DNA of 64,000 nucleotides, taken from IMG/VR virus record IMGVR_UViG_3300031993_000007. The stretch is one strand, 5' to 3'. Under the pieces are notes generated by a model, which was given only the letters and a program-made list of their open reading frames with translations, was not told the DNA's origin and made no database searches. Every line of letters begins with the position of its first letter. Position 1 is the stretch's first letter. This stretch comes from a virus (taxonomy: Duplodnaviria; Caudoviricetes). Both the position numbers and the translations under genes were made by a program. Positions 1 to 64,000 of the stretch are shown here, in pieces.

Positions 1-778
1 GATAGTTCTTACGACGAATCAATAGCACTTCTTCACTGGAAGTATAAGCTACGATATCTGCCGTAACAGAAGGTTCAGCCCATCCGTGCTTTTCCTTGTC
101 AATCTTGTACTGAGCAAGGAATGCTTCAAGATTTTCTTCATACTTGGGGCCATTTTGATAGTACAGCTCGTGTATCCAGATATGCCGATAGATGTCTTCA
201 AAAGTTAGGCTGCTGATTCCATTGGCCATCTTTTCTGCTAAGGTTGGATCACGTTCTAGATAACTTCTGATCGCAGAACTAGAGACATCCTTAGCCTCGG
301 TTTCAACCAGCTTGTACTTAGCCTTTTCCCAATAAGCATAAGTGAGCCTATCTCGGATAATTCCAAGAGTATTCTTTGTAGTTCTTGTAAAGACCAAGAA
401 GCTAACCAGATCACGGATTTCCTCGGAACGTTCCCAGAGACCTCTAGCCAACTGTTCAGCCTGATCCAATCCAATACAAAGAGTGGTATCTTCCGGAGTA
501 GGCTTGATAGACATGTGGGTAAGCTCCCAAGCCATGAGCTCATCTTGCCATTCAACACTAATGCTGTCTCTTGGAATAGGCAGCTTTGTATTGGCTAGCA
601 AGATTTCAGTCATGGTTCGGCGCTCTTCAGGTTCGGCTTTGTAGTGCTTCTCTGTGTTGTTAGTCACAAAGATTGTGAGCTTGTCAACCTTCGGATCCAT
701 GATCGAAGCGATCGTTCGGATTATCTCCGAATGTGCAACGGTAGGAGGATCGAAGGCTCCTCCAAAGATGTAGTGCAT
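1..778 (-). CDS. nadD: Nicotinate/nicotinamide-mononucleotide adenylyltransferase (NadD-like) fused to a Nudix hydrolase; runs off the window start
   Basis: Absent from the ORF track. Manual translation from ATG 778, directly after the pncB TAA: MHYIFGGAFDPPTVAH (HxGH-type motif), IGLDQ, DVSSSAIR (SxTxxR-type motif), then PSVTADIVAY..VLLIRRKNY, typical of a Nudix N-terminus. Confidence 0.82.
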   Translation of the reverse strand, partial: MHYIFGGAFDPPTVAHSEIIRTIASIMDPKVDKLTIFVTNNTEKHYKAEPEERRTMTEILLANTKLPIPRDSISVEWQDELMAWELTHMSIKPTPEDTTLCIGLDQAEQLARGLWERSEEIRDLVSFLVFTRTTKNTLGIIRDRLTYAYWEKAKYKLVETEAKDVSSSAIRSYLERDPTLAEKMANGISSLTFEDIYRHIWIHELYYQNGPKYEENLEAFLAQYKIDKEKHGWAEPSVTADIVAYTSSEEVLLIRRKNY

Positions 779-2059
779 TTACGGTCTCCAGTGTTTCTTT
801 GGGAAATTGGTTTCGTAGAAACGCTTAATAAAGTCTGCGATAGCTGCTTGGTCACCCTTGAGGCTCATGATTTCATCAAGCGACGTGTAATTGAATGCGT
901 GAATGATTTCCTTGATACGGTCTTCGTCATGGCAGTTTGTTTTCCCCGGACAGTCAGACATTTTAACAGCCTTGATGCCATTGACTTCTTGCATCTTCAT
1001 GACCATATTCAGCGGATTGCCGCCGACGTTATTAGTCAAGAAGGTTCCTTGGCCAATGCTGATGAGAATGCGGTTCCAGAAGTAATTGACGATATCAACT
1101 ACCTTGTCATCATTCAAAGAGTCGCTGAAGCAAGCAACCTTTGTCATCGGATCAATCTGGTTGTACTTCAAAGCAGCAATGAATAGATCACCCCAAAGGA
1201 ATGGATCGTTACTGTCATGACGAGCGCCGGACGCAAGCTTCATGTAGCGCTTAGTGAATGCCTTAAGGAAGGCAAGGAAACCATAGGTATCGCTTAAAAA
1301 GATACCAAGGTCGCCATCGAATTCCTTTGCCCAAGTTTCAAATGCCGCTTCTTGCGAATCTTCGGTGCGGATTCCCTTCAGACCTTGGAACAACATCTTC
1401 CACGAGTGGGCAAATGTTCCAATCGGCTTCACGCCAAATTTCATGGCCAAGTAGACGTTCGAAGTGCCTACAAAAGCTAAGCACTTTTCGATCAGACGGC
1501 GGACGACGTATTCATGCCAATCATAAGATGCACGACGGCGAGTACCGAAGTCTGCAAGCTGGAACTTCTTGCCTTCATTCCAGAGCTTGTTGTACTTGTC
1601 AATAGCGGCATCAAGATTTTTCTTACCAAGTTCGTAGTCAACACCTTCTTGGTCTGCCATCCAGAGTTCCTGAACAATAGGCATCACAAGGGTTTCATAC
1701 CAGTGGATACGTTCTTCAGGGCCTTCAGCAGTGATATGCAGTTGGTCATCGTAAGATTCAACATTGATATACTTGCGCTTCAGACGGAAGTCTTCAAGGT
1801 ATTCAATGAAATCGTAAGTCAAGTACGGGATGCTGTCAAGGAACTGCAATTCATCAGTGCCATGCTTCAGTTCGCACAGATGATCAATTTGGTAATTGAC
1901 TTCATCCTTCAGGTATCCAGTCTTGACACCTTTAGAGCGGATAGTCAGTTCCCATTTTGTATGGGCGTTCTTGATATTGTGGAAGATCGCCTGACCCATA
2001 GTGTACTTATAGAAGTCAGTATCGGTCAGATGATTGATAATGAATTTATGGTGGGCCAT
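779..2059 (-). CDS. pncB: Nicotinate phosphoribosyltransferase
   Basis: DTDFYKYTM, DFGTRRR, GTSN, GTFAH, SDT, RHDS, FSDSL, GQGT, KMSDCPGK motifs in PncB order. Confidence 0.93.
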   Translation of the reverse strand: MAHHKFIINHLTDTDFYKYTMGQAIFHNIKNAHTKWELTIRSKGVKTGYLKDEVNYQIDHLCELKHGTDELQFLDSIPYLTYDFIEYLEDFRLKRKYINVESYDDQLHITAEGPEERIHWYETLVMPIVQELWMADQEGVDYELGKKNLDAAIDKYNKLWNEGKKFQLADFGTRRRASYDWHEYVVRRLIEKCLAFVGTSNVYLAMKFGVKPIGTFAHSWKMLFQGLKGIRTEDSQEAAFETWAKEFDGDLGIFLSDTYGFLAFLKAFTKRYMKLASGARHDSNDPFLWGDLFIAALKYNQIDPMTKVACFSDSLNDDKVVDIVNYFWNRILISIGQGTFLTNNVGGNPLNMVMKMQEVNGIKAVKMSDCPGKTNCHDEDRIKEIIHAFNYTSLDEIMSLKGDQAAIADFIKRFYETNFPKKHWRP

Positions 2060-2091
2060 CTTTTACCTCATTTTAGATAGTGGCTGTAGAT

Positions 2092-2098
2092 TAATATA
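2092..2098 (-). promoter_or_regulatory. Early-type promoter TATATTA upstream of pncB
   Basis: Same motif recurs upstream of about 14 non-structural operons. Confidence 0.6.
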
Positions 2099-2103
2099 AA
2101 AAT

Positions 2104-2134
2104 AATCGGATATGGTACAATACCATATCCGATT
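2104..2134. terminator. Intrinsic terminator hairpin
   Basis: AATCGGATATGGTA-caa-TACCATATCCGATT with flanking A/T tracts. Confidence 0.75.
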
Positions 2135-2261
2135 TAAAAGCAAATCAATATGGCCTTACCGTAAAGGCAAAGCCAGAGACCAAACAGGGGCTTTACCTGC
2201 GAGGTAAAGCGATTGAAGAAACAAGAAGAATAGTCTTTTTCATGTTGAACCCTTATGTTAA

Positions 2262-2273
2262 CAATAATAAGTT
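2262..2273 (-). promoter_or_regulatory. Late-type promoter AACTTATTATTG
   Basis: Matches the AAC-N5-ATTG consensus seen before structural genes. Confidence 0.55.
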
Positions 2274-2302
2274 ACAAAAAAGAGAGCGAGCGCTCTCTAG
2301 AA

Positions 2303-3730
2303 TTAGGATCCGATAATCTCCTTGGAGATATCGGAAACGCACTTCAGTGTATCATGTTCTAATGTATCTTCGGCGAAGTCTTCTCCAGTATTTTCAGTGT
2401 AGTTTGTAGGGTCAACCATAATATCATTCACAAGACTGTTAGCTACAAAGGTAAAAGCATCATTTTCGCATTCTACATCTTCAGTGAACTTCTCAAGCAA
2501 TTCTCTAGTCTTGTCAATACATTCCAAGAACGGAACCAAGGCTTTCTTGAGCTCGATAAGGTCTGTAATGCAGTCCATAGAGATTCTGGTTCTAGTAGTC
2601 TTCATCATTTCTGTTCTATCGGTAAACCCGACTTCGACATACAATTCTTGATTTCCACCATAGCCAGGACTACCGAACTTAGCATAGCCTTTACCACCTT
2701 CAGGCATCCTATAATGAAAGTCGAAATTCTTATCTGTCTTTTCCATACAGAAATTCTTAACACAGTCCATTATTGCCGGAAGGCAAGTGTTAGAGCCATC
2801 AACAATACGCTTAGTTAGCTTGCTCTTATCATCCTTAGGATAATCTGGAATCTGAGCTTGCATATATCCCTTGAGCAGAATCTTTAAGACAGTCTGTCTT
2901 GCGAAATTAGGATTGGCCTCGTATTCCTCCCTGCTGAACAAGATATAGCCGTTATTCAAATACTTGAATACTTTGAACTCGCTTCGATGGAAAATCAGAG
3001 CATACATCCAAGACAGCATGTTATAACTTGTAACTTTAAATGGAGGAATGAAATAAGCAAAACCATCATTCTTCTTGAGTTCTTCGCGGATCTTTTCAGC
3101 ATCCATAATCTTCGGGGAGACAACCGCTCGAATCTTAGCTTTAAAAGTTAGATGAACTCCAACACTTCCGAAGTTCGGATATCCCGATACAGTGCTAGGA
3201 ATAAGCCCAGAGTGATTCTCTCTGACAAGCTCGTATGCTGTAACTTTGGTTGCGACCTTATCTCCGAATAAGGGAATATTAAAGGAGAACGGAAACCTAA
3301 AAACATTCTTGAAGAGTTCACCTAAGTTATTGACAAGTAAAGTAAGCAAAGAATCAGGATGACTGGGCAAGTAAAAATCTGGAAGGAAAATGTCCAGATT
3401 AATATCAAGACCATCAGTAAAGACCTTCATAGCTTCAGGAGGATAATTCAAACCGTCATTCTCGACGGGGGCATTACCGAGAAAGACATTCTTGAAAAAT
3501 CCGTCTAAATAGAAGAAACTGTTTTGCTTTTCATCTAGAAGTGCAATCATTCCATTCTTAAAATCTTCGACGATATTAGAGGATGGAACAAACTTATTCA
3601 GGTCTTCAGCCGTTTCAATTTTTGTGTTTTCAAAGAAATTGATTACCTCTTGTTTGACAGAAGCATACTTAGTAGGAGTAAGAGTTTTGTCAGCAAGATT
3701 AACAATGGTGGTATACAATGCAGGGATCAT
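2303..3730 (-). CDS. Hypothetical early protein with the shared C-terminal DP module
   Basis: Start moved to ATG 3730 (AAAGGA RBS, TATATTAT at 3763-3770); ends IMVDPTNY...ISKEIIGS. Confidence 0.75.
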   Translation of the reverse strand: MIPALYTTIVNLADKTLTPTKYASVKQEVINFFENTKIETAEDLNKFVPSSNIVEDFKNGMIALLDEKQNSFFYLDGFFKNVFLGNAPVENDGLNYPPEAMKVFTDGLDINLDIFLPDFYLPSHPDSLLTLLVNNLGELFKNVFRFPFSFNIPLFGDKVATKVTAYELVRENHSGLIPSTVSGYPNFGSVGVHLTFKAKIRAVVSPKIMDAEKIREELKKNDGFAYFIPPFKVTSYNMLSWMYALIFHRSEFKVFKYLNNGYILFSREEYEANPNFARQTVLKILLKGYMQAQIPDYPKDDKSKLTKRIVDGSNTCLPAIMDCVKNFCMEKTDKNFDFHYRMPEGGKGYAKFGSPGYGGNQELYVEVGFTDRTEMMKTTRTRISMDCITDLIELKKALVPFLECIDKTRELLEKFTEDVECENDAFTFVANSLVNDIMVDPTNYTENTGEDFAEDTLEHDTLKCVSDISKEIIGS

Positions 3731-3797
3731 AGAAATTCCTTTTAGATTGTGATCATCAAAAAATAATATAGGACAGACTTTCATCTGTCCTATAAAT

Positions 3798-5024
3798 TTA
3801 CTCAATCTTTTTCAAGAAGTCATCGAGGTTCAAACTCTTAGACTTGATCTTGGATTCGTGGAAGTTCTTCAAGCTGGCATTGAGCAAGCCAGATCCGATT
3901 TTCATTAGCATAAAGCCAATTCGAGGAGTGTCCGACGGTATCATCCGGTAGTACATCTCTCCGATACACTTGTTGCAAATATGCTTTCCGGTGCAGAACA
4001 TCGGGCTACGAATCTTTACCACCTTTCCAGCTAGAGCTTTGATGTTTTCTTCGGTAAGGAGATATTCCTTTCCAGCAAACTCAGCATAGCGAAGATGGTA
4101 TTTGTCCTTTGCGTCTGGGCCGATCTTTACCATCAGTCCGTATTTAGTCTTGCAATCTGTGCCATGTTTGTCAAGACGCAGATGTTGGAAGGCCATGTTG
4201 AACTTCTTCACCACGTAGCCGCCCATAGCGGTATCGATACCACGAGAACAAGCCGATCCAATACCATTGTCTGCGTAGATAGCAATTTCAGACTTCTTGA
4301 TACCTTCCTGAAGAGAAGAATCGGCAAATCTAAATTTAGTGTTGTCCTTACTTTCATTCACCAAGCCACGCATGGCCGAGGTAACGCCGACCACATCTTT
4401 AGCAGATCCGCTAGCCATGTAGTCATAAGCAGGCTTGTCTTTGATTTCATCGACAAACTTGGACTTCACTTCGTCATCGATCTTATTAAGAACGGCAACA
4501 TCAACATTCTTTACGGCTTCGGCATTCTCCTGAAGCAGTCTCTTCTTCAAGGCATTCACAGAGGGAATTTCCTTGTAGATATCGTTGCTAAGGCCAGGAG
4601 ATACAAAGCTGGTAATTCCATAAGTAAACCACGTTTCACGATCAATAAAGTCTGTGTAGTCCAGCGAAGAAATCTTTTCTTCAAGCAGGGCAGACGACAG
4701 AACGCTATTGATCTTGCCGATAGTTTTCTTCGTCCAAGGCTCATTGATAAATGAGAAGAGCGAAGTATACTTAGCATTTCCAAGAAGAAACAGATTTGCT
4801 ACGTAACGACCGGCAGTGGTGAGGATGCTTCCAGTTACCTTCGGAATTACAGAAGCCGTTTCGTCTGAAGACCTAAGAGTAAATTCACCGTTGAACGGAA
4901 TCTTTTGCTTTCCTTCGACAAAGGCGAAATTGGCAAGGAGCCATTCCTTAGTGACTTCAGAGTGCTTCAAAGCTAGCAAAGTCCTGATGTTGTCTTCTGT
5001 GAGTTGAGGTCTTTGATTAGCCAT
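3798..5024 (-). CDS. RNA polymerase beta'-like subunit, C-terminal part (probably virion RNAP)
   Basis: TTAGR, MRGLV, SSLQEG, RGIDTAMGGY (bridge helix), DCKT, IRSPMFC..ICNKCIG zinc site, LKNFH (trigger loop); last gene of a late structural operon. Confidence 0.88.
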   Translation of the reverse strand: MANQRPQLTEDNIRTLLALKHSEVTKEWLLANFAFVEGKQKIPFNGEFTLRSSDETASVIPKVTGSILTTAGRYVANLFLLGNAKYTSLFSFINEPWTKKTIGKINSVLSSALLEEKISSLDYTDFIDRETWFTYGITSFVSPGLSNDIYKEIPSVNALKKRLLQENAEAVKNVDVAVLNKIDDEVKSKFVDEIKDKPAYDYMASGSAKDVVGVTSAMRGLVNESKDNTKFRFADSSLQEGIKKSEIAIYADNGIGSACSRGIDTAMGGYVVKKFNMAFQHLRLDKHGTDCKTKYGLMVKIGPDAKDKYHLRYAEFAGKEYLLTEENIKALAGKVVKIRSPMFCTGKHICNKCIGEMYYRMIPSDTPRIGFMLMKIGSGLLNASLKNFHESKIKSKSLNLDDFLKKIE

Positions 5025-5033
5025 AACCTCTCC

Positions 5034-5642
5034 TTAGAGATAGAGACGATATTCAAAGATCACAGAAGTGTCGGCATAGAACGGAATACCGGGGAACCTG
5101 AACTGCGTAACACGATTTGCATTTGCGCTATCATCAAGCAGAGTAACAAAGTTAACCTCGTGGCATTCTCCGGCACTAATTCCAAGGGAATTACCTTCGC
5201 CATTTCCGACAACCTGAAGCTTAAATCGAATGAAAGCTCCACCGTCACGGGTGTAGATAATCTTCTTGCCTTTCATGTCATCAGCAATGTCGGCAGGCTG
5301 GTAGCTATCGTTGCTGCTGAAGAAGTCTACATCAAACGCATTACTCAGCATCGATGTCACCGTATCTTCATATTCAACCGGATAGGTGTTGTTGCCAACC
5401 GTGCCTACCTTGAACTTGGCAATCTTAGCGCTACCGCTGATAATGCCGCTAACGGCTGTCTGGATGTCGCTGTCTTCGTTATTAAAGAAATTATCGCCAA
5501 TGGTGGTATTGCCGATCAAACGATTGAGCACATAGACCTTTTCTACAGCCGTAACAACGTTGTGCAAATTCTGAAACAAAACCTTTCCGGTCTTTGCATC
5601 ATAAGCGCTAACCACGCCTTTTAGAAGGAAATTGTCTTTCAT
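5034..5642 (-). CDS. Putative virion (baseplate/tail) protein
   Basis: HNVVT N-terminal motif and terminal FEYRLYL resemble the upstream paralog-like gene; late operon. Confidence 0.55.
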   Translation of the reverse strand: MKDNFLLKGVVSAYDAKTGKVLFQNLHNVVTAVEKVYVLNRLIGNTTIGDNFFNNEDSDIQTAVSGIISGSAKIAKFKVGTVGNNTYPVEYEDTVTSMLSNAFDVDFFSSNDSYQPADIADDMKGKKIIYTRDGGAFIRFKLQVVGNGEGNSLGISAGECHEVNFVTLLDDSANANRVTQFRFPGIPFYADTSVIFEYRLYL

Positions 5643-5649
5643 GATTTAC

Positions 5650-6567
5650 CTATGCGAACACGTAATATTCAAGATCAAGATCTTTAGTAAGATTACCAAA
5701 GAAGTTTTCTGTGGGAAATGTAATATGCGAGAACTGAATTGGAAGGGTGTAATAAATCCCATCCTCAGATCTTGCAAATTTCTTGGGGCCGTATTGAATT
5801 TCTGATTCAGGATTTTCTATACAAGCCATGTACAAGCTAAGCTCGTTTACTTTAGAGTCACGAGCAATCCTAGCCTTATCAGCCTCTGTGGCTATTTCAG
5901 GGAATACACGAGTCAAGTCTTCTGCACTAATAGTCAGCCTAAATCTGGCCACGGCAGTTTCAAAGCTGTGAATACCGATTCTAGACGAATTCTGGTCAAT
6001 TGTGCTAGAAGAAGTGGAATGGATTTCTTTGATACCCATGTCAACACTTTCTAGGATCTTGAAATAGACATAATTGTCAGGATCCGGCCTAGAAATGAAT
6101 TCTGTCTCGGGGCCTAAGACAGGAGTCCTATCCAAAGTGTATTTATTCCCTTGAGAGCCGCCGTCGCCTATAGGTAGCTCGGCATTTGGCGGCAAGGCTA
6201 CATAGTTACTGAGATTGTAACTAGAACTATAACCACTTTCTAATCTTTTCCTGAGCGGAACTATATGAAAGAGATTCATATCTTTCATAGAAGACGCAGC
6301 CGGGATCACAACGTTCTGTTCAGTCAAGGCTCCGCCATTTCCAAAGGCATAGCAGGATATCCAGCTTTTATTATGGAATTTCCAATCAGAGTTTAAGCCA
6401 TAAAACCAGCTTTCATCCGGCTTGTATTCTATCTCTGATTTTCTGGCCATAGCTGCAAGCAAAGCCTTTCTTCCGAGAGTAGTTATCTTATTTGGACGAT
6501 CCCAGAGCAGCTTTCCGCCACTGTAGGCTCTTACTCGCCCATGCAAGTCTAGCATACCAAGATTCAT
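5650..6567 (-). CDS. Putative baseplate/tail-fibre attachment protein
   Basis: NKITTLGR, FGNGG, NELSLY, FSHITF, LEYYVF pattern seen in jumbo-phage baseplate proteins; late promoter at 6585-6596. Confidence 0.6.
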   Translation of the reverse strand: MNLGMLDLHGRVRAYSGGKLLWDRPNKITTLGRKALLAAMARKSEIEYKPDESWFYGLNSDWKFHNKSWISCYAFGNGGALTEQNVVIPAASSMKDMNLFHIVPLRKRLESGYSSSYNLSNYVALPPNAELPIGDGGSQGNKYTLDRTPVLGPETEFISRPDPDNYVYFKILESVDMGIKEIHSTSSSTIDQNSSRIGIHSFETAVARFRLTISAEDLTRVFPEIATEADKARIARDSKVNELSLYMACIENPESEIQYGPKKFARSEDGIYYTLPIQFSHITFPTENFFGNLTKDLDLEYYVFA

Positions 6568-6584
6568 AGATTACCTTTCAAATT

Positions 6585-6596
6585 CAATGAGAAGTT
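6585..6596 (-). promoter_or_regulatory. Late-type promoter AACTTCTCATTG
   Basis: Consensus match 18 nt before the ATG. Confidence 0.65.
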
Positions 6597-6618
6597 GCAG
6601 TTTTGTAAATCTCATAAC

Positions 6619-6630
6619 AACTAATCATTG
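6619..6630 (+). promoter_or_regulatory. Late-type promoter AACTAATCATTG
   Basis: Consensus match upstream of the 6670 gene. Confidence 0.65.
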
Positions 6631-6669
6631 CACCCTCTATTCATCTAATTCTATCGATAGGAATTAACT

Positions 6670-6939
6670 ATGACTAACGTTCAAATTAAATTCCAGCTCA
6701 ATGGTCGTGGATCGGCTATGAGTGCTGATTGCGCTTTGGTGGAAGCCCAGACTAACTTCCTTGTCTTCAAGGTTGACGGTATGACTGCTAACAGCGTTCC
6801 GTACGGCTGTATCGAAACTCTCAAGATCAACGATGTCGAAGTCAAGGATCTCTCTCAGGCTGGCATCGCCGCTGTCCTTCTGGACGAAAGCGATGAAGGT
6901 TCTGGCAGTACCTCTGGTAGCACTTCTGGCGAAGGCTAA
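6670..6939 (+). CDS. Small late protein with a Gly/Ser tail
   Basis: Own promoter, AGGA RBS, strongly biased codons, own terminator. Confidence 0.75.
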   Translation: MTNVQIKFQLNGRGSAMSADCALVEAQTNFLVFKVDGMTANSVPYGCIETLKINDVEVKDLSQAGIAAVLLDESDEGSGSTSGSTSGEG

Positions 6940-6954
6940 TTTTGCCAAAGAATT

Positions 6955-6986
6955 AATTTCCCTTACCTCTCAGGGTAAGGGAAATT
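6955..6986. terminator. Bidirectional terminator between convergent genes
   Basis: AATTTCCCTTACC-tctcag-GGTAAGGGAAATT. Confidence 0.8.
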
Positions 6987-6989
6987 ATT

Positions 6990-9746
6990 TTACGCATGGA
7001 GAATGTACGCAAAGATTTCTTCTTTAGGAGCAAAGCTCTCCCATTTCCAAATAGCCGGACGGGTTTCTAGCTCTTCGTCAGTATCGAATTCCCACATGCC
7101 AAAGGAGTTACTGATTATGCCATAACGATCTGGTCTGTAAATGATCTGTACATACATTTCCATTCCGACCATTATGTCATGCACTGGCAGATAGTCCTCG
7201 CTGGTTCCATCCAATACAACAGGAAGGTCGATAGGATTCATCTGGCTGCTTTCGGGCTGAACCTCTGACAGATAGCCCGACGAGCCTTCTGGATTGTACG
7301 GAGCGGTTTCTCTGTCGGCAGACAATCCATAGAAGGAATCGCTAAGGATCATATGCTGTGGAAGTTTACTAAGATGATCGAATAATCCTATAAAGCCTTC
7401 GCCGCTTCCATCTGCTTTCAGTTTAGTACCGGACACCTGAAGCTGAACAGTATAGCTAATGAATTTCTCAACAAGCATACTTGCAAATTCAGCAAGGTAG
7501 CCCTTTGCGTATGTATCAAAGGATACTGCGCCGGGTTCTAGGCCTCCGTCTTCCAAGAAGGCCAGGATTTCGTTAGCTAGATATGAGAATACGCTTCTAG
7601 CTCGGCCTGTACCTTCGGCAATAGACTCTTCGATTATGCGGAACAGAGTAGGAGCACGACCCTTAAGGACATCTGCCACTGATTCGGCTCCGAAGTAGAT
7701 CGAAGACGGAAGGGTATTAGACTTTAAGAATACGTCTTCATAAATCCCACGAAGAATCTTGTACTCTACGAATTCGGTAAATCCGGCTTCACGGCTATAA
7801 GTATCATACGACTGGTCATCCCAGACTACCTTGCCATGCAACGGATATGGAACTTCGTTTCTAAGTCTATCCTCAAATACCTTTTCGGTTACAGTCTTAG
7901 AAGAGTTTTCCGGAGCTTCAAGCTGGAAGCCCGATGCGATGGCATCACCTACGAATACACTCTGATTATTCTCGGTCTCGACAAGCTTTCCAGAGATAGC
8001 ATCTTGCTGTTCAGAGACAAAGAAGAATAGCTTTTTAAGCTCACGATTGATCCTTATGATAGAGGTCATCATCGCAGACAGCGATTCTGGGCCTGATACA
8101 GTATTAAGAAGCTCTAGAGTATCAGAGATTTCTTTCCAAAGAGTACGTCCATCGGCAGACGTCAGCTTAGAGAAGTATACAGCTTTATAGTTTTCCGGAA
8201 TCTTGAGAGCATCAATACTCGTAATAAATGACAAGACATGCCAAGCGGTATTGTGCTCTCCACCAATAATATTAAAGATTGACGGCTGTGTCTTCCAGTT
8301 CGGGGACATATCCTCGGTCGTCATATCGCTAATGGCTGTTTCCAAATAGTACAATGCCATTAAGGCATAGACCAGAGGAGTGGAGCCTAAGTGCAATTCC
8401 GGAAAAGACGGGATGCTAACAGCCGACGGGCTTATATAGTGCAACAGCGAGAACAAGAGAATCGCACCGTCATTCTGCTCTTCCATGTTGATATCATTAG
8501 AGATACCAATGTACTTAGACGGAAGAACAACCATGCCGTCGCCGAATTCTGCTCTTATCTTTTCAATAACTTCAGATTCAGGGCAGTTTTTCCAATACGG
8601 ATCTGCTCCAGTCACGTCAGCAAAGCTTTGCTTATTGATTTCCGGGTGAGCTACAATGTATTCCAAAGGATTAGCAACATCGAATGGAATTTCTACAAAG
8701 AATAGCTCCTTGTTTCCGGTACCATAATCTCCGTCTTCGCTAGGATTGGATCCAAGGCACATCAGATTCGGATCGCCGTAGACCATGTACAGCTTATAAG
8801 CGTCAACCAGCTCTCGACCAAAGATGTCCTGAATAACAATTTTCAGAGTTTGGGAAGTACTCTTGGTGCGGACTAGCTCACGAATATTCTTAATCACACG
8901 AAGCTGATAAGGCTCTGGCAGGTCATCCAGAAAGTTGATACCGAAGCTATAAAGAGCGTTACGGATGTCGTACTGGTCATAAAGGGCAATGTTGTAAATC
9001 TTTTCTAGCTCAGAATCCAGATAAGAATAGATCGTCATGACAACGATCATCCAGTTCACAAAGGTCGTATAGTTTGGATCCCAGCGCATGGCACGGTTTT
9101 CCATAGCGGCTGTGAACAGGTTTCTATTCTCATTGTACAGCTTTATGAATTTGGTCTTGTCCAAGTACTTGAATGAGATCTTCTTTAGCTGTCTCTTGTC
9201 ATCACCGTCTAGGATGTAGTTTCCATTCGAATCAGTCTCGTATTCGGTATCAGAATAATAGAAGTCCTCCGGATCATAGTAAAGAATGCCGTGGTCAGGA
9301 GTTTGCCTAGCGATATTTGGAAGAACACCGTAGTTGCAGAACAGCAAACGATAATAAGAATTTGCTTCAAAGACGTTACCTATGAAGGGAGCATCTACCA
9401 ATTCTGCATTTTGCATTGGAGTAGCCCTGCGAACCTCTTCAAGGCGTCTCATGTTACTGCCAATATACAGCGAATTCTGAAGATAGATCTGTTGGAAGAA
9501 TTCTACACCATTCGGAATGATATTGTAATCTTGAAGCTGAGGGTTAGGAAACCCTTTCTTGCCAATGCTATCTATATACGGAAGAGTGCCTTCGCAAGCG
9601 CTAATAAAATAAGATCCCCAAAGGATACTCGTAGTAGACTCATGGGCATCAGCCTGGTCTGTATCTTTAAAAACGAAGGTCTTGGCGAATCGTAAAATTT
9701 CTTTTATGGTTGCCGCCGCTCGTTCGTCAATTATAGAATAATCCAT
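6990..9746 (-). CDS. Large virion structural protein, probably baseplate wedge-like
   Basis: Start moved to ATG 9746 (AAGGA RBS), because the TTG at 9770 is part of the late promoter; ELVRTKSTSQTL..IFG resembles the wedge KGT..L motif. Confidence 0.6.
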   Translation of the reverse strand: MDYSIIDERAAATIKEILRFAKTFVFKDTDQADAHESTTSILWGSYFISACEGTLPYIDSIGKKGFPNPQLQDYNIIPNGVEFFQQIYLQNSLYIGSNMRRLEEVRRATPMQNAELVDAPFIGNVFEANSYYRLLFCNYGVLPNIARQTPDHGILYYDPEDFYYSDTEYETDSNGNYILDGDDKRQLKKISFKYLDKTKFIKLYNENRNLFTAAMENRAMRWDPNYTTFVNWMIVVMTIYSYLDSELEKIYNIALYDQYDIRNALYSFGINFLDDLPEPYQLRVIKNIRELVRTKSTSQTLKIVIQDIFGRELVDAYKLYMVYGDPNLMCLGSNPSEDGDYGTGNKELFFVEIPFDVANPLEYIVAHPEINKQSFADVTGADPYWKNCPESEVIEKIRAEFGDGMVVLPSKYIGISNDINMEEQNDGAILLFSLLHYISPSAVSIPSFPELHLGSTPLVYALMALYYLETAISDMTTEDMSPNWKTQPSIFNIIGGEHNTAWHVLSFITSIDALKIPENYKAVYFSKLTSADGRTLWKEISDTLELLNTVSGPESLSAMMTSIIRINRELKKLFFFVSEQQDAISGKLVETENNQSVFVGDAIASGFQLEAPENSSKTVTEKVFEDRLRNEVPYPLHGKVVWDDQSYDTYSREAGFTEFVEYKILRGIYEDVFLKSNTLPSSIYFGAESVADVLKGRAPTLFRIIEESIAEGTGRARSVFSYLANEILAFLEDGGLEPGAVSFDTYAKGYLAEFASMLVEKFISYTVQLQVSGTKLKADGSGEGFIGLFDHLSKLPQHMILSDSFYGLSADRETAPYNPEGSSGYLSEVQPESSQMNPIDLPVVLDGTSEDYLPVHDIMVGMEMYVQIIYRPDRYGIISNSFGMWEFDTDEELETRPAIWKWESFAPKEEIFAYILHA

Positions 9747-9767
9747 ATAGTTCCTTGGAAATTTGTT

Positions 9768-9779
9768 CAATAGAAAGTT
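9768..9779 (-). promoter_or_regulatory. Late-type promoter AACTTTCTATTG
   Basis: Consensus match. Confidence 0.65.
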
Positions 9780-9784
9780 GGAGG

Positions 9785-9791
9785 TATATTA
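9785..9791 (+). promoter_or_regulatory. Early-type promoter TATATTA
   Basis: Precedes the 9816-12744 operon. Confidence 0.6.
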
Positions 9792-9815
9792 AATTAGGCA
9801 TTTAAAGGAGACTTT

Positions 9816-10190
9816 ATGAAAATAGAAATCAGCGAATACGATAATGGCCTTAAGGCTATTGTTATTGACGGCATCACTGTTACTGAAGAACTTGGAACAT
9901 TCTTTAACCTAGCTCCGGGCTATGACAAATCTGTTCCGGCTGGATGGGCGATTTTGGATCCGGAAGTAAGCCAACTGTCTTTCAAGGATGACGAAGTATT
10001 CTTTACAGGAATCTCTCTGAAGCATATCATGTCTAATCCCAATAGCAGAGCTGTATTGCTAGTTAGCTGCGGCCCCAGAGACCGTGATACCAATACGAAC
10101 ATAGCCAGAGTTGTTAAGGTCATCACCGATAAGAAAGGCAAGCTAGAATTCAATCCGGAAACTGGAGAGCTTTCTGATGCTAAATATTAA
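9816..10190 (+). CDS. Hypothetical protein
   Basis: AAGGAG RBS, first gene of an operon. Confidence 0.75.
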   Translation: MKIEISEYDNGLKAIVIDGITVTEELGTFFNLAPGYDKSVPAGWAILDPEVSQLSFKDDEVFFTGISLKHIMSNPNSRAVLLVSCGPRDRDTNTNIARVVKVITDKKGKLEFNPETGELSDAKY

Positions 10191-10848
10191 AAAGGAAATG
10201 GGCGTTCTTATCGAAGCTTGTGGTAATGATAACATTCTAGAGAATTGCCCATTCCAAAGAGAATCCAAAGAAGCGATGATAGACAAAGAGATGGATATCA
10301 TCCGAAGCAATCCATACGCTGCTGGACGATGGCTAGAAGCGTGCCGTGAGTCTCCGGAAGCTACAAAGATTCTCAAGAAGTATCTCAAGGCCGCTGGAGT
10401 TACCGAACATGGCATCTGGATTATAAAGAACTACAACGATCATAGCAAGACTTTGTCTAGTGCAGTATTTGCTTTCTCGGATCTGCTGATAAACACCTTT
10501 AAGACCTATCGAGCTCTCGGAGTTGATCAGAAAGAGTTAACTGACGACGAAAGGTTCGATGCTCTTGACGACTTTAACGTATTCGCACCAGATGCAGAAA
10601 CTTGTGATCGAATTCTGAAGAATCTTAGCGAATATATCAAGGATATGGTTGAGGATTATCTAGATGGAAGCGATAAAAGCATCAGCGACACTGGAGATCT
10701 TGGAGTTCTGGCATTAGCCATCGATGTGGCCAATGATCCTTTAGAATGGCTGAATATCGCAGCTCTATATGATTCTAATAAATTCGGAGAGAACACTGCC
10801 CCGATTTTGGAACTCAACGAAGTCATTGGAGGATTTCTAAATGGCTAG
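10177..10848 (+). CDS. Hypothetical early protein with the C-terminal DP module
   Basis: GGAG RBS; VANDPLEWLNI...VIGGFLNG. Confidence 0.75.
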   Translation: MLNIKKEMGVLIEACGNDNILENCPFQRESKEAMIDKEMDIIRSNPYAAGRWLEACRESPEATKILKKYLKAAGVTEHGIWIIKNYNDHSKTLSSAVFAFSDLLINTFKTYRALGVDQKELTDDERFDALDDFNVFAPDAETCDRILKNLSEYIKDMVEDYLDGSDKSISDTGDLGVLALAIDVANDPLEWLNIAALYDSNKFGENTAPILELNEVIGGFLNG

Positions 10849-11509
10849 ACTGAAAAAGACTTGGATAGAAAAGAATGCGGAATATCTCAAGAATAACATT
10901 ATCAAATGCTTCTTAAGGATTCCGGAAGTCCTTTCCAAAGAATCTTTGAATAATTTTCTGGACACTCAATTTGGACTGATGTGCAAAGATCTGTTTTCAG
11001 CTTTAAGGTTCTTATCACCGTTTATGGTAGATTATCGTGATGATAACGACAATTACGAATTTAAGCTTAGTAACTTTGAAGAAAAGCTCTTAAAACGATT
11101 TCTGATCGAACAGCACCATCTGACTAAAGCAGAATCTAAAATAGCTGTAGATAGATCTTCGGGTATGGTCAATATTCGTATTACCATTGTTGATATCATC
11201 GGAGCTCTTCTCTGGGAAGAAGATCTGAAAGATTTTAGGAATAGCTTTAAGATTTTGCTTCCTAAAGAAATAGCTGTGCCATTCTTCAAGGCAGCTCCAA
11301 AGAGCGAGTATCTGGATTTCTACCTAGAAGAAGCTACTCTAGCTTCGTATATACTAGTAAAGGAATTTCCTCTTAATCCGATCGAGTGGCTATCATTCTT
11401 TGAATCTGCTAAGAGCACAATTCTTAGATCTATAAGTATGGATGAAAGCTCTTTTAATGATCTTACCAACTTGATCAAATCCTGTTTTACAACCAAGGAG
11501 AAAAAGTAA
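10841..11509 (+). CDS. Hypothetical early protein with the C-terminal NP module
   Basis: GGAGG RBS; FPLNPIEWLSF...LIKSCF. Confidence 0.75.
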   Translation: MARLKKTWIEKNAEYLKNNIIKCFLRIPEVLSKESLNNFLDTQFGLMCKDLFSALRFLSPFMVDYRDDNDNYEFKLSNFEEKLLKRFLIEQHHLTKAESKIAVDRSSGMVNIRITIVDIIGALLWEEDLKDFRNSFKILLPKEIAVPFFKAAPKSEYLDFYLEEATLASYILVKEFPLNPIEWLSFFESAKSTILRSISMDESSFNDLTNLIKSCFTTKEKK

Positions 11510-12072
11510 TGAGCGAAGAATTAACAAACATTAATGACATTATTAGTGAACTGGAGAAGTCCGGCACTAAGGTCATTGGAGTTGGCCCAGGCCAAGGATT
11601 GACCATTGGTCTCTTTGGAAGTGAGGCCGAAGAAAGAAGCAGAGCTGATGTTCTTGCAGAACTGAAGCCAAAGGCAGTTAAAGAACTTGCAGAGGCCTTT
11701 AAGGAAATGCTTAACCTTTGGCCTAACACTGTCTTCGAGAATATGGACATCCCGATGGAAATTGTGTTCCAGAATGACTGGGCGCTTGGAGCTATTGGCT
11801 GTCCTAGGCTTCCTGAAGATCGTCGCAAAGACGAAGCTGCTTACACAGCATTCTACAAAGCACTGGCAGAGACCTTTGCGATCTGCCCGACCAACATGGA
11901 AACTGACGAAATGGAAAAGGCTACAGAGTTGCTGATCGACAATATGTTTGATTTGGATCCTACTATTGGTATCAACCTTGGTACTTCTATCGGATTCATC
12001 AATCGTGATAAGCATCCTAGTAAACCGTTCTGTCCGTCACTTATAGAATATGCTAGACGCTATCTGGGGTAA
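11509..12072 (+). CDS. Hypothetical early protein with the C-terminal DP module
   Basis: TAATG coupling, AAGGAG RBS; FDLDPTIGINL...YARRYLG. Confidence 0.75.
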   Translation: MSEELTNINDIISELEKSGTKVIGVGPGQGLTIGLFGSEAEERSRADVLAELKPKAVKELAEAFKEMLNLWPNTVFENMDIPMEIVFQNDWALGAIGCPRLPEDRRKDEAAYTAFYKALAETFAICPTNMETDEMEKATELLIDNMFDLDPTIGINLGTSIGFINRDKHPSKPFCPSLIEYARRYLG

Positions 12073-12074
12073 CT

Positions 12075-12260
12075 ATGATGAACAGTACTATAGCGGCGCT
12101 TGAAGCCGCCTTTCCACTTGAAAAGATCTTGTATTGCAGAGGATGCGGATTACGTCTTAACGATCTTGGTCTAAAAAAGATACCATCTAATTGTCCGGTT
12201 TGCGGAATCTTAACGGAGAATAACCCAAATGATGACAGCACTGCACAAAGCGATGGATAA
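12075..12260 (+). CDS. Small zinc-ribbon protein
   Basis: CRGC...CPVC. Confidence 0.6.
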   Translation: MMNSTIAALEAAFPLEKILYCRGCGLRLNDLGLKKIPSNCPVCGILTENNPNDDSTAQSDG

Positions 12261-12744
12261 GATCATAGATTCTGAAGGCACCACGATTGGAGATTTCTGG
12301 GGATTGCTTACCTTCCTTGAGATTGAGCCGCCCTTGAAACTTCTCAATCAAAAGGGAGAGTACTCAGATCGGTTCAGAAAGGATTTGGAAGACCATTATC
12401 CTATTCAGTTGGATGTGGCCGTCAGATCCAGACTTAGGTGCTATCCCTTGGAAGAGCTTTCGGAATTTATCCGACATCTTCAGATGATTGTAAAGGATGC
12501 AGAACAGATTAAGGATACTTTGGAAAGGGTATATGGAATCCGAGAAGATAATTTCGACACGTACGGATTTGCCTCGGTGATGAAGCCTGTTATCCATCAA
12601 AAATTGGATGACATTCTTGCAGATCCTATAGCCTTCTCTAATAAATTCAGTGAAAAAGATGCACTTTCTCTTGAAAGTTTTAAATTCGGGAAGAGCGTTT
12701 TAAAAGCCATCATAGAAACTAAAAAAGAATTGATCAATGGATAA
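12229..12744 (+). CDS. Hypothetical early protein with the C-terminal DP module
   Basis: GGAG RBS; ILADPIAFSNKF...TKKELING. Confidence 0.75.
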   Translation: MMTALHKAMDKIIDSEGTTIGDFWGLLTFLEIEPPLKLLNQKGEYSDRFRKDLEDHYPIQLDVAVRSRLRCYPLEELSEFIRHLQMIVKDAEQIKDTLERVYGIREDNFDTYGFASVMKPVIHQKLDDILADPIAFSNKFSEKDALSLESFKFGKSVLKAIIETKKELING

Positions 12745-12782
12745 TAAAAAGACAAGCTCACGCTTGTCTTCTTTTTTTCGGA

Positions 12783-13274
12783 TCATAGACTTTTTCTAAA
12801 AAGTCTTTTTTCAGCTTCGATATCTTCTTCAGTCTTGTGGCCATAAATAGATAAGAAAACCTTGTCAAAGCTTTCTTTATTGATCTTCACGGATATAAAG
12901 CCCTGATACACCATTACTAAGCCATAGCCTAGAATTAATACGTTCTCAAGGTACTCAGCCAAGGCGATATCAATGTATCCAATTTTGGCGCACATATACA
13001 TGGTTAGAGCGTTGGCAAGAATTACAAACTTCATGGTCGCATACCCTAGATGGGTACTGAATCCAAATATCGTGTCAGTCCTTTGACTTCTGTTATACAG
13101 AGCTAATACGTACCAAAAGATTGGAATCATCATATACGCCGACGGAGGAGCCTCAAAAAACTTGGCTATCGATCCGCCGACAATTCCAAGGAATGCTCTT
13201 GACGAACTCTTGATGCGATTAGTTCCGTCTGTAAACACTTGCCAAAACATTGTTTCGTAGTTACTCACCTTCAA
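12783..13274 (-). CDS. Integral membrane protein (about 4 TM segments)
   Basis: Several hydrophobic stretches; start uncertain (GTG 13268 possible). Confidence 0.65.
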   Translation of the reverse strand: MKVSNYETMFWQVFTDGTNRIKSSSRAFLGIVGGSIAKFFEAPPSAYMMIPIFWYVLALYNRSQRTDTIFGFSTHLGYATMKFVILANALTMYMCAKIGYIDIALAEYLENVLILGYGLVMVYQGFISVKINKESFDKVFLSIYGHKTEEDIEAEKRLFRKSL

Positions 13275-14445
13275 TCAACTCCTTGCAAATCCAAAAGATT
13301 AATGAATCTTGTCTAAACCACCTGGGAGGTCTGAATTCCATTGTATTGAAGTACTTAATAGGATTAGAGGACAACTCGTCTGCTAATAGCTTTCCAACTA
13401 AAGTAACCGTAGAAGTTCTCTTTCCAATAAGCTTTTCGTCCTTGAAAGACTGGAATTGTTCAGACAATTTATTAGCTAAATTAGACAATTCAGAAAGGTC
13501 ATTGGCGAGTTGCTTAAACCTTTCTGGAGAGTCATTTTGAGCATATCTCCGGGCTTCGATGTTGAAGCTGAACATTCCTCCTCCAATGCTTTTAAGCTTG
13601 TAGAGAAATTGCTCGAACAGCGGATTCGCATTCGCAAGGAGTTCTGCATCAGTGCTGTATCCAGATGGAGCATACCTACACAACCTTGTGGTCATGTCGG
13701 CAAGCTCATTTATGTCTCTAAAATTTGGCTTGTAGATCAGCGTCCCATACCAGTCTATGGTAGAGGGAGCATTACTTCTTTCGTGATACTGGTATATACC
13801 ATCACGAACTTTTCCTTTCTTCTCGCCTTCTTTAAACCATTTAGGGAACTTCTCCTTAATACGATTTGAAATTCGAATGTTCATGAAGTCAACTCCCATA
13901 GAATATAGGATTGCTTCATTAGAACTCGTATAACCGCATTTGGGAATAGGTGTGCCCTTAGATTCATAAAGCTCTATAAATCTGTCTGCCCAAGTCACGA
14001 ATGAAAGGCACGCATAATCCTTAGAATTGTTCCATCCGCCAGCTTCCCTAGTGGAATTAGACCAGAGTCTATAAGATGCGATCGGAACAACCCCTGTATA
14101 ATTCTTGAATTTTGTTTTACCTTCAATAGTAAACGGATTGTATTTTCCTCTTGTAGGCTGATGTTGGTCTTTATACCTTCTGAAGAACTCGTGGAACAGA
14201 AGATGATTTGGAATACAGCCTCTTGCAATATATACAGCATCCGCAATAGCCTTCAGATCGTCTTCAGACTTTCCAACGAGAATATCGTAAAGAAGCATCT
14301 CTTTGTATTCTTCAAGATTTATAGGATGTCTGTTTTCAAATCTTTGTTCGTAGAAAATAGATTGCTTAGTTTCTATCCTTGTTTCGTTGTAAAGAATCGT
14401 CGCAGCCTTCCTTAAGATAGGTCTGCGCAGATGTTTTTCTTTCAT
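13261..14445 (-). CDS. Hypothetical early protein with the C-terminal NP module
   Basis: GAGG RBS; LSSNPIKYFNTM...ICKELIEGE. Confidence 0.75.
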   Translation of the reverse strand: MKEKHLRRPILRKAATILYNETRIETKQSIFYEQRFENRHPINLEEYKEMLLYDILVGKSEDDLKAIADAVYIARGCIPNHLLFHEFFRRYKDQHQPTRGKYNPFTIEGKTKFKNYTGVVPIASYRLWSNSTREAGGWNNSKDYACLSFVTWADRFIELYESKGTPIPKCGYTSSNEAILYSMGVDFMNIRISNRIKEKFPKWFKEGEKKGKVRDGIYQYHERSNAPSTIDWYGTLIYKPNFRDINELADMTTRLCRYAPSGYSTDAELLANANPLFEQFLYKLKSIGGGMFSFNIEARRYAQNDSPERFKQLANDLSELSNLANKLSEQFQSFKDEKLIGKRTSTVTLVGKLLADELSSNPIKYFNTMEFRPPRWFRQDSLIFWICKELIEGE

Positions 14446-14446
14446 A

Positions 14447-15982
14447 TTATTCCTCAGGGTTGATAAATGCGCTAGCTATATCGTGTATAGAACGATAGAA
14501 GATGAAGTCTTGTTCTTCTATGTCGTTCATTTGTCCGGCAGTAGGTTTGGCATTATTCAGCCATTCCAAAGCGTTATTGTACATAGTGATCGGATCCAAC
14601 TTGATTTCGTTGAAGAGTACCTTAAAGAATTCCATTATATTCTTTCCGATATCATTGGTCTCTCTGTACATATTTTCAAGAGCACTGTATACCTCTTCCT
14701 TAGACTGAACTTTGTCAAGAAGGGCTTTGCAAGACGCTATCCATTCTTGGGCTTCTGCTCCAAAGACTTGGAATCTTTGGAACGTAGGCCTTCTGGTTTG
14801 GTTCTCCATAGCCTTTTCAATTAAAGACGAAGCATTTATTATCGCAGACATAGCCATTAAAAATACTGGATAAGCCGGAAGCAACCTAGATGAGGCCCAC
14901 GCCAAGAATTCTTTGTTGCTGCGGAAGCTCCCAATCATTTCTGAAGCGCAGAGATAGACAGTATGGTCTATGTTGTAAGCTAAATCAGCTTTCAACTCCC
15001 AGCATCCGTTAACTACAGAAGGACTGGAATTTTCAAACACTACAGAGAGCTTTCGAACCGCAGAAAGATTATCACCTTCTTCAAGTCTGTGTAGTACAAG
15101 TTTCTTAGGCCAGCACAAAGCCGCAAGTACCGCATCAATGACATCGCCTTTGGAGCTCATGTCATAGTAGTCGAATAAGACATTGCTGCCATCCTTTTTG
15201 GCATCCTTGTCAATATTGTCAATTACTGAAGTGATAGTATCGCCGAAGTTTTCTCCATAAATACGAAGATAACGTCCAGCTATATTGTCAGATCTTCGAT
15301 TAACGAACAGATGAATAGGATTTACTAGCGATGACAAATTCTGAACATCTTGCATCAAACAAACGGTGCTGTACGCCCATTCATGCTCGTACGCCATCTG
15401 CCTTCCCATAATAACATAGATATCTTCAAGTTTCCTTGCACCTTCGCTATATGCTTCCTGAAGCAAAGCATTCATTCCTTGTTCAATCGTTTTGTGGAGC
15501 AATGGAAGTTCTTCGTTATAGACTTCCAGAAAAGCTTCACGGAACTTTTCCGGAGTTCCGGCCGATTTAAGCTTATTCCAATGCTTGCTATTGTTTCTGA
15601 TTTCGGCAGATCCAATGAACATGCAAGTTTCAATCCAGGTTTGTCTATAAAGTCTAGCAGATACGCTGTCTTCGCCCAACAACAGACGACGATATAGGCC
15701 GTCACGACGGATCATACCGTTGTTATACTCGTAATACTCCGTTCCCTTAGGGCGCCACTTAAATTGCGGATGGCCAGCCATTGCCTGAACAGCGGCGTCT
15801 GCATGAATAGCGGCATTCTGTTTATTGCATTCATTTTTCAAAGTTTCTCGAAGCTGATCAATTTCTTCTCGATTCCAGATATGGTTAGAAAAATCTATCT
15901 CTCCTTTCTCGATAAGATCAAGCAGAATTTCTGTATTACTCGGCTTTTTGACCTTTAAGTCTTGTATTCTTGGTGTGCTCAT
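14447..15982 (-). CDS. Hypothetical early protein with the C-terminal DP module
   Basis: Start moved to ATG 15982 (GGAG RBS, TATATTAT at 16009-16016); IKLDPITMYNNA...IASAFINPEE. Confidence 0.75.
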   Translation of the reverse strand: MSTPRIQDLKVKKPSNTEILLDLIEKGEIDFSNHIWNREEIDQLRETLKNECNKQNAAIHADAAVQAMAGHPQFKWRPKGTEYYEYNNGMIRRDGLYRRLLLGEDSVSARLYRQTWIETCMFIGSAEIRNNSKHWNKLKSAGTPEKFREAFLEVYNEELPLLHKTIEQGMNALLQEAYSEGARKLEDIYVIMGRQMAYEHEWAYSTVCLMQDVQNLSSLVNPIHLFVNRRSDNIAGRYLRIYGENFGDTITSVIDNIDKDAKKDGSNVLFDYYDMSSKGDVIDAVLAALCWPKKLVLHRLEEGDNLSAVRKLSVVFENSSPSVVNGCWELKADLAYNIDHTVYLCASEMIGSFRSNKEFLAWASSRLLPAYPVFLMAMSAIINASSLIEKAMENQTRRPTFQRFQVFGAEAQEWIASCKALLDKVQSKEEVYSALENMYRETNDIGKNIMEFFKVLFNEIKLDPITMYNNALEWLNNAKPTAGQMNDIEEQDFIFYRSIHDIASAFINPEE

Positions 15983-16012
15983 AATTTCTCCATTAAGGTT
16001 GTCAGGATATAA

Positions 16013-16048
16013 TATAGAACCGTTATCCATCTCTGGATAACGGTTCTA
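16013..16048. terminator. Terminator hairpin after the portal gene
   Basis: TATAGAACCGTTATCCA-tctc-TGGATAACGGTTCTATA; coordinates approximate. Confidence 0.75.
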
Positions 16049-16054
16049 TATAGG

Positions 16055-18409
16055 TTAGCCCCACGGGTTGTTGGAGCCGCCACTTTCTTCTCCACCTTCG
16101 CTATTTGCGGGTTGAGCATTAGCAGCTTCCTTAATGATTTCCTCTCTGGCCTTCATGAGATCAGCTTCCTTGCTATCTTCACGAATAGACTTGAGTAGTT
16201 CTTCAACTTCTTCCCAATCAATACCACTTGTGTATTTCTTGATAAGAGCTTTGCGGAATTCTGGACGACATGCTTCATCAGCCTCAGAGGGTTGTTCTCC
16301 CATGACGGTTTGGATGATAAAGTCAGCCAAGGCTGTGGCTCGAGTAGAAGATTCTTCCATCTGCTTGCCATCAAGGGTAGTCGGAGGCGGATAACGGACT
16401 TCGAATTCTGTGGTTCCAGAAGTCTTTTCATTTTCTTTCAGCTGCCTGAACAGAGTGGTGAATCCACGGTTGGTGATTTTCTGATACATGTTGATGGTCT
16501 TCAGAACGTTACCATTCTGCTGAACAAGCTGCGTAGCGAATTCCACTTCGCTCATACCTGTATCAAGCCAAGAAGACGGGAAGCCAGTTCCAGCCACAAT
16601 AGACTTCAGCATGTGATCAAGGAAGTCATTATTGATTTCTGCCGGACGTCCTGCATAGGTATCGAACTCGACAGCTTTCTTGCCATCCACGGTAGGAATG
16701 TACATGGCGTTAGAAGCCGTAACACGGTTGATAATTGCAGTGATGTCAGAGAAGTCATCAATGGTGATTTCTCGGCTTCGCATATCAGCAATAAAGCTCT
16801 GGACAGCGCCTTCGGAGTCTTCATCAAGGCCAGTCTCCACGTAGAAGACCTGTTTGTCTTTGCCCATGATGATCTGCTGCATAAGAGCGCTAAGCATACT
16901 CAGAGAATAGAGCTTTGCGAAGTACAGCACCGGATCCAAGACGGATTCACCATAGGTTCGGGTTCCACGCTTAAAGTGAATCACCCGAGACGCCGGAATG
17001 AAGATCACAGACGTGCGTTCAATAGCCTTGTTGGCCTTGAGGATCGTATAGATGAAATCACGGAACTGCGAGTTCTTTGCAATCCACTTTTTGTTAATCT
17101 TCTTACCAAGACGCTTAACAAAGATGTCAGTGAGCACCTGAGCCTTCTGGTCAATACCTGTAGCTCCCTTGCGGTTCAAGTGAGATACAAAGCTGTACAT
17201 GCTTCGATTGGTATTGAAGGTCAGATCACAAGCTGCACACGCATTCGGATCATAGGAAAGACTGTCATGGGTATCGCTACTAAACATCACGTCTAGGTAA
17301 TAATACCCAATGCAGGTTCCGCCCACTTCAACTTTGATGGTCTTTGTGGGTTCAAGATGACGAATGATGGATCCAGTCAGGTTATATCTGGATACTTTAC
17401 CTGCGGCCTCAGAAGCAATTTCGTATTTCTTTCCTTTAGAAGAGTTTTCTATTTCTTGGAGAGAGTCTGTCTCGGCCATTTCCTTAAGGATTTCAACTTC
17501 ATCTTGGCCAAGAAGTTTATAAAGATTTTCGCTGTATTCAACATTCAAGAATTTATCGACTTCAGTCTCCCACTTTTCCGGAGTCATATCAGAGAATACT
17601 GGTTTAGCAATAGGCTTACGGTCTTTACCAATTCTAGCTACGTACTTGTCATAGTCGTTATTGATGAATTCCTTAACCATAGAGTTAAGCGTAGAGGCTT
17701 CTTCTTGGGCGATGCTCATTCCAGAAGCACTTAGATCACGATTGTCCTGAACGCTTTCTTGTCCATAGACCGAGCCATTCAAGATGTCGTTCACTTCGCT
17801 TTCGAAGTTCAAGCACACGGCAAACCCATCACCGTACTTAACAAGGTCGCCAACTAGCTTGAGAGACAATTCTTCAGAAACTTTGTACTTTTCATCAAGC
17901 TCTTTAAGCAAGGTCTGTTGACTTTCAATTTCCACTTCATCATCTATGTTGGAATTGTTGATGATGAATTCAAAGTCGGTATTCTTGAAGTCGTTAGGAC
18001 TGATGATCATGTCTCGATAGAGCTGAACGATCCTTCCAAGTTGAGGAATCATCGCACAGACTGCATCAATACTGCGATACCTAGAGAAACGGTTAGTGTC
18101 TTCATTAAAGATTAAGCTGGTGCGGCCACTTTCAACTTCATCAATAAATCCATTAGCATTCTTGTATTTGCTAGAACTGTTGGAAGTATTTCGGCTGGTA
18201 AACACGTTCTCGTTGATAAACTGAACGATATCAGGGCGTTTACCAGTTACCGCATAAGAATTTATCTTCTTAAGACTCGCTTTAGCTGCACTAGCTAAAG
18301 CATTCAGATTAGCACTGTCCTTGGCAGTGTCCAATCCGTAAAACCCTTTTTCGATCTTAGTATTTAGTTTACTAACATCTTTCTTGTAAGCATTATTGTT
18401 AGAGGCCAT
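16055..18409 (-). CDS. Putative portal protein
   Basis: 784 aa, late promoter; LVKYGDGF, VIHF..YGESVL, VFYVETG, YIP, GFPSSWL and YPPP pattern match T4 gp20-like/jumbo portals. Confidence 0.7.
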   Translation of the reverse strand: MASNNNAYKKDVSKLNTKIEKGFYGLDTAKDSANLNALASAAKASLKKINSYAVTGKRPDIVQFINENVFTSRNTSNSSSKYKNANGFIDEVESGRTSLIFNEDTNRFSRYRSIDAVCAMIPQLGRIVQLYRDMIISPNDFKNTDFEFIINNSNIDDEVEIESQQTLLKELDEKYKVSEELSLKLVGDLVKYGDGFAVCLNFESEVNDILNGSVYGQESVQDNRDLSASGMSIAQEEASTLNSMVKEFINNDYDKYVARIGKDRKPIAKPVFSDMTPEKWETEVDKFLNVEYSENLYKLLGQDEVEILKEMAETDSLQEIENSSKGKKYEIASEAAGKVSRYNLTGSIIRHLEPTKTIKVEVGGTCIGYYYLDVMFSSDTHDSLSYDPNACAACDLTFNTNRSMYSFVSHLNRKGATGIDQKAQVLTDIFVKRLGKKINKKWIAKNSQFRDFIYTILKANKAIERTSVIFIPASRVIHFKRGTRTYGESVLDPVLYFAKLYSLSMLSALMQQIIMGKDKQVFYVETGLDEDSEGAVQSFIADMRSREITIDDFSDITAIINRVTASNAMYIPTVDGKKAVEFDTYAGRPAEINNDFLDHMLKSIVAGTGFPSSWLDTGMSEVEFATQLVQQNGNVLKTINMYQKITNRGFTTLFRQLKENEKTSGTTEFEVRYPPPTTLDGKQMEESSTRATALADFIIQTVMGEQPSEADEACRPEFRKALIKKYTSGIDWEEVEELLKSIREDSKEADLMKAREEIIKEAANAQPANSEGGEESGGSNNPWG

Positions 18410-18430
18410 GATTTACCTATAAATTCATTA

Positions 18431-18442
18431 CAATATGAAGTT
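18431..18442 (-). promoter_or_regulatory. Late-type promoter AACTTCATATTG
   Basis: Consensus match upstream of the portal gene. Confidence 0.65.
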
Positions 18443-18507
18443 GAACCTAGCTAAAGAATCAAAAAATAAAAGTCTGCACCGGGGTGGTACAGACTTAAGA
18501 CTATTTC

Positions 18508-19608
18508 TTAACTTCCACAATCGGATCCGGAGCAATCTTGGTCAGGACAGCCGACTCCGTCTTGGTTTCCATCAGGAATATTGGGTGCTTCTTTCCCAGC
18601 GCATTGAATGTCTTCTGCGCTAGATCCAGATACTTCTCCCTCTCCGGTTGTTGGCAAGTGTGTGAGGATAAGATTTCGCACTTGCTCAACCCCCGAGCCG
18701 GATCCCCTTTGTAAATCGAATAAGACCAAGTCAACGTTTTCCCTCCCGATGTTGATGGTGATTTCTTCGGATTGTTCAGACGCCTTTGCGCTTCCGGTAT
18801 AACTACCATCTTTCTGGCAGGTGATAGTCAACCATTTTGTAGTCATTTCGGATTTGATCTTTTCGTACTCGACAGTTCCAAACTTCGAAGACTTGAAGGT
18901 TTCAAACTTCTCGTCAGAAGTAGGATTAGAACTCGGAAAGCGTTCAAAGGTATTACTGTCTTCAGGAAGAACAACAATTTCGTCGATGGTCGTTCTGAAT
19001 CCAAGATCGGCGCTATTATCGTTAAGAGCTTCTTCTGCACTGCTTCGGGCAATCGCTACGAGGAGCATTTTGCCAGACAGAGTTGTACGATACCAACGAG
19101 TATACACCTTACCCACTTCAATGTCCTTAAAGGTATTGACAACGGTCGGATAGATGGTTCCGCCAATAGTAGGTTCATAGATCAGAGTAGTGGTTTCTGG
19201 GTCAGCAAGATTTCCAATCTTTGTAGAGCTTACTTCAGTTGTAAGAACCTTCTGAAGGGTTACATTGCCAGACTTAGCAGCTCTGTAAGATTTGATATGG
19301 TCGTAGCCGTTTCCGTTGTTGTGCATTTCCACATACAAGAACGGAACACCATTTTCGTTTTCGTTCACTGTGATGATTTCATCCGGAAGAACCTTACCAT
19401 TCTTGAAATTTTGAAGCAAGATAGTATTTCGCTTGGAAAGAGCCTTGCAGATGGGGCCATCAGGCTTTCCAAACTTGTACGATCCCCATTTCACGGAGTC
19501 TTCTTCAGTAACGAGAAAGTCTCCATGAAGGATCTTGGTGCCACGGATTACGGTGAGGAAGTCGTCTTCGCCGCTAGGGAGTTTTAATTTTTTGGTGAGT
19601 ACGGACAT
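18508..19608 (-). CDS. Hypothetical protein
   Basis: Long ORF; start at ATG 19608 (AGGAG RBS). Confidence 0.7.
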   Translation of the reverse strand: MSVLTKKLKLPSGEDDFLTVIRGTKILHGDFLVTEEDSVKWGSYKFGKPDGPICKALSKRNTILLQNFKNGKVLPDEIITVNENENGVPFLYVEMHNNGNGYDHIKSYRAAKSGNVTLQKVLTTEVSSTKIGNLADPETTTLIYEPTIGGTIYPTVVNTFKDIEVGKVYTRWYRTTLSGKMLLVAIARSSAEEALNDNSADLGFRTTIDEIVVLPEDSNTFERFPSSNPTSDEKFETFKSSKFGTVEYEKIKSEMTTKWLTITCQKDGSYTGSAKASEQSEEITINIGRENVDLVLFDLQRGSGSGVEQVRNLILTHLPTTGEGEVSGSSAEDIQCAGKEAPNIPDGNQDGVGCPDQDCSGSDCGS

Positions 19609-19615
19609 AAGTCTC

Positions 19616-20278
19616 CTAGATGTCAATGAGGATATTTTTGAATTCAACTAAAGTCACAAATTTCTCTGTAATGAACAAGCCAAACGGCGTTCCAAAATTG
19701 TCATCCTTGGGCTGAACTGCAAAGAGCGTTTCTCCAATCAAGAATGGCTTTGGAATGTTTCGCTTATTAAGATACAGAACCGAAGATGGCTCTTTGGATA
19801 GCGCTTGCGTTCCAGGCACACCGATGGATCCGTCTTTAAGGTTAAGCTGAAGCTGTTCTGGATTAGCCGGAAGAGTGAAATCTAGCCATCCAAGAGAATC
19901 AACAATTTCTTTTACAGGATTGTATTCCTTTGTGACCTTGAAAGTTCTGATTGTAACACTGTCTTCAGACTTCAGCAGCTTGACGTGAAATCCTTCTTCG
20001 CACGGAGTAATTGCTCCGATGTTCTTTGGTTCCTTCAAGGCCTTCAGATCTTGCAAGTCAATATTGAAGTTCGGAATATCCGCAAACCAATCATTCTCAG
20101 ACTGCTGCTGGACATACATCGTCACCACCCCTCTGGTCTGACTGTAAAGCAATTGTAACGTTTTGCCCTCTACAGTAATCCGTTCAGGAGGTTCCGGAAA
20201 GGACGAAATCACCTTGTACAAATCTGCACAAGCCTTCTTCATCCTTGTTTCAATGGGTTCAATTTTCTTGGTTGCCAA
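19616..20278 (-). CDS. Hypothetical protein
   Basis: TTG start with GAGG RBS; TATATTA at 20305-20311. Confidence 0.7.
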   Translation of the reverse strand: MATKKIEPIETRMKKACADLYKVISSFPEPPERITVEGKTLQLLYSQTRGVVTMYVQQQSENDWFADIPNFNIDLQDLKALKEPKNIGAITPCEEGFHVKLLKSEDSVTIRTFKVTKEYNPVKEIVDSLGWLDFTLPANPEQLQLNLKDGSIGVPGTQALSKEPSSVLYLNKRNIPKPFLIGETLFAVQPKDDNFGTPFGLFITEKFVTLVEFKNILIDI

Positions 20279-20303
20279 TTTCTACCTCGGGTTAAAGCAA
20301 AGA

Positions 20304-21119
20304 TTAATATACTTTCGTCTTATACTGAAGACAGACTTTGGAAGTGAAGCCGCTGTTCTTGTCAATGCTGATGAGATATACTCTGTAATACTCGATGTTA
20401 TGGATGAAATCTTTGTAATAGATTATATCACCATCAGCATTGCGGGCTATCTCTTCATCCCTAACAAGTCTCTTGGTTTCAGCAGAGCTCTCGATGTATC
20501 CTTTAACCCTGAGCGTTCTACCTTTACTGTCATTCTCGTAGTATATAGAACAAAGATCGTAGTTGTCTTTGTATGTCTCTACTTCTTTCACCAAGAATCC
20601 AGATTCGTCATAGGTAAACTTGTGTGTTACTTCATTTCCAAAGACTCTGGCTTCTATCTTCTGATTCTTTTCGTTATAAGTATTTTCCTCGCAGATTATA
20701 GGAGCTCCAGCCTTGTCATAATTAGGCTTGAAGCATCGAGTCATGTTTCCGTGGGCATCGTACTCATAAAGAATTTCAATTCCTTCAGAATCTTTAGTCC
20801 TTATAAGCTTTCCGAACAGAGGATTTCCTCGTTCGTTATTGTAAGACTTTGAAAGAGTAAAGCCATTCTTGTGACGTTCGGCGGCTACATTCCCGTAGTT
20901 GTCGAAGACATAATGGACCTCAGAGGTTTTTCCGTCAATTTCAGTCTTTTCAAAGACTTTCTTGCCTAGATTATCAAATATTTCTTCGCTGTAGAAGACG
21001 AAATCAGCGTAATACCCAAGCTTTCCCCTGATAGAAATCATGAAGAGAAAGGTAATGGTTACTACGATAGATATCAGTCCTCCAATGCAGAGTAAAATTT
21101 GTAAAGGGCTTTCTGGCAT
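20304..21119 (-). CDS. Membrane-anchored YD/RHS-like repeat protein
   Basis: N-terminal TM segment, then YVFDNYGN, YEYDAHGN, TYNEKNQ, FTYDESGF, YENDSKGR repeats. Confidence 0.7.
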   Translation of the reverse strand: MPESPLQILLCIGGLISIVVTITFLFMISIRGKLGYYADFVFYSEEIFDNLGKKVFEKTEIDGKTSEVHYVFDNYGNVAAERHKNGFTLSKSYNNERGNPLFGKLIRTKDSEGIEILYEYDAHGNMTRCFKPNYDKAGAPIICEENTYNEKNQKIEARVFGNEVTHKFTYDESGFLVKEVETYKDNYDLCSIYYENDSKGRTLRVKGYIESSAETKRLVRDEEIARNADGDIIYYKDFIHNIEYYRVYLISIDKNSGFTSKVCLQYKTKVY

Positions 21120-21134
21120 AGTGAATTATTCTCC

Positions 21135-21662
21135 TTAAAGGGTTGAGGTTTGTAATGAACTGTTTACGAATTCTAAGAATCCCTTAGCTGTCACTGGACT
21201 GAAATTCGATCTAGGAACTCCTCTCAAATCCAACCGAAGCTTATTAACGGAAGGATCAGACAGAATCAAATTTAAATTGCCGATTACCCGTAAGGGGTCT
21301 GTAGAGGACTTATCAACAAGATTTAATACAAGATTCTGAAGGATATTTTTAGATTTAAGAATATAACGAACTCCATCATCAAATAACAATTTACAAGGAT
21401 ATCTTTCTACAAATTTTTCTATATCATTGATTGCAGGATTATTAAAGATTTTGAAATCAAGTAATTCTTCAAAATCGTGTATCAAGTTATAACAAAAGAC
21501 TGGAGGACAATTAATCAATGAAGATAAAGACTTATCTTCTTCAGGTACTATTACTCTATAATAGTATTTACTCAAAGTCTGATAAAGGCTTATGAATAGT
21601 GTAGCTATGAATTCATAAGCAGTTATGATTTTCATCCATTCCAAAGTACTAAATTTTTCCAT
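21135..21662 (-). CDS. Hypothetical protein with an N-terminal hydrophobic segment and the C-terminal DP module
   Basis: SSTDPLRVIGNL...FLEFVNSSL. Confidence 0.7.
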   Translation of the reverse strand: MEKFSTLEWMKIITAYEFIATLFISLYQTLSKYYYRVIVPEEDKSLSSLINCPPVFCYNLIHDFEELLDFKIFNNPAINDIEKFVERYPCKLLFDDGVRYILKSKNILQNLVLNLVDKSSTDPLRVIGNLNLILSDPSVNKLRLDLRGVPRSNFSPVTAKGFLEFVNSSLQTSTL

Positions 21663-22237
21663 TATGACTCCATTGATTTGGTTATATCCTCTTCTAACAA
21701 TGCTGTGTATGTCTTAGATGATGGGCTATATTTCCAAGTATCATCGTCGTCTTTGATAGATCTAAGATGGGTCAGAAAGGATAGAGGATCGATCATAATT
21801 CTTTCTTCAACATCCAGGATCCATTTCTGCCAAACCATTATGAACCCGGAGTACTGCCTAAAAATCTTCTTAGACTCTTCTTCTAGTGAAGAATCATCAG
21901 CATTGATAGCACAATTGCAAAGCTTCTTGAATTCAGGCCAAGTTGTCTTCTCAGAAAACCCAACAAAGGCTTTTGCTATCTTTCCAGATACGGTGAATCC
22001 GACCAGATTTTCTGCACGGCTTATCCAGTTTTTTGTGGATTCTTCCATTTTGATATAAGTAAAGGTAGCATACATCGACTTAATCTGAAAGATATCTCTG
22101 CAAATACTTCTGATCAACAAAAAGATTTGAGTCCTTCTTGTCTCTCTAATTTCTTCAGGCTTCATATGGGTATAAATCACCTCGCTCACAGCTCGTATAT
22201 AATCAGCACGACTCCGTTCACTCAGATTTTTTAGCAT
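21662..22237 (-). CDS. Hypothetical early protein with the C-terminal DP module
   Basis: Start moved to ATG 22237 (GGAG RBS); IMIDPLSFLTHL...LLEEDITKSM. Confidence 0.72.
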   Translation of the reverse strand: MLKNLSERSRADYIRAVSEVIYTHMKPEEIRETRRTQIFLLIRSICRDIFQIKSMYATFTYIKMEESTKNWISRAENLVGFTVSGKIAKAFVGFSEKTTWPEFKKLCNCAINADDSSLEEESKKIFRQYSGFIMVWQKWILDVEERIMIDPLSFLTHLRSIKDDDDTWKYSPSSKTYTALLEEDITKSMES

Positions 22238-22844
22238 CTTTGGCTCCATTGATGGCATTCCTGGCAAGATCCATGAAGAACTTAATTCCATAGCTTCGGT
22301 CATCAGCTTTGACAAGAATATTGTCCAGCGCTTCAAGATCTGTAAGCATCTTGAAAGGATCGACCTTAAGATTAAAAGCGAAATTTTCTGCCCAAGCTTT
22401 CCATATCGGAAGAGCATCACTAAAGAAATTGTTGTCTATCATAATTTTCGCTTTCTCGTAACTTCCGGCATCATTGCACAGTATAGCGGCTAGCTTCAAA
22501 GTTCCAAAGTAATACCTTACAGACAAACGTGTCTTTTCATTTTTCCAGTCTTCCTTAGTGACATTACACACAATGTATGCAAGCTGTTCTGTAATAGCTT
22601 GGCGTTCCTTCAGCCTTTTGTACACGTCGCTACCATTCTTAACTCTAGGAGTAGGAGGTTCCCACGTAATATCCCAAGACGATTGGCCATACTTTCTTGC
22701 TAAAATCATCAAAGTGTAAAGAAACCTTTGTTCTCTCAACTGAGTATCTAAGGGAAACAATTCATGAACAATTGCGTTTTCAGGCAGTTCTGCGATTCTC
22801 TTCTTAGGTATGCCTAGTTCTTCCGGATTGTTTTCGTTAAACAT
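22218..22844 (-). CDS. Hypothetical early protein with the C-terminal DP module
   Basis: AAGGAG RBS, TATATTA at 22870-22876; LKVDPFKMLTDL...LARNAING. Confidence 0.75.
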   Translation of the reverse strand: MFNENNPEELGIPKKRIAELPENAIVHELFPLDTQLREQRFLYTLMILARKYGQSSWDITWEPPTPRVKNGSDVYKRLKERQAITEQLAYIVCNVTKEDWKNEKTRLSVRYYFGTLKLAAILCNDAGSYEKAKIMIDNNFFSDALPIWKAWAENFAFNLKVDPFKMLTDLEALDNILVKADDRSYGIKFFMDLARNAINGAKDAKKSE

Positions 22845-22922
22845 AATTCTCCTTGGTTGTTGCCCTATTTAATATACAATAAAAAAGAAGCCGCCTCTTT
22901 CGAGACGACTCCTTGCTTGATG

Positions 22923-23816
22923 TCAGGAGTTGACAGTTTCTTCAGGCTGCTTAGGCGAGCCGACCACAACGTAGGTTCCGTAGTTATCCGTAATTTCCTT
23001 GGCCTTGAAACGTTCTTCCGTGTCAAAGTATGCAGAATCCGGAATCTGGAAGTATCCGTTAGTCTCTTCTTCGCTTCGGTCAGTTTCATTGTATTGACAA
23101 CCGTTCGGAAGATTAGATTCATTCTTGATAAAGCGCAAAGCTCCGTCGCTGTTGTCGAACACCATTTCTACCTTCAGGGAATTCAAGGTATCTCTGAACT
23201 TCTTGACGGCTTCAGTGATGATAGCCTTCTCGTCATTGCTGAGACAAATGTAGTCGCTCCAAGGACGATTGTCTTCGTCAACTACAGCTGCGCAGCCATA
23301 GAATTTCCCTTCATAAGTGCTGGCATACACGTTCCGAACAACGTCAGTTACAAATTCTTCGCTTTCGGCGTTAAAGGTATACCAAAGATTCTGGACGACA
23401 TCGTCGTTCAGAGAAATAACTCCGCCTTCAACAGAGCAGTACGTTTGACCATACAGCTTTCCAGTATTTGTATTACGGTAGACCATACAGCGCGACGCAT
23501 AGCCCTTTGGATCATGGAGAATCTTTTGCCGGATGTGAATGCTGCGGGACATGATCGGAACCTGCGTCATAACATTTCCGTCTTTCACAAAGAATTTTTC
23601 CTTGATCTGAGCAGAGAAAGCATCGCTTCCGTTTATAATAACATTTCCGTCATAGACAATCTGCTGAATGATTTCATCATCTACAAAGGAAACCTCTTCC
23701 TTGAGTTTGGACAGATCGACCTTGTGGAAGGTGTTATTGTCACGTTTGATGTACAAAGGGTCTCTGCGGACGAGCATGGGAATGGTAATTTTGTTATTAG
23801 GGATAGCTTCAGGCAT
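22923..23816 (-). CDS. Hypothetical protein
   Basis: AAAGGA RBS, downstream terminator. Confidence 0.75.
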   Translation of the reverse strand: MPEAIPNNKITIPMLVRRDPLYIKRDNNTFHKVDLSKLKEEVSFVDDEIIQQIVYDGNVIINGSDAFSAQIKEKFFVKDGNVMTQVPIMSRSIHIRQKILHDPKGYASRCMVYRNTNTGKLYGQTYCSVEGGVISLNDDVVQNLWYTFNAESEEFVTDVVRNVYASTYEGKFYGCAAVVDEDNRPWSDYICLSNDEKAIITEAVKKFRDTLNSLKVEMVFDNSDGALRFIKNESNLPNGCQYNETDRSEEETNGYFQIPDSAYFDTEERFKAKEITDNYGTYVVVGSPKQPEETVNS

Positions 23817-23831
23817 AATTTTCCTTTTTGG

Positions 23832-24131
23832 TTAGGGGTTGATATCTTTCCAAGGCTTGAGTCTCCACTCTAGGAGCTTAGAGGCCGAGACGCTTCTGTG
23901 CAGAATATAGAACAAGCGGATCGCTAAAGACAGACAAAGGATTACAGCCGCTATTTGAGTGATCCATTTTAGAGAGTCCTCTATTCTGTCAGTTACGAAT
24001 GCGGCTATTGTAGCTACAAAGTCTATTGCAAATACAAGTGCAGGGCTTTTGTTGAAGCCCTGCTCTGCTACTTTGATTAAGTCCTTGTTGCTGTAACCTT
24101 TGAATTTCTTTTCAAGTTTACAGGTTTCCAT
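23832..24131 (-). CDS. Small two-TM membrane protein
   Basis: Start moved to ATG 24131 (AAGGAG RBS); two hydrophobic segments. Confidence 0.6.
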   Translation of the reverse strand: METCKLEKKFKGYSNKDLIKVAEQGFNKSPALVFAIDFVATIAAFVTDRIEDSLKWITQIAAVILCLSLAIRLFYILHRSVSASKLLEWRLKPWKDINP

Positions 24132-24795
24132 TTGTTGATGGCTCCTTTGGACTTGATCCAGAGTATAAGAATTTGATCCACGCCGTAAAGGCCGGAATTT
24201 CTCCGTCGTCCAATTCGTTGTCATTGAAATCGGCGATTTTGATTTGCTTCTTTAGCTCATCAAGGAGATTTTCCGCTTCCATCGGATCGTGTTTCTGAAG
24301 AGCTTCTTTGCAGATATTTACAAGATTCTCGTAGTCAATTTCTTCTATTAATGTAGATTGGAAGCCGTTAAGACTTGCATTATAGGCTTCGACTGGAGTG
24401 ATCTTTATCTGCTCGTCAAACAGATTCTTTCCGAAGAACGGAGTAATTATTTGGTCATTGAAAATTTTTCCTTCCTTAAATTCTCCTTCTGGATCTATGA
24501 CTATATCCACTGTAGGTTTATTTAGAGGCGAATCTTTAGGGATTTCTTCTTCGTACCCATAGACCTCGTCACAGCAGTCTTCTTTAGCACCAGCTTTTAC
24601 TGCTACAAAGATCATTTCAAGAAGTTCCTTAGCTGCATTGCTAAGGATTTCCTCTTTAGAATTTAGACTACCTGACCTTGGATCTGAGCCATCTCCACCC
24701 ATCTCAACCTTGTTTCCTTTCAAATGGTAATTACCATAGGTCAGAAGTTCAAAGATGGTGTGGCCCGGATTAGTAACATATACCTTCTCTTTCAT
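24118..24795 (-). CDS. Hypothetical early protein, probable C-terminal DP module
   Basis: TATATTAC at 24819-24826, GAGG RBS; QKHDPMEAENLL...FTAWIKFLY. Confidence 0.72.
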   Translation of the reverse strand: MKEKVYVTNPGHTIFELLTYGNYHLKGNKVEMGGDGSDPRSGSLNSKEEILSNAAKELLEMIFVAVKAGAKEDCCDEVYGYEEEIPKDSPLNKPTVDIVIDPEGEFKEGKIFNDQIITPFFGKNLFDEQIKITPVEAYNASLNGFQSTLIEEIDYENLVNICKEALQKHDPMEAENLLDELKKQIKIADFNDNELDDGEIPAFTAWIKFLYSGSSPKEPSTNGNL

Positions 24796-24848
24796 TTTTA
24801 CCTCTGTTGAGTCTTATAGTAATATAAGCCGGAAGCCGAAGCTTCCGG

Positions 24849-25073
24849 TTAGATAAATATCTCAACATCGTCTCTGTACTTATCCCTAATGTCTTTAGGT
24901 AGATCCATATTTTCCTCAATCCAAGGCCCTGGAACATAGGAATCCTGATCCTCAAACTTGACCGTTCCTTCTGCCAAGGCTTTTTTGATTGGTTCAGAAT
25001 TTCCTTCCAGAATCTTTCTAATTTCAGATTCTGGAAGATCTACTTCGCATCCTAGACGAAATCGAAGTTTCAT
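24849..25073 (-). CDS. Hypothetical protein
   Basis: GGAGG RBS before ATG 25073. Confidence 0.7.
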   Translation of the reverse strand: MKLRFRLGCEVDLPESEIRKILEGNSEPIKKALAEGTVKFEDQDSYVPGPWIEENMDLPKDIRDKYRDDVEIFI

Positions 25074-25114
25074 TAATACCTCCAAAGTTAGTGATAAAAT
25101 TGATCTTCATCAGA

Positions 25115-25423
25115 CTATCCTCCCTTGAACAAGCGTTCTACATCCTTGCAACATTCGGGATAGTCCCGATGGCCGAGTTTCTTCATTTCATCGGCTAAAT
25201 CCCTCATAGCCAGTAAGAATTCTTTGCCGTATTTCTTTCGGCACTTGACGAAGATAAGTCTGTATCCATTGATTTGGCTCTTGAACTCCCTTCCAAACTT
25301 TACAGGAATTCCGTGATGCGCAAAGATAGGTTCAGACAGATAATCATCAATGTCTATGATCGCAAAGTGGTAGAAAATGAATGCCCCTTTGTTGATCCTG
25401 AAATAGTTACGCTGTCTTTTCAT
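25115..25423 (-). CDS. Hypothetical protein
   Basis: GGAGG RBS before ATG 25423. Confidence 0.7.
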   Translation of the reverse strand: MKRQRNYFRINKGAFIFYHFAIIDIDDYLSEPIFAHHGIPVKFGREFKSQINGYRLIFVKCRKKYGKEFLLAMRDLADEMKKLGHRDYPECCKDVERLFKGG

Positions 25424-25877
25424 GTGATTCCTCCGGGTCAATTTTGATCTTGATACTGCCGTCAGAGATCCCAACAAGGATTCTTCCGACAGGCCCATGA
25501 GAATGTTTCTTCATATTGAACCAAGGATATTCTGTTTTATCTGCAATCTCTATAAATTCTATAGGATTACAAATTATGTCGTTATAAAGCTTTCTGATAA
25601 TTGTATCGGAATAGCATGTATTTAAGTTTTCACGAATGGCAATCAGCGGCATTGCTTCGAGATACTTAAAGATATAATCTTGGGTACTGTAGTCCTCCGG
25701 ATGTTTATCCATTGTGCTAATCCACTTCAAAGCGTCTCTAACAAGCCCACTTGCAAAATCCCAAAGTTTTTCGGATGGAGTTAGCTGCTTCATACTCCAA
25801 TTGGTATATTTAGCCTTGAAGATATTTGGGTATGTATCTTTGAATCTTTGCTTTTGTTTATTAAGTCTTTTAGGCAT
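25407..25877 (-). CDS. Hypothetical early protein with the C-terminal NP module
   Basis: GAGG RBS before ATG 25877, TATATTA at 25900-25906; IICNPIEFIEIA. Confidence 0.72.
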   Translation of the reverse strand: MPKRLNKQKQRFKDTYPNIFKAKYTNWSMKQLTPSEKLWDFASGLVRDALKWISTMDKHPEDYSTQDYIFKYLEAMPLIAIRENLNTCYSDTIIRKLYNDIICNPIEFIEIADKTEYPWFNMKKHSHGPVGRILVGISDGSIKIKIDPEESHEKTA

Positions 25878-25937
25878 TTGTTCCTCACAGTTCTCATTAT
25901 AATATACAATAAAAAAAGGTGCTGGGCGCACCTGAAA

Positions 25938-26303
25938 TTATTTGATAGAACCCTCGTAAGGCTTCTTGTCTTGAAGTATAATTTTGCTTACGGCAGATGA
26001 CCAGCGTACGAGAATATTATCGAAGGTTTTGTCATTTCCTGCCGAAGGAATCTTATATCCTTTCTTCATTATTGCTGTGGTATACGCTCCGCCGTCTACG
26101 ATCTTAAGGAATGCGCTAGTCAGCTCGTGCCGGATGACAATAATCGCTGTTCTGCAACCATTGTATCCATTCGGATCAACTGCTACAGCCATTTCTAGTT
26201 CGTGGATGTAGTCTTCAAGTGTTCCATCAATGGTTTTCTTGCTTACTTCTCTAAAGATCTCAACTGGCTGTCGAACTCTTAAAGCATTTGTTTCTTCGCT
26301 CAT
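25938..26303 (-). CDS. Hypothetical early protein
   Basis: AGGAG RBS before ATG 26303; TATATTA at 26334-26340. Confidence 0.7.
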   Translation of the reverse strand: MSEETNALRVRQPVEIFREVSKKTIDGTLEDYIHELEMAVAVDPNGYNGCRTAIIVIRHELTSAFLKIVDGGAYTTAIMKKGYKIPSAGNDKTFDNILVRWSSAVSKIILQDKKPYEGSIK

Positions 26304-26376
26304 ATATCTCCTGGGTTTATGGTTGCCAGGAGATAATATAGAAATCAAAAAAGATAAGCCCTAAGGCTTATCCTTG

Positions 26377-27393
26377 TTAGTCGTCATCATCGTCAACGAA
26401 GTTTTCCCAACGAGCTTGCTCTTTTGCATCACGGGCTTTCTTCGCTGTTTTTTCTTTTTCTTTTCTTTGGCGCTCTCTGAATTCTCCCATTGTCGGAATT
26501 TGACTCAAGACGTTCTCAATAGCTTCAAGAATTTCCTTGTCAGATTTCTTGATGAGGGAATGGTTGTTACCTTTACGGCAATTGAGATATCGCTTGATGA
26601 ATGCTCGGTGACTGGTCATTTCCATGTCAAAGAGGATGTCATGAGCTTCCTGAGCAAATTTACCAGCTCGGGTATACGTTCCATTAGTATCGAAATCTTC
26701 GAAGTTGCGATCATCGTCACAGAGCTCGTAGCATTTGTTCTCAATGCAGAAATCATAGAATGAATTGTAACCCCAGTCTTGTTCGGGGTGCTTCTCAAGC
26801 CAATCTATGTAATCCTTCGGTGATACCTTTTCTTCATTTGTTCCATAGATATTTTCGAACTGTGCACACAAGCAGGAGGTTATGATTTCATTCTTCCACA
26901 AAGGAATATTGTTGTCTTCTTCGCTGATAAGTTCTCGGACAATTCTGTGCAAATAGTAGTATTTGTCATGGAAGTATTCCCATGACGGTCGTTTCTTATG
27001 GATCTTTTTAAAGAGAGCTTCCTTCTTCTTCAGGCACTCGAATACTGGCCTAAAGATTTCATCGTCAAGCTCTCTTGAAAAGTCTAAGATATTGTGAACA
27101 CCTAGTCTTGCAACACCAGAAGAGCGCATGTCACTATCTGGCCTAAGAATATACAAGCCACTTTCGGGAATGAACGGCTGTTCCTTCCCATTGCTGTCTT
27201 CGTTTCTCTTTATCCAACGGAATGTCGGAATGACTTTCCAGTTATACGAACCGGCGCATTGATAAATGCGACCAGTCTGGTCATCATCCATCATAGCGAT
27301 AGTCGTGTTGCCATCTTTAATTCCAATCGCAAATTGGAGCGGAACTGAGAATGTATCCACACGCTTCTCAGGAGGTTTATTTTCTTTCCACAT
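26377..27393 (-). CDS. Hypothetical protein, possibly the 3' part of a frameshifted gene
   Basis: 338-aa ORF overlapping the upstream ORF by about 100 nt. Confidence 0.65.
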   Translation of the reverse strand: MWKENKPPEKRVDTFSVPLQFAIGIKDGNTTIAMMDDDQTGRIYQCAGSYNWKVIPTFRWIKRNEDSNGKEQPFIPESGLYILRPDSDMRSSGVARLGVHNILDFSRELDDEIFRPVFECLKKKEALFKKIHKKRPSWEYFHDKYYYLHRIVRELISEEDNNIPLWKNEIITSCLCAQFENIYGTNEEKVSPKDYIDWLEKHPEQDWGYNSFYDFCIENKCYELCDDDRNFEDFDTNGTYTRAGKFAQEAHDILFDMEMTSHRAFIKRYLNCRKGNNHSLIKKSDKEILEAIENVLSQIPTMGEFRERQRKEKEKTAKKARDAKEQARWENFVDDDDD

Positions 27394-27806
27394 GTTTCAT
27401 ATCCGAAATCGCTGTAGTCGTATTCGTACGTTGCAGGCAGACGGAGTTGCATTGTAAAGACATCGAAGAATACAGGATACTTATTATAGAAATCATGAAT
27501 GATCTTAAAGATCGATTCAGTCTTTGTGTAGGTTCCGAATCTAAGCTCCTTCATCATCTGAAGCGGATTGTTTCGCAGAATTTCAAAGGCACTTTTGGCA
27601 TCAAGATCGATGACTTGCCTAGAGAAGACACGAGAATAGCTGTCGCCCCAACCACGATTCTTGTTGTTGCGTTTACAATACTTGTCAGCTTCTTCCTTGT
27701 TGCTCTCATGGCCAAAGCCTTCTTCTTCGTAGCCTCTGTCATATTCCATTTTCTCTATGACAAACCATTCGGTCTTGGCATACTTTGTAAGCAGGTTTTC
27801 GCTCAT
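27291..27806 (-). CDS. Hypothetical protein, possibly the 5' part of a frameshifted gene
   Basis: AAGGAG RBS; the last ~33 aa overlap the next ORF. Confidence 0.65.
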   Translation of the reverse strand: MSENLLTKYAKTEWFVIEKMEYDRGYEEEGFGHESNKEEADKYCKRNNKNRGWGDSYSRVFSRQVIDLDAKSAFEILRNNPLQMMKELRFGTYTKTESIFKIIHDFYNKYPVFFDVFTMQLRLPATYEYDYSDFGYETCGKKINLLRSVWIHSQFRSNLRLELKMATRLSL

Positions 27807-27877
27807 TGTTGGTTCTCCTTAGGTTGTTTCTTGGTTTGTGAATTGAAAAAGGACAAGGCCGAAGCCTTGTCCATTGT

Positions 27878-28063
27878 TTAACCTTTGTTAGCTATTGCAT
27901 TGATCGGATTAGCCGAAGAAAGTAACTCCATGACTTTATAATGGCACTTCTCACAGAGTTGAAATTGAAAGAAGGTTCGGCTTCCAGGTTCGGAAGAGAT
28001 TTGCATAGTAGAAAAATCGTCATCACAACCTATCTCTTTGCCGCATCCACTGCAAATAATCAT
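27878..28063 (-). CDS. Small zinc-finger protein
   Basis: CSGC...CEKC; GGAGG RBS. Confidence 0.65.
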   Translation of the reverse strand: MIICSGCGKEIGCDDDFSTMQISSEPGSRTFFQFQLCEKCHYKVMELLSSANPINAIANKG

Positions 28064-28099
28064 TATTTCCTCCCTAGCTTAAGAAAGCTACATTGTAAT

Positions 28100-28407
28100 T
28101 CATTTCCACGCCTTGAATAGACCGATAAATTCTTCGTGGCTAGGAAGTCCAAAATATTCTCGACCGATCTCAATGTCATTACGGCTCACGATGTAGTCTG
28201 CCAGACGGGCAGAGAAGTTGATGTCGTTGACATTACTCGCCAGATAAATCTTTCCTCGAAGAGTCGTAACAAACATGTTCCAAGACTTCTTCAGGTTCGG
28301 ATACAGAGAACTCAAGTCAGAATCTATCACAAAATCGAACACAAATCGGCTGAATTTGTTGAGAATCTTGAGTCCTACGTTCTGCATGAGATTAGGATCA
28401 CTTACAA
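28100..28407 (-). CDS. Family B DNA polymerase subunit, exon 2
   Basis: Splicing gives FRGA-F-VSDP followed by motif A DSDLSSLYP; the two exons total 1950 nt (649 aa). Confidence 0.85.
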
Positions 28408-29219
28408 CATTGTGTTACGAGCAGTCGCTACTTGCTCTCTAATACTTTCGTACTAGTTCAGACTATATTTTACGCTTTAAGCGTTTGTGTCTTTCGAGCT
28501 CGCTTGAGCCCTACTCCCTTGCGGGATAGTCGTTGAACGTTCAAGTTAAGTTTCAGATAAAATTCCAAATTCTTTCTCGGCTTTTTCTCTGTAAGCAATA
28601 GCCATTTCTTTAGCTTTGTCGCCCCATACAGAAATGGAGAAAGTCTTTGTGTACACAATGCCTTGATTGTCTACCCATTGTGTAGCCCATCTTGGAGATC
28701 TTCCATTAGAACCTTTAGAATAAGAGACTCCTGTTCGTCCGATTTTATTCTTCCGTTTACTAATGTTTAGATTGTTCTCTCGATAAGTAACAATTCGCAA
28801 ATTTTCTCTGCGATTATCGAAAGTATCTCTATTAATATGGTCTACCACAAAACCCTTAGGAGGATTTAGTAGAAATCTGTGCAATTTGCAAGTCTTATTT
28901 TCAAACTTGCACGCTACGTAGGGTGTAGGCCCTTTGGCAGTTGTGTCTTTTATGTACCATTGTCGCTGCTGAATCAATTCTTTATCTTTTTTAGATATCA
29001 GAAAAGATCCTTCATGCTTTGTACCTGTGATAAGTACTTTTGTGGTATTTTCGTCAATATCTATGTAAGTATTCATACAAAACATAGTTTGACGAATCTG
29101 ATCTTTAACAAGCTTCGCTGCTGATTGTCCAATCTTAAGAATTGTTACCATTTTATGGTATCTTAAGCTCTAAGGAGTTTCCAGCAATTAACACAATTTA
29201 ACGTGCGCATGTAAAATTT
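28408..29219 (-). mobile_element. Group I intron in the DNA polymerase gene
   Basis: P1: exon GTGCGT pairs with GCGCAC (U-G at the splice site); P AATTGCTGGAA, Q AATCAGCAG, R TTCAACGACTA, S AATATAGTC; terminal G at 28408. Confidence 0.9.
28546..29076 (-). CDS. Intron-encoded HNH homing endonuclease with an AP2-like C-terminal domain
   Basis: LHRFLL..VVDHINRDTFDNRRENLR, then TGVSY..W..KTFSI..WG..AKEMAIAYR; start uncertain (29076 or 29085). Confidence 0.88.
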   Translation of the reverse strand: MNTYIDIDENTTKVLITGTKHEGSFLISKKDKELIQQRQWYIKDTTAKGPTPYVACKFENKTCKLHRFLLNPPKGFVVDHINRDTFDNRRENLRIVTYRENNLNISKRKNKIGRTGVSYSKGSNGRSPRWATQWVDNQGIVYTKTFSISVWGDKAKEMAIAYREKAEKEFGILSET

Positions 29220-30861
29220 ACGCACCACGGAACTTCTTCTTTTTGGTCGCCTTCGTAACCATACTCTGTTCTTCAGGATTTTCCTCTTCCTCTTCTTCGT
29301 CGTCGTCATCTGGAGAGGATTCTTCTACCTGATCAAGGAGGCTAGTGGTCTGATCCATAAGCTTTTTATATTCATCAAGCTCTGGCTCTTGGTTCATCGG
29401 CACACCGTGCTGACGTTCATAGGCTTCAGCGATCTCTGCAAGAACCTTGACATGGTTGTTGGTCATCACCAGATGTTCGTAGTCCAACCAGAAGTACTCC
29501 AAGAAGTTGCGGAGCATGGTGGTCTTGGTGAGACACTTTTCGGCTCTAGTGCGAGACAGCTTACCCAGCATGATCATAGTATCGCTGATGTTAGCCTTGC
29601 CATCTGCCCAGAACATACCCATCGTATCGATTGCAGAGTACTTCACGAATAACTTGTAATCCTTGTATGGAAATTCGTGCATTTCATAGTCATCATGCTT
29701 CACCTTGGTGATACCGATTTCGGTACGGAGCACATAGTCAAGGTTAGTCTCTTCAGGCTTCTTAATACTTTCACGAGCCTTAAAGTAAGAGAACTGCAAA
29801 TCCAGAACGGCATAGTCCGTTGCAAAGTTGTACTTGTCATTACGCTTAGCCACATCCTTGGCACTATAGTCGTTGACATAATAACTGTTGCGATACTCTA
29901 TTGGGATATTGTCCGTAGCGATGATGTCCTGCATACGGGTGAAACCAACCTTCTGTTCTAGTCTGTTCATCAAGAAGGTATGGTCGAAGCCTTGGTTGAA
30001 GGCGAGCAGATAATCCGGATGGAAGACTTCGTTCATATCACGGTAGTGCTCAGTGATAAGATCTTCTTCTCTGGAATAGAACTTGATAACCACATTGATA
30101 TGCGGCATTGGCTTATCCTTGAAGATAGACTTTTGAGTCTCATTCACATAATCTTCAAGTTCCTTGCGGTTCTCTTCAAGGTGAGCCTTAAATTCTTGAA
30201 TTAGAGGATTTGGAGCCACACACTCATTCGGATCCGAGTCATCCAACAACCTGATAACTTCCGTGTTGGTACGGCTATCAAAGAATGAGATTGCATTGAC
30301 TGGAGTACAAGCCTCTTCGCCGGGAACGAATCTACCGACAGCATAGTTGTCGGTTTCGATATCGAAGTAGCACTTGTTGAGCTTGGTTAGGTGATCTTCA
30401 TTGGTTTCGTCAGCTCCGTGCTCACGAATGAATCGCCCGATATAATGGTCTACCAAGTCGGCATCAATCCCATGAACATGGTTTAACAGCATCAAGTTGT
30501 TTGGTCGGACTCTTTCACGACGGCAAGCATTAAGATACTGACGGTTCTTTGCAGCATTTACCGGATCAAATTCTTCTTGTAAGTCAATAATGGCATCATA
30601 AGCCTCATCATAGCCGCACTCAACTTCTTCGGTATCCTCTTCAGGAATCACCAGCAATTCTTGGCCCTTGTATTTTTCGATGGCATCGAGCTTGGTAGTC
30701 CTAAAGCGGATCGTAGGATGTTGGTCTATATCAATACGCTTTTCACCGTCTTCGTAATAGATTGTGGCGATCGCTTGATCGTTAAACTGATCAGGATTTT
30801 TCAATCTCTTGACGGTAATCAGTTTGTATTTGTGGTCAGTGGGTGTTTCAGCCATATTCAT
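29220..30861 (-). CDS. Family B DNA polymerase subunit (3'-5' exonuclease region), exon 1
   Basis: ExoI YFDIET, ExoII AFNQGFD, LDYVL..EIG, ExoIII YSAID; ends at FRGA. Confidence 0.88.
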
Positions 30862-31046
30862 TCCTTATTAAACCAATCTGAAAATTTCTTATTGCGAATC
30901 AGTAAAAGAGCTATCAGGGAGCAGAACAAATGTCCAAAGACGATCCCGTCCTCATTTCCAAAGAGAGTCGCAAAAGCGAATACTATAATGATCCATACGC
31001 AGATTATGCACATGAATTTAAAATCTTTCTTGTCATTGTGTTTCAT
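30858..31046 (-). CDS. Small two-TM membrane protein
   Basis: GAGG RBS; ATGA overlap with the polymerase gene. Confidence 0.6.
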   Translation of the reverse strand: MKHNDKKDFKFMCIICVWIIIVFAFATLFGNEDGIVFGHLFCSLIALLLIRNKKFSDWFNKE

Positions 31047-31091
31047 AGACAACCTCAATTAAGAGTCCGTCCATACTGAAGATACCAGTAT

Positions 31092-31412
31092 CTAGGCATT
31101 CAATAGGCCTTTTAGCATTTCGCCAGCTTCGGTTTCACTGAGAGCTGATACTGTTTCAGGCAGATCGCTAATCAGCAAATCTCGAATAAGTGTTGTCCAC
31201 GTTTCTACTCCCTCAACAGCTACCATAGGAATATCCTTATAAAGTTTGGGCTTTTTAGCTTTAGTCAGTATAGCTCTATGCAAAATTGGAAAGAGAGGCG
31301 AGTTTTTTCCATCTATGAAAATAGAGTTTGTTGTCATAAAGACCACCCACTCGATGGTATTTGGGGCAACAACACACTTCGCTACGACCTCTAAATTTGC
31401 TAAATCTTTCAT
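31092..31412 (-). CDS. Hypothetical protein
   Basis: GAGGTG RBS; TATATTAT at 31439-31446. Confidence 0.7.
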   Translation of the reverse strand: MKDLANLEVVAKCVVAPNTIEWVVFMTTNSIFIDGKNSPLFPILHRAILTKAKKPKLYKDIPMVAVEGVETWTTLIRDLLISDLPETVSALSETEAGEMLKGLLNA

Positions 31413-31476
31413 AATCACCTCTAAAGATTTTACAAAAAATAATATAATGCTTAGCCGAAGCTAAGCATTATACGGA

Positions 31477-32352
31477 TTACAGGGCGAGCCAAGTAGCAAC
31501 CTTTTCACCCATAGTTTCGAAGTATTTATCCCAGATTTCAACAACGTCCGACTTGCGCTTTACGTCATCCATCTTGATCTCACGCTTCGACTTAGGACTG
31601 AGAGTCATGACATCGTGGTAAGCAGAAGCGATGAAGTTTGCGCCTAGGCCGCTGTGAGCAACCCAGTTGTCAAGAATCTCATCAGCCACGCCAATAAGAC
31701 TCTTCTGGCCAGTGTACTCAGCATTGGAACGAGTCATACCAGTATCAAAAGCCAGAATACGGAATTGCTCTGGACGGAGGCCGCACTTCTTAGTAACACC
31801 AGCTCCAAGAGCGATCACCGGATTGTTCATCCAAAGTCCGCCGTCGGCATACCAGAGTTTATCCTTCTCGGGGCTGTCGAAGTACTTCGGGGCAGAACAG
31901 CTCGTCAAGATGGCAAACCACTGATCAACTTCCTTATCCCAAGAGTCAAAAATCTTGTCTTGGTTTTCACGGTTGCGGATGACAGAAGGAATAAAAATAG
32001 GCTTCTTGAAATCGCACATCTTGCCTTTGAAGTACTTCTGAAGGATGCTCTTCAGGTAGCTGTTGTCATACGTCGCACAACCTTTTCGAGTGAGCTTCTT
32101 GACGAAAGAAAATTCGGTAAAGATTTTCTTGAGGTTCTTGTCATAGAGATCGTAGATGTCCATAGACTGCATACCACTCGCAAGACCTGCGGCGATAATA
32201 GAGCCGGTACTGGTACCTGCAAAAGCGAATCCGACATCGGACATCTTTTTACCAAGTAGGACTTCAAGGCGAGACATGAAGTGCGCAGGGCCAATGCCAA
32301 GCATACCGCCGCCACTAATAGAAATGCCGACTACACGTTTGATATCACTCAT
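31477..32352 (-). CDS. Patatin-like phospholipase
   Basis: SGGGMLG, GTSTG (catalytic Ser), SAPKYF, DGG (catalytic Asp), NNP. Confidence 0.9.
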   Translation of the reverse strand: MSDIKRVVGISISGGGMLGIGPAHFMSRLEVLLGKKMSDVGFAFAGTSTGSIIAAGLASGMQSMDIYDLYDKNLKKIFTEFSFVKKLTRKGCATYDNSYLKSILQKYFKGKMCDFKKPIFIPSVIRNRENQDKIFDSWDKEVDQWFAILTSCSAPKYFDSPEKDKLWYADGGLWMNNPVIALGAGVTKKCGLRPEQFRILAFDTGMTRSNAEYTGQKSLIGVADEILDNWVAHSGLGANFIASAYHDVMTLSPKSKREIKMDDVKRKSDVVEIWDKYFETMGEKVATWLAL

Positions 32353-32475
32353 TTTGAGTCTCCTTTAAAATTTTTGATTTTTCAAGATCCTGCTCTTTAG
32401 GATCATCTAGTTTAATAGGTTTGTCTAGTTCTTCGTTGTTCATAGAATGCCTATATCCGAGGTGAAACAAGTTCA

Positions 32476-33276
32476 TTACGAAGAGGCAGAGTTATCGAAT
32501 TGAACCACTTCGATATCTTTGTCACGGAATTTAGCAGTAAGCAACCCATCTTCAGAAGAGATAATTGTAGCTCGTTCATCTGGAGAAATTCCAAGCAACT
32601 CAAGGTCAAACAGTTCTGTATTTTCAACAGTACTATTCTCAAGGTCTATAATGAAGATCTTTCCGGTAGAATCACAGACTACTTCATAGACATCAGTCTT
32701 TGGCTTGAATTCCTCGCTCTCTACGCATTTTTCAGTTTCGTCTTCCTTAGCCTTCGGAGGTTCATACGGCCTTCCGGCGAATTCATTGAGCTCGTTTTCA
32801 GCTGTAGAGACTGGTTTTGTATCACCAGCTAGTTCGGCATCAATCATTTCTTCGAATTCAGCCTCTTCGACTGCGTTCTTAGTAGGCTGTTCCTTTTGAA
32901 CCTTCTCGTAGTTCATGCCATTCATACTCAAGACTTCAAGGATCTTATAGACCGGAATTTCGTTATCTCCACCTCCATTTAGCATCTGCATCTGGACAGC
33001 CTGTTTAAACCTTTCTTTCTTAATGGCTTGTCTGGCCTTAATTAGAGACAGTTTTTGGCTCTTTATGGATATGAGGTTTGCAGTCTGCATATGCGTAAAG
33101 CTAAGACTGCCTCTAGCTCTGCTAGCTCGAATTCTGTCTAGTTCCGTCTTGGAAGTATTATACAGGTCATCAATATCTTTAAGCTCTCTATCGATCGCTT
33201 CGATGTCTTCATCGTAATTCTCTGGAGTTATACCCAGAGAACCCGGATCTGCCGGAAGATTAGGAGTGTCTGACAT
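32476..33276 (-). CDS. Hypothetical acidic coiled-coil protein
   Basis: 266-aa ORF in operon orientation. Confidence 0.72.
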   Translation of the reverse strand: MSDTPNLPADPGSLGITPENYDEDIEAIDRELKDIDDLYNTSKTELDRIRASRARGSLSFTHMQTANLISIKSQKLSLIKARQAIKKERFKQAVQMQMLNGGGDNEIPVYKILEVLSMNGMNYEKVQKEQPTKNAVEEAEFEEMIDAELAGDTKPVSTAENELNEFAGRPYEPPKAKEDETEKCVESEEFKPKTDVYEVVCDSTGKIFIIDLENSTVENTELFDLELLGISPDERATIISSEDGLLTAKFRDKDIEVVQFDNSASS

Positions 33277-33326
33277 AGGTGGGTATCCTTACAAAAAATA
33301 AGCGCTGTGCTAGACAGCGCCAAATC

Positions 33327-33737
33327 TTATCGTTTAATCTGATTTTGCATCGGATTAGGGCCAGCCGGATTACCAAAGCGCTCGTGAACAACCTTAGCAA
33401 CGTCTTTAGACTTAAGACCACCTTGGGCCATCACGATTCCTCTTGCAATACCATAGTATTTCTGACGAATCTTGGCTCTCCAGAATCGGCTAAGTTTGAA
33501 GAACTTCTTGAACTTGAAGTACATCGGATCGTTCTTAAGCTTTGCAATTAGCATTGTAGTCTTGTGGATCTTCTTATCCACGAGATTCTGGACTGTCCAG
33601 TTCTGGCGAACAATAGCCACGCCTTCGCTAGCCGGAGTATCTTCATCTTCGGCCAAGATTTCATTCAGCAGCTCACGATCATCAACGCTCATTTGAGCTA
33701 AGATTTCATCGATTTCAGAATTTGTAGGTATAGACAT
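33327..33737 (-). CDS. Small late protein, probably a head protein (acidic N-terminus, basic C-terminus)
   Basis: Late promoter AACTTTTGATTG at 33756-33767; the acidic leader ending in A-S-E resembles a prohead-protease propeptide. Confidence 0.6.
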   Translation of the reverse strand: MSIPTNSEIDEILAQMSVDDRELLNEILAEDEDTPASEGVAIVRQNWTVQNLVDKKIHKTTMLIAKLKNDPMYFKFKKFFKLSRFWRAKIRQKYYGIARGIVMAQGGLKSKDVAKVVHERFGNPAGPNPMQNQIKR

Positions 33738-33769
33738 GAGAAGTTCCTTTTGTTACAATCAAAAGTTTC

Positions 33770-33905
33770 AAAAAAGGAAGCGGCATATTTAACCCCTCTA
33801 GCGCACATGCCGCTTCCGGCCAGCCAAAGGCTTTAACTGGCCAAAGTAAATGCGGGATCCCACCTCATGCGTAAGGTGAGATCCCGCCCTGTCCTGGAGG
33901 TACAG
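33770..33905 (-). ncRNA. Structured RNA region (three consecutive hairpins, the last a terminator)
   Basis: 16-, 11- and 13-bp stems whose five non-Watson-Crick pairs are all G-U on the minus strand. Confidence 0.5.
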
Positions 33906-33922
33906 AAACTCTTTAGCAAATG

Positions 33923-34036
33923 CTAGTCATCTTCATCGTCTTCGTCGTCATCTTCATTTCGACCTTTCCTATACTCAGACCTTTCTTCTTCAGGATCTCT
34001 GCTGTATTTGCCATCGATAAAGACCATATCTATCAT
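33923..34036 (-). CDS. 37-aa acidic peptide MIDMVFIDGKYSRDPEEERSEYRKGRNEDDDEDDEDD
   Basis: GAGG upstream; below the ORF-track length cutoff. Confidence 0.5.
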   Translation of the reverse strand: MIDMVFIDGKYSRDPEEERSEYRKGRNEDDDEDDEDD

Positions 34037-34135
34037 TTAAAAGCTACCTCTAGGGTTTTCGGATACCATTACCCGAAGGGCCTATGTCTATTCCTTTCAT
34101 AAGCGCATAGTTAAATATAAAGCCTAATATGAAAA

Positions 34136-34603
34136 TTATACGGGTTTCTCAATTTCACTTTCTCTGGCTTTAACTTCTTCCTTGAGGTATCCCAGTAGCT
34201 CTGCGTCATAGTCTGACCAGTTAGCGACTTCAAACAGATAGAGCTTAGACTCCAAGATTTCTCGCTTAATCTTGTCTGGCAGAGACGAAAAGCTACCATC
34301 CCCGATACGGCCTAAAGGCAACGTATTAGGAACTGTCAACTTTTCATTGATCCACCATCCAAGTCCTGCAAGCTTATCTCGACCGTACATCCATCGGTTT
34401 GTAGAGGTTTCACGGACTAATACCCTATCGCTTTCACCCAGACACAAGTCTGAAAGTGGTTTGTAAAACGCTTCTGGATTAGTAGGCGGCTTGGAGAGAT
34501 CCAAGCCGAACCATTTTTGGGTATAGGCTTCACGAACGGTCAAAATGGTCATTCCGACTTCGGTCTCATCCGACTTTTCGGATGTTTCGTTCCTGTTTAC
34601 CAT
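34136..34603 (-). CDS. Hypothetical protein
   Basis: GGAG RBS before ATG 34603. Confidence 0.65.
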   Translation of the reverse strand: MVNRNETSEKSDETEVGMTILTVREAYTQKWFGLDLSKPPTNPEAFYKPLSDLCLGESDRVLVRETSTNRWMYGRDKLAGLGWWINEKLTVPNTLPLGRIGDGSFSSLPDKIKREILESKLYLFEVANWSDYDAELLGYLKEEVKARESEIEKPV

Positions 34604-35279
34604 AGTTAAGCTCCGTAGGATTATTACCAAATCGCTGAAGTTTGCAGTTCTCTTCAAGGAATGGATGAGCAACCCCAAGCAGATGGTTCATAGCCATAGC
34701 ACATTCGTATGTAATCTTGAAAGATCCATATTCAAATTGTGCTCTAAACCAAGTCTCCGGATCGGCCCCGTCTTCCTCGCCACTAGCGAGCCAGTCTGCG
34801 GCCATTTCGATCAGATCCAAGTATGTAATCGGAGAAGAATCATCACGGCTTGGATCTCCCATCGGAATTTCATACGGCAGACGAATAACACGGCCTTTGT
34901 AGAATTCCAGATGGTGAGGATTAGAAGTCCGGTGCGAGATCACCTTTTCTTCAATAATCTTCATTGTTTCTTCGTCATACTTGAATTCGCTGTGCTTCGC
35001 AGTATACCGAGCAGCATAGTAACTTCCAAGTCCGTCTTCGAAGTTCAGCTTGTCCATGTCATGTTCGGATCCGATAGTCTTAGCTCGTTCCCAAACTAAA
35101 CCTTTTAGAGCAGGATTCTCATTGACGATTCTGCTCCAGATATCTCCGGTCTTTCCAAAGATAAAGACCTCGAAATACAAAATCTTGAAATATTCCTTCA
35201 CTAAAGCTTGGTGAAGCTTTATCTTTTTCGTATAACCGCTGATTCCCCAATCAGGAATCACAATTTGAGACTTAGCCAT
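34566..35279 (-). CDS. DUF5662-like (HD-like) protein
   Basis: HQ...HDMDK...H...NPHH.EF...DLIEMAADW. Confidence 0.65.
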   Translation of the reverse strand: MAKSQIVIPDWGISGYTKKIKLHQALVKEYFKILYFEVFIFGKTGDIWSRIVNENPALKGLVWERAKTIGSEHDMDKLNFEDGLGSYYAARYTAKHSEFKYDEETMKIIEEKVISHRTSNPHHLEFYKGRVIRLPYEIPMGDPSRDDSSPITYLDLIEMAADWLASGEEDGADPETWFRAQFEYGSFKITYECAMAMNHLLGVAHPFLEENCKLQRFGNNPTELNYGKQERNIRKVG

Positions 35280-35984
35280 ATGTCAGAACCTTCTTTTGAT
35301 GAAATGTTGAACACCCAAATCCCTACAGAAGATAGCATTAATGTAACGCATGATGCTGAAAATTCTGAAGTCTCCGGGAGTGTATTCAAAGAATTGTTTT
35401 ACCGGACTGAAGTTCTCGACGGCGCAGAATTCACAAGAATCATAAAGGCTATTGAACGAATGGTACGATCAAGCGAAGAATATAACACCTTTATCTACCA
35501 CGTTCATAATGAGCTTGGATTAAAGACTTGTGCTGTGCTGGGTGCCGTTGGATCTGATGACGATAATTGCACTATTGAGGTAGACCACTACCCGTTCACG
35601 CTCTTTGATATTTGCTCGGCGGTAGTGAACCGCTATATCAGACTTCATACTCCGTTCAATACAATGATGGCGGCTCATGAAGTCATGAAGCTTCATTACG
35701 ACATGAAGGTTGGGTTTACTTGTCTATCCAAGACGTTGCACGAGCTTCGCCACAAAGGTAAGGTATTCATCAATCTTAAGCAAGTCTGCGGAGACTTCAT
35801 GGCCTTTGCCCAAGAGTACGCTCAAGATATTGATCCTGAAACTGTTGAAAACCTTTCAAAGCTTGTCGAGTTAAGTAAGACAGATGCTCCTATCAATCCA
35901 GATCCTGATTTCTTAGCTGTGCGAAGCCAGAGATTCTACGACCGAAATGATACTCCAAAACTTGAACTGGAGGCTGAAGAATGA
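35280..35984 (+). CDS. HNH-like fold protein, paralog 1
   Basis: C..IEVDHYPFTLFDI...HY...VG...LSKTLHELRH. Confidence 0.65.
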   Translation: MSEPSFDEMLNTQIPTEDSINVTHDAENSEVSGSVFKELFYRTEVLDGAEFTRIIKAIERMVRSSEEYNTFIYHVHNELGLKTCAVLGAVGSDDDNCTIEVDHYPFTLFDICSAVVNRYIRLHTPFNTMMAAHEVMKLHYDMKVGFTCLSKTLHELRHKGKVFINLKQVCGDFMAFAQEYAQDIDPETVENLSKLVELSKTDAPINPDPDFLAVRSQRFYDRNDTPKLELEAEE

Positions 35985-36667
35985 AACTCCCTACCGAAGC
36001 TATTAATGCCTTAAGTACTCCTGAAGATACCGCCGAAACTACCAATGCCTATATTGTCACTAAGATTCCCTTGCCGGGATACGGAGTATTTTCCGAGAGC
36101 ATCGAGTATCTGAAAGATGACCAAAAGGCAAAAAATAAATACATCAAGTATTTGGAACGGCAAGCCAGAAGCTCTTACGAACTTCGTAACTACCTTTCTC
36201 TGCTTAGAGAAAATGTGGAAATGACTAAATGTACTCTTCTGAACGGTGTGAGCTCAGAAGATGCTAGGATCGAACTCCATCACTTTCCATTTACAATGTA
36301 CGACATCGCTAGAATCATCCTTGATGATGCTCTGCAAAAGGAAGACGACGTAACAAGTTTTCAGCTTGTTGCCCGAATCATAGCAGAACACTACCAAGGT
36401 AACGTTGGCTTGGTACCCTTGTCTGTGACGGCTCATGAGCTTGTTCATGACGGAAAGCTGACAGTAAGCCTTAAAAGTGCAAATGGAAACTGGCAAGCCT
36501 TCGCTAAGAAGTATGCTCATGTCCTTACTCCGGGTGACATAGAGAACCTGAAATTCCTTATTCAGACTTCTGCCACTCCAGAACTCCAGCATACCAATGC
36601 CAGAAAGCTTAGAGTCTTGAAGAGAAATATTCTTCCTATGGAAGAAAGACCTGACAAAGCAGAATAA
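35981..36667 (+). CDS. HNH-like fold protein, paralog 2
   Basis: C..IELHHFPFTMYDI...HY..NVGLVPLSVTAHELVH; ATGA overlap. Confidence 0.68.
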   Translation: MKLPTEAINALSTPEDTAETTNAYIVTKIPLPGYGVFSESIEYLKDDQKAKNKYIKYLERQARSSYELRNYLSLLRENVEMTKCTLLNGVSSEDARIELHHFPFTMYDIARIILDDALQKEDDVTSFQLVARIIAEHYQGNVGLVPLSVTAHELVHDGKLTVSLKSANGNWQAFAKKYAHVLTPGDIENLKFLIQTSATPELQHTNARKLRVLKRNILPMEERPDKAE

Positions 36668-36697
36668 AAATAAAGCCCTCCGTTTGGAGGGCTAATT

Positions 36698-37168
36698 TTA
36701 GAAGTCGCCGTCTGCAACCTGAAGACAGGTATAACCTAGCTCTCGCCACTTCTTGACCATCGAGTTTCGATCTTCAAGAATAAGAGCTACTTCCGTATCC
36801 GGATTGCATTTTAGGTATTCATTCAGCATTTCGGGCTTCACAATGGTATCATGACGTTTATCACCATCCTTTCGGAATAGGATCTCATGACACCTGCGGA
36901 TATTCCCGAAGAGCTTTACATTTTCGTCGAGCCACTTGATGGTATCTTCTCGGCAAGACTCGCGCCTCCCTGTGCAGTAAACAATCTCGAAGTTGGTAGA
37001 CAAGACTTCAACGACTTCAATAATAGGCTTGATCGGCTCATCTTCGCCGCAAGCGTTATAGAAGCTGTCCCAGTCTGGTTTACACACGTCTAAATATTTT
37101 GCTGCACGATCGGAAGCATCAGAGAGTGTTCCATCGATATCCACAAGAACTATTCTGCGTTTAGCCAT
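36698..37168 (-). CDS. HAD-family phosphatase (polynucleotide kinase 3'-phosphatase-like)
   Basis: DIDGT, TGR, RHDTIVK, EDR..W..LG..CLQV. Confidence 0.85.
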   Translation of the reverse strand: MAKRRIVLVDIDGTLSDASDRAAKYLDVCKPDWDSFYNACGEDEPIKPIIEVVEVLSTNFEIVYCTGRRESCREDTIKWLDENVKLFGNIRRCHEILFRKDGDKRHDTIVKPEMLNEYLKCNPDTEVALILEDRNSMVKKWRELGYTCLQVADGDF

Positions 37169-37469
37169 TTTTAATCTCCGTTTCTAGTTTAATTTCAACA
37201 TTTCCACTTACAACTCTGACTTTCTTGTTAGAAGTCAAAAGGATTGTATTCTTTACATCTTTGGCTTCCTCAAAGGAATCGTAGTTAGCCGCAAGTAATG
37301 GGTTATCCGTAACCTGATCCTTAGCCCAGTGATACGGAGCATAGAATCCTTCCTTGCCGTCTTTACCTTCGATTAACACAAAGAACTTCGTTCCAAAAAA
37401 TTTAATCATGACATCCGTCTTTCCATTAGATTTAGTCGTGACAGTTATTCTTTTGGGATCTTCAAACAT
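37161..37469 (-). CDS. Hypothetical protein
   Basis: GAGG RBS; TATATTA at 37508-37514. Confidence 0.7.
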   Translation of the reverse strand: MFEDPKRITVTTKSNGKTDVMIKFFGTKFFVLIEGKDGKEGFYAPYHWAKDQVTDNPLLAANYDSFEEAKDVKNTILLTSNKKVRVVSGNVEIKLETEIKNG

Positions 37470-37582
37470 GATCTACCTCTTATTTAAGAAAACATTTCCT
37501 CAACAAATAATATAAAAAAGAAAGAAGACGTCTGCACGGAATGCAGACGTCTAAAGAGAATGAGAGAGTACTATTTATTTTT

Positions 37583-37843
37583 TTATTTCTTGCTGATTAG
37601 TTCTTCAAGCTTGCTAACTATTTTGTCTAAAGTCTGAGTTTGCCAGTCCCAGCATTCAGAATCAGGAATTTCAATGTCAAATTCATCTTCAAGGGCCATC
37701 ACGATTATGACTCCGTCTAGGGAATCAGCCCCGAGATCATTGTAAATATTGCTGTCGCCCTTGATCTGATCGACGCTCGTGCTCAACTTATCGGCGATGA
37801 CTTCCTTTGTTCTCTTTTCGATTTCTTCATGGCTGAAAGACAT
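37583..37843 (-). CDS. acpP: Acyl carrier protein
   Basis: DLGADSLD phosphopantetheine site; MALEDEFDIEIPD. Confidence 0.9.
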   Translation of the reverse strand: MSFSHEEIEKRTKEVIADKLSTSVDQIKGDSNIYNDLGADSLDGVIIVMALEDEFDIEIPDSECWDWQTQTLDKIVSKLEELISKK

Positions 37844-38595
37844 TATTCTAATTCTCCGAGATAGGGGTTATGGTCTTCGTTAGACCAGTTGCAGTTGTAG
37901 TTTCCATTTGGATACAGTTTCGGAATGTGAGGCTCATCCATGATGTTAGTTACTCCTGGAACACAACGCTTCAGGCGAACGCCTTCATACATTGTATATT
38001 CATAAGAGTCAACACGTTCCCAACTTAAAGTTTCCAAAAACTTTTGTACTTCTTGGTCTGGGCATACTTGCTCGAAGTTTGGTTTGAAGAACATCGTTAC
38101 CGACCGACGAACAAAGTCCTTAGTATACTCAACGAAGTGCTCAAGCTTCTTCATGCTAAAGGTAGCATCTCCGCTTAGTTTAAGGTTGATTTTATCGGTA
38201 GATAGCTTTCGCCAGTAATCGATCTCCTCGTCATTGTATACAGCGACTTGTACCCAGTCAAAGATGGGTAATATTTCCTTGACTACTTCTCGATTCCGTG
38301 CATTGGTAGAAATTACGGAGCGAAAGCCAGCTCCTGCAATCATCCCACAGATAAGAGCAAGACGATGGACTCCAATCAGTGTAGGTTCGCCGCCAAGCAG
38401 CAGAATCTCCATAGGGCCATTATCATTCTGGTACTTAGGTGACACATGAGTGTGCTTCTCCAAAAGATGAATAAAGCTTTTTACTTTATCGAAGCTTACG
38501 ATATCTTTTGAGGAACCACGAAAAGCATCTACACAGAACTTGCAGTTCATATTGCAAGAATGATTAACCACGATATCGGCGTGATCAATATTCAT
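37843..38595 (-). CDS. Radical SAM protein
   Basis: CNMNCKFC, GGEP, STN motifs; TAATG coupling to acpP. Confidence 0.85.
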   Translation of the reverse strand: MNIDHADIVVNHSCNMNCKFCVDAFRGSSKDIVSFDKVKSFIHLLEKHTHVSPKYQNDNGPMEILLLGGEPTLIGVHRLALICGMIAGAGFRSVISTNARNREVVKEILPIFDWVQVAVYNDEEIDYWRKLSTDKINLKLSGDATFSMKKLEHFVEYTKDFVRRSVTMFFKPNFEQVCPDQEVQKFLETLSWERVDSYEYTMYEGVRLKRCVPGVTNIMDEPHIPKLYPNGNYNCNWSNEDHNPYLGELE

Positions 38596-38833
38596 ATGGC
38601 GATTTCTCCTTGAGTAGGTTGAAGCTAATTGGGATAATTTGTTGAGCGAGCACTTCGCATGAATCTTTGTGGCGGATACGAAGATCCAAAGAATGAGAAT
38701 AAGACATTCCAGAAATTAGAGAGAAATGCGGGTAAACTGTGCTGGTTGTTTCTAGCTCTATTTGCTTCTTGAATTCTTCTTTAAATTCGTATCTAATATC
38801 TAAGGGATGGCCAATATATTTAGGATCTATCAT
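38585..38833 (-). CDS. Hypothetical protein
   Basis: Coupled to its neighbours. Confidence 0.6.
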   Translation of the reverse strand: MIDPKYIGHPLDIRYEFKEEFKKQIELETTSTVYPHFSLISGMSYSHSLDLRIRHKDSCEVLAQQIIPISFNLLKEKSPYEY

Positions 38834-39117
38834 ACCATACCTGCTGAGATAATCTGATTTGACGGATGGTAGAAAGGTTCAGTGTGATAATTATGGCCAG
38901 TCTTTTGGTAAAGTTCCTTAACTAGCTCTCTAGCTTTTTCTTCTGTAAAGAACTTCGAATCTTTACGACTGTACTCTAGTCCAAAGATTTGGCCGAAGTA
39001 GCTAACATACTTGTAGCCATCCGTGGAAGAATCATCTATAATAATCCATGACTCAGGCCTTATCATCGGCCTCGAGATTAAACCGATTTTCATAAGAAGG
39101 GATTTGATGATGCCCAT
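38830..39117 (-). CDS. Hypothetical protein
   Basis: GGAGG RBS. Confidence 0.65.
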   Translation of the reverse strand: MGIIKSLLMKIGLISRPMIRPESWIIIDDSSTDGYKYVSYFGQIFGLEYSRKDSKFFTEEKARELVKELYQKTGHNYHTEPFYHPSNQIISAGMV

Positions 39118-39238
39118 ATTTCCTCCGAAATAAAATAGGCGTGCCTCTCGGCACGCCCGTGGTTTTAGGATTTGTCACTATTTATTAAATGCTTAATATT
39201 TGGATCCAACGCTCTTTCCTAAGATACGCAGGATGAGA

Positions 39239-39973
39239 TTAGTCTAGACCGCCCTTAAGGCTTACAGGAAGTCTGCTTCCATCTGTCACAAGGTCAGACT
39301 TCAGTCCGGCACCCATGAGGAATACGTCAAACGTGTTGAGTGTACTCTTCTCAAAGACGCTGTCATTTGCCTGAATGTCTTTCAGACGAACATAACCATC
39401 ACGAGCAATGGTATTGTACATCGCTCGCTTCTGGCCAGCATTGTCAGCTCTAGGCCCAAGGAACTCCTTCAGAGTGTTATCATTTCCTTCAAGCAGCAAG
39501 GCGTAAGTTTCCACGTCGGAGTTACGAGCCGTTTTAGATCCGCCCGTGACTTGGTTCGTGATGGCATTACGTTCCTTGATGTCAAAAGACATACCAGTCT
39601 TGTGGGATACCGTCTGTTGAAGACGTTTGATCTGAATGTATCCAACCGGAACCTTGGTATACGACCGTACTGGCTTGCCATTAGCAGTTTCATCATGCCA
39701 GTACACATACTCTTCAAGGGGAATTCCAAGAAATTTTGCAGCAGATTCAATGTCAGAAAACTCCGGCTCATTCTTGAACGGCAAGACTTCGATCCTGAAA
39801 TTAGTGTCCGGATCCTTTAGGAATTTTGTCATGTAATCGCTAAAGGCCTTGTCGCTCATCTTGCGAAATTGGTCTCTGTATTTCTTGGTGTTCGCCCCAG
39901 TCTTGTCTAGACGGTCTAGAACACCATAAATCAGGTCTTCCATCTTTTTACGAGTCGAAGCATTAATAGGCAT
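39239..39973 (-). CDS. RNA polymerase beta-like subunit, C-terminal fragment (probably virion RNAP)
   Basis: VGYIQIKRLQQ, RNAITNQVTG, SDVETYAL, LKEFLGPRAD align with the beta C-terminus; late promoter AACTCCTAATTA at 39988-39999. Confidence 0.82.
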   Translation of the reverse strand: MPINASTRKKMEDLIYGVLDRLDKTGANTKKYRDQFRKMSDKAFSDYMTKFLKDPDTNFRIEVLPFKNEPEFSDIESAAKFLGIPLEEYVYWHDETANGKPVRSYTKVPVGYIQIKRLQQTVSHKTGMSFDIKERNAITNQVTGGSKTARNSDVETYALLLEGNDNTLKEFLGPRADNAGQKRAMYNTIARDGYVRLKDIQANDSVFEKSTLNTFDVFLMGAGLKSDLVTDGSRLPVSLKGGLD

Positions 39974-39990
39974 AGATCTTCCTTTGTTAA

Positions 39991-40911
39991 TTAGGAGTTG
40001 AGAAGCGCCCGTTTGACATCAGAGATTGCAGATTGATCTGGCGCATCTAGCGCAAGAATTTCGCTTAGCATTACAGCATTGCTCTTAAGCGAAGTAATCA
40101 GCTTATTGTGATAGTCAATCTTTATATTTACAATATTCTCAGGAAATACGGAACCGTAGCTTTCGTACATAATTTCGAGAGTCACAACAAACTCAAATAA
40201 CATTTTGCGTTTGTCTGGGCTATCTATGTAATGAAACATGCTGTTGATCATTTCTGGATGGTACAAGTACACCTCTCCAGACTTTGTCTTCAAGAGTTTT
40301 TCGTCAAAGACCTCATTAAAGAATTTGATAATGAAGTCCTTGTAGTTCTTCGCCTTCCAGTTGCCGCTAAGCTTCTTGGTGATGCAAACCAGAATACTAT
40401 CTTTGGCTGTCGTATAACCCTTGATTCCAAGGAGTTTGCACAACAACATTAGAGCCATAAGGATCTGCACATTTTGATTATTATACTTTGAAGATTCAGC
40501 TTTTGGATCTCCGAAGAATCTCGATATGACACTAAAGAAAATGTTTGTGACCGATCCAGCTCCGTCTGGGGTAATGGCGTATGGTTTGAAGTGGTCATCC
40601 AGCTCTAAGCCAATCGGCAGACCTTTGAAATTAAAATTACTTCCGTCTGGCTTGAATATGTCTCTCATAAATTCATCATTAGGACAAGACAGATCCACCT
40701 TGTTAAGAACTACAGAAGTGAAATCGCACTCGTTCAAGGGAATTGCTACAAATCCCCTGATAGACTTGTGCATCTGATCCATTCCAAGAGAGAATATTGA
40801 CACACTCTTCAGAACTCGATCTATAGGCAAGATATTAAACTCAGGTTCATTTCCATCTAGGCTTAGCTTGAGCAGCCTAAATGCTGTTCGATAGTGCGTA
40901 AAGATTTCCAT
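39991..40911 (-). CDS. Hypothetical protein with a degenerate C-terminal module
   Basis: Ends LITSLKSNAVMLSEIL...VKRALLNS. Confidence 0.7.
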   Translation of the reverse strand: MEIFTHYRTAFRLLKLSLDGNEPEFNILPIDRVLKSVSIFSLGMDQMHKSIRGFVAIPLNECDFTSVVLNKVDLSCPNDEFMRDIFKPDGSNFNFKGLPIGLELDDHFKPYAITPDGAGSVTNIFFSVISRFFGDPKAESSKYNNQNVQILMALMLLCKLLGIKGYTTAKDSILVCITKKLSGNWKAKNYKDFIIKFFNEVFDEKLLKTKSGEVYLYHPEMINSMFHYIDSPDKRKMLFEFVVTLEIMYESYGSVFPENIVNIKIDYHNKLITSLKSNAVMLSEILALDAPDQSAISDVKRALLNS

Positions 40912-41207
40912 TATTTTGCTCCCAGGTCTGAATAGTATACAGCCTTAATATCTGTAAGGTTATCGTCAATATCGAATTCTAGCTGTCGATAGCCGCCAAG
41001 ATGCTTCAAAATATTGATATCTTCTTGGTTAGCATTGAGTTTAAATTCTTTAGATACCGACTTCATCTTTATGCGGTAGTCCTCGTTGTTATCAAGAATT
41101 ATAAGGTTATCATTCGCCTTAGGGCTAACAAATAAATATCTCAAGTCGGGATTTATCCAAACATCATTTCCGATTATAAACTTGATCGTTCCAACAGTGC
41201 GAAACAT
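40911..41207 (-). CDS. Hypothetical protein
   Basis: GGAG RBS, TAATG coupling. Confidence 0.65.
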   Translation of the reverse strand: MFRTVGTIKFIIGNDVWINPDLRYLFVSPKANDNLIILDNNEDYRIKMKSVSKEFKLNANQEDINILKHLGGYRQLEFDIDDNLTDIKAVYYSDLGAK

Positions 41208-41245
41208 AAAACTCCAATCGGGATACCGAAGTATCCCGAGTTAAA

Positions 41246-41791
41246 TTAAGACAGATTTATCTTCTTCTCGCCATATTCAAACATATAGCTCGAAGCTGTG
41301 GCCATTACTGTTGCAAAGTCCATAATCCATTTCCAGAGCTGCGAATCAAACCCAAAGGTGATATCTCTATCCGGAACATAGATTTTTGCAGTATTTAGCC
41401 TATCGTGCTTGTTGTACTGGTGAGGATTGACAATCAGCACAAAATCAGCAAAATCAAAACGAAGCTCAAGAACATCCTTCGGAAATTCTGGAATCTTGGC
41501 ATAATCTGAAACCACTCGGAAGAATGCCTTAGCCTGAACAGGATCAAGTATCATGGTATGATACCTATTTTTGATTTTATCAAAGATGAAGATTCCTTCA
41601 TGAAAATCAAATTTAATGTATCCTTCAAGATCCGGATTTTCGTCTAAGATGTCTGCTCGATAGTTAAGATTCTCTATAACTTCAATCTTAGCTGTAGCCG
41701 GATCGCAAACTCTGGAGTACGACCCTTGAGGATCGGCATCTGTGTGCTCAAAAGCCCCAAAGGGCAAGATGTATTGAGTGATTGCTGACAT
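41246..41791 (-). CDS. Hypothetical late protein
   Basis: Late promoter AACAAGGAATTG at 41838-41849. Confidence 0.7.
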   Translation of the reverse strand: MSAITQYILPFGAFEHTDADPQGSYSRVCDPATAKIEVIENLNYRADILDENPDLEGYIKFDFHEGIFIFDKIKNRYHTMILDPVQAKAFFRVVSDYAKIPEFPKDVLELRFDFADFVLIVNPHQYNKHDRLNTAKIYVPDRDITFGFDSQLWKWIMDFATVMATASSYMFEYGEKKINLS

Positions 41792-41869
41792 GATGGTAAG
41801 TCCTTTTGATGATTAAGAAATTGTTGAATTATGATTACAATTCCTTGTTCAATCTATCTAAACTTCCAC

Positions 41870-42076
41870 TTATTCTACAACGACGAAGTTGCCATTTTCC
41901 GGCTGTAACCTTAGTCCACCCCAAGATCCGCTAAGCTGGCACAAGTCATCCACATGATCGCAAACTCCAGTCTTTCCACTGTACTTAGGTTCTCCTTTCA
42001 TTTCGATGATCTTAATGGTCTTACCAAGATATTTGTCCTTGGTACTTTGGATTTCTGCTTCAGTTGGTATTTTCAT
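41870..42076 (-). CDS. DUF4314-like small protein
   Basis: G.TGV..VDD..QL..SW.GL.L.P pattern; GAGG RBS before ATG 42076. Confidence 0.65.
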   Translation of the reverse strand: MKIPTEAEIQSTKDKYLGKTIKIIEMKGEPKYSGKTGVCDHVDDLCQLSGSWGGLRLQPENGNFVVVE

Positions 42077-42153
42077 AGTTTCCTCTTTGGTTAGACACAA
42101 TTTAATATAGCGCATATATTTTAAAAGGAGAATAATACCAATAAGAGGAAAAT

Positions 42154-43659
42154 ATGCCAACAACTATTTCTGATCTATTCGATTTAATCATAAACAACGG
42201 ACTCGGCAACGACGGATGCGACCTTAATCTTTATATCTTCAAATCTAAGGAATTGGCATCGTTTGGTCGCCATCCATGCTATCAATTAAAAGGCAAACTT
42301 ATTCCTAAAGAATTTTCTGACGAATACAAGACTATTATTGTATTCGATAACGACTACAAATATAAACATAAGGACGAACTTCCGTGTTCTATTGACTTTT
42401 TCGGGTATGAAGCCTTCCGAGAGTTCCTGTTTAAGTACAAACCGGAAAATATGCCCATTGAAGAATTTTTAGATCCTATCATCCGGTCTGGATACAAAGA
42501 TATCATTGACTTCGACTATGTAGGACTGACTTATGTGATGGTATCAGATTCAAAGGCCTTCAACGACCCGGATCTGGAAGAGACTATAAAGAAGAAGACC
42601 GAAGAATACTTCCAAAAGGAAAACCCAGATCAAATTCTGCTAGAAATGTTTGGCTATAATAAATTTAAGGATCCAAAGGTTGAGCAAAATCATAGATCTC
42701 ATCACAAGTTTGTTGACCGCTATGCAGAAGTCAGTTTCATAGGCATGACTTATAAGCTCTTCGTGCACAACCAGTATATAGAAGATCCTAGAAGTCTAAT
42801 AAATATCTTTATGTTTGACAAAATGTCAGAAGAGCTTGGTTCTATTAATGATCAGCATGTGGGTCGATTCATCTTGCCGTTTAGAATTAAGCTTCGTCTT
42901 GAAAAAGATATCAAAAGCAGCTGTCCTCCATTCTCTAAGGAATTGGAGGTTGATACCATATACAAAGACGGCGTTCCGATGGACTCCAAAGCTATTCCAA
43001 AGATATACAGACTGAGTATGGACTTCTTGAAGTACCACGATAAACTAGAAGTTACACAACGCCTGAAATCTTATAGGAGGGGTGCTTATGAACAAGCTGA
43101 AAATTTCCTTCAGATTCGTCAGGACTGTAGCCACCTAAATCTGATTGAAAAGAGGATCCGTGAAGCTGTCAAGGGAGATTCAAACCTTACTAACGAGGCA
43201 TGGCTATCTCTGATTATTCGGTGTGCTATGTTCCTCGACAATGGTCTGTCTCTTCACAAAGATGGCATCAATGAATCATTCTTGAGCTCTCCTTCTAAAG
43301 AGCTAGATATCTCTAAAGATAGCGGATTTGGCAAAGATTTCCGCCTACATCTTTTCGGCGCTGGAGATAGCAAAATGCTGCTTTCTCCGAATTCGATTAT
43401 TGAAAAGCTTAGCAGCGATCTTGAAGATCTAAAGACCTGGACAGAAGGGTTTAAAGAAATCGTACATTTCATGAAGACTTGTTTCTCTGAAGAAGAAATG
43501 AATATCGACTTGACTATGGAAGATTTTGTAATCAAAGTCCTTGGTCGAACCGTTCCTACGGATCCGTTGTCAGTAATCAATTCCATCAATAGAGTAGAAA
43601 ACCATGAATTATGCTCTTATCTTAAACCAGCTGCAAAGATTGCTAGAGAGCTACTGTAA
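42154..43659 (+). CDS. Hypothetical early protein with the C-terminal DP module
   Basis: GAGG RBS, TATATT upstream; VPTDPLSVINSI...IARELL. Confidence 0.78.
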   Translation: MPTTISDLFDLIINNGLGNDGCDLNLYIFKSKELASFGRHPCYQLKGKLIPKEFSDEYKTIIVFDNDYKYKHKDELPCSIDFFGYEAFREFLFKYKPENMPIEEFLDPIIRSGYKDIIDFDYVGLTYVMVSDSKAFNDPDLEETIKKKTEEYFQKENPDQILLEMFGYNKFKDPKVEQNHRSHHKFVDRYAEVSFIGMTYKLFVHNQYIEDPRSLINIFMFDKMSEELGSINDQHVGRFILPFRIKLRLEKDIKSSCPPFSKELEVDTIYKDGVPMDSKAIPKIYRLSMDFLKYHDKLEVTQRLKSYRRGAYEQAENFLQIRQDCSHLNLIEKRIREAVKGDSNLTNEAWLSLIIRCAMFLDNGLSLHKDGINESFLSSPSKELDISKDSGFGKDFRLHLFGAGDSKMLLSPNSIIEKLSSDLEDLKTWTEGFKEIVHFMKTCFSEEEMNIDLTMEDFVIKVLGRTVPTDPLSVINSINRVENHELCSYLKPAAKIARELL

Positions 43660-43731
43660 TTTAAAAAAGGAAGCCAGCGATGGCTTCTTTTTTATTATCG
43701 AACAGATAATTGCACCTAACCAAGGAAACCT

Positions 43732-44160
43732 ATGTTTAAACGATTTAAAGAATGGCTCCAAGCCAGAAAAGAACGGAAGATCCAGAGGGGTATCGATAAT
43801 TATGCTCATCAGTACGTCCTCAAGAACGGATACAATCAGGATCGTGACCTAACCCTGCTCGTAGACATTACAGCTAGGGTCTCAGACAAGTATGTCAAGG
43901 AAGTCAAGGCAGTCTATGAAGAGCTCCACAAGGGGGCCATTGTCCGTGGCGAGAGTGACTTCCAAGAAGACATGGTAACACTGGTCACCAATATTCTTGG
44001 AATGGTCAGCAGAGAATACATGGCCTTACTGATGATCTACTTCGGGAACATAGAAAATCTTACCTCATATGTTCATCTTTTGCTGTTCGCTGTGGAAGAA
44101 AGTGTCATTAAACTTAATAAACAGAAGATTCGTGAGATCCGTGGAAAAATCGAAGTATAA
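43732..44160 (+). CDS. Hypothetical late protein
   Basis: Late promoter AACAGATAATTG at 43701-43712. Confidence 0.7.
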   Translation: MFKRFKEWLQARKERKIQRGIDNYAHQYVLKNGYNQDRDLTLLVDITARVSDKYVKEVKAVYEELHKGAIVRGESDFQEDMVTLVTNILGMVSREYMALLMIYFGNIENLTSYVHLLLFAVEESVIKLNKQKIREIRGKIEV

Positions 44161-44248
44161 ACAAATTTCCCTAACCACTTGGTTAGGGAAAATAATCCTC
44201 TTGGCCGAAACCAAGAGGATTATTCAACTTAATCATCAGAAGGAGTAT

Positions 44249-44308
44249 ATGGAACAACAATACGAGAAAGATAAAGCGAAGATAGCGCCATACTTCGCTC
44301 AATTTTAA
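44249..44308 (+). CDS. 19-aa micro-ORF MEQQYEKDKAKIAPYFAQF
   Basis: AAGGAG immediately upstream; follows two hairpins. Confidence 0.35.
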   Translation: MEQQYEKDKAKIAPYFAQF

Positions 44309-44309
44309 G

Positions 44310-45131
44310 TTAGGCCGCTCTAGACTTATCAATCAAGAGATTTCCAAACGGAATCACAATATCCACTAGATTTTCTGTTGGATCCAATAGATCCTCCCAA
44401 GCCGGATCATCAAATGGCAAATCCAATCGTACCCGACTAAACTTGCTTGGAGTTCCGGTCAGAGTCATAAGTCCAGTTCGAAGACTTCTGTACATATCTT
44501 GAGGAGCAGTATGCTCTATCAATTCTGTACGGAACTTCTGAACCTTCTTCAGAATATCCAGAGGATCTGTTCCAACCTCCAATAATCTGAGCCATTCTAG
44601 AAGTTTCTTTCCAACTCCGACGGAGCTGTACTCCCTGCCATGCTCACCAATTCCTCGAATGGTAAGATCCTTTCCTCCCTTGTTTAGGAAGATCTGGATA
44701 CGGTTTACCACCGCCAGTGCAGAGAATTCTCCGTCACATCTAAATTTGATAGATCCCATTTCCAAGACAGGCTTCTTGACTCTATCTTCGATAACCGTAA
44801 TGGCGTCATTGTTGATTGAAATCAGAGTATCATCTTCGACTCCGTTCAGTCTCATAAATTCTGCCATAGTCGATCGAATCTTACTGGTGAGTAATTTACT
44901 CCAGTCAGCATCTAAAGCTCTAATCTTGCCAACAATGATGTTTCTCTCTTCCTTTTCCATATCCTCAAGTCTGCGGATATCTGATTTAGAGAGAAGCCCG
45001 TATTCACGGATCACGGACAATCCTGCACTTCGCATATCGTATTCACGAATTACACGATTGCCCAGTCCGTAAACAAGGTTCAAATCTGGATGTTGAAAAG
45101 TGGCCTTCATGGCCAAATCATTGGAAATCAT
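44310..45131 (-). CDS. Divergent DNA polymerase palm-like protein
   Basis: IREYDMRSAG (motif A-like) and ISINNDAI (motif C-like). Confidence 0.5.
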   Translation of the reverse strand: MISNDLAMKATFQHPDLNLVYGLGNRVIREYDMRSAGLSVIREYGLLSKSDIRRLEDMEKEERNIIVGKIRALDADWSKLLTSKIRSTMAEFMRLNGVEDDTLISINNDAITVIEDRVKKPVLEMGSIKFRCDGEFSALAVVNRIQIFLNKGGKDLTIRGIGEHGREYSSVGVGKKLLEWLRLLEVGTDPLDILKKVQKFRTELIEHTAPQDMYRSLRTGLMTLTGTPSKFSRVRLDLPFDDPAWEDLLDPTENLVDIVIPFGNLLIDKSRAA

Positions 45132-45132
45132 A

Positions 45133-45723
45133 CTAAGCTGGGAGAGTTGTAAGGTGAGTCCGGAGCCATTCGTCCGTATCTTTCAGTTCGCTTTCAAGAG
45201 ACATCAGCTTGTCGAAACGAGAGAACATGTCTACTAAAGACTTCATTGCAATCTTTTCGTAGTCATTTTCAAAGACGTATTCTGCACGCTTGTAGATTTC
45301 AAACTCGTTGCGGATATACTCTTCAGAGCGTTCTTCGCCACGAACTTTCAGAGCCTCTTCGAGAGACCTATGGATACCCACAATCTTGTAAGTGACCTTG
45401 GAACGGTCAATCTTAGCGATGAAGTCATCCAGCCCTTCATTGTTCAAGACAATGATTCCTGTGCGGGTATCGAACATCGGAGTAGGAATACTACCATAGT
45501 GCTTGCCATTAATGGTGCAGCAGCCAATCAGCTTGCTCTGTTCTTCGGCGAACTGTTCTTCAGATACAAATTTGTATGCTGACGGCGATTCACGATCCCG
45601 GCGCTTTCGGGTAGTGTACTGCTCCACATTGACAAATGTCATCGGGGCAAACTGCGTGAGAATGTTCTTTACGGTGCTTTTGCCAGTTCCTGACGCACCA
45701 ACGAATATAAGATATTTTTGCAT
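45133..45723 (-). CDS. gmk: Guanylate kinase-like nucleoside monophosphate kinase
   Basis: GASGTGKST, TTRKRR.RE, YKFVSEEQF, HYG. Confidence 0.8.
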   Translation of the reverse strand: MQKYLIFVGASGTGKSTVKNILTQFAPMTFVNVEQYTTRKRRDRESPSAYKFVSEEQFAEEQSKLIGCCTINGKHYGSIPTPMFDTRTGIIVLNNEGLDDFIAKIDRSKVTYKIVGIHRSLEEALKVRGEERSEEYIRNEFEIYKRAEYVFENDYEKIAMKSLVDMFSRFDKLMSLESELKDTDEWLRTHLTTLPA

Positions 45724-45871
45724 ATGGATTCTCCATCGTTGTGTCATTTAAGTGTTTGGGGCAGCTGAGCTTCAGCACCTAGGTGAGAATTCCAAAACCT
45801 GCTAAATTCTTTTCGCGCAATTAAATAAGATATTTTTAGTATAGAAATAGATAGTAGTAACATTTTAATTG

Positions 45872-45938
45872 TCTAATTTTAAAATCTATAATTTTATTAA
45901 TAAAAATATATAAAATTTAGATAGATTTATAAATTAGA
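45872..45938. repeat. AT-rich imperfect nested inverted repeat at the divergent strand switch
   Basis: TCTAATTTTAAAATCTAT / ATAGATTTATAAATTAGA (16 of 18) enclosing AATTTTAT / ATAAAATT. Confidence 0.6.
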
Positions 45939-45963
45939 TCTGTCAAATTCAAAAAGGAACACT

Positions 45964-47175
45964 ATGAGAATAGTACCCATTGATATAGACAAATTGTTTG
46001 ATCCAAATCGTGTAATTTCTAATGCAGAAATTATGGATAAGGATAGACAGTTTACCGATAACGGTGTATATAGCGAAAAGATCTTTGGTTCTCTAAACGG
46101 GGATGATCTTGAGTACGCATGTAAATGCGGAAAAGTCCACGGAAGAATTACTGAAGGTATGCTGTGTACAGAATGTGGAACTAGGGTCTATGCAAAACAG
46201 GCAATCATCTCACGAATGGGATGGATAGATCTTGGAGACCACAAAGTCATTAACCCCAGATTTATGGGGTTCATTCAGAGCTATATTGGCGTCACAAGGT
46301 TAAAGCGGTATCTGTATGACCGTATCGAAATCGATGTGGATGGCAATGCAAAGCTAACTGAAGAGGATCCATCTAAGAAATCTAAGGATCCGCTCCCAGA
46401 ATGTATTGGAATGGGAGTCACCGACTTCATCGCTAATTTTGATAGTATCCTTGAAGTCTATCACGGAATCAGGAAGGACGAAAAGATTGAAGTCTATAAC
46501 TTCTTGAGGAAGTACAGGAATTTACTCTTTATCTCCAAGATCCCGGTATACAGTCCGAGATTGAGGCCAGTTGTAATTATCGGAGATAAAGTCATTTCAG
46601 ACCAAGTCAACCAATTCTATCAACAGATTATCAAACTGGTTGCAGGTCTAAAAAGCCTTGGAAGAGACAGAACTCCACTAAGCGAAAATCCTTATGTCAA
46701 CAAGATCCAAGAGATCCTAGAAGAAGTTGACAACAGTGTGATTCTGGCTCTAAATGGCAAAAAGGGACTCATCCGAAACACGGTATTAGGGTCTCGTCTC
46801 AATTTCAGTACCCGATGTGTGATTACGCCACTTTCAGTTGGAACCGAAGTGGACGAAATCCATGTACCGTATGTGGTAGGTTTGGAATTGTTCAAGCTCG
46901 AAATCTTGAATTACCTGAGAACAAAATATGGAATCTCGTACTTCGATGCAATGGTAAGATTCATGAAGGCGATCAATGTCTTTGATGAGGATATTTACAC
47001 CTTCTTAAACGAACGTATCGAAGGCGGTCGTCCTGTACTCCTGAACCGAAATCCGACTATCTCGGTAGGAAGTATCTTGCGAATGCGCATAACCCACATT
47101 AAGAGAGACATCAGCGACAAAACCATGTCTATTCGTAATAATGTCTTGAAGTTCTTAAACGGGGATTACGACGGT
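45964..47175 (+). CDS. RNA polymerase beta'-like subunit, N-terminal part (probably non-virion RNAP), exon 1
   Basis: VYSEKIFG, CKCG..CTECG zinc site, RMGWIDL, LRP, GKKGLIR..LGSR.NFSTR.VI, LNRNPT, NGDYDG. Confidence 0.9.
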
Positions 47176-48261
47176 TGGTTATTTGCTATAGCAGCTTAGA
47201 AGAATCATTGTATTTATTGAATATTTGTGCATTTTGAAGATAAACTGCCATTACAACTTCTAAAAATAACATTAAATTGTAATTTTGAGGTTAATATGGC
47301 CGTTAAACTTTCTGAAGAAGAATTCTATAAAAGAATTAAGGAAATCGGTACTATTGAGGTAGTAGGAAGTTATCCTGGATCTTCAATGGGAAGAACCGAC
47401 TTTAAATGTAAAACTTGTGGTCATCAGTGGAATGCCAAGGTACTTAACATTGTCAACGCTGATATTACAAGTCGAACAGGTTGTCCTGAATGTGCTGCCA
47501 AAAGAAGGTTAGTACATTTGAATAAACCAAAAGCCAATTATCTCGCTTCATTATTAAAGCAAAGAAAAGATGGTAAGCAATATAAATGGCTTGGTAAATA
47601 TCATAAGGATAACAAAGAAAAAATAGAAATTCTTCATAAAGCATGTGGGCAAAAGTTTCTCTGTAGGCCGAATGACTTTCAACAGGGTTACGGATGTCCA
47701 TTTTGCAGAAAAGGTATTGTAGAAAAAATATTTCGTGTCTATCTGCGAGTAATGTCTTCCGATGATCAAAAACTTATTAAGATAGGAATAGATCGCACAG
47801 GACATAGAATGCGAAATAATTATAGAGGATTTCATATCGACGAAACCTTTATGTCTAATTATACCGATGAAAAAACTGCACGAAGAATTGAAAGATACAT
47901 ATTGAATCTTTTTGCATCGCACAAGGAAGAACCTAAAAAGAAATTTTCTGGGTTTACCGAATGCTTCAAATATAGCGAAGAAGTATATGGCTGTCTTAAA
48001 ACGCTCTTAATTGCTGGAACACCCTTAGAGCTTAAAGTACCGCTACAACGGTAAAAATCTTTAAGATTGGGCAATCAGCAGCCAAGGTTTGCTAATAGAT
48101 TAGCATTCAAGGTTCAACGACTATCCCGCAAGGGAGTAGGACTCAAGTGAGCCCGAAATGGAGCGCCTCTTCTAAATAAGAGTGAAGATATAGTCTGATC
48201 TACAAAGAAATTTGTAGCTGCGAAAGCGAATACGAATTAACGACTCGTATTGAACACAATG
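47176..48261 (+). mobile_element. Group I intron inside the RNAP catalytic DxDGD motif
   Basis: P AATTGCTGGAA, Q AATCAGCAG, R TTCAACGACTA, S AAGATATAGTC; internal guide at 47983-47995 pairs with both exons; splicing restores NGDYDG-D. Confidence 0.92.
47296..48054 (+). CDS. Intron-encoded homing endonuclease (zinc-ribbon repeats plus GIY-YIG/T5orf172-like domain)
   Basis: CKTCGHQW..GCPEC, H.ACG..GCPFC, VYL..IKIGI..R..ARRIE..GFTECF; GAGG RBS; late promoter at 47268-47279. Confidence 0.8.
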   Translation: MAVKLSEEEFYKRIKEIGTIEVVGSYPGSSMGRTDFKCKTCGHQWNAKVLNIVNADITSRTGCPECAAKRRLVHLNKPKANYLASLLKQRKDGKQYKWLGKYHKDNKEKIEILHKACGQKFLCRPNDFQQGYGCPFCRKGIVEKIFRVYLRVMSSDDQKLIKIGIDRTGHRMRNNYRGFHIDETFMSNYTDEKTARRIERYILNLFASHKEEPKKKFSGFTECFKYSEEVYGCLKTLLIAGTPLELKVPLQR

Positions 48262-48423
48262 GATGTACTTAATCTGTTCTTGATTCTCATGGAAAAGTAC
48301 GATCAGAGCTTTAAGAAGCTGAGCCCACAGAATTTGTTGTTCAGCTTTGATGACGGAAAGTTTAACTCTAACCTAGGTTTCAGCAAGGATTACCTCCTTG
48401 GCTTGCAAACCTTAATCATGTAG
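48262..48423 (+). CDS. RNAP beta'-like subunit, exon 2
   Basis: [26 protein letters not shown]...LIM*; supplies the third catalytic Asp. Confidence 0.88.
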
Positions 48424-48427
48424 GCTT

Positions 48428-48748
48428 ATGGGGAAAAAGTTCGATAAACACCTTTCAAAGGCAAATCAACATAAGAAAGAAGAGCCGATCCAAGTTCTTG
48501 GGCTAGTAACTGAAGTCCTTGGTGGAGACAAATTTAAGATCAAGCTCGATAATGGGCATGAACTGATCGGTTACATTTCGGGTGATCTGCGCAGGTTTAA
48601 GATCCGAGTCCTGCCGGATGACTACGTTAAGGTAGAGCTTAGTCCTTATGACTTGAATAGAGGAAGAATGACTTTCCGTTACAAGAACGAGGCCAAGGCT
48701 CGAGAAGAATTCAAAAATCCGAAGAAATTTACAAAGCCAGGAACCTAG
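48428..48748 (+). CDS. infA: Translation initiation factor IF-1
   Basis: G.VTEVL...[38 protein letters not shown]. Confidence 0.92.
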
Positions 48749-48838
48749 ATGGGTTTGGTCTTGGGTTTCTGTGCATGGGCTGTTATCGACCTGATAACAG
48801 TCCGTTTTATTCATGTCTCAACCAGAAAGAAGGTAAAT

Positions 48839-49042
48839 ATGACAGACGAACAATTTGCTAGGCTTGAATCCATTGTCAATGAATTGAACAAGGAAGCAAG
48901 TATCAATATTGTTCTTGAAAAGCAATTTGGATCTATGGGTGCATACTTGAAGCCTCATAAGGATGATTGGTGTAACCTTGAAGGTTATAATTTGCTTGGG
49001 CAACTTAGAATCATTATGAATCTCTTGAAGGACGTTAAATAA
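48839..49042 (+). CDS. Hypothetical protein
   Basis: AAGGT RBS before ATG 48839. Confidence 0.55.
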   Translation: MTDEQFARLESIVNELNKEASINIVLEKQFGSMGAYLKPHKDDWCNLEGYNLLGQLRIIMNLLKDVK

Positions 49043-49623
49043 TGGGAAAGCAGATATTTTTGATTCGACATGCTCCTACCGAAGCCAATCTCACGGGATC
49101 TATTCGGCAAAATTATGGGGATGAACCCATCCTTGATGTTAATCAGAAAGACTTGCAGAGATGGCATGACAATATTGGAGACAATATTCCAGATGGAAAA
49201 AGACGGTTGTACATCAGTCCGGCTTACAGATGCCGACAAACTGCGCAGCTGCTGTTTCCGACCCTGGAGCCGTTAAAGTGCGACGAACTAAAGGAATTTG
49301 ACTGTTGTGGTCTAGGTTCCAAGAAATTTTGGGAAGTGTCTCAGATTGAGTTTGAAAGTATGGTGCATTTTAGCTCATTTGACATGGGCTATCAAGCCGA
49401 TAACTTCTTGAAGACTTGTCAACTGACCTCTCCGGATATTATCATTGGGATCAGCCACGGAATGTTTATCCGTTATATGTATCACTTCATGACTGGCAAC
49501 AGAGATATTAGCCCATACGAAGTCATAAACAGTAAAGGATTTTCATTTGCGAATCTTGACATGCTAGAAATCAACATGGAAAAGCACAACGTAAAAGTGT
49601 ACAGATTTAATGATAAAGTCTAG
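49042..49623 (+). CDS. Histidine phosphatase family protein
   Basis: LIRHA.T..N, SP..RC.QTA, LKE, SHG. Confidence 0.85.
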   Translation: MGKQIFLIRHAPTEANLTGSIRQNYGDEPILDVNQKDLQRWHDNIGDNIPDGKRRLYISPAYRCRQTAQLLFPTLEPLKCDELKEFDCCGLGSKKFWEVSQIEFESMVHFSSFDMGYQADNFLKTCQLTSPDIIIGISHGMFIRYMYHFMTGNRDISPYEVINSKGFSFANLDMLEINMEKHNVKVYRFNDKV

Positions 49624-49665
49624 TACAAAAATTTATCCCTAGGTTCGCCCTAGGGATTTTATTTT

Positions 49666-50109
49666 TTAGAAAACAAACTTGCCTTCAGCGGTAATAGATC
49701 CGTAGAAGCACAGGTGTTTTTCTTTGGCCAAAGCCGGATTTTTCTTGATGGTTTCCTTGATGCCTTCCAAAGCTGCCTTTACGCCTTCTCCGACAAATTC
49801 GCCAGAAGCCCATCCGGGATAAGACAAATGGCAGACTCCCCATTCATCAAGATATCCACTCCAGCACATCGTTCCGGAAAAGTACAAACCATTACCAGTA
49901 AAGCAGAAAGCTTTGGACGGATAATCATCCTCATTTCGATAGATCCGATCTGGCAATAAGCTCGGATCCTTGCCTTCGTCGAGCAATTCCTGAACCTTGG
50001 CATTATGAGCTTCGTCAATGGCTAAGCCGATATCCTTGTTTGAAAGATCTTCCTCTTCTACAGGTATTTCTGAAGCCAACTCACAATCAAAGAATTTTGT
50101 ATAATTCAT
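49666..50109 (-). CDS. Hypothetical protein
   Basis: AAGGAG RBS; late-like AACCATTTATTG at 50130-50141. Confidence 0.7.
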   Translation of the reverse strand: MNYTKFFDCELASEIPVEEEDLSNKDIGLAIDEAHNAKVQELLDEGKDPSLLPDRIYRNEDDYPSKAFCFTGNGLYFSGTMCWSGYLDEWGVCHLSYPGWASGEFVGEGVKAALEGIKETIKKNPALAKEKHLCFYGSITAEGKFVF

Positions 50110-50192
50110 GTTACTCCTTTGTTAAAGTTCAATAAATGGTTCAAGATGGCTGGACTTCCACTCAACTCTGGATTGTTAACAAAGGAAGAATT

Positions 50193-50606
50193 ATGAACGG
50201 CGAAGATTTGTTCAGTGAAGAAAAACCTAAGGAAACCGAAGAAGAAGGTTTGAACAAAGATACCTTCCGTAGGGTTCTAAACATCATTCAAGATTTTCAG
50301 CAGCAAATCCAGATTTGGCATGTGAATACCAAGGGAAGATTCCACTTGGCTACTGAAAAAGCTTATGATGATCTTAAAGAACCTCTTGATGGCCTTCTGG
50401 AGGCATACGAGTTTGAAAATGGCGAATATGCTAAGGAAGACTATCCGAAGCTGGAAAGCAGTTTCTCTGCTGAAAGGGCAACTGCTAAGGGCAAGAAGTT
50501 TATCCTTATGATGAACAAGATTGCCAAGGATATTGACGACGAAGGCATCAAGAGCTATATCGGCGATGTGATTAATGTCGTCCGTTCAATGTGCTTCAAA
50601 TTCTAA
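50193..50606 (+). CDS. Ferritin/Dps-like (DUF5856-like) protein
   Basis: WHVNTK...HLA....YD.L....D.LLE.Y; late promoter at 50164-50175. Confidence 0.65.
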   Translation: MNGEDLFSEEKPKETEEEGLNKDTFRRVLNIIQDFQQQIQIWHVNTKGRFHLATEKAYDDLKEPLDGLLEAYEFENGEYAKEDYPKLESSFSAERATAKGKKFILMMNKIAKDIDDEGIKSYIGDVINVVRSMCFKF

Positions 50607-50696
50607 AATTTAGCGTTGCTAATCCCTATGCTGCGAGGCATAGGGATTTTTTATAAGTTTATAGCTTCAAAACTCTCTATTAGCTAAAGGTATATT

Positions 50697-52049
50697 ATGC
50701 AAACATCACAAAAGGTATCATTTAAGCAGGCGAACGTAAGTTCGAGCGCTATCCTTAGCGCTGTAACTGGAGAAGTTCGCCGTTGGATACAGATGCAGTT
50801 TCCTGAAGGATTTTTCAAGTATATCAGGATCACCAGTGGCCTTCCGTCTGTAGACGACAATGAAGGCGAAGAGGAGATGCTTCATAAGTACCGCAAGAGC
50901 AATCCAGCCTTGGCCATTCGTCCGAGGATGCAGTTTCAGAATGATATCATTGGTGGGGCTCTTCAGAATCCGTCTCCATTCTATTATGAGAATCTAGGCC
51001 CGGACTCGCATTATTATACTCTGGCTACAATCCCGGAGTACATGCAACGCATTTCTTTTTTGCTTGAATACTGGAAGTGCAATTTCACTATTGGCATTCG
51101 TGTAGAGACTGAAATTCAGGCTATGGATATCGTGGGTATGCTAAATACCCGTATCTTCCCTGAAAACTATTTCTACATTGAAAGTGCTCCGCTCCTGATC
51201 GAAATTCCTGTAACGATTTTGGCTAGAAGTGCTGCTGATATTGGGTTCGATCTCAATAAGGCAGATGACGTAGAAGTTTACATTGATCTCTTGAAGCATA
51301 GTACCAAGTTTCCTCTGGACATCAAGCTCCGTCGTGATAATGGCAAAAAGATTGTCGCATTTTTGATGACTTCTAACATCCTATGCAGATGCGAGAAGTT
51401 ACCTGACGTAGAAGCCAACAAGCGCAACCGTGTGCAGGATGACACCAAAATTCAATTTGAAATGACAGCTCAGCTGTCGTATCCGAAGTTGTGGAAAGTC
51501 TTAACGGAACTTCCGATCCTTGATGACCACGGAAATCTTAGAGATACCGGAGAGACTGCAAATATATCTCCGTTCACTAGTTCCGGATTTACTGGTAAGG
51601 GCGTAATGCTCAATTACGCAGTAATGGCTGTCTTACCTCCGAACATTCCCGGAACTAGTAAGAGACTCGTGTTCAAGCAGAATTTTGTAGTCGAGCCTGA
51701 TAAGCTGGTGGATACCCTTGAACTAGGCGGAATTCTGCCTAAAGATATCGATGCGTTTATCACAGACGCTATGAGAAATCATCGTCAGGATATCCTAACT
51801 GACGCTTGCATCTTCAGGCTTTGGCGTGACGAAGCCGAGTTGAATCCTCAAAGCTTCCACTTTGACTTTAGGACAAAGACCCTAAGCGTCGATGATCCAC
51901 GACCGAATTACATCTATCGTGTTGGAATTTATATGGAGTCCAATCTCCTCCATAAGTATGAAGCAATGTTACAAGGTGTTAACGATCTTTCTATGCACTT
52001 TGACCATGATCTAATCCAAGGAAATTATAATGGCGAACCAAAAACCTAA
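50697..52049 (+). CDS. Putative virion structural protein
   Basis: Late promoter AACTCTCTATTA at 50671-50682; first gene of a structural operon. Confidence 0.6.
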   Translation: MQTSQKVSFKQANVSSSAILSAVTGEVRRWIQMQFPEGFFKYIRITSGLPSVDDNEGEEEMLHKYRKSNPALAIRPRMQFQNDIIGGALQNPSPFYYENLGPDSHYYTLATIPEYMQRISFLLEYWKCNFTIGIRVETEIQAMDIVGMLNTRIFPENYFYIESAPLLIEIPVTILARSAADIGFDLNKADDVEVYIDLLKHSTKFPLDIKLRRDNGKKIVAFLMTSNILCRCEKLPDVEANKRNRVQDDTKIQFEMTAQLSYPKLWKVLTELPILDDHGNLRDTGETANISPFTSSGFTGKGVMLNYAVMAVLPPNIPGTSKRLVFKQNFVVEPDKLVDTLELGGILPKDIDAFITDAMRNHRQDILTDACIFRLWRDEAELNPQSFHFDFRTKTLSVDDPRPNYIYRVGIYMESNLLHKYEAMLQGVNDLSMHFDHDLIQGNYNGEPKT

Positions 52050-54534
52050 TTACATTTCGGAAAGGCAGCGCTACATTCCGAATATCTTTGATACAGCTGC
52101 TCCGGCTGAGGTGACAAAGTGCCTTGACTATGATACCCAGATGTCTGAGCTTTTAGCTAAATATTCTTTGCTATTTAAATGCGAAAATATTGCAGCTGTT
52201 GAAAATATTGAAGAGCTTAGGAGTACAAGGCGCGGTACTAAATTCTTGGGGATGTGCGAAGCCAAGTTTGGTAGTGCTGCTACTCAAGGTGGCGATGACA
52301 AATTTAGGATCGTTATCGTAAAAAATTATCGTGGTGTAAGAATCAGCCGTAACTTTGACGAAGATCAGAAGATTCTTATCTTCGACGAAAACGGTTTCTT
52401 GGCTGGATCTCCAACGGGATTTTCTGTAAGTAACTCCTCTGAAGATAAAGCCTTCATGATGGTAGCAGACGGAGTGCTGTACATCGCCTTTAGACATCTT
52501 CGCTATGATTCTCAAGCCGATGATGAGCGAGATACTACCTGCGAGAACAGCTACACGTCCTCAAAGAATTTCCATGTTGTCGGTGTAGTTATGACTCAGC
52601 CGAATTTTACGGCTGCTCCGTCCGTATCGATTATCGAAGGCAATAACACCGACAGTGATTACTTCTCTGATAATTGCAGGACTAGACAAGACACTAATAA
52701 GATTCCTAAGAAGATTGGAATTCTAATAAACAATCCTCCTACCGGAATGTCGGCCTATGATATCTCAAGGTGGATTTCTTATTACAGAACTGACAGTAAC
52801 TTCGAACATGGTCTGTTCGTGAAGATAGACCTAGAAGAATATGCAGAGTTCCTGGAGGACTATGAAGCTAATCATTCTTCTGTAGAGGATTTTCTCGATA
52901 GCGAAGCTTCTGGATTGAGCTTCAGCGGAAACTATGGCGGTCTAAATAACCTTCGGAACATCTACAAGGAAATAGCTAGGATTTTGCGCGATAGATCTAA
53001 ATTCGTGTATTCTATAGCTATAGACAAAGAAGCCTACACTCCGAGTGTAAACGAAGATGGCATTCAGTTTGCTCTGGAAGATTATTCTGAAGGTGTAAAA
53101 GGTCTTCAGCTGAAGATCATTGATAACTACCAGTCGTTCTACGCCAATGGAGACTGCACAGTAACCTTTATGCCTAGATTCCTTCCTGAAGGCTCGCAGT
53201 TCTTCGCCCAAAATCGTGAAAAGACCTTCCGCTGTCAGTTGAGGTTAAAGCATAACCAGAATGGCAAGTATTCAATCACCAGTATCGGCGATAATGATGT
53301 ATATGGCCAAGCTCTTAGACGTCTAAAGCTCTTTGATGAAGATCATGGCTTGTATGCCATTCCTCTAACTTCTTATGATTGGGTATCTTCTATCAGCGGA
53401 TCAACGCCGCTTCCGGTGGATGGTGTTCCGTGTCTGTTAGCTAAAACTCCAGATGTAATGATGTGGATTGATGGCGTAAAAATGGTTCCGTACATTGACT
53501 ACACGGTAGAGGAAGGATCCTCTTCTAGTATCTCTGGCGGACAGCACATCAAGATGCGCCGTCTTCCGGGTCACAGTGCAGCTCCTACAGCTGGAAATGA
53601 TGAATACACGGATGACGATCCAATGTTCCCTCTTCCGCTTGCTGGTGCAGAGTATACCATTAACGTCGTTCTGACAGCACAGCGAGGCTGTTCTCCTGTT
53701 GCCTTTGGAAGTCCTTCTACTGTCTATGAATGCGACGGTATTCTGGAAAGATATATTGGGCCGATGCCTCCTGAGCAAGGTACAGACCCGGTTTATCCGG
53801 CAGATAGACAGGTATATCCAGGAAACCTAAGCGAAAAGTCTGTGCTATTCCGTCTGAAGAATTCTTCCGATGATTTTGAGGTTAATGCTGCACTTAACTA
53901 CGGGGCATTCAAGATGTTCCCAGTCGGAGCATTAGCTGATACGGCTATTCTTCATTTCCAAAACGGAAGATACATCCCTACTGCCTCTTACGAATATCGG
54001 GTGGCTGGTGACCGAATCTTTGTGTCTAACAGCAAATTCGAAAACTTGCAAGATATGGAATTCCATATCTTCTTGGACATGTGTATCCCTAAGATCACAG
54101 AGATTTCGGATACGCTTTCGAGGGAAGAAGGCAATTTTGACAAGATGTTCAAATACTTCTTCTCCATAGCAGCTATAACTCCGGGCAGTGCTCAAGAGTC
54201 TTATGTCAATGACAGGATGCGAGACTTTGTGAGCTATACAACCGGCTTAAGCTGGACTGAAGAAGAAACAAAGCAAACTCTCGCCGGAGACAACTTCTTA
54301 GGCTTTGCAAGATGGATTAATACCAGCTCTAGCTTGGAATATGGTGCGCTCAACACTTATATCGCACATCATGGATATACGGACGATCCGCTGTCTGGTA
54401 ATTCCTTCGAAGACGATGTGGTTCTTGATGCTAACCGTAATCTTTCGAACGAAGGCTTCCGCAGTATCAACATCGACCCGTCTGAACCTACTATCACTGG
54501 TGAGGTTCTCGATGTACCCGATCAGAATATTTAA
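52030..54534 (+). CDS. Putative virion (tail/baseplate) protein
   Basis: 834 aa, beta-rich, WIDGVKM.P..DYTV and FQNGRYI motifs; late operon. Confidence 0.55.
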   Translation: MANQKPNYISERQRYIPNIFDTAAPAEVTKCLDYDTQMSELLAKYSLLFKCENIAAVENIEELRSTRRGTKFLGMCEAKFGSAATQGGDDKFRIVIVKNYRGVRISRNFDEDQKILIFDENGFLAGSPTGFSVSNSSEDKAFMMVADGVLYIAFRHLRYDSQADDERDTTCENSYTSSKNFHVVGVVMTQPNFTAAPSVSIIEGNNTDSDYFSDNCRTRQDTNKIPKKIGILINNPPTGMSAYDISRWISYYRTDSNFEHGLFVKIDLEEYAEFLEDYEANHSSVEDFLDSEASGLSFSGNYGGLNNLRNIYKEIARILRDRSKFVYSIAIDKEAYTPSVNEDGIQFALEDYSEGVKGLQLKIIDNYQSFYANGDCTVTFMPRFLPEGSQFFAQNREKTFRCQLRLKHNQNGKYSITSIGDNDVYGQALRRLKLFDEDHGLYAIPLTSYDWVSSISGSTPLPVDGVPCLLAKTPDVMMWIDGVKMVPYIDYTVEEGSSSSISGGQHIKMRRLPGHSAAPTAGNDEYTDDDPMFPLPLAGAEYTINVVLTAQRGCSPVAFGSPSTVYECDGILERYIGPMPPEQGTDPVYPADRQVYPGNLSEKSVLFRLKNSSDDFEVNAALNYGAFKMFPVGALADTAILHFQNGRYIPTASYEYRVAGDRIFVSNSKFENLQDMEFHIFLDMCIPKITEISDTLSREEGNFDKMFKYFFSIAAITPGSAQESYVNDRMRDFVSYTTGLSWTEEETKQTLAGDNFLGFARWINTSSSLEYGALNTYIAHHGYTDDPLSGNSFEDDVVLDANRNLSNEGFRSINIDPSEPTITGEVLDVPDQNI

Positions 54535-54561
54535 TTTCTAACATTCAAACAAGGACAAATC

Positions 54562-57500
54562 ATGTCTAGATTTCGTTTTAAACCAATTCTATGGGCCAAG
54601 GATGACGTAGTCAGTAGTCCCTATGGTCCGGCTGGATCTAATTCCAACCAATCTAGAACCACTGACCCGGATCTTCCGAGGGTTAACGAAGTTTTCCAAG
54701 ATGACAATGGTGATCTGTTCCTTCATAAAAGAGGAATAGACGGCGTATTGAATTATAAGCGCTTTAAGCACGATGATCATCATGATGAAGATCTAATCCG
54801 GAACAAGAAATTCTCGTTCAGAGATGAAAACTATCCGACGGTAGCTCTGCATCTTGACAATCATGCAGGCACTATTCTGGGTTATGACAGCGGCCTGATT
54901 CGTTTCCTAGATTACCGTAGCAAACCAGAAAGCACTACTGTTGTTGGTCAGACTTGGCTGTCTATTAGCCTTGCAGACTATACAGGTGGAAGCAATATTG
55001 GCGCAGCTAATAACCGCCATCCTATTGCTTTGGGTGTAGGTTCTGCTAGTGGAAGTAGTATCATTGTCATCAACGTGCTTACGTCCAACAGAGACCTTTT
55101 CTGTATCTCTATAGATCCTGAAAGCAATTCTATTGGATTTATCTCGGCGTCTCACAGTGCCGAATTTGTTGATATTTCTGAATTTGAATTGTTCTTCCTA
55201 AGGGAGAACATTTCAACTGGAATGGCGAAAGTAGCCATCGACGATTACAGCTATGTGGACGTTCCGAATTCTCTGCATCCCAAGTACATTGCTCCTAGAG
55301 GATACTTTGATAAAGATCTTGAAAATGGAAACAGCAACTGTGCGATTGTCTGTGGCGAGAATTCTAATGAATTCAAGGTAATTCTTGTAAAAAGAATGGG
55401 CGATCGTATTTTTGACAGTTCCTTTACACCTTTGACTGAATTCTCTGCAACTATTACCAGCCTTTCGTATAGAGGTGATCTGCCTTGGGTTTACCAGATT
55501 GGTAAAGAGACGCTAATCGCCATTTTCAGTTCTACGGTAAACAATAGGACAACCCTTTCGAATTCCACTTTTGCAGTTTTGTATCATAAAGGTATTACAC
55601 GAGTAATAGATATTCGTGTGGATCAGCTGGAAGGCGTAAGTTACAATAAAAAGGAGATTCTTGGAATTTCTCCGCTCTACAATGAAAACAATGCCAACAA
55701 TGTTATTGTCGGATTCAAGTTCTCTTTCATCTATACGAGCTATCCGTATTTCGGAATAATGACCTATGAAGTGGCCATACCCGAAGATTATGACGAAGAT
55801 CATATAGACGCTACTTTGATTTCTTCTGTAGTTCCTTCGGCTTATAAACAGAATAATCATTACGGTATCAATTCTAAAACCGATAGAACGGATAATCAGT
55901 ATCCGTTATCGGGCATCTCTGAATCGATTACTTATTTTACTGTCTCGGGAATGAACTCTTTCGTAAATATTCGTGAATATCCGAAGGAGATTGGCAATTC
56001 GTATTTTGCTGCTGCGACTGTTGTAAGTGCAATAGCAGGTACTTTTGCTAAGATTCAGACAAAACTTGCTGAAATTGGCGAATTGTTTGTCAACAGAACC
56101 TTGACTGTTGTAAAGGATATTATCTCCACAAGTGGGAATATCATTGCAAATGCTGGAAGCTTTATTGCCGAACAGGGAGATCACATAGGCAAGGCTTTCA
56201 AGGGCATATCCTTCAAAGGATCCGGTGAAATAAGGAACTCTATAGAAGATGATCTTCCTGATAGCGGAATCAAAACTGACTCTATTACTCTTGACGAAAC
56301 AAATGCGTACTTGGAATTCAGAGATTACAATGTTTTGCCTAATGACAAGTATTCTATTGTCTTCACTCAATTTTCTCACAGAGGCAATATAGGAGGTACC
56401 TACCTTGTCTATGGCTCTAACAGTTTGTTTATCGACAGCATAACTGGAAGCGCCTTGTCCTATTTTGGTCATACTAACTTCAAAAAAGGTAAGTATTTTA
56501 ACTTCTTTGCTCTTGCTGACACTCGTGACACAGGCGCTGGAACGACTTATTATACTCCGGTTTTATCTGGAAATAAGATCTACGGCTTTTATGAAAATAG
56601 CAATGGCTCGTTAGTATACGACGAAATAAATCTGTCTAGCATTATTGGTGGAGGTGGCTTTAACACATTCCTTGGTCTGGAAACTGGCTACATCAATAAT
56701 ACGAGCAGCACTAATGAAGGTGTAGAATTGATATTCCTTGCCGAAGGAAATACCGGAAATGGAAAGGTAAGAATCAGAGCTTTTGAATTAAATGATAACA
56801 ACGAACTTGAGGAAAAGTATGCTAGTACGTTCACTCTAAGAAGCGGCGTTGATTATTATGTAATGCCTGGTATGATCTCCTTCTACAATGGAAGACTTCG
56901 TTTTGCATCTAGAATGTTTGGTAGTGCTAGTGACACCAGCGAATTATTTGATTTCATAGAAATTAATTTTACTGCCTCTTGGAATCCTCAATACAATAAT
57001 ATCATTAGAGGAGAAACAGTAATTAATACTAAGGTCGTAGGATACTCTGATTCTATTAATTCGTTTACTGGACTTGCTATTCGCCGTAGATTTGTTAATT
57101 GCGATGATGATAATGTCCTTTCGATCGCTGGAGTTTCTATTAACGCGGAAGTTATCTATGATCTCTCTATTAATTCGTCTAAGGGTACCGTATCGCTGTT
57201 ATCGATTAGTAACACGGGCGGGATTAGAGGCACAAGACTTCCTAACTGGGGAACAAATGCTGGTGTAAAATTAACAAGGATCTTAAATGCAAGTGGTACC
57301 AGTTATGATTATCTCATAAACGACAAAAAGATACCTAGCGATTATGCTCCGATTCATAATCTTTGTGCTATTGGGGTTTCTGGCAGCACAATTTACGAAT
57401 GGGAGTATGCAAGCGATCCTTCGGGTCATGTTGCTTTCGAGCGCAAAAAAATCAAAGGAGAGCTTGGGCTCTTGTCTGCAAATCTTTCTGGATTAAAGGC

Positions 57501-58413
57501 TAGCTCTGGGTATGTAGAAGACTTGGAAGTTCGTGAGCTGTCTCCTGAAAGATTTATTGCTAGAGCACGTTCTTATAACTCCGCTAGTTACTCTGTTGCT
57601 TCTTTGATAACACAGGGAGACGGGGATGAGTATGCAAGATATCTGGTGTACAACTGCACTGGTCATTTTAGCCATCAGCAGGCAGGTGACTATGGCGAAT
57701 TCCATATGCGTTATCAAGAAAATGGAGAATACCATTATCTTTTCAAGCCTTTGAGAGAAGGCCAGATTATGATAATAAATAACGCTAATGAAAGTCATAG
57801 CTTGCATATAATGATTCCTAAGACTTTCAACGGTGATCCCGGTAGTGACAGCAACTTCTATAGTTTCAACATAGACGCTGGTGCTACGGCTGTGTTGCAG
57901 GCAGTAAACAATACCTGGATACCAGGAACGTTTATTACTCCTGATATAATGAGCAAGCTAGTCAGGCCGTTCTTGTCTAGATACGATAGCGACAGCGACT
58001 TCAGAGTAAGTTCCTTGATTACTAGAAGCACTGAAGGATATGCTCTAAGACAAGACAAGTTAAGCAACACAAGCAGCGTATCTGTCGGTTCTGACTATGT
58101 TGAAATTGGTGAGATTACTACCTTGCCTACTAGTAGGAGAGCCTTTTTTGATCTCACTATAAATTTAGCCAGAGACATACAGAGTACTTACTCCTCCAGC
58201 TGCTTCATGGCTACTCTGAAATTCTTGAACCAAGAGTATCAGGTTTATGTAAGTGCATCTGATTCTGCTACCATCTATTTTAGGGTTTCAGGTTATTATA
58301 CTTCCAGTGGCAGTACTAACACCAAGGTATACCTGAAGACATCTAGTACAACTGGCAACATCACTGCACGTCCTAGTCTGTCCAGAGTATACGGAACGTA
58401 CTTCTTCTTCTAA
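54562..58413 (+). CDS. Putative tail fibre/receptor-binding protein
   Basis: 1283 aa, rich in S/T/N/G/Y beta sequence; end of the late operon. Confidence 0.6.
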   Translation: MSRFRFKPILWAKDDVVSSPYGPAGSNSNQSRTTDPDLPRVNEVFQDDNGDLFLHKRGIDGVLNYKRFKHDDHHDEDLIRNKKFSFRDENYPTVALHLDNHAGTILGYDSGLIRFLDYRSKPESTTVVGQTWLSISLADYTGGSNIGAANNRHPIALGVGSASGSSIIVINVLTSNRDLFCISIDPESNSIGFISASHSAEFVDISEFELFFLRENISTGMAKVAIDDYSYVDVPNSLHPKYIAPRGYFDKDLENGNSNCAIVCGENSNEFKVILVKRMGDRIFDSSFTPLTEFSATITSLSYRGDLPWVYQIGKETLIAIFSSTVNNRTTLSNSTFAVLYHKGITRVIDIRVDQLEGVSYNKKEILGISPLYNENNANNVIVGFKFSFIYTSYPYFGIMTYEVAIPEDYDEDHIDATLISSVVPSAYKQNNHYGINSKTDRTDNQYPLSGISESITYFTVSGMNSFVNIREYPKEIGNSYFAAATVVSAIAGTFAKIQTKLAEIGELFVNRTLTVVKDIISTSGNIIANAGSFIAEQGDHIGKAFKGISFKGSGEIRNSIEDDLPDSGIKTDSITLDETNAYLEFRDYNVLPNDKYSIVFTQFSHRGNIGGTYLVYGSNSLFIDSITGSALSYFGHTNFKKGKYFNFFALADTRDTGAGTTYYTPVLSGNKIYGFYENSNGSLVYDEINLSSIIGGGGFNTFLGLETGYINNTSSTNEGVELIFLAEGNTGNGKVRIRAFELNDNNELEEKYASTFTLRSGVDYYVMPGMISFYNGRLRFASRMFGSASDTSELFDFIEINFTASWNPQYNNIIRGETVINTKVVGYSDSINSFTGLAIRRRFVNCDDDNVLSIAGVSINAEVIYDLSINSSKGTVSLLSISNTGGIRGTRLPNWGTNAGVKLTRILNASGTSYDYLINDKKIPSDYAPIHNLCAIGVSGSTIYEWEYASDPSGHVAFERKKIKGELGLLSANLSGLKASSGYVEDLEVRELSPERFIARARSYNSASYSVASLITQGDGDEYARYLVYNCTGHFSHQQAGDYGEFHMRYQENGEYHYLFKPLREGQIMIINNANESHSLHIMIPKTFNGDPGSDSNFYSFNIDAGATAVLQAVNNTWIPGTFITPDIMSKLVRPFLSRYDSDSDFRVSSLITRSTEGYALRQDKLSNTSSVSVGSDYVEIGEITTLPTSRRAFFDLTINLARDIQSTYSSSCFMATLKFLNQEYQVYVSASDSATIYFRVSGYYTSSGSTNTKVYLKTSSTTGNITARPSLSRVYGTYFFF

Positions 58414-58481
58414 TAGCAAATAATCTTTATCTCTATAGCCTTATTAAGGCTATAGAGATTTTATTACTAGCTTGTTCGTGA

Positions 58482-58493
58482 AACTCCATATTG
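58482..58493 (+). promoter_or_regulatory. Late-type promoter AACTCCATATTG
   Basis: Consensus match; its TTG is the start called by the ORF track. Confidence 0.65.
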
Positions 58494-58514
58494 CAATTAA
58501 ACGAAGGAATACCA

Positions 58515-61500
58515 ATGCGAGCTAAGTTTTCAGTTCTCAAGCCGTATAAGATGTTTCGCGGTTTGAATATCATCTTTGATACCAAACGCAAACAGTACGA
58601 AAACTCGGTGTTGCTGTTTACAGACTCTCAAGAGCATACTCTTGAACTTCTCAAAAGTCGTCTCTTTGAAATTCAGCACATTCGCAGTTTCTATATGGAC
58701 AAATTCATGGATAAGCCGACATTCCGTAGGCTGATCCAGACTGGGCGTCTTGAAGTTTATAAGGAAATCAAATCCAATACAGACATCACTCTGACTCCGC
58801 TTAACACTGGAGTGCTCCGCCTCAAGAATACATTTTATCCTGCATGGCAGGAGCTGAATTATCTCTTTAACATTCCCGGCGCAAAGGACAAGATGGCCTT
58901 CATTCGCAATTTTGGAATGGTCACCGAGTTGTTGAAGAAGCGTGGATCTTCAGATATCTACAAGCACAAGTATGCAGTACTTGATGGACGAATTTTTGGA
59001 AAGGAATTTGGGGATAGCGAAGCCCAGAACATTAAAGGCCTCTGCATTGGATCCTTGTTTTATTTAAAGGCCAAAGAAGCTATCATTCAGAAGAATCCTG
59101 CTCTGTGGCCGTTGACTGGAAGAGATACGATTCTCTATGATCCGAACACGCTGACGGCATTCCCAATTCCGTCTGATATCACTACCTTGAGTCTTGAAAA
59201 GTTTAGGTGGATGTTGCGCATCATGCACAAGCTTTCCACTGGTAAGCAACTTACACAGGAAGACTATGACGAAGAGAATGTTGAGGAAGGCATTCAACCT
59301 ACTTTGCCGTCTTCCACTAAGGGGTACATTATCTCTAACCTCAAGGAATCTGTCCTTGAGAAGAACCATCTAGCATTTACGACGATCGGCGATGCCTTCG
59401 CCGCTTATTGTCAAGCCAATTACCCTGATGCATCTGTAGTGATCAATGATAAAAAGATCATTATTACTATGGATGAAGGGACTCCGGCTTTGGCCAAGGC
59501 CCTATACGACGGAAAGCTATGGGTCTATCGGGTCGAAGCCCCACTTCAGGGAGACTCTTTCGTAAAGTCTGGAACCGCTTGGAAAGCTACTAAGAAGGTC
59601 ACTTTGGCTTCTGATTTCCAGATTGTTGTTAAGAAGAGTGGAGACAAGATCGGCCCATATGTCCTCACAATGGACATTAGCACCGATCATCCGCTGATCG
59701 AAGCTGCTAAAGCCAATACTCTTAAGAAGGTTGAAGGCTTGAAGTCTCCGATTCCGGTTACAGCCGAACAGAGAGAGCTCATGTTTGAGATTGAGAACCG
59801 TGTTGAAGAGCTGTCTGCCGATAAGACTATTGACGAGCTGAAGGCTATTAGCGAAGTCATTGAATCTGACTCTGAGATTAAGCGGTTGTCCAATGACCTT
59901 AACGCATCCAGACTACTGTCCGTTCAGAACCGCAAGGCCGCTGAAGTCCGTGATACGCTTGAAACCAAGCAGGAAGCCGCTGACTTGATCGTCGATGGAA
60001 AGAGTATTAAGCTTAGCGAAAAGCTAAAGAGCTTGGAGTCTATCGCTCTGCAACCTGTGGAGTACCATACCACAGCTTTGAATCCCGAAGTTAACAAGAG
60101 CATCAGCCGTTCTCTTCGTGATTCGTACCTACGTGACCTTTATGAGTATGATCAGTACAGGATCTTTACTCAATTTTCCAATGCCAAGGATATTCCTATT
60201 TATGTAGAGAGCATCGAGCGCAAGAACACTTCGACGCCAGCTACATATAAGGATACTTTGACCATCAAGTTCAACATTGCTGGTGAACGTCCTAAGAGCA
60301 TGACTATTGACGTGCCGAGGATCGACCAAGATGGGTACTTGTACATTCAAGGCAACCGGAGACAAGTGACAAACCAGATCGCCTTAATGCCAATCGTGAA
60401 GATTATGCAAAGTGGTGAGTTGGTAGTGCAATACAACACTAGCTACAATAAAATCTTCTTGAGCCGTAGCACGGGAAATTTCAACCGAAGATCTGCTAGC
60501 ATCATCAAGGCTTTTGAAAAGCTTTCGGATGAGAAGAAGCTTATCGGCCACGGCTACAATATCATTCTAGGAAGCTCTCTGGCAGCGAACTCCAAGGTAG
60601 TTACCAGTCTGGAATTCTATGAACTAAGTAAGAAGATTGTACGTGCAAAACTGGGTGACCTTGAAATTCTATTCAGCTCCAAGATGGCTGAATCGGTAAA
60701 GGATCATCTGGATCTGGATCTTTCGATCTATGCCGAAACCTTTCCGGATGACAAGTACCACTTCGTCGGGGTGCTTGGAAAGGTTCCGCTGTTCGAAGGA
60801 ATGGCTCACGGGGTGTATACTCCTGGGTCTACGCCGGATGACGATCCCATCGAAATAGCTCCTGACTTGGCTTCTCTCTTGTATGAATACGGCAAGAAAG
60901 TTTCAGCTCTAACTTCTGTACTTGATACCGAAGTCTATAGCGGAAAGTCCTTCTCGTATACCAAGCTAGAAGTGTCCAATGCGTATATTCCTCTTCTGGT
61001 GTTCCTTGGTTTCAAGGAAGGTCTTGAACCTATCCTTGATCGCTACGAAGTTGAGTATGTGTTCGTGCCTAAAGAGGGTGGATCCAAGAACTATGACATC
61101 CCTGAATCTCATACTGAAAAGGTTATTTTCAAGGATGGAACGTTCTACTTTAATCCTAGCAGTGTTAAGAAGAACTTGCTTGTCAACGGCATCTTCAAGC
61201 TCCCTACGAAGGATTTTGCGTTCCATGATTTTGCGGCAGATGGAGAAGGGTATTACCAGTTCTTCATTGACAACGTCACTCCTCGATACGGAAAGGCTCT
61301 TCAGAACTTCTATACGTTGTTCATTGACCCGATCACGGCTGATGTTCTGAAGGATAATGATATTCCGAACGACCTTGTTGGAAGCTTCCTTTACTGCAAT
61401 GACCTATTGGAAGACGCAGCGTACCATCCACGTTATGAAATGGGTATCTATCGAATTCGTAACTTAGAAACAATCAATGCCCTCCTGTATAAGCTTGTAG

Positions 61501-63092
61501 CTCGCCAGATTGAGAAATACCGTCGTGGCTCTCGTGGCGATACTGCCGGAACCTTGGCTGTCCGAAGTGACGCTCTGTTTATGGAAATCAACGAGAGTCC
61601 AAACTTCGAAGACTCTACACTCTTGAATCCTATTAAGGACTGCACGAACATGGCAAAATGCGTGTATCGTGGGCCGGGAGCTCCGGGTTATGGGCATGCT
61701 CAAGGTACCGAAGAACTTCGCTTCTTTGACGAAAGTCAAATTGGAGTGTTTGGAATCGGAAGCTCCTTTGATGGAAACTCCGGCATGAACCGAAGGCTGA
61801 CTATGAACACGCAAATCACTTCTAAGCGTGGCTATGTCCGTCCTTGTGAGAATCCTGAAAACCTTGATGCTACAAACTTGTATGGTATCGACGAACTAAC
61901 CGCCACTTATACGCTTCGTCATGCTGACCCTCCTAGAGCCATGATGTGTATGGGGCAATCTGGTCACCAGTTGCCTACTGAGCACATGACTACTAGCCTT
62001 GTGAGCTCTGGCGTGTTTAAGGCTATTCCTTATCTTGTAAGCTCTGAATTCGCATTTAAGGCTCCGGTGGACGGAGTTGTCGAAGGACAAGATCCGAAGG
62101 ACAAGAACATTATCAACCTTCGCTACAGCGATGGAACCAGAGGTGTTCTTGACCTAGCCACCAAGTACCGTCGTAGCCCTGATGGATTCTTTGTTAACAT
62201 TGACCTTGAACCTTGTGTAAAGAAAGGACAGAAGTTCAAGAAGGGCGAAATCCTTGCTTATGACAAGCACTTCTTTACTAATGAAGGCGAAGGCATCGAA
62301 CTCATGAAGGGTACGCTAGCCAAGGTTGCTATCATCGGTCGAGACATGACTCTTGAAGACAGCTCGATCATCAACCAAGGTTTAGCTGACAAACTCAAGA
62401 GCTCTATGGTGATGGAAACTACGTTGTCGCTGAGTCCGTCCACTAACCTTATCAGTCTTGTAAAGGTTGGACAGGAAATCAAAACCTCTGAAAACCTTGC
62501 TGTGTTTGAAGAGAATCTTGACAGCGTTGACGTGTCTATGGCTATGGACAAGATGGGCGAAACTCTGGCTGAAAGCTTGTCTAACATTTCTAGGAATACA
62601 AAGACAAGTAAGTACAACGGAACAATCGTGGATATCGAAGTCTTCTACAACCGTCCGATTGAAGAATACAGCCCGAGTCTCCAGAAGTTCCTAAAGGCGT
62701 ATATCGCAGCCGTAAAGGCTAAAGAGGATCGCCTTAAGGATGTTCGCGGAGACCAGTTCCTCCGTAAACGTGATCTTGAACCTCAGAAGAATAGCAAAGC
62801 CAATGGCGAGCCGTTCGATGGAGTGCTCATCAAGATCTACACTAAGGTTATGGAAGAAATGGGTGTTGCCAACAAGATCACATACGAAGTGGCCCTAAAG
62901 AGCGTGGTTGGAGAGGTGATTCCGACCGAACTCAGTCCTACTTCGGATTATGAAGATGGCAACGTCATTGAAGCCTGTTTGAGTCCGTTCTCAGTCTTGA
63001 ACCGCAAAGTTCCTGACTTCCTCTATCTGATGTATACCACTAAGGTTCTTGTGGATCTTAAGGTGGAACTGAAGAAACTTGCAGGAATGTAA
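58515..63092 (+). CDS. RNA polymerase beta-like subunit, large N-terminal part (probably virion RNAP)
   Basis: GYLYIQGN, R.FDESQIG..GNSG, HADPPRAMM...Q, EDS, ANKIT....LKSVV, SP.SV.NR; start moved to ATG 58515 (AAGGA RBS). Confidence 0.88.
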   Translation: MRAKFSVLKPYKMFRGLNIIFDTKRKQYENSVLLFTDSQEHTLELLKSRLFEIQHIRSFYMDKFMDKPTFRRLIQTGRLEVYKEIKSNTDITLTPLNTGVLRLKNTFYPAWQELNYLFNIPGAKDKMAFIRNFGMVTELLKKRGSSDIYKHKYAVLDGRIFGKEFGDSEAQNIKGLCIGSLFYLKAKEAIIQKNPALWPLTGRDTILYDPNTLTAFPIPSDITTLSLEKFRWMLRIMHKLSTGKQLTQEDYDEENVEEGIQPTLPSSTKGYIISNLKESVLEKNHLAFTTIGDAFAAYCQANYPDASVVINDKKIIITMDEGTPALAKALYDGKLWVYRVEAPLQGDSFVKSGTAWKATKKVTLASDFQIVVKKSGDKIGPYVLTMDISTDHPLIEAAKANTLKKVEGLKSPIPVTAEQRELMFEIENRVEELSADKTIDELKAISEVIESDSEIKRLSNDLNASRLLSVQNRKAAEVRDTLETKQEAADLIVDGKSIKLSEKLKSLESIALQPVEYHTTALNPEVNKSISRSLRDSYLRDLYEYDQYRIFTQFSNAKDIPIYVESIERKNTSTPATYKDTLTIKFNIAGERPKSMTIDVPRIDQDGYLYIQGNRRQVTNQIALMPIVKIMQSGELVVQYNTSYNKIFLSRSTGNFNRRSASIIKAFEKLSDEKKLIGHGYNIILGSSLAANSKVVTSLEFYELSKKIVRAKLGDLEILFSSKMAESVKDHLDLDLSIYAETFPDDKYHFVGVLGKVPLFEGMAHGVYTPGSTPDDDPIEIAPDLASLLYEYGKKVSALTSVLDTEVYSGKSFSYTKLEVSNAYIPLLVFLGFKEGLEPILDRYEVEYVFVPKEGGSKNYDIPESHTEKVIFKDGTFYFNPSSVKKNLLVNGIFKLPTKDFAFHDFAADGEGYYQFFIDNVTPRYGKALQNFYTLFIDPITADVLKDNDIPNDLVGSFLYCNDLLEDAAYHPRYEMGIYRIRNLETINALLYKLVARQIEKYRRGSRGDTAGTLAVRSDALFMEINESPNFEDSTLLNPIKDCTNMAKCVYRGPGAPGYGHAQGTEELRFFDESQIGVFGIGSSFDGNSGMNRRLTMNTQITSKRGYVRPCENPENLDATNLYGIDELTATYTLRHADPPRAMMCMGQSGHQLPTEHMTTSLVSSGVFKAIPYLVSSEFAFKAPVDGVVEGQDPKDKNIINLRYSDGTRGVLDLATKYRRSPDGFFVNIDLEPCVKKGQKFKKGEILAYDKHFFTNEGEGIELMKGTLAKVAIIGRDMTLEDSSIINQGLADKLKSSMVMETTLSLSPSTNLISLVKVGQEIKTSENLAVFEENLDSVDVSMAMDKMGETLAESLSNISRNTKTSKYNGTIVDIEVFYNRPIEEYSPSLQKFLKAYIAAVKAKEDRLKDVRGDQFLRKRDLEPQKNSKANGEPFDGVLIKIYTKVMEEMGVANKITYEVALKSVVGEVIPTELSPTSDYEDGNVIEACLSPFSVLNRKVPDFLYLMYTTKVLVDLKVELKKLAGM

Positions 63093-63097
63093 TTTAA

Positions 63098-63118
63098 TCC
63101 CCTACCTTCGGGTAGGGG
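63098..63118 (+). terminator. Intrinsic terminator
   Basis: CCCCTACC-TTCG-GGTAGGGG followed by a T-rich tract. Confidence 0.75.
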
Positions 63119-63168
63119 CGTTTCTTTGCTATATTATTCTTTGTAACCAACCAAATGAGGTAGAAAAA

Positions 63169-63408
63169 ATGGCTGATGATAATAGATACGTTTACGTTTC
63201 TAATGAAGATGAACGTGTGAATATTGCCAAAGTCTACGCATCAGGAGACCCGGATACGGTTCTTGAGAGCGCAGAGGCTATGATGGGAGATATTTCACTT
63301 TCAAGCGATAGAAGGATGATAGCCGAATTAGCTTATATCCAGATTGGAATGATCTGTCCGCTTGCAAATGAATTTATAGAGGCTGCTGGCCTTGGAGGTA
63401 ATCAATGA
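63169..63408 (+). CDS. 79-aa early protein, possibly a stand-alone DP module
   Basis: TATATTAT at 63130-63137, GAGG RBS; ASGDPDTVLESA...LANEFIE. Confidence 0.7.
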   Translation: MADDNRYVYVSNEDERVNIAKVYASGDPDTVLESAEAMMGDISLSSDRRMIAELAYIQIGMICPLANEFIEAAGLGGNQ

Positions 63409-64000
63409 GCGACGAATATGTCATAGAAAGTGCTGATGGCGAACGTGGTACACGGATGCTGGTTGTTGAAGATGCAACCCTTCCGATTCCTGAAGAATCT
63501 CCAGCAGAGGTTGTTAATCCTCTTGAGGCGGCTCTCGAAGAGGCAACAACTGAAGAGACCACTGAAGTTGCCCAAGAGAATACAGCTGAAGATCAAGCGG
63601 AAGCTGCTCCAACTGAACCTGAAAACGCAGATCAACCAACAGGGCTTACTGAAGCCGATGGTCTTGCAATTGTAAGCGAAGCTGTTAACAGAGTTGCAGA
63701 AGAAGAGAACAAGCGAGATATTTTTGTTTCGGACTTCTCGAAGAATATGCACAAGGAATTGCTGCGAGCTATTAATGAATCTGATATCCACGGGATAAAT
63801 GAAGGTTACTACAGCAAACCTGTCTTCAAGACAAAATTTGGAATGGTCTCTACGGATCAATTCACTAATACTAAATTCTATTCATTTGGTAGTAAGTGGG
63901 TCAGTACATTTCTGGCTTATGCCTACAGCCAGACGAATAACAAGAGTTTCCTTGAAGTATTGTTTGATGCAGAAGAATATGCCGAGATGGAGAATATAGC
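63405..64000 (+). CDS. Acidic hypothetical protein; runs off the window end
   Basis: Absent from the ORF track; ATGA overlap, GGAGG RBS, open to the end (MSDEYVIESADGERG..., E/A/T/P-rich linker). Confidence 0.75.
   Translation, partial: MSDEYVIESADGERGTRMLVVEDATLPIPEESPAEVVNPLEAALEEATTEETTEVAQENTAEDQAEAAPTEPENADQPTGLTEADGLAIVSEAVNRVAEEENKRDIFVSDFSKNMHKELLRAINESDIHGINEGYYSKPVFKTKFGMVSTDQFTNTKFYSFGSKWVSTFLAYAYSQTNNKSFLEVLFDAEEYAEMENI

Follow-up and report, generated by a model that had tools for sequence, protein, structure and literature searches.

Early-type operons of a large rumen phage encode a divergent paralog family with a common C-terminal helical unit

Large phages can carry many copies of a single small domain. 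For example, Bacillus phage G has ∼35 zinc-ribbon copies, a lineage-specific jumbo phage expansion (PMC7824862). Another point of reference is AR9, whose early promoter has been defined experimentally as AAATATATATTAT-(6N)-G, with a consensus that includes TATATTAT (PMC5312081). AR9 is among the closest cultured relatives of the phage considered here, an uncultured 259-kb rumen phage; the beta subunit of its RNA polymerase (RNAP) is closest to that of AR9/PBS1 (35% identity), followed by phiR1-37 (31%). The core of the AR9 early promoter is matched by the TATATTA of the rumen phage, and the genes described below may be read from promoters of this type, the ones that the virion RNA polymerase uses in AR9.

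As for the genes themselves, the initial annotation of the window, the 64,000-nt stretch of phage DNA that was analyzed, singled out 13 proteins with a common C-terminal module, in which an amphipathic helix leads to [D/N]-P-hydrophobic and a short helix, and a variable spacer precedes the final amphipathic helix. All 13 of the quoted C-terminal strings are found in the sequence, and the distance from [D/N]-P to the stop codon is 32-56 aa, as stated. The starts listed for four genes (2303, 14447, 21662, and 25407; genes are named here by their lower coordinate) were too long, and the shorter public gene calls are given below. At the BLAST level, similarity among the N-termini of the listed proteins is absent, as claimed; likewise, none of the structural and RNAP proteins scores as a family member, and no further window protein was found by eye to carry the motif.

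Is this pattern beyond chance? A loose regular expression of the motif, scored 25-75 aa from the C-terminus in 311 proteins, matches 28 of them versus 9.2 ± 2.8 in shuffled tails (maximum 17 in 200 shuffles), and it occurs in 3 of 143 N-terminal 80-aa controls. Per 1000 residues, the motif occurs 2.1 times in the segment 20-59 aa from the C-terminus and ∼0.55 times elsewhere; proteins that have it also tend to end in h-h-[QNE]-(G/end) (Fisher p = 6.5e-6). When the window set was compared with a set of proteins from an array outside the window (profile-profile, hhalign), the score was 26.4 (E 8e-5, 59 columns), whereas D-P-anchored control sets (n = 30) reached 10.0 ± 1.7, with a maximum of 15.6. 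By shuffles, N-terminal controls, and profile comparison alike, the shared pattern is real and well above chance.

Perhaps, then, 13 unrelated proteins converged on a common helical ending, made of a helix, a D-P N-cap, a helix, and a terminal amphipathic helix? Hydrophobic-[DN]-P-x-x-hydrophobic is indeed a textbook helix N-cap with a hydrophobic staple; the module profile also gives 49 bits to an unrelated repeat protein of 748 aa that is rich in D-P helix caps, MAFFT aligned modules to an internal N-P site of 14447, and five listed proteins fail the held-out profile tests. However, convergence is quite improbable given the roughly four-fold positional enrichment, the link to the second, terminal motif, the far lower scores of the D-P-anchored control sets, the lack of cross-detection by random-set HMMs, and the tandem clustering of the members in the same early operons.

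Which of the 13 proteins belong together? An HMM trained on 15 proteins of the array, all outside the window, retrieves 14447 as its top non-training match (E 3.4e-5), followed by 25407 (1.2e-3), 21662 (3.4e-3), and 12229 (6e-3); for random-set HMMs the best E had a median of 0.06, and none gave four matches below 0.01. The same HMM places 22218 at rank 8, and this protein matches an outside member, g264, by BLASTP (E 6e-5). On these sequence comparisons, the five proteins are supported as members of an orphan paralog family. The largest, 14447 (14447..15982, minus strand, 511 aa; module 14450-14692), has the family domain at residues 412-509 behind ∼410 unrelated N-terminal residues; its sole outside homolog is a truncated copy, 74% identical, and it has no match in PDB, Pfam, or PHROG. 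The smallest, 25407 (25407..25877, minus strand, 156 aa; module 25410-25664), has its own TATATTA at 25900-25906. The pair 21662 (21662..22237, minus strand, 191 aa; module 21665-21886) and 22218 (22218..22844, minus strand, 208 aa; module 22221-22457) align in register by BLASTP (E 0.008); 22218 is the first gene of its operon, and its tail past A-I-N-G overlaps the start of 21662. The fifth, 12229 (12229..12744, plus strand, 171 aa; module 12526-12741), is the last gene of a plus-strand operon and is followed by a terminator; a variant 87% identical to it retains D-P and K-K-E-L-I.

Four other proteins are probably members, albeit marginal ones, judging mainly from a held-out profile search among ∼290 proteins, in which 2303, 13261, and 21135 rank 5, 9, and 12 (E 0.03-0.5). 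The probable member 2303 (2303..3730, minus strand, 475 aa; module 2306-2509; E 0.027) matches 12229 in register by BLASTP (E 0.029), and its own TATATTA (3764-3770) lies within the 3' end of the RNAP beta gene. Its AlphaFold2 single-sequence model, with helices and strands in the N-terminal part, is of too low confidence to be used (pLDDT 36); no homolog was found among 5.8 billion proteins, and the sister contig L006 lacks the gene at the syntenic position. Also probable is 13261 (13261..14445, minus strand, 394 aa; module 13264-13461; E 0.13), which ends in K-E-L-I-E-G-E, with the Shine-Dalgarno (SD) sequence of the next gene within its terminal codons. The first marginal protein is 21135 (21135..21662, minus strand, 175 aa; module 21138-21395): a profile of it and its variant P0022 scores 16.6 against the array, barely over the control maximum of 15.6, and the two are 84% identical over the C-terminal 75 aa and ∼65% over the remainder. 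The second, 10177 (10177..10848, plus strand, 223 aa; module 10639-10845), is at rank 14 with the array-only HMM (E 0.25); the codons of its terminal G-G-F-L-N-G comprise GGAGGA, an SD, and AATGGC, which contains the ATG of 10841.

The claim of a module common to all 13 proteins thus holds for about nine (five supported and four marginal). For the other four, support stops at the short motif, a generic helix cap, and they are look-alikes. In 10841 (10841..11509, plus strand, 222 aa), N-P-I-E-W-L lies 44 aa from the end, and the region matched at held-out rank 44 is outside the module. The protein 11509 (11509..12072, plus strand, 187 aa; held-out rank 140) has an ortholog in the sister contig (L006 316-1284, 322 aa) that is 37% identical over the last ∼140 aa (E 1e-23), with the D-P block and last helix conserved and 180 unrelated extra N-terminal residues; a profile of these two sequences found no match to the family (hhalign probability 0.4%). 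The remaining two are 24118 (24118..24795, minus strand, 225 aa; held-out rank 17, E 1.7; TATATTA 24820-24826) and 42154 (42154..43659, plus strand, 501 aa; held-out rank 33), which has a weak in-register BLASTP match to 14447 (E 0.024) and TATATTT at 42115-42121, 33 nt upstream of its start. A further protein, 39991 (39991..40911, minus strand, 306 aa), proposed as a degenerate version, has D-Y instead of D-P and is not a member (leave-one-out rank 200, held-out rank 61).

The members in the window are only part of the picture. About 16 additional proteins with the same two-part signature lie outside it, at 215-222, 234, and 245 kb of the genome, and several array members are linked to each other by direct BLASTP. 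Most family members are probably all-helical, are 100-200 aa, and lie in tandem early-type operons just beyond the window. From the sequence evidence, ∼25-30 very divergent genes appear to form an orphan paralog family whose conserved core is the C-terminal unit. The distribution of the family is narrow: an HMM search returned 15 matches from 1.84 billion proteins, with 11 of the 13 sequences retrieved being the phage's own proteins or near-identical variants, and a profile search returned five from 5.8 billion. In these databases, the family has so far been found only in the phage itself and its near-identical variants, plus one or two metagenome proteins related to it. No match of the module to a known family or fold was found, and Pfam and PHROGs lack the family; whole-database searches unrestricted by phage group found no relatives in AR9, PBS1, or phiR1-37.

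The outside array and the window members share the D-P junction, the terminal helix ending in L-[IL]-[QNE]-(G), and the early-type operons. They differ in that the outside proteins have a second Pro at +7 (D-P-x-x-Y-x-P), which window members lack, and in size: 103-198 aa versus 156-511 aa, four window proteins having long unrelated N-terminal regions that the array does not show. The zinc ribbons of phage G are similar as many diverged copies of one small domain in a single jumbo phage lineage; the present family, unlike them, is predicted to be all-helical, lacks metal ligands, and is found in early-type operons, with some copies apparently fused to other sequence.

A structural view of the unit comes from the AlphaFold2 model of 12229, which is all-helical and of moderate confidence (mean pLDDT 65, but 75-86 over most of the C-terminal half). 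Helices span residues 111-131, 133-139, and 142-170, with D132-P133 at the junction of the first two. The last helix reaches the final residue (pLDDT 82-86) as part of a single uninterrupted helical unit at the C-terminus; in the model, it is thus not a free tail. Across members, 0 to ∼14 residues follow the last helix, which argues against recognition of a free C-terminus.

Does this unit serve as a portable adaptor through which proteins with differing N-terminal target-binding domains all reach the same partner, such as a chaperone or protease of the host, a phage machine, or a loading apparatus? A conserved C-terminus with a variable N-terminus does recur in many of these early proteins; the D-P junction and the last helix are among the blocks best conserved between the two distant orthologs, the sole such pair; and in four long members the unit follows ∼300-410 unrelated residues. 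The adaptor is nonetheless unlikely. In small members, the unit is at least half of the sequence and would be the protein itself rather than a tag, the terminal helix belongs to a continuous unit, the tails beyond it differ, and close variants are not consistently more conserved in the module (for 12229, 80% in the module versus 92% elsewhere). Poxvirus ankyrin-repeat/PRANC proteins are at most alike in being a multigene family with variable N-termini and a short conserved C-terminal helical unit; ankyrin repeats are absent here, and no PRANC or F-box match was found in Pfam. To our knowledge, bacteria have no Skp1-like partner.

Accordingly, the initial picture of a conserved C-terminal unit behind variable N-termini stands for about nine of the 13 proteins, but the same unit is also the core of the ∼16 outside proteins. 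By sequence, the members of 156-225 aa seem to be related along their whole length, as highly diverged paralogs within a single family; this is largely the outcome that had been named as speaking against a tag, except that the family is not a known one. We take the 70-90 aa shared at the C-terminus to be an inherited structural core more probably than a docking or sorting tag; the two are compatible, because a conserved core can double as a shared binding surface.

All of the listed genes are, as claimed, behind TATATT: each operon has TATATTA or TATATTT 20-40 nt upstream of its first start codon, and this spacing to an operon start holds for 38 of the 90 genomic copies of TATATT[A/T]. On the plus strand, operon 9816-12744 is headed by TATATTA at 9785..9791, with 24 nt between it and the ATG (9816). 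On the minus strand, TATATTA at 16010..16016, which follows a hairpin and lies 27 nt before the start at 15982, heads the operon of 14447, 13261, and 12783-13274, and TATATTA at 22870..22876, preceded by a terminator hairpin and a T-run and 25 nt upstream of the start, heads that of 22218, 21662, 21135, and genes beyond.

Such tightly coupled operons raise another question: is the terminal similarity mainly a nucleotide signal, with gene ends conserved for the translation-initiation region that they house for their downstream neighbor? Of 30 family genes, 11 end in xxA/G-TGA, overlapping the next start, and eight of these 11 end in h-h-Q/S, with codons TTA/CTA ATY CAA/CAG TGA; GGAG-type SD sequences are found in the codons before. 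In 8 of the 13 window members, the last codons contain the SD or start of the following gene, or the two genes overlap. The similarity at the extreme end (K/E-E/G..L-I-Q/N/E-G) is partly imposed by the SD, AT-rich spacer, and start codon of the next gene. As the main explanation, however, this has a very slim chance: L-I-Q endings are absent from 37 non-family genes that share the ATGA/GTGA overlap (only 3 of the 37 end in Q), the operon-terminal 12229 and 2303, which precede terminators, retain K-E-L/I-I-x-G, and the D-P junction 32-56 aa upstream is left unexplained.

The inherited-core paralog family, taken as a whole with its membership, core, spread, early expression, and host-directed role, is the reading we favor, with slightly better than even confidence. 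The core would begin with a long amphipathic helix; next would come a hydrophobic-[D/N]-P-h-x-h N-cap, a hydrophobic staple, opening a short helix, then a variable loop, and finally a long terminal helix packing back on the first. It may have spread by tandem gene duplication, and the four proteins of 394-511 aa probably gained it when a family gene became fused to the end of an unrelated gene upstream, an easy step where neighboring genes overlap by ATGA or TAATG. The products could be early host-directed binding proteins involved in takeover or anti-defence, in which the conserved helical hairpin would act as the folding nucleus and fast-evolving or accreted N-terminal parts would give target specificity. 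N-terminal plasticity is visible in the sister-contig ortholog of 11509 and in 21135, whose variant differs chiefly in this part.

The C-terminal module of these proteins, a unit of 70-90 residues with a long helix, a hydrophobic-[D/N]-P junction, a short helix, a spacer, and a terminal helix, is most plausibly interpreted as a core inherited within a paralog family specific to this phage. The initial annotation had seen in it a candidate docking or sorting tag, and the motif from which that idea grew is real. Every quoted string of the listed proteins is found in the sequence, and the [D/N]-P pair does lie 32-56 aa from the C-terminus in all 13 of them, as part of a hydrophobic-[D/N]-P-h-x-h junction (h, hydrophobic) whose range in the family extends to about 32-86 aa; protein 39991, listed as a degenerate version, has D-Y in place of D-P. 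The gene starts needed some revision, since four had been over-extended (2303, 14447, 21662, and 25407, with public gene calls of 475, 511, 191, and 156 aa, respectively). Scored over the phage proteome, the motif exceeds chance: a loose regular expression for the junction, placed 25-75 aa from the C-terminus, matches 28 of 311 predicted proteins versus 9.2 ± 2.8 for shuffled tails, and 3 of 143 N-terminal controls. Its density 20-59 aa from the C-terminus is ∼4 times that elsewhere, and it is associated with a terminal h-h-[QNE]-(G/end) (Fisher p = 6.5e-6). This helix end, L/I/F-[IL]-[QNE]-(G) near the stop codon, is clear in 12229, 13261, 10177, 22218, 14447, and 2303, and looser in the others. 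No further window protein with the motif was found by eye, and none of the structural genes and RNA polymerase (RNAP) subunits, which had been said to lack the module, scores as a family member. In pI, charge, and hydropathy, the family members are no different from the remaining proteome.

The motif is also generic. Hydrophobic-[D/N]-P-x-x-hydrophobic is a classical helix N-cap with a hydrophobic staple, and the module profile gives 49 bits on P0004, an unrelated public-database protein of 748 aa that does not come from this phage and has a signal peptide followed by about five repeats rich in D-P-I-E-F-I-K-G-type helix caps. This protein is a useful false-positive control for the D-P motif. 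The same property affected the alignments: MAFFT matched the modules to an N-P site in the interior of 14447, and the resulting alignment was discarded for this reason.

How far, then, does common descent reach? An HMM of the 14 listed C-termini gives many weak matches outside the window, at genome positions 215-222, 234, and 245 kb, all carrying the same junction and ending in L-I-Q, L-I-Q-G, L-F-E-G, and similar. The reverse search used an HMM trained only on 15 of these outside-window proteins (the array of small tandem genes), so that the window proteins never entered the training. Its best non-training matches are, in order, 14447 (E 3.4e-5), another outside-window gene (g293), 25407 (1.2e-3), 21662 (3.4e-3), and 12229 (6e-3), with 22218, 2303, and 10177 at ranks 8, 13, and 14; by comparison, for 25 HMMs trained on randomly drawn C-termini from outside the family, the median of the best E was 0.06, and none had four matches below 0.01. 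A direct link is provided by BLASTP between g264, an outside-window member, and 22218 (E 6e-5). Because the listed proteins had been chosen for having D-P, the controls of the profile-profile comparison were anchored on D-P as well: the window set scores 26.4 over 59 columns with the array set, versus 10.0 ± 1.7 (maximum 15.6) for 30 control sets of D-P segments taken from outside the family. Restricted to the eight weakest window proteins, the comparison gives 16.8, with just 16 columns aligned.

In a held-out test, with the training set enlarged by five window members, the remaining proteins ranked 5, 9, 12, 17, 25, 33, 44, 61, and 140 of ∼290; rank 25 is 10177, whose match lies outside its module. 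Profile similarity to the array is marginal for 2303, 13261, 21135, and 10177, and it was not found for 10841, 11509, 24118, 42154, and 39991 with the held-out HMM or, for 11509, by profile comparison; a profile of 11509 together with its sister-phage ortholog gave no match to the family. On these similarities, our reading is that five proteins are firm members, four are marginal, and five, including 39991, have the short motif only. A conserved C-terminal unit behind variable N-termini, as originally proposed, thus holds for about nine of the 13, and the rest share only the short motif. Of the 16 array members, 11 have a second proline seven residues after D-P, which no window member has; the window proteins form a separate, more diverged branch of the family. 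Five genes, g299 and g300 (genome 250-252 kb), g023, g064, and g232, end in h-h-Q (I-L-L-Q, F-M-Q, I-I-Q, L-I-Q, and M-I-Q) without the D-P junction; g232 is located within the tandem array, and it may represent a member in which the junction was lost. A resemblance of 24118 to gene g096 was dropped: it involves an opposite-strand ORF that is apparently spurious.

The window proteins of 156-225 aa are probably diverged family members over their whole length, and four proteins of 394-511 aa carry the family unit behind about 300-410 residues without detectable relatives in Pfam, PHROGs, and PDB sequence searches. These long members probably arose by gene fusion, an easy step where genes overlap by ATGA. 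As for relatives elsewhere, the profile found 15 matches at E ≤ 1e-3 among 1.84 billion representative proteins; among the 13 match sequences retrieved, 11 are the phage's own proteins or near-identical variants, and one new family member of 125 aa was obtained. A search of 5.8 billion proteins gave five matches. Pfam (E ≤ 0.1) and PHROGs returned nothing meaningful for ten members, and PDB sequence searches with family members gave no match. Homolog searches with 14447 and 2303 yielded nothing beyond the two queries and a single truncated copy (74%), so that the alignments of the long members could not be deepened.

For 12229, structure prediction is in line with the description of the module as helix, D-P, short helix, and terminal helix. 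An AlphaFold2 model of 12229, built on a paralog alignment with a mean pLDDT of 65, is all-helical (helix 111-131, D132-P133, helix 133-139, helix 142-170), with pLDDT values of 75-86 across most of the C-terminal half. Foldseek against the PDB and a wide VIA-align search with this model gave no convincing match (best E 4, best Z 4.6), a result that is uninformative at a pLDDT of 65. The single-sequence model of 2303 (pLDDT 36) is unusable, and the ESM Atlas holds no model of 14447 and gave no usable match for it.

Is this unit, as first suggested, a tag that docks many proteins onto a shared partner? The data speak neither for nor against this idea in general, and a folded docking domain is possible; tags of the tail type, however, fit poorly. 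The tails that follow the helix vary in length, the last codons are dual-coding, and the terminal helix, as modeled in 12229, reaches the final residue at high confidence inside a continuous helical unit, so that it would belong to this unit and not to a free tail. Tags that depend on a free carboxyl end (ssrA-type degrons, HbYX, PDZ ligands, and Ubl G-G ends) were rejected, given that the motif is not at a fixed distance from the C-terminus: 0 to about 14 unrelated residues follow the L-I-x-G position, and many array members lack the G and end in Q.

The last codons carry a nucleotide signal of their own. Eleven of 30 family genes end in xxA/G-TGA, overlapping the next start codon, and in eight of these 11 the last residues are h-h-Q/S, encoded by TTA/CTA ATY CAA/CAG TGA and preceded by codons that contain a GGAG-type Shine-Dalgarno (SD) sequence. 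The end of 10177, GGAGGA...AATGGC, is at once the SD and the ATG of 10841; the SD of the next gene falls within the last codons of 10841, 14447, 21662, and 13261, and both 22218 and 25407 overlap the next gene. The terminal similarity is thus partly imposed by the SD or start of the following gene. However, the L-I-Q ending is not shared by genes outside the family that have this overlap, and operon-terminal members retain K-E-L/I-I-x-G; therefore, the nucleotide signal inflates the terminal similarity and does not create it. A general caution follows: in tightly coupled operons, last codons can mimic a conserved peptide motif by encoding the ribosome-binding site of the next gene.

The window corresponds to positions 149,001-213,000, read on the minus strand, of a virus record that is complete (259,448 bp) and has direct terminal repeats. 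The phage encodes split multisubunit RNAP subunits and phiKZ-type virion proteins, and the nearest matches of its RNAP beta subunit are from the Bacillus phages AR9/PBS1 (35%) and the Yersinia phage phiR1-37 (31%). No GenBank phage was matched in megablast and tblastn searches based on the 10-16 kb cluster and on a protein of 1283 aa, and IMG/VR scans with 14447 and a piece of RNAP beta' found no relatives. Import into a phage nucleus was considered and set aside as a role for the module; AR9, PBS1, and phiR1-37, the nearest relatives in culture, are not known to have the nuclear-shell protein.

All operons with a listed protein were said to stand behind TATATT, and this is the case: each of them has TATATTA or TATATTT 20-40 nt upstream of its first start codon, often directly after a terminator hairpin. 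Genome-wide, 38 of 90 TATATT[A/T] copies have that upstream position. In AR9, the early promoter has been mapped experimentally as AAATATATATTAT-(6N)-G, read by the virion RNAP, in which about 6 nt separate the AT-rich TATATTAT core from the transcription start downstream (PMC5312081), and such AT-rich early motifs are general in jumbo phages with their own RNAPs (PMC7598289). By homology, early expression of the listed operons is thus a good inference. One TATATTA, at window positions 3764-3770 (minus strand), falls within the final codons of the RNAP beta-subunit gene (3798-5024) and precedes the true start of 2303 by 34 nt, apparently an early-type promoter within coding sequence.

The family is an orphan example of a known phenomenon, the lineage-specific expansion of early genes in a jumbo phage. 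Orphan genes take up much of the early coding capacity of such phages; here, roughly one in ten genes derives from one helical unit, which has probably also been fused behind unrelated sequence, so that an early region that is otherwise hard to interpret can be approached through a single scaffold to solve, mutate, or use as bait. Judging from gene position and diversification, its members may be early host-directed binding proteins. A much bolder version, which we consider very improbable, would make the helical unit a true docking domain and the family an adaptor library, in which variable N-termini bind host targets and the C-terminal unit delivers them to a phage machine. The idea arises because the phage carries an E1-E2-Ubl-JAMM conjugation operon (genome 103-108 kb, where a ThiF match at 104.9 kb and an E2 containing an H-P-N motif were confirmed), the most provocative candidate for such a machine. 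If true, it would be the bacterial-virus counterpart of the poxvirus ankyrin/F-box adaptors, and a shared docking surface would show by what route a phage can act on many host proteins via one machine; unlike those adaptors, however, the family has neither the PRANC/F-box signature nor ankyrin repeats (Pfam on ten members; PDB sequence searches). Inside the operon, g106 (genome 108731-109045, plus strand; 104 aa) has a family-like junction, L-E-M-D-P-E-D-F-I, 69 aa from its C-terminus, and no family-type terminal helix.

Protein 2303 (2303-3730, minus strand) gave, over residues 188-339, a weak phmmer match to the N-terminal ubiquitin-binding domain of yeast Ufd1 (E 0.04, colinear over 150 aa). 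Pfam gave nothing on 2303 even at E 10, and a UFD1_N1 search of the phage genome had no match; the reading of 2303 as a Ufd1 N-terminal (UT3) double-psi barrel was dropped, and the similarity is probably due to chance. The match does occur in a phage with its own Ubl operon.

A view of how these genes evolve is offered by an 11 kb metagenome contig, Ga0310696_10009744, from a sister phage, as judged from a virion protein of 918 aa with 54% identity. In its ortholog of 11509, the C-terminal ∼140 aa are retained (37% identity), and the stretches conserved best include the D-P block and the last helix, whereas 180 extra unrelated residues are present at the N-terminus. Close variants of 12229 and 21135 show no consistently slower evolution of the module versus the rest of the protein. 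Between contig positions 4181 and 11083, the gene order of virion protein, two small genes, RNAP beta, and NAD-salvage operon is kept. The slot of 2303, between RNAP beta and pncB, holds three unrelated genes of 235, 125, and 176 aa, none of which was accepted as a 2303 ortholog, and it looks like a hot spot of gene replacement. Finally, an unlisted zinc-ribbon ORF of 61 aa (C-x-x-C ... C-x-x-C), at window positions 12075-12260 (plus strand) between 11509 and 12229 and overlapping the start of the latter, is conserved beside the 11509 ortholog of the sister phage (contig 114-347, minus strand).
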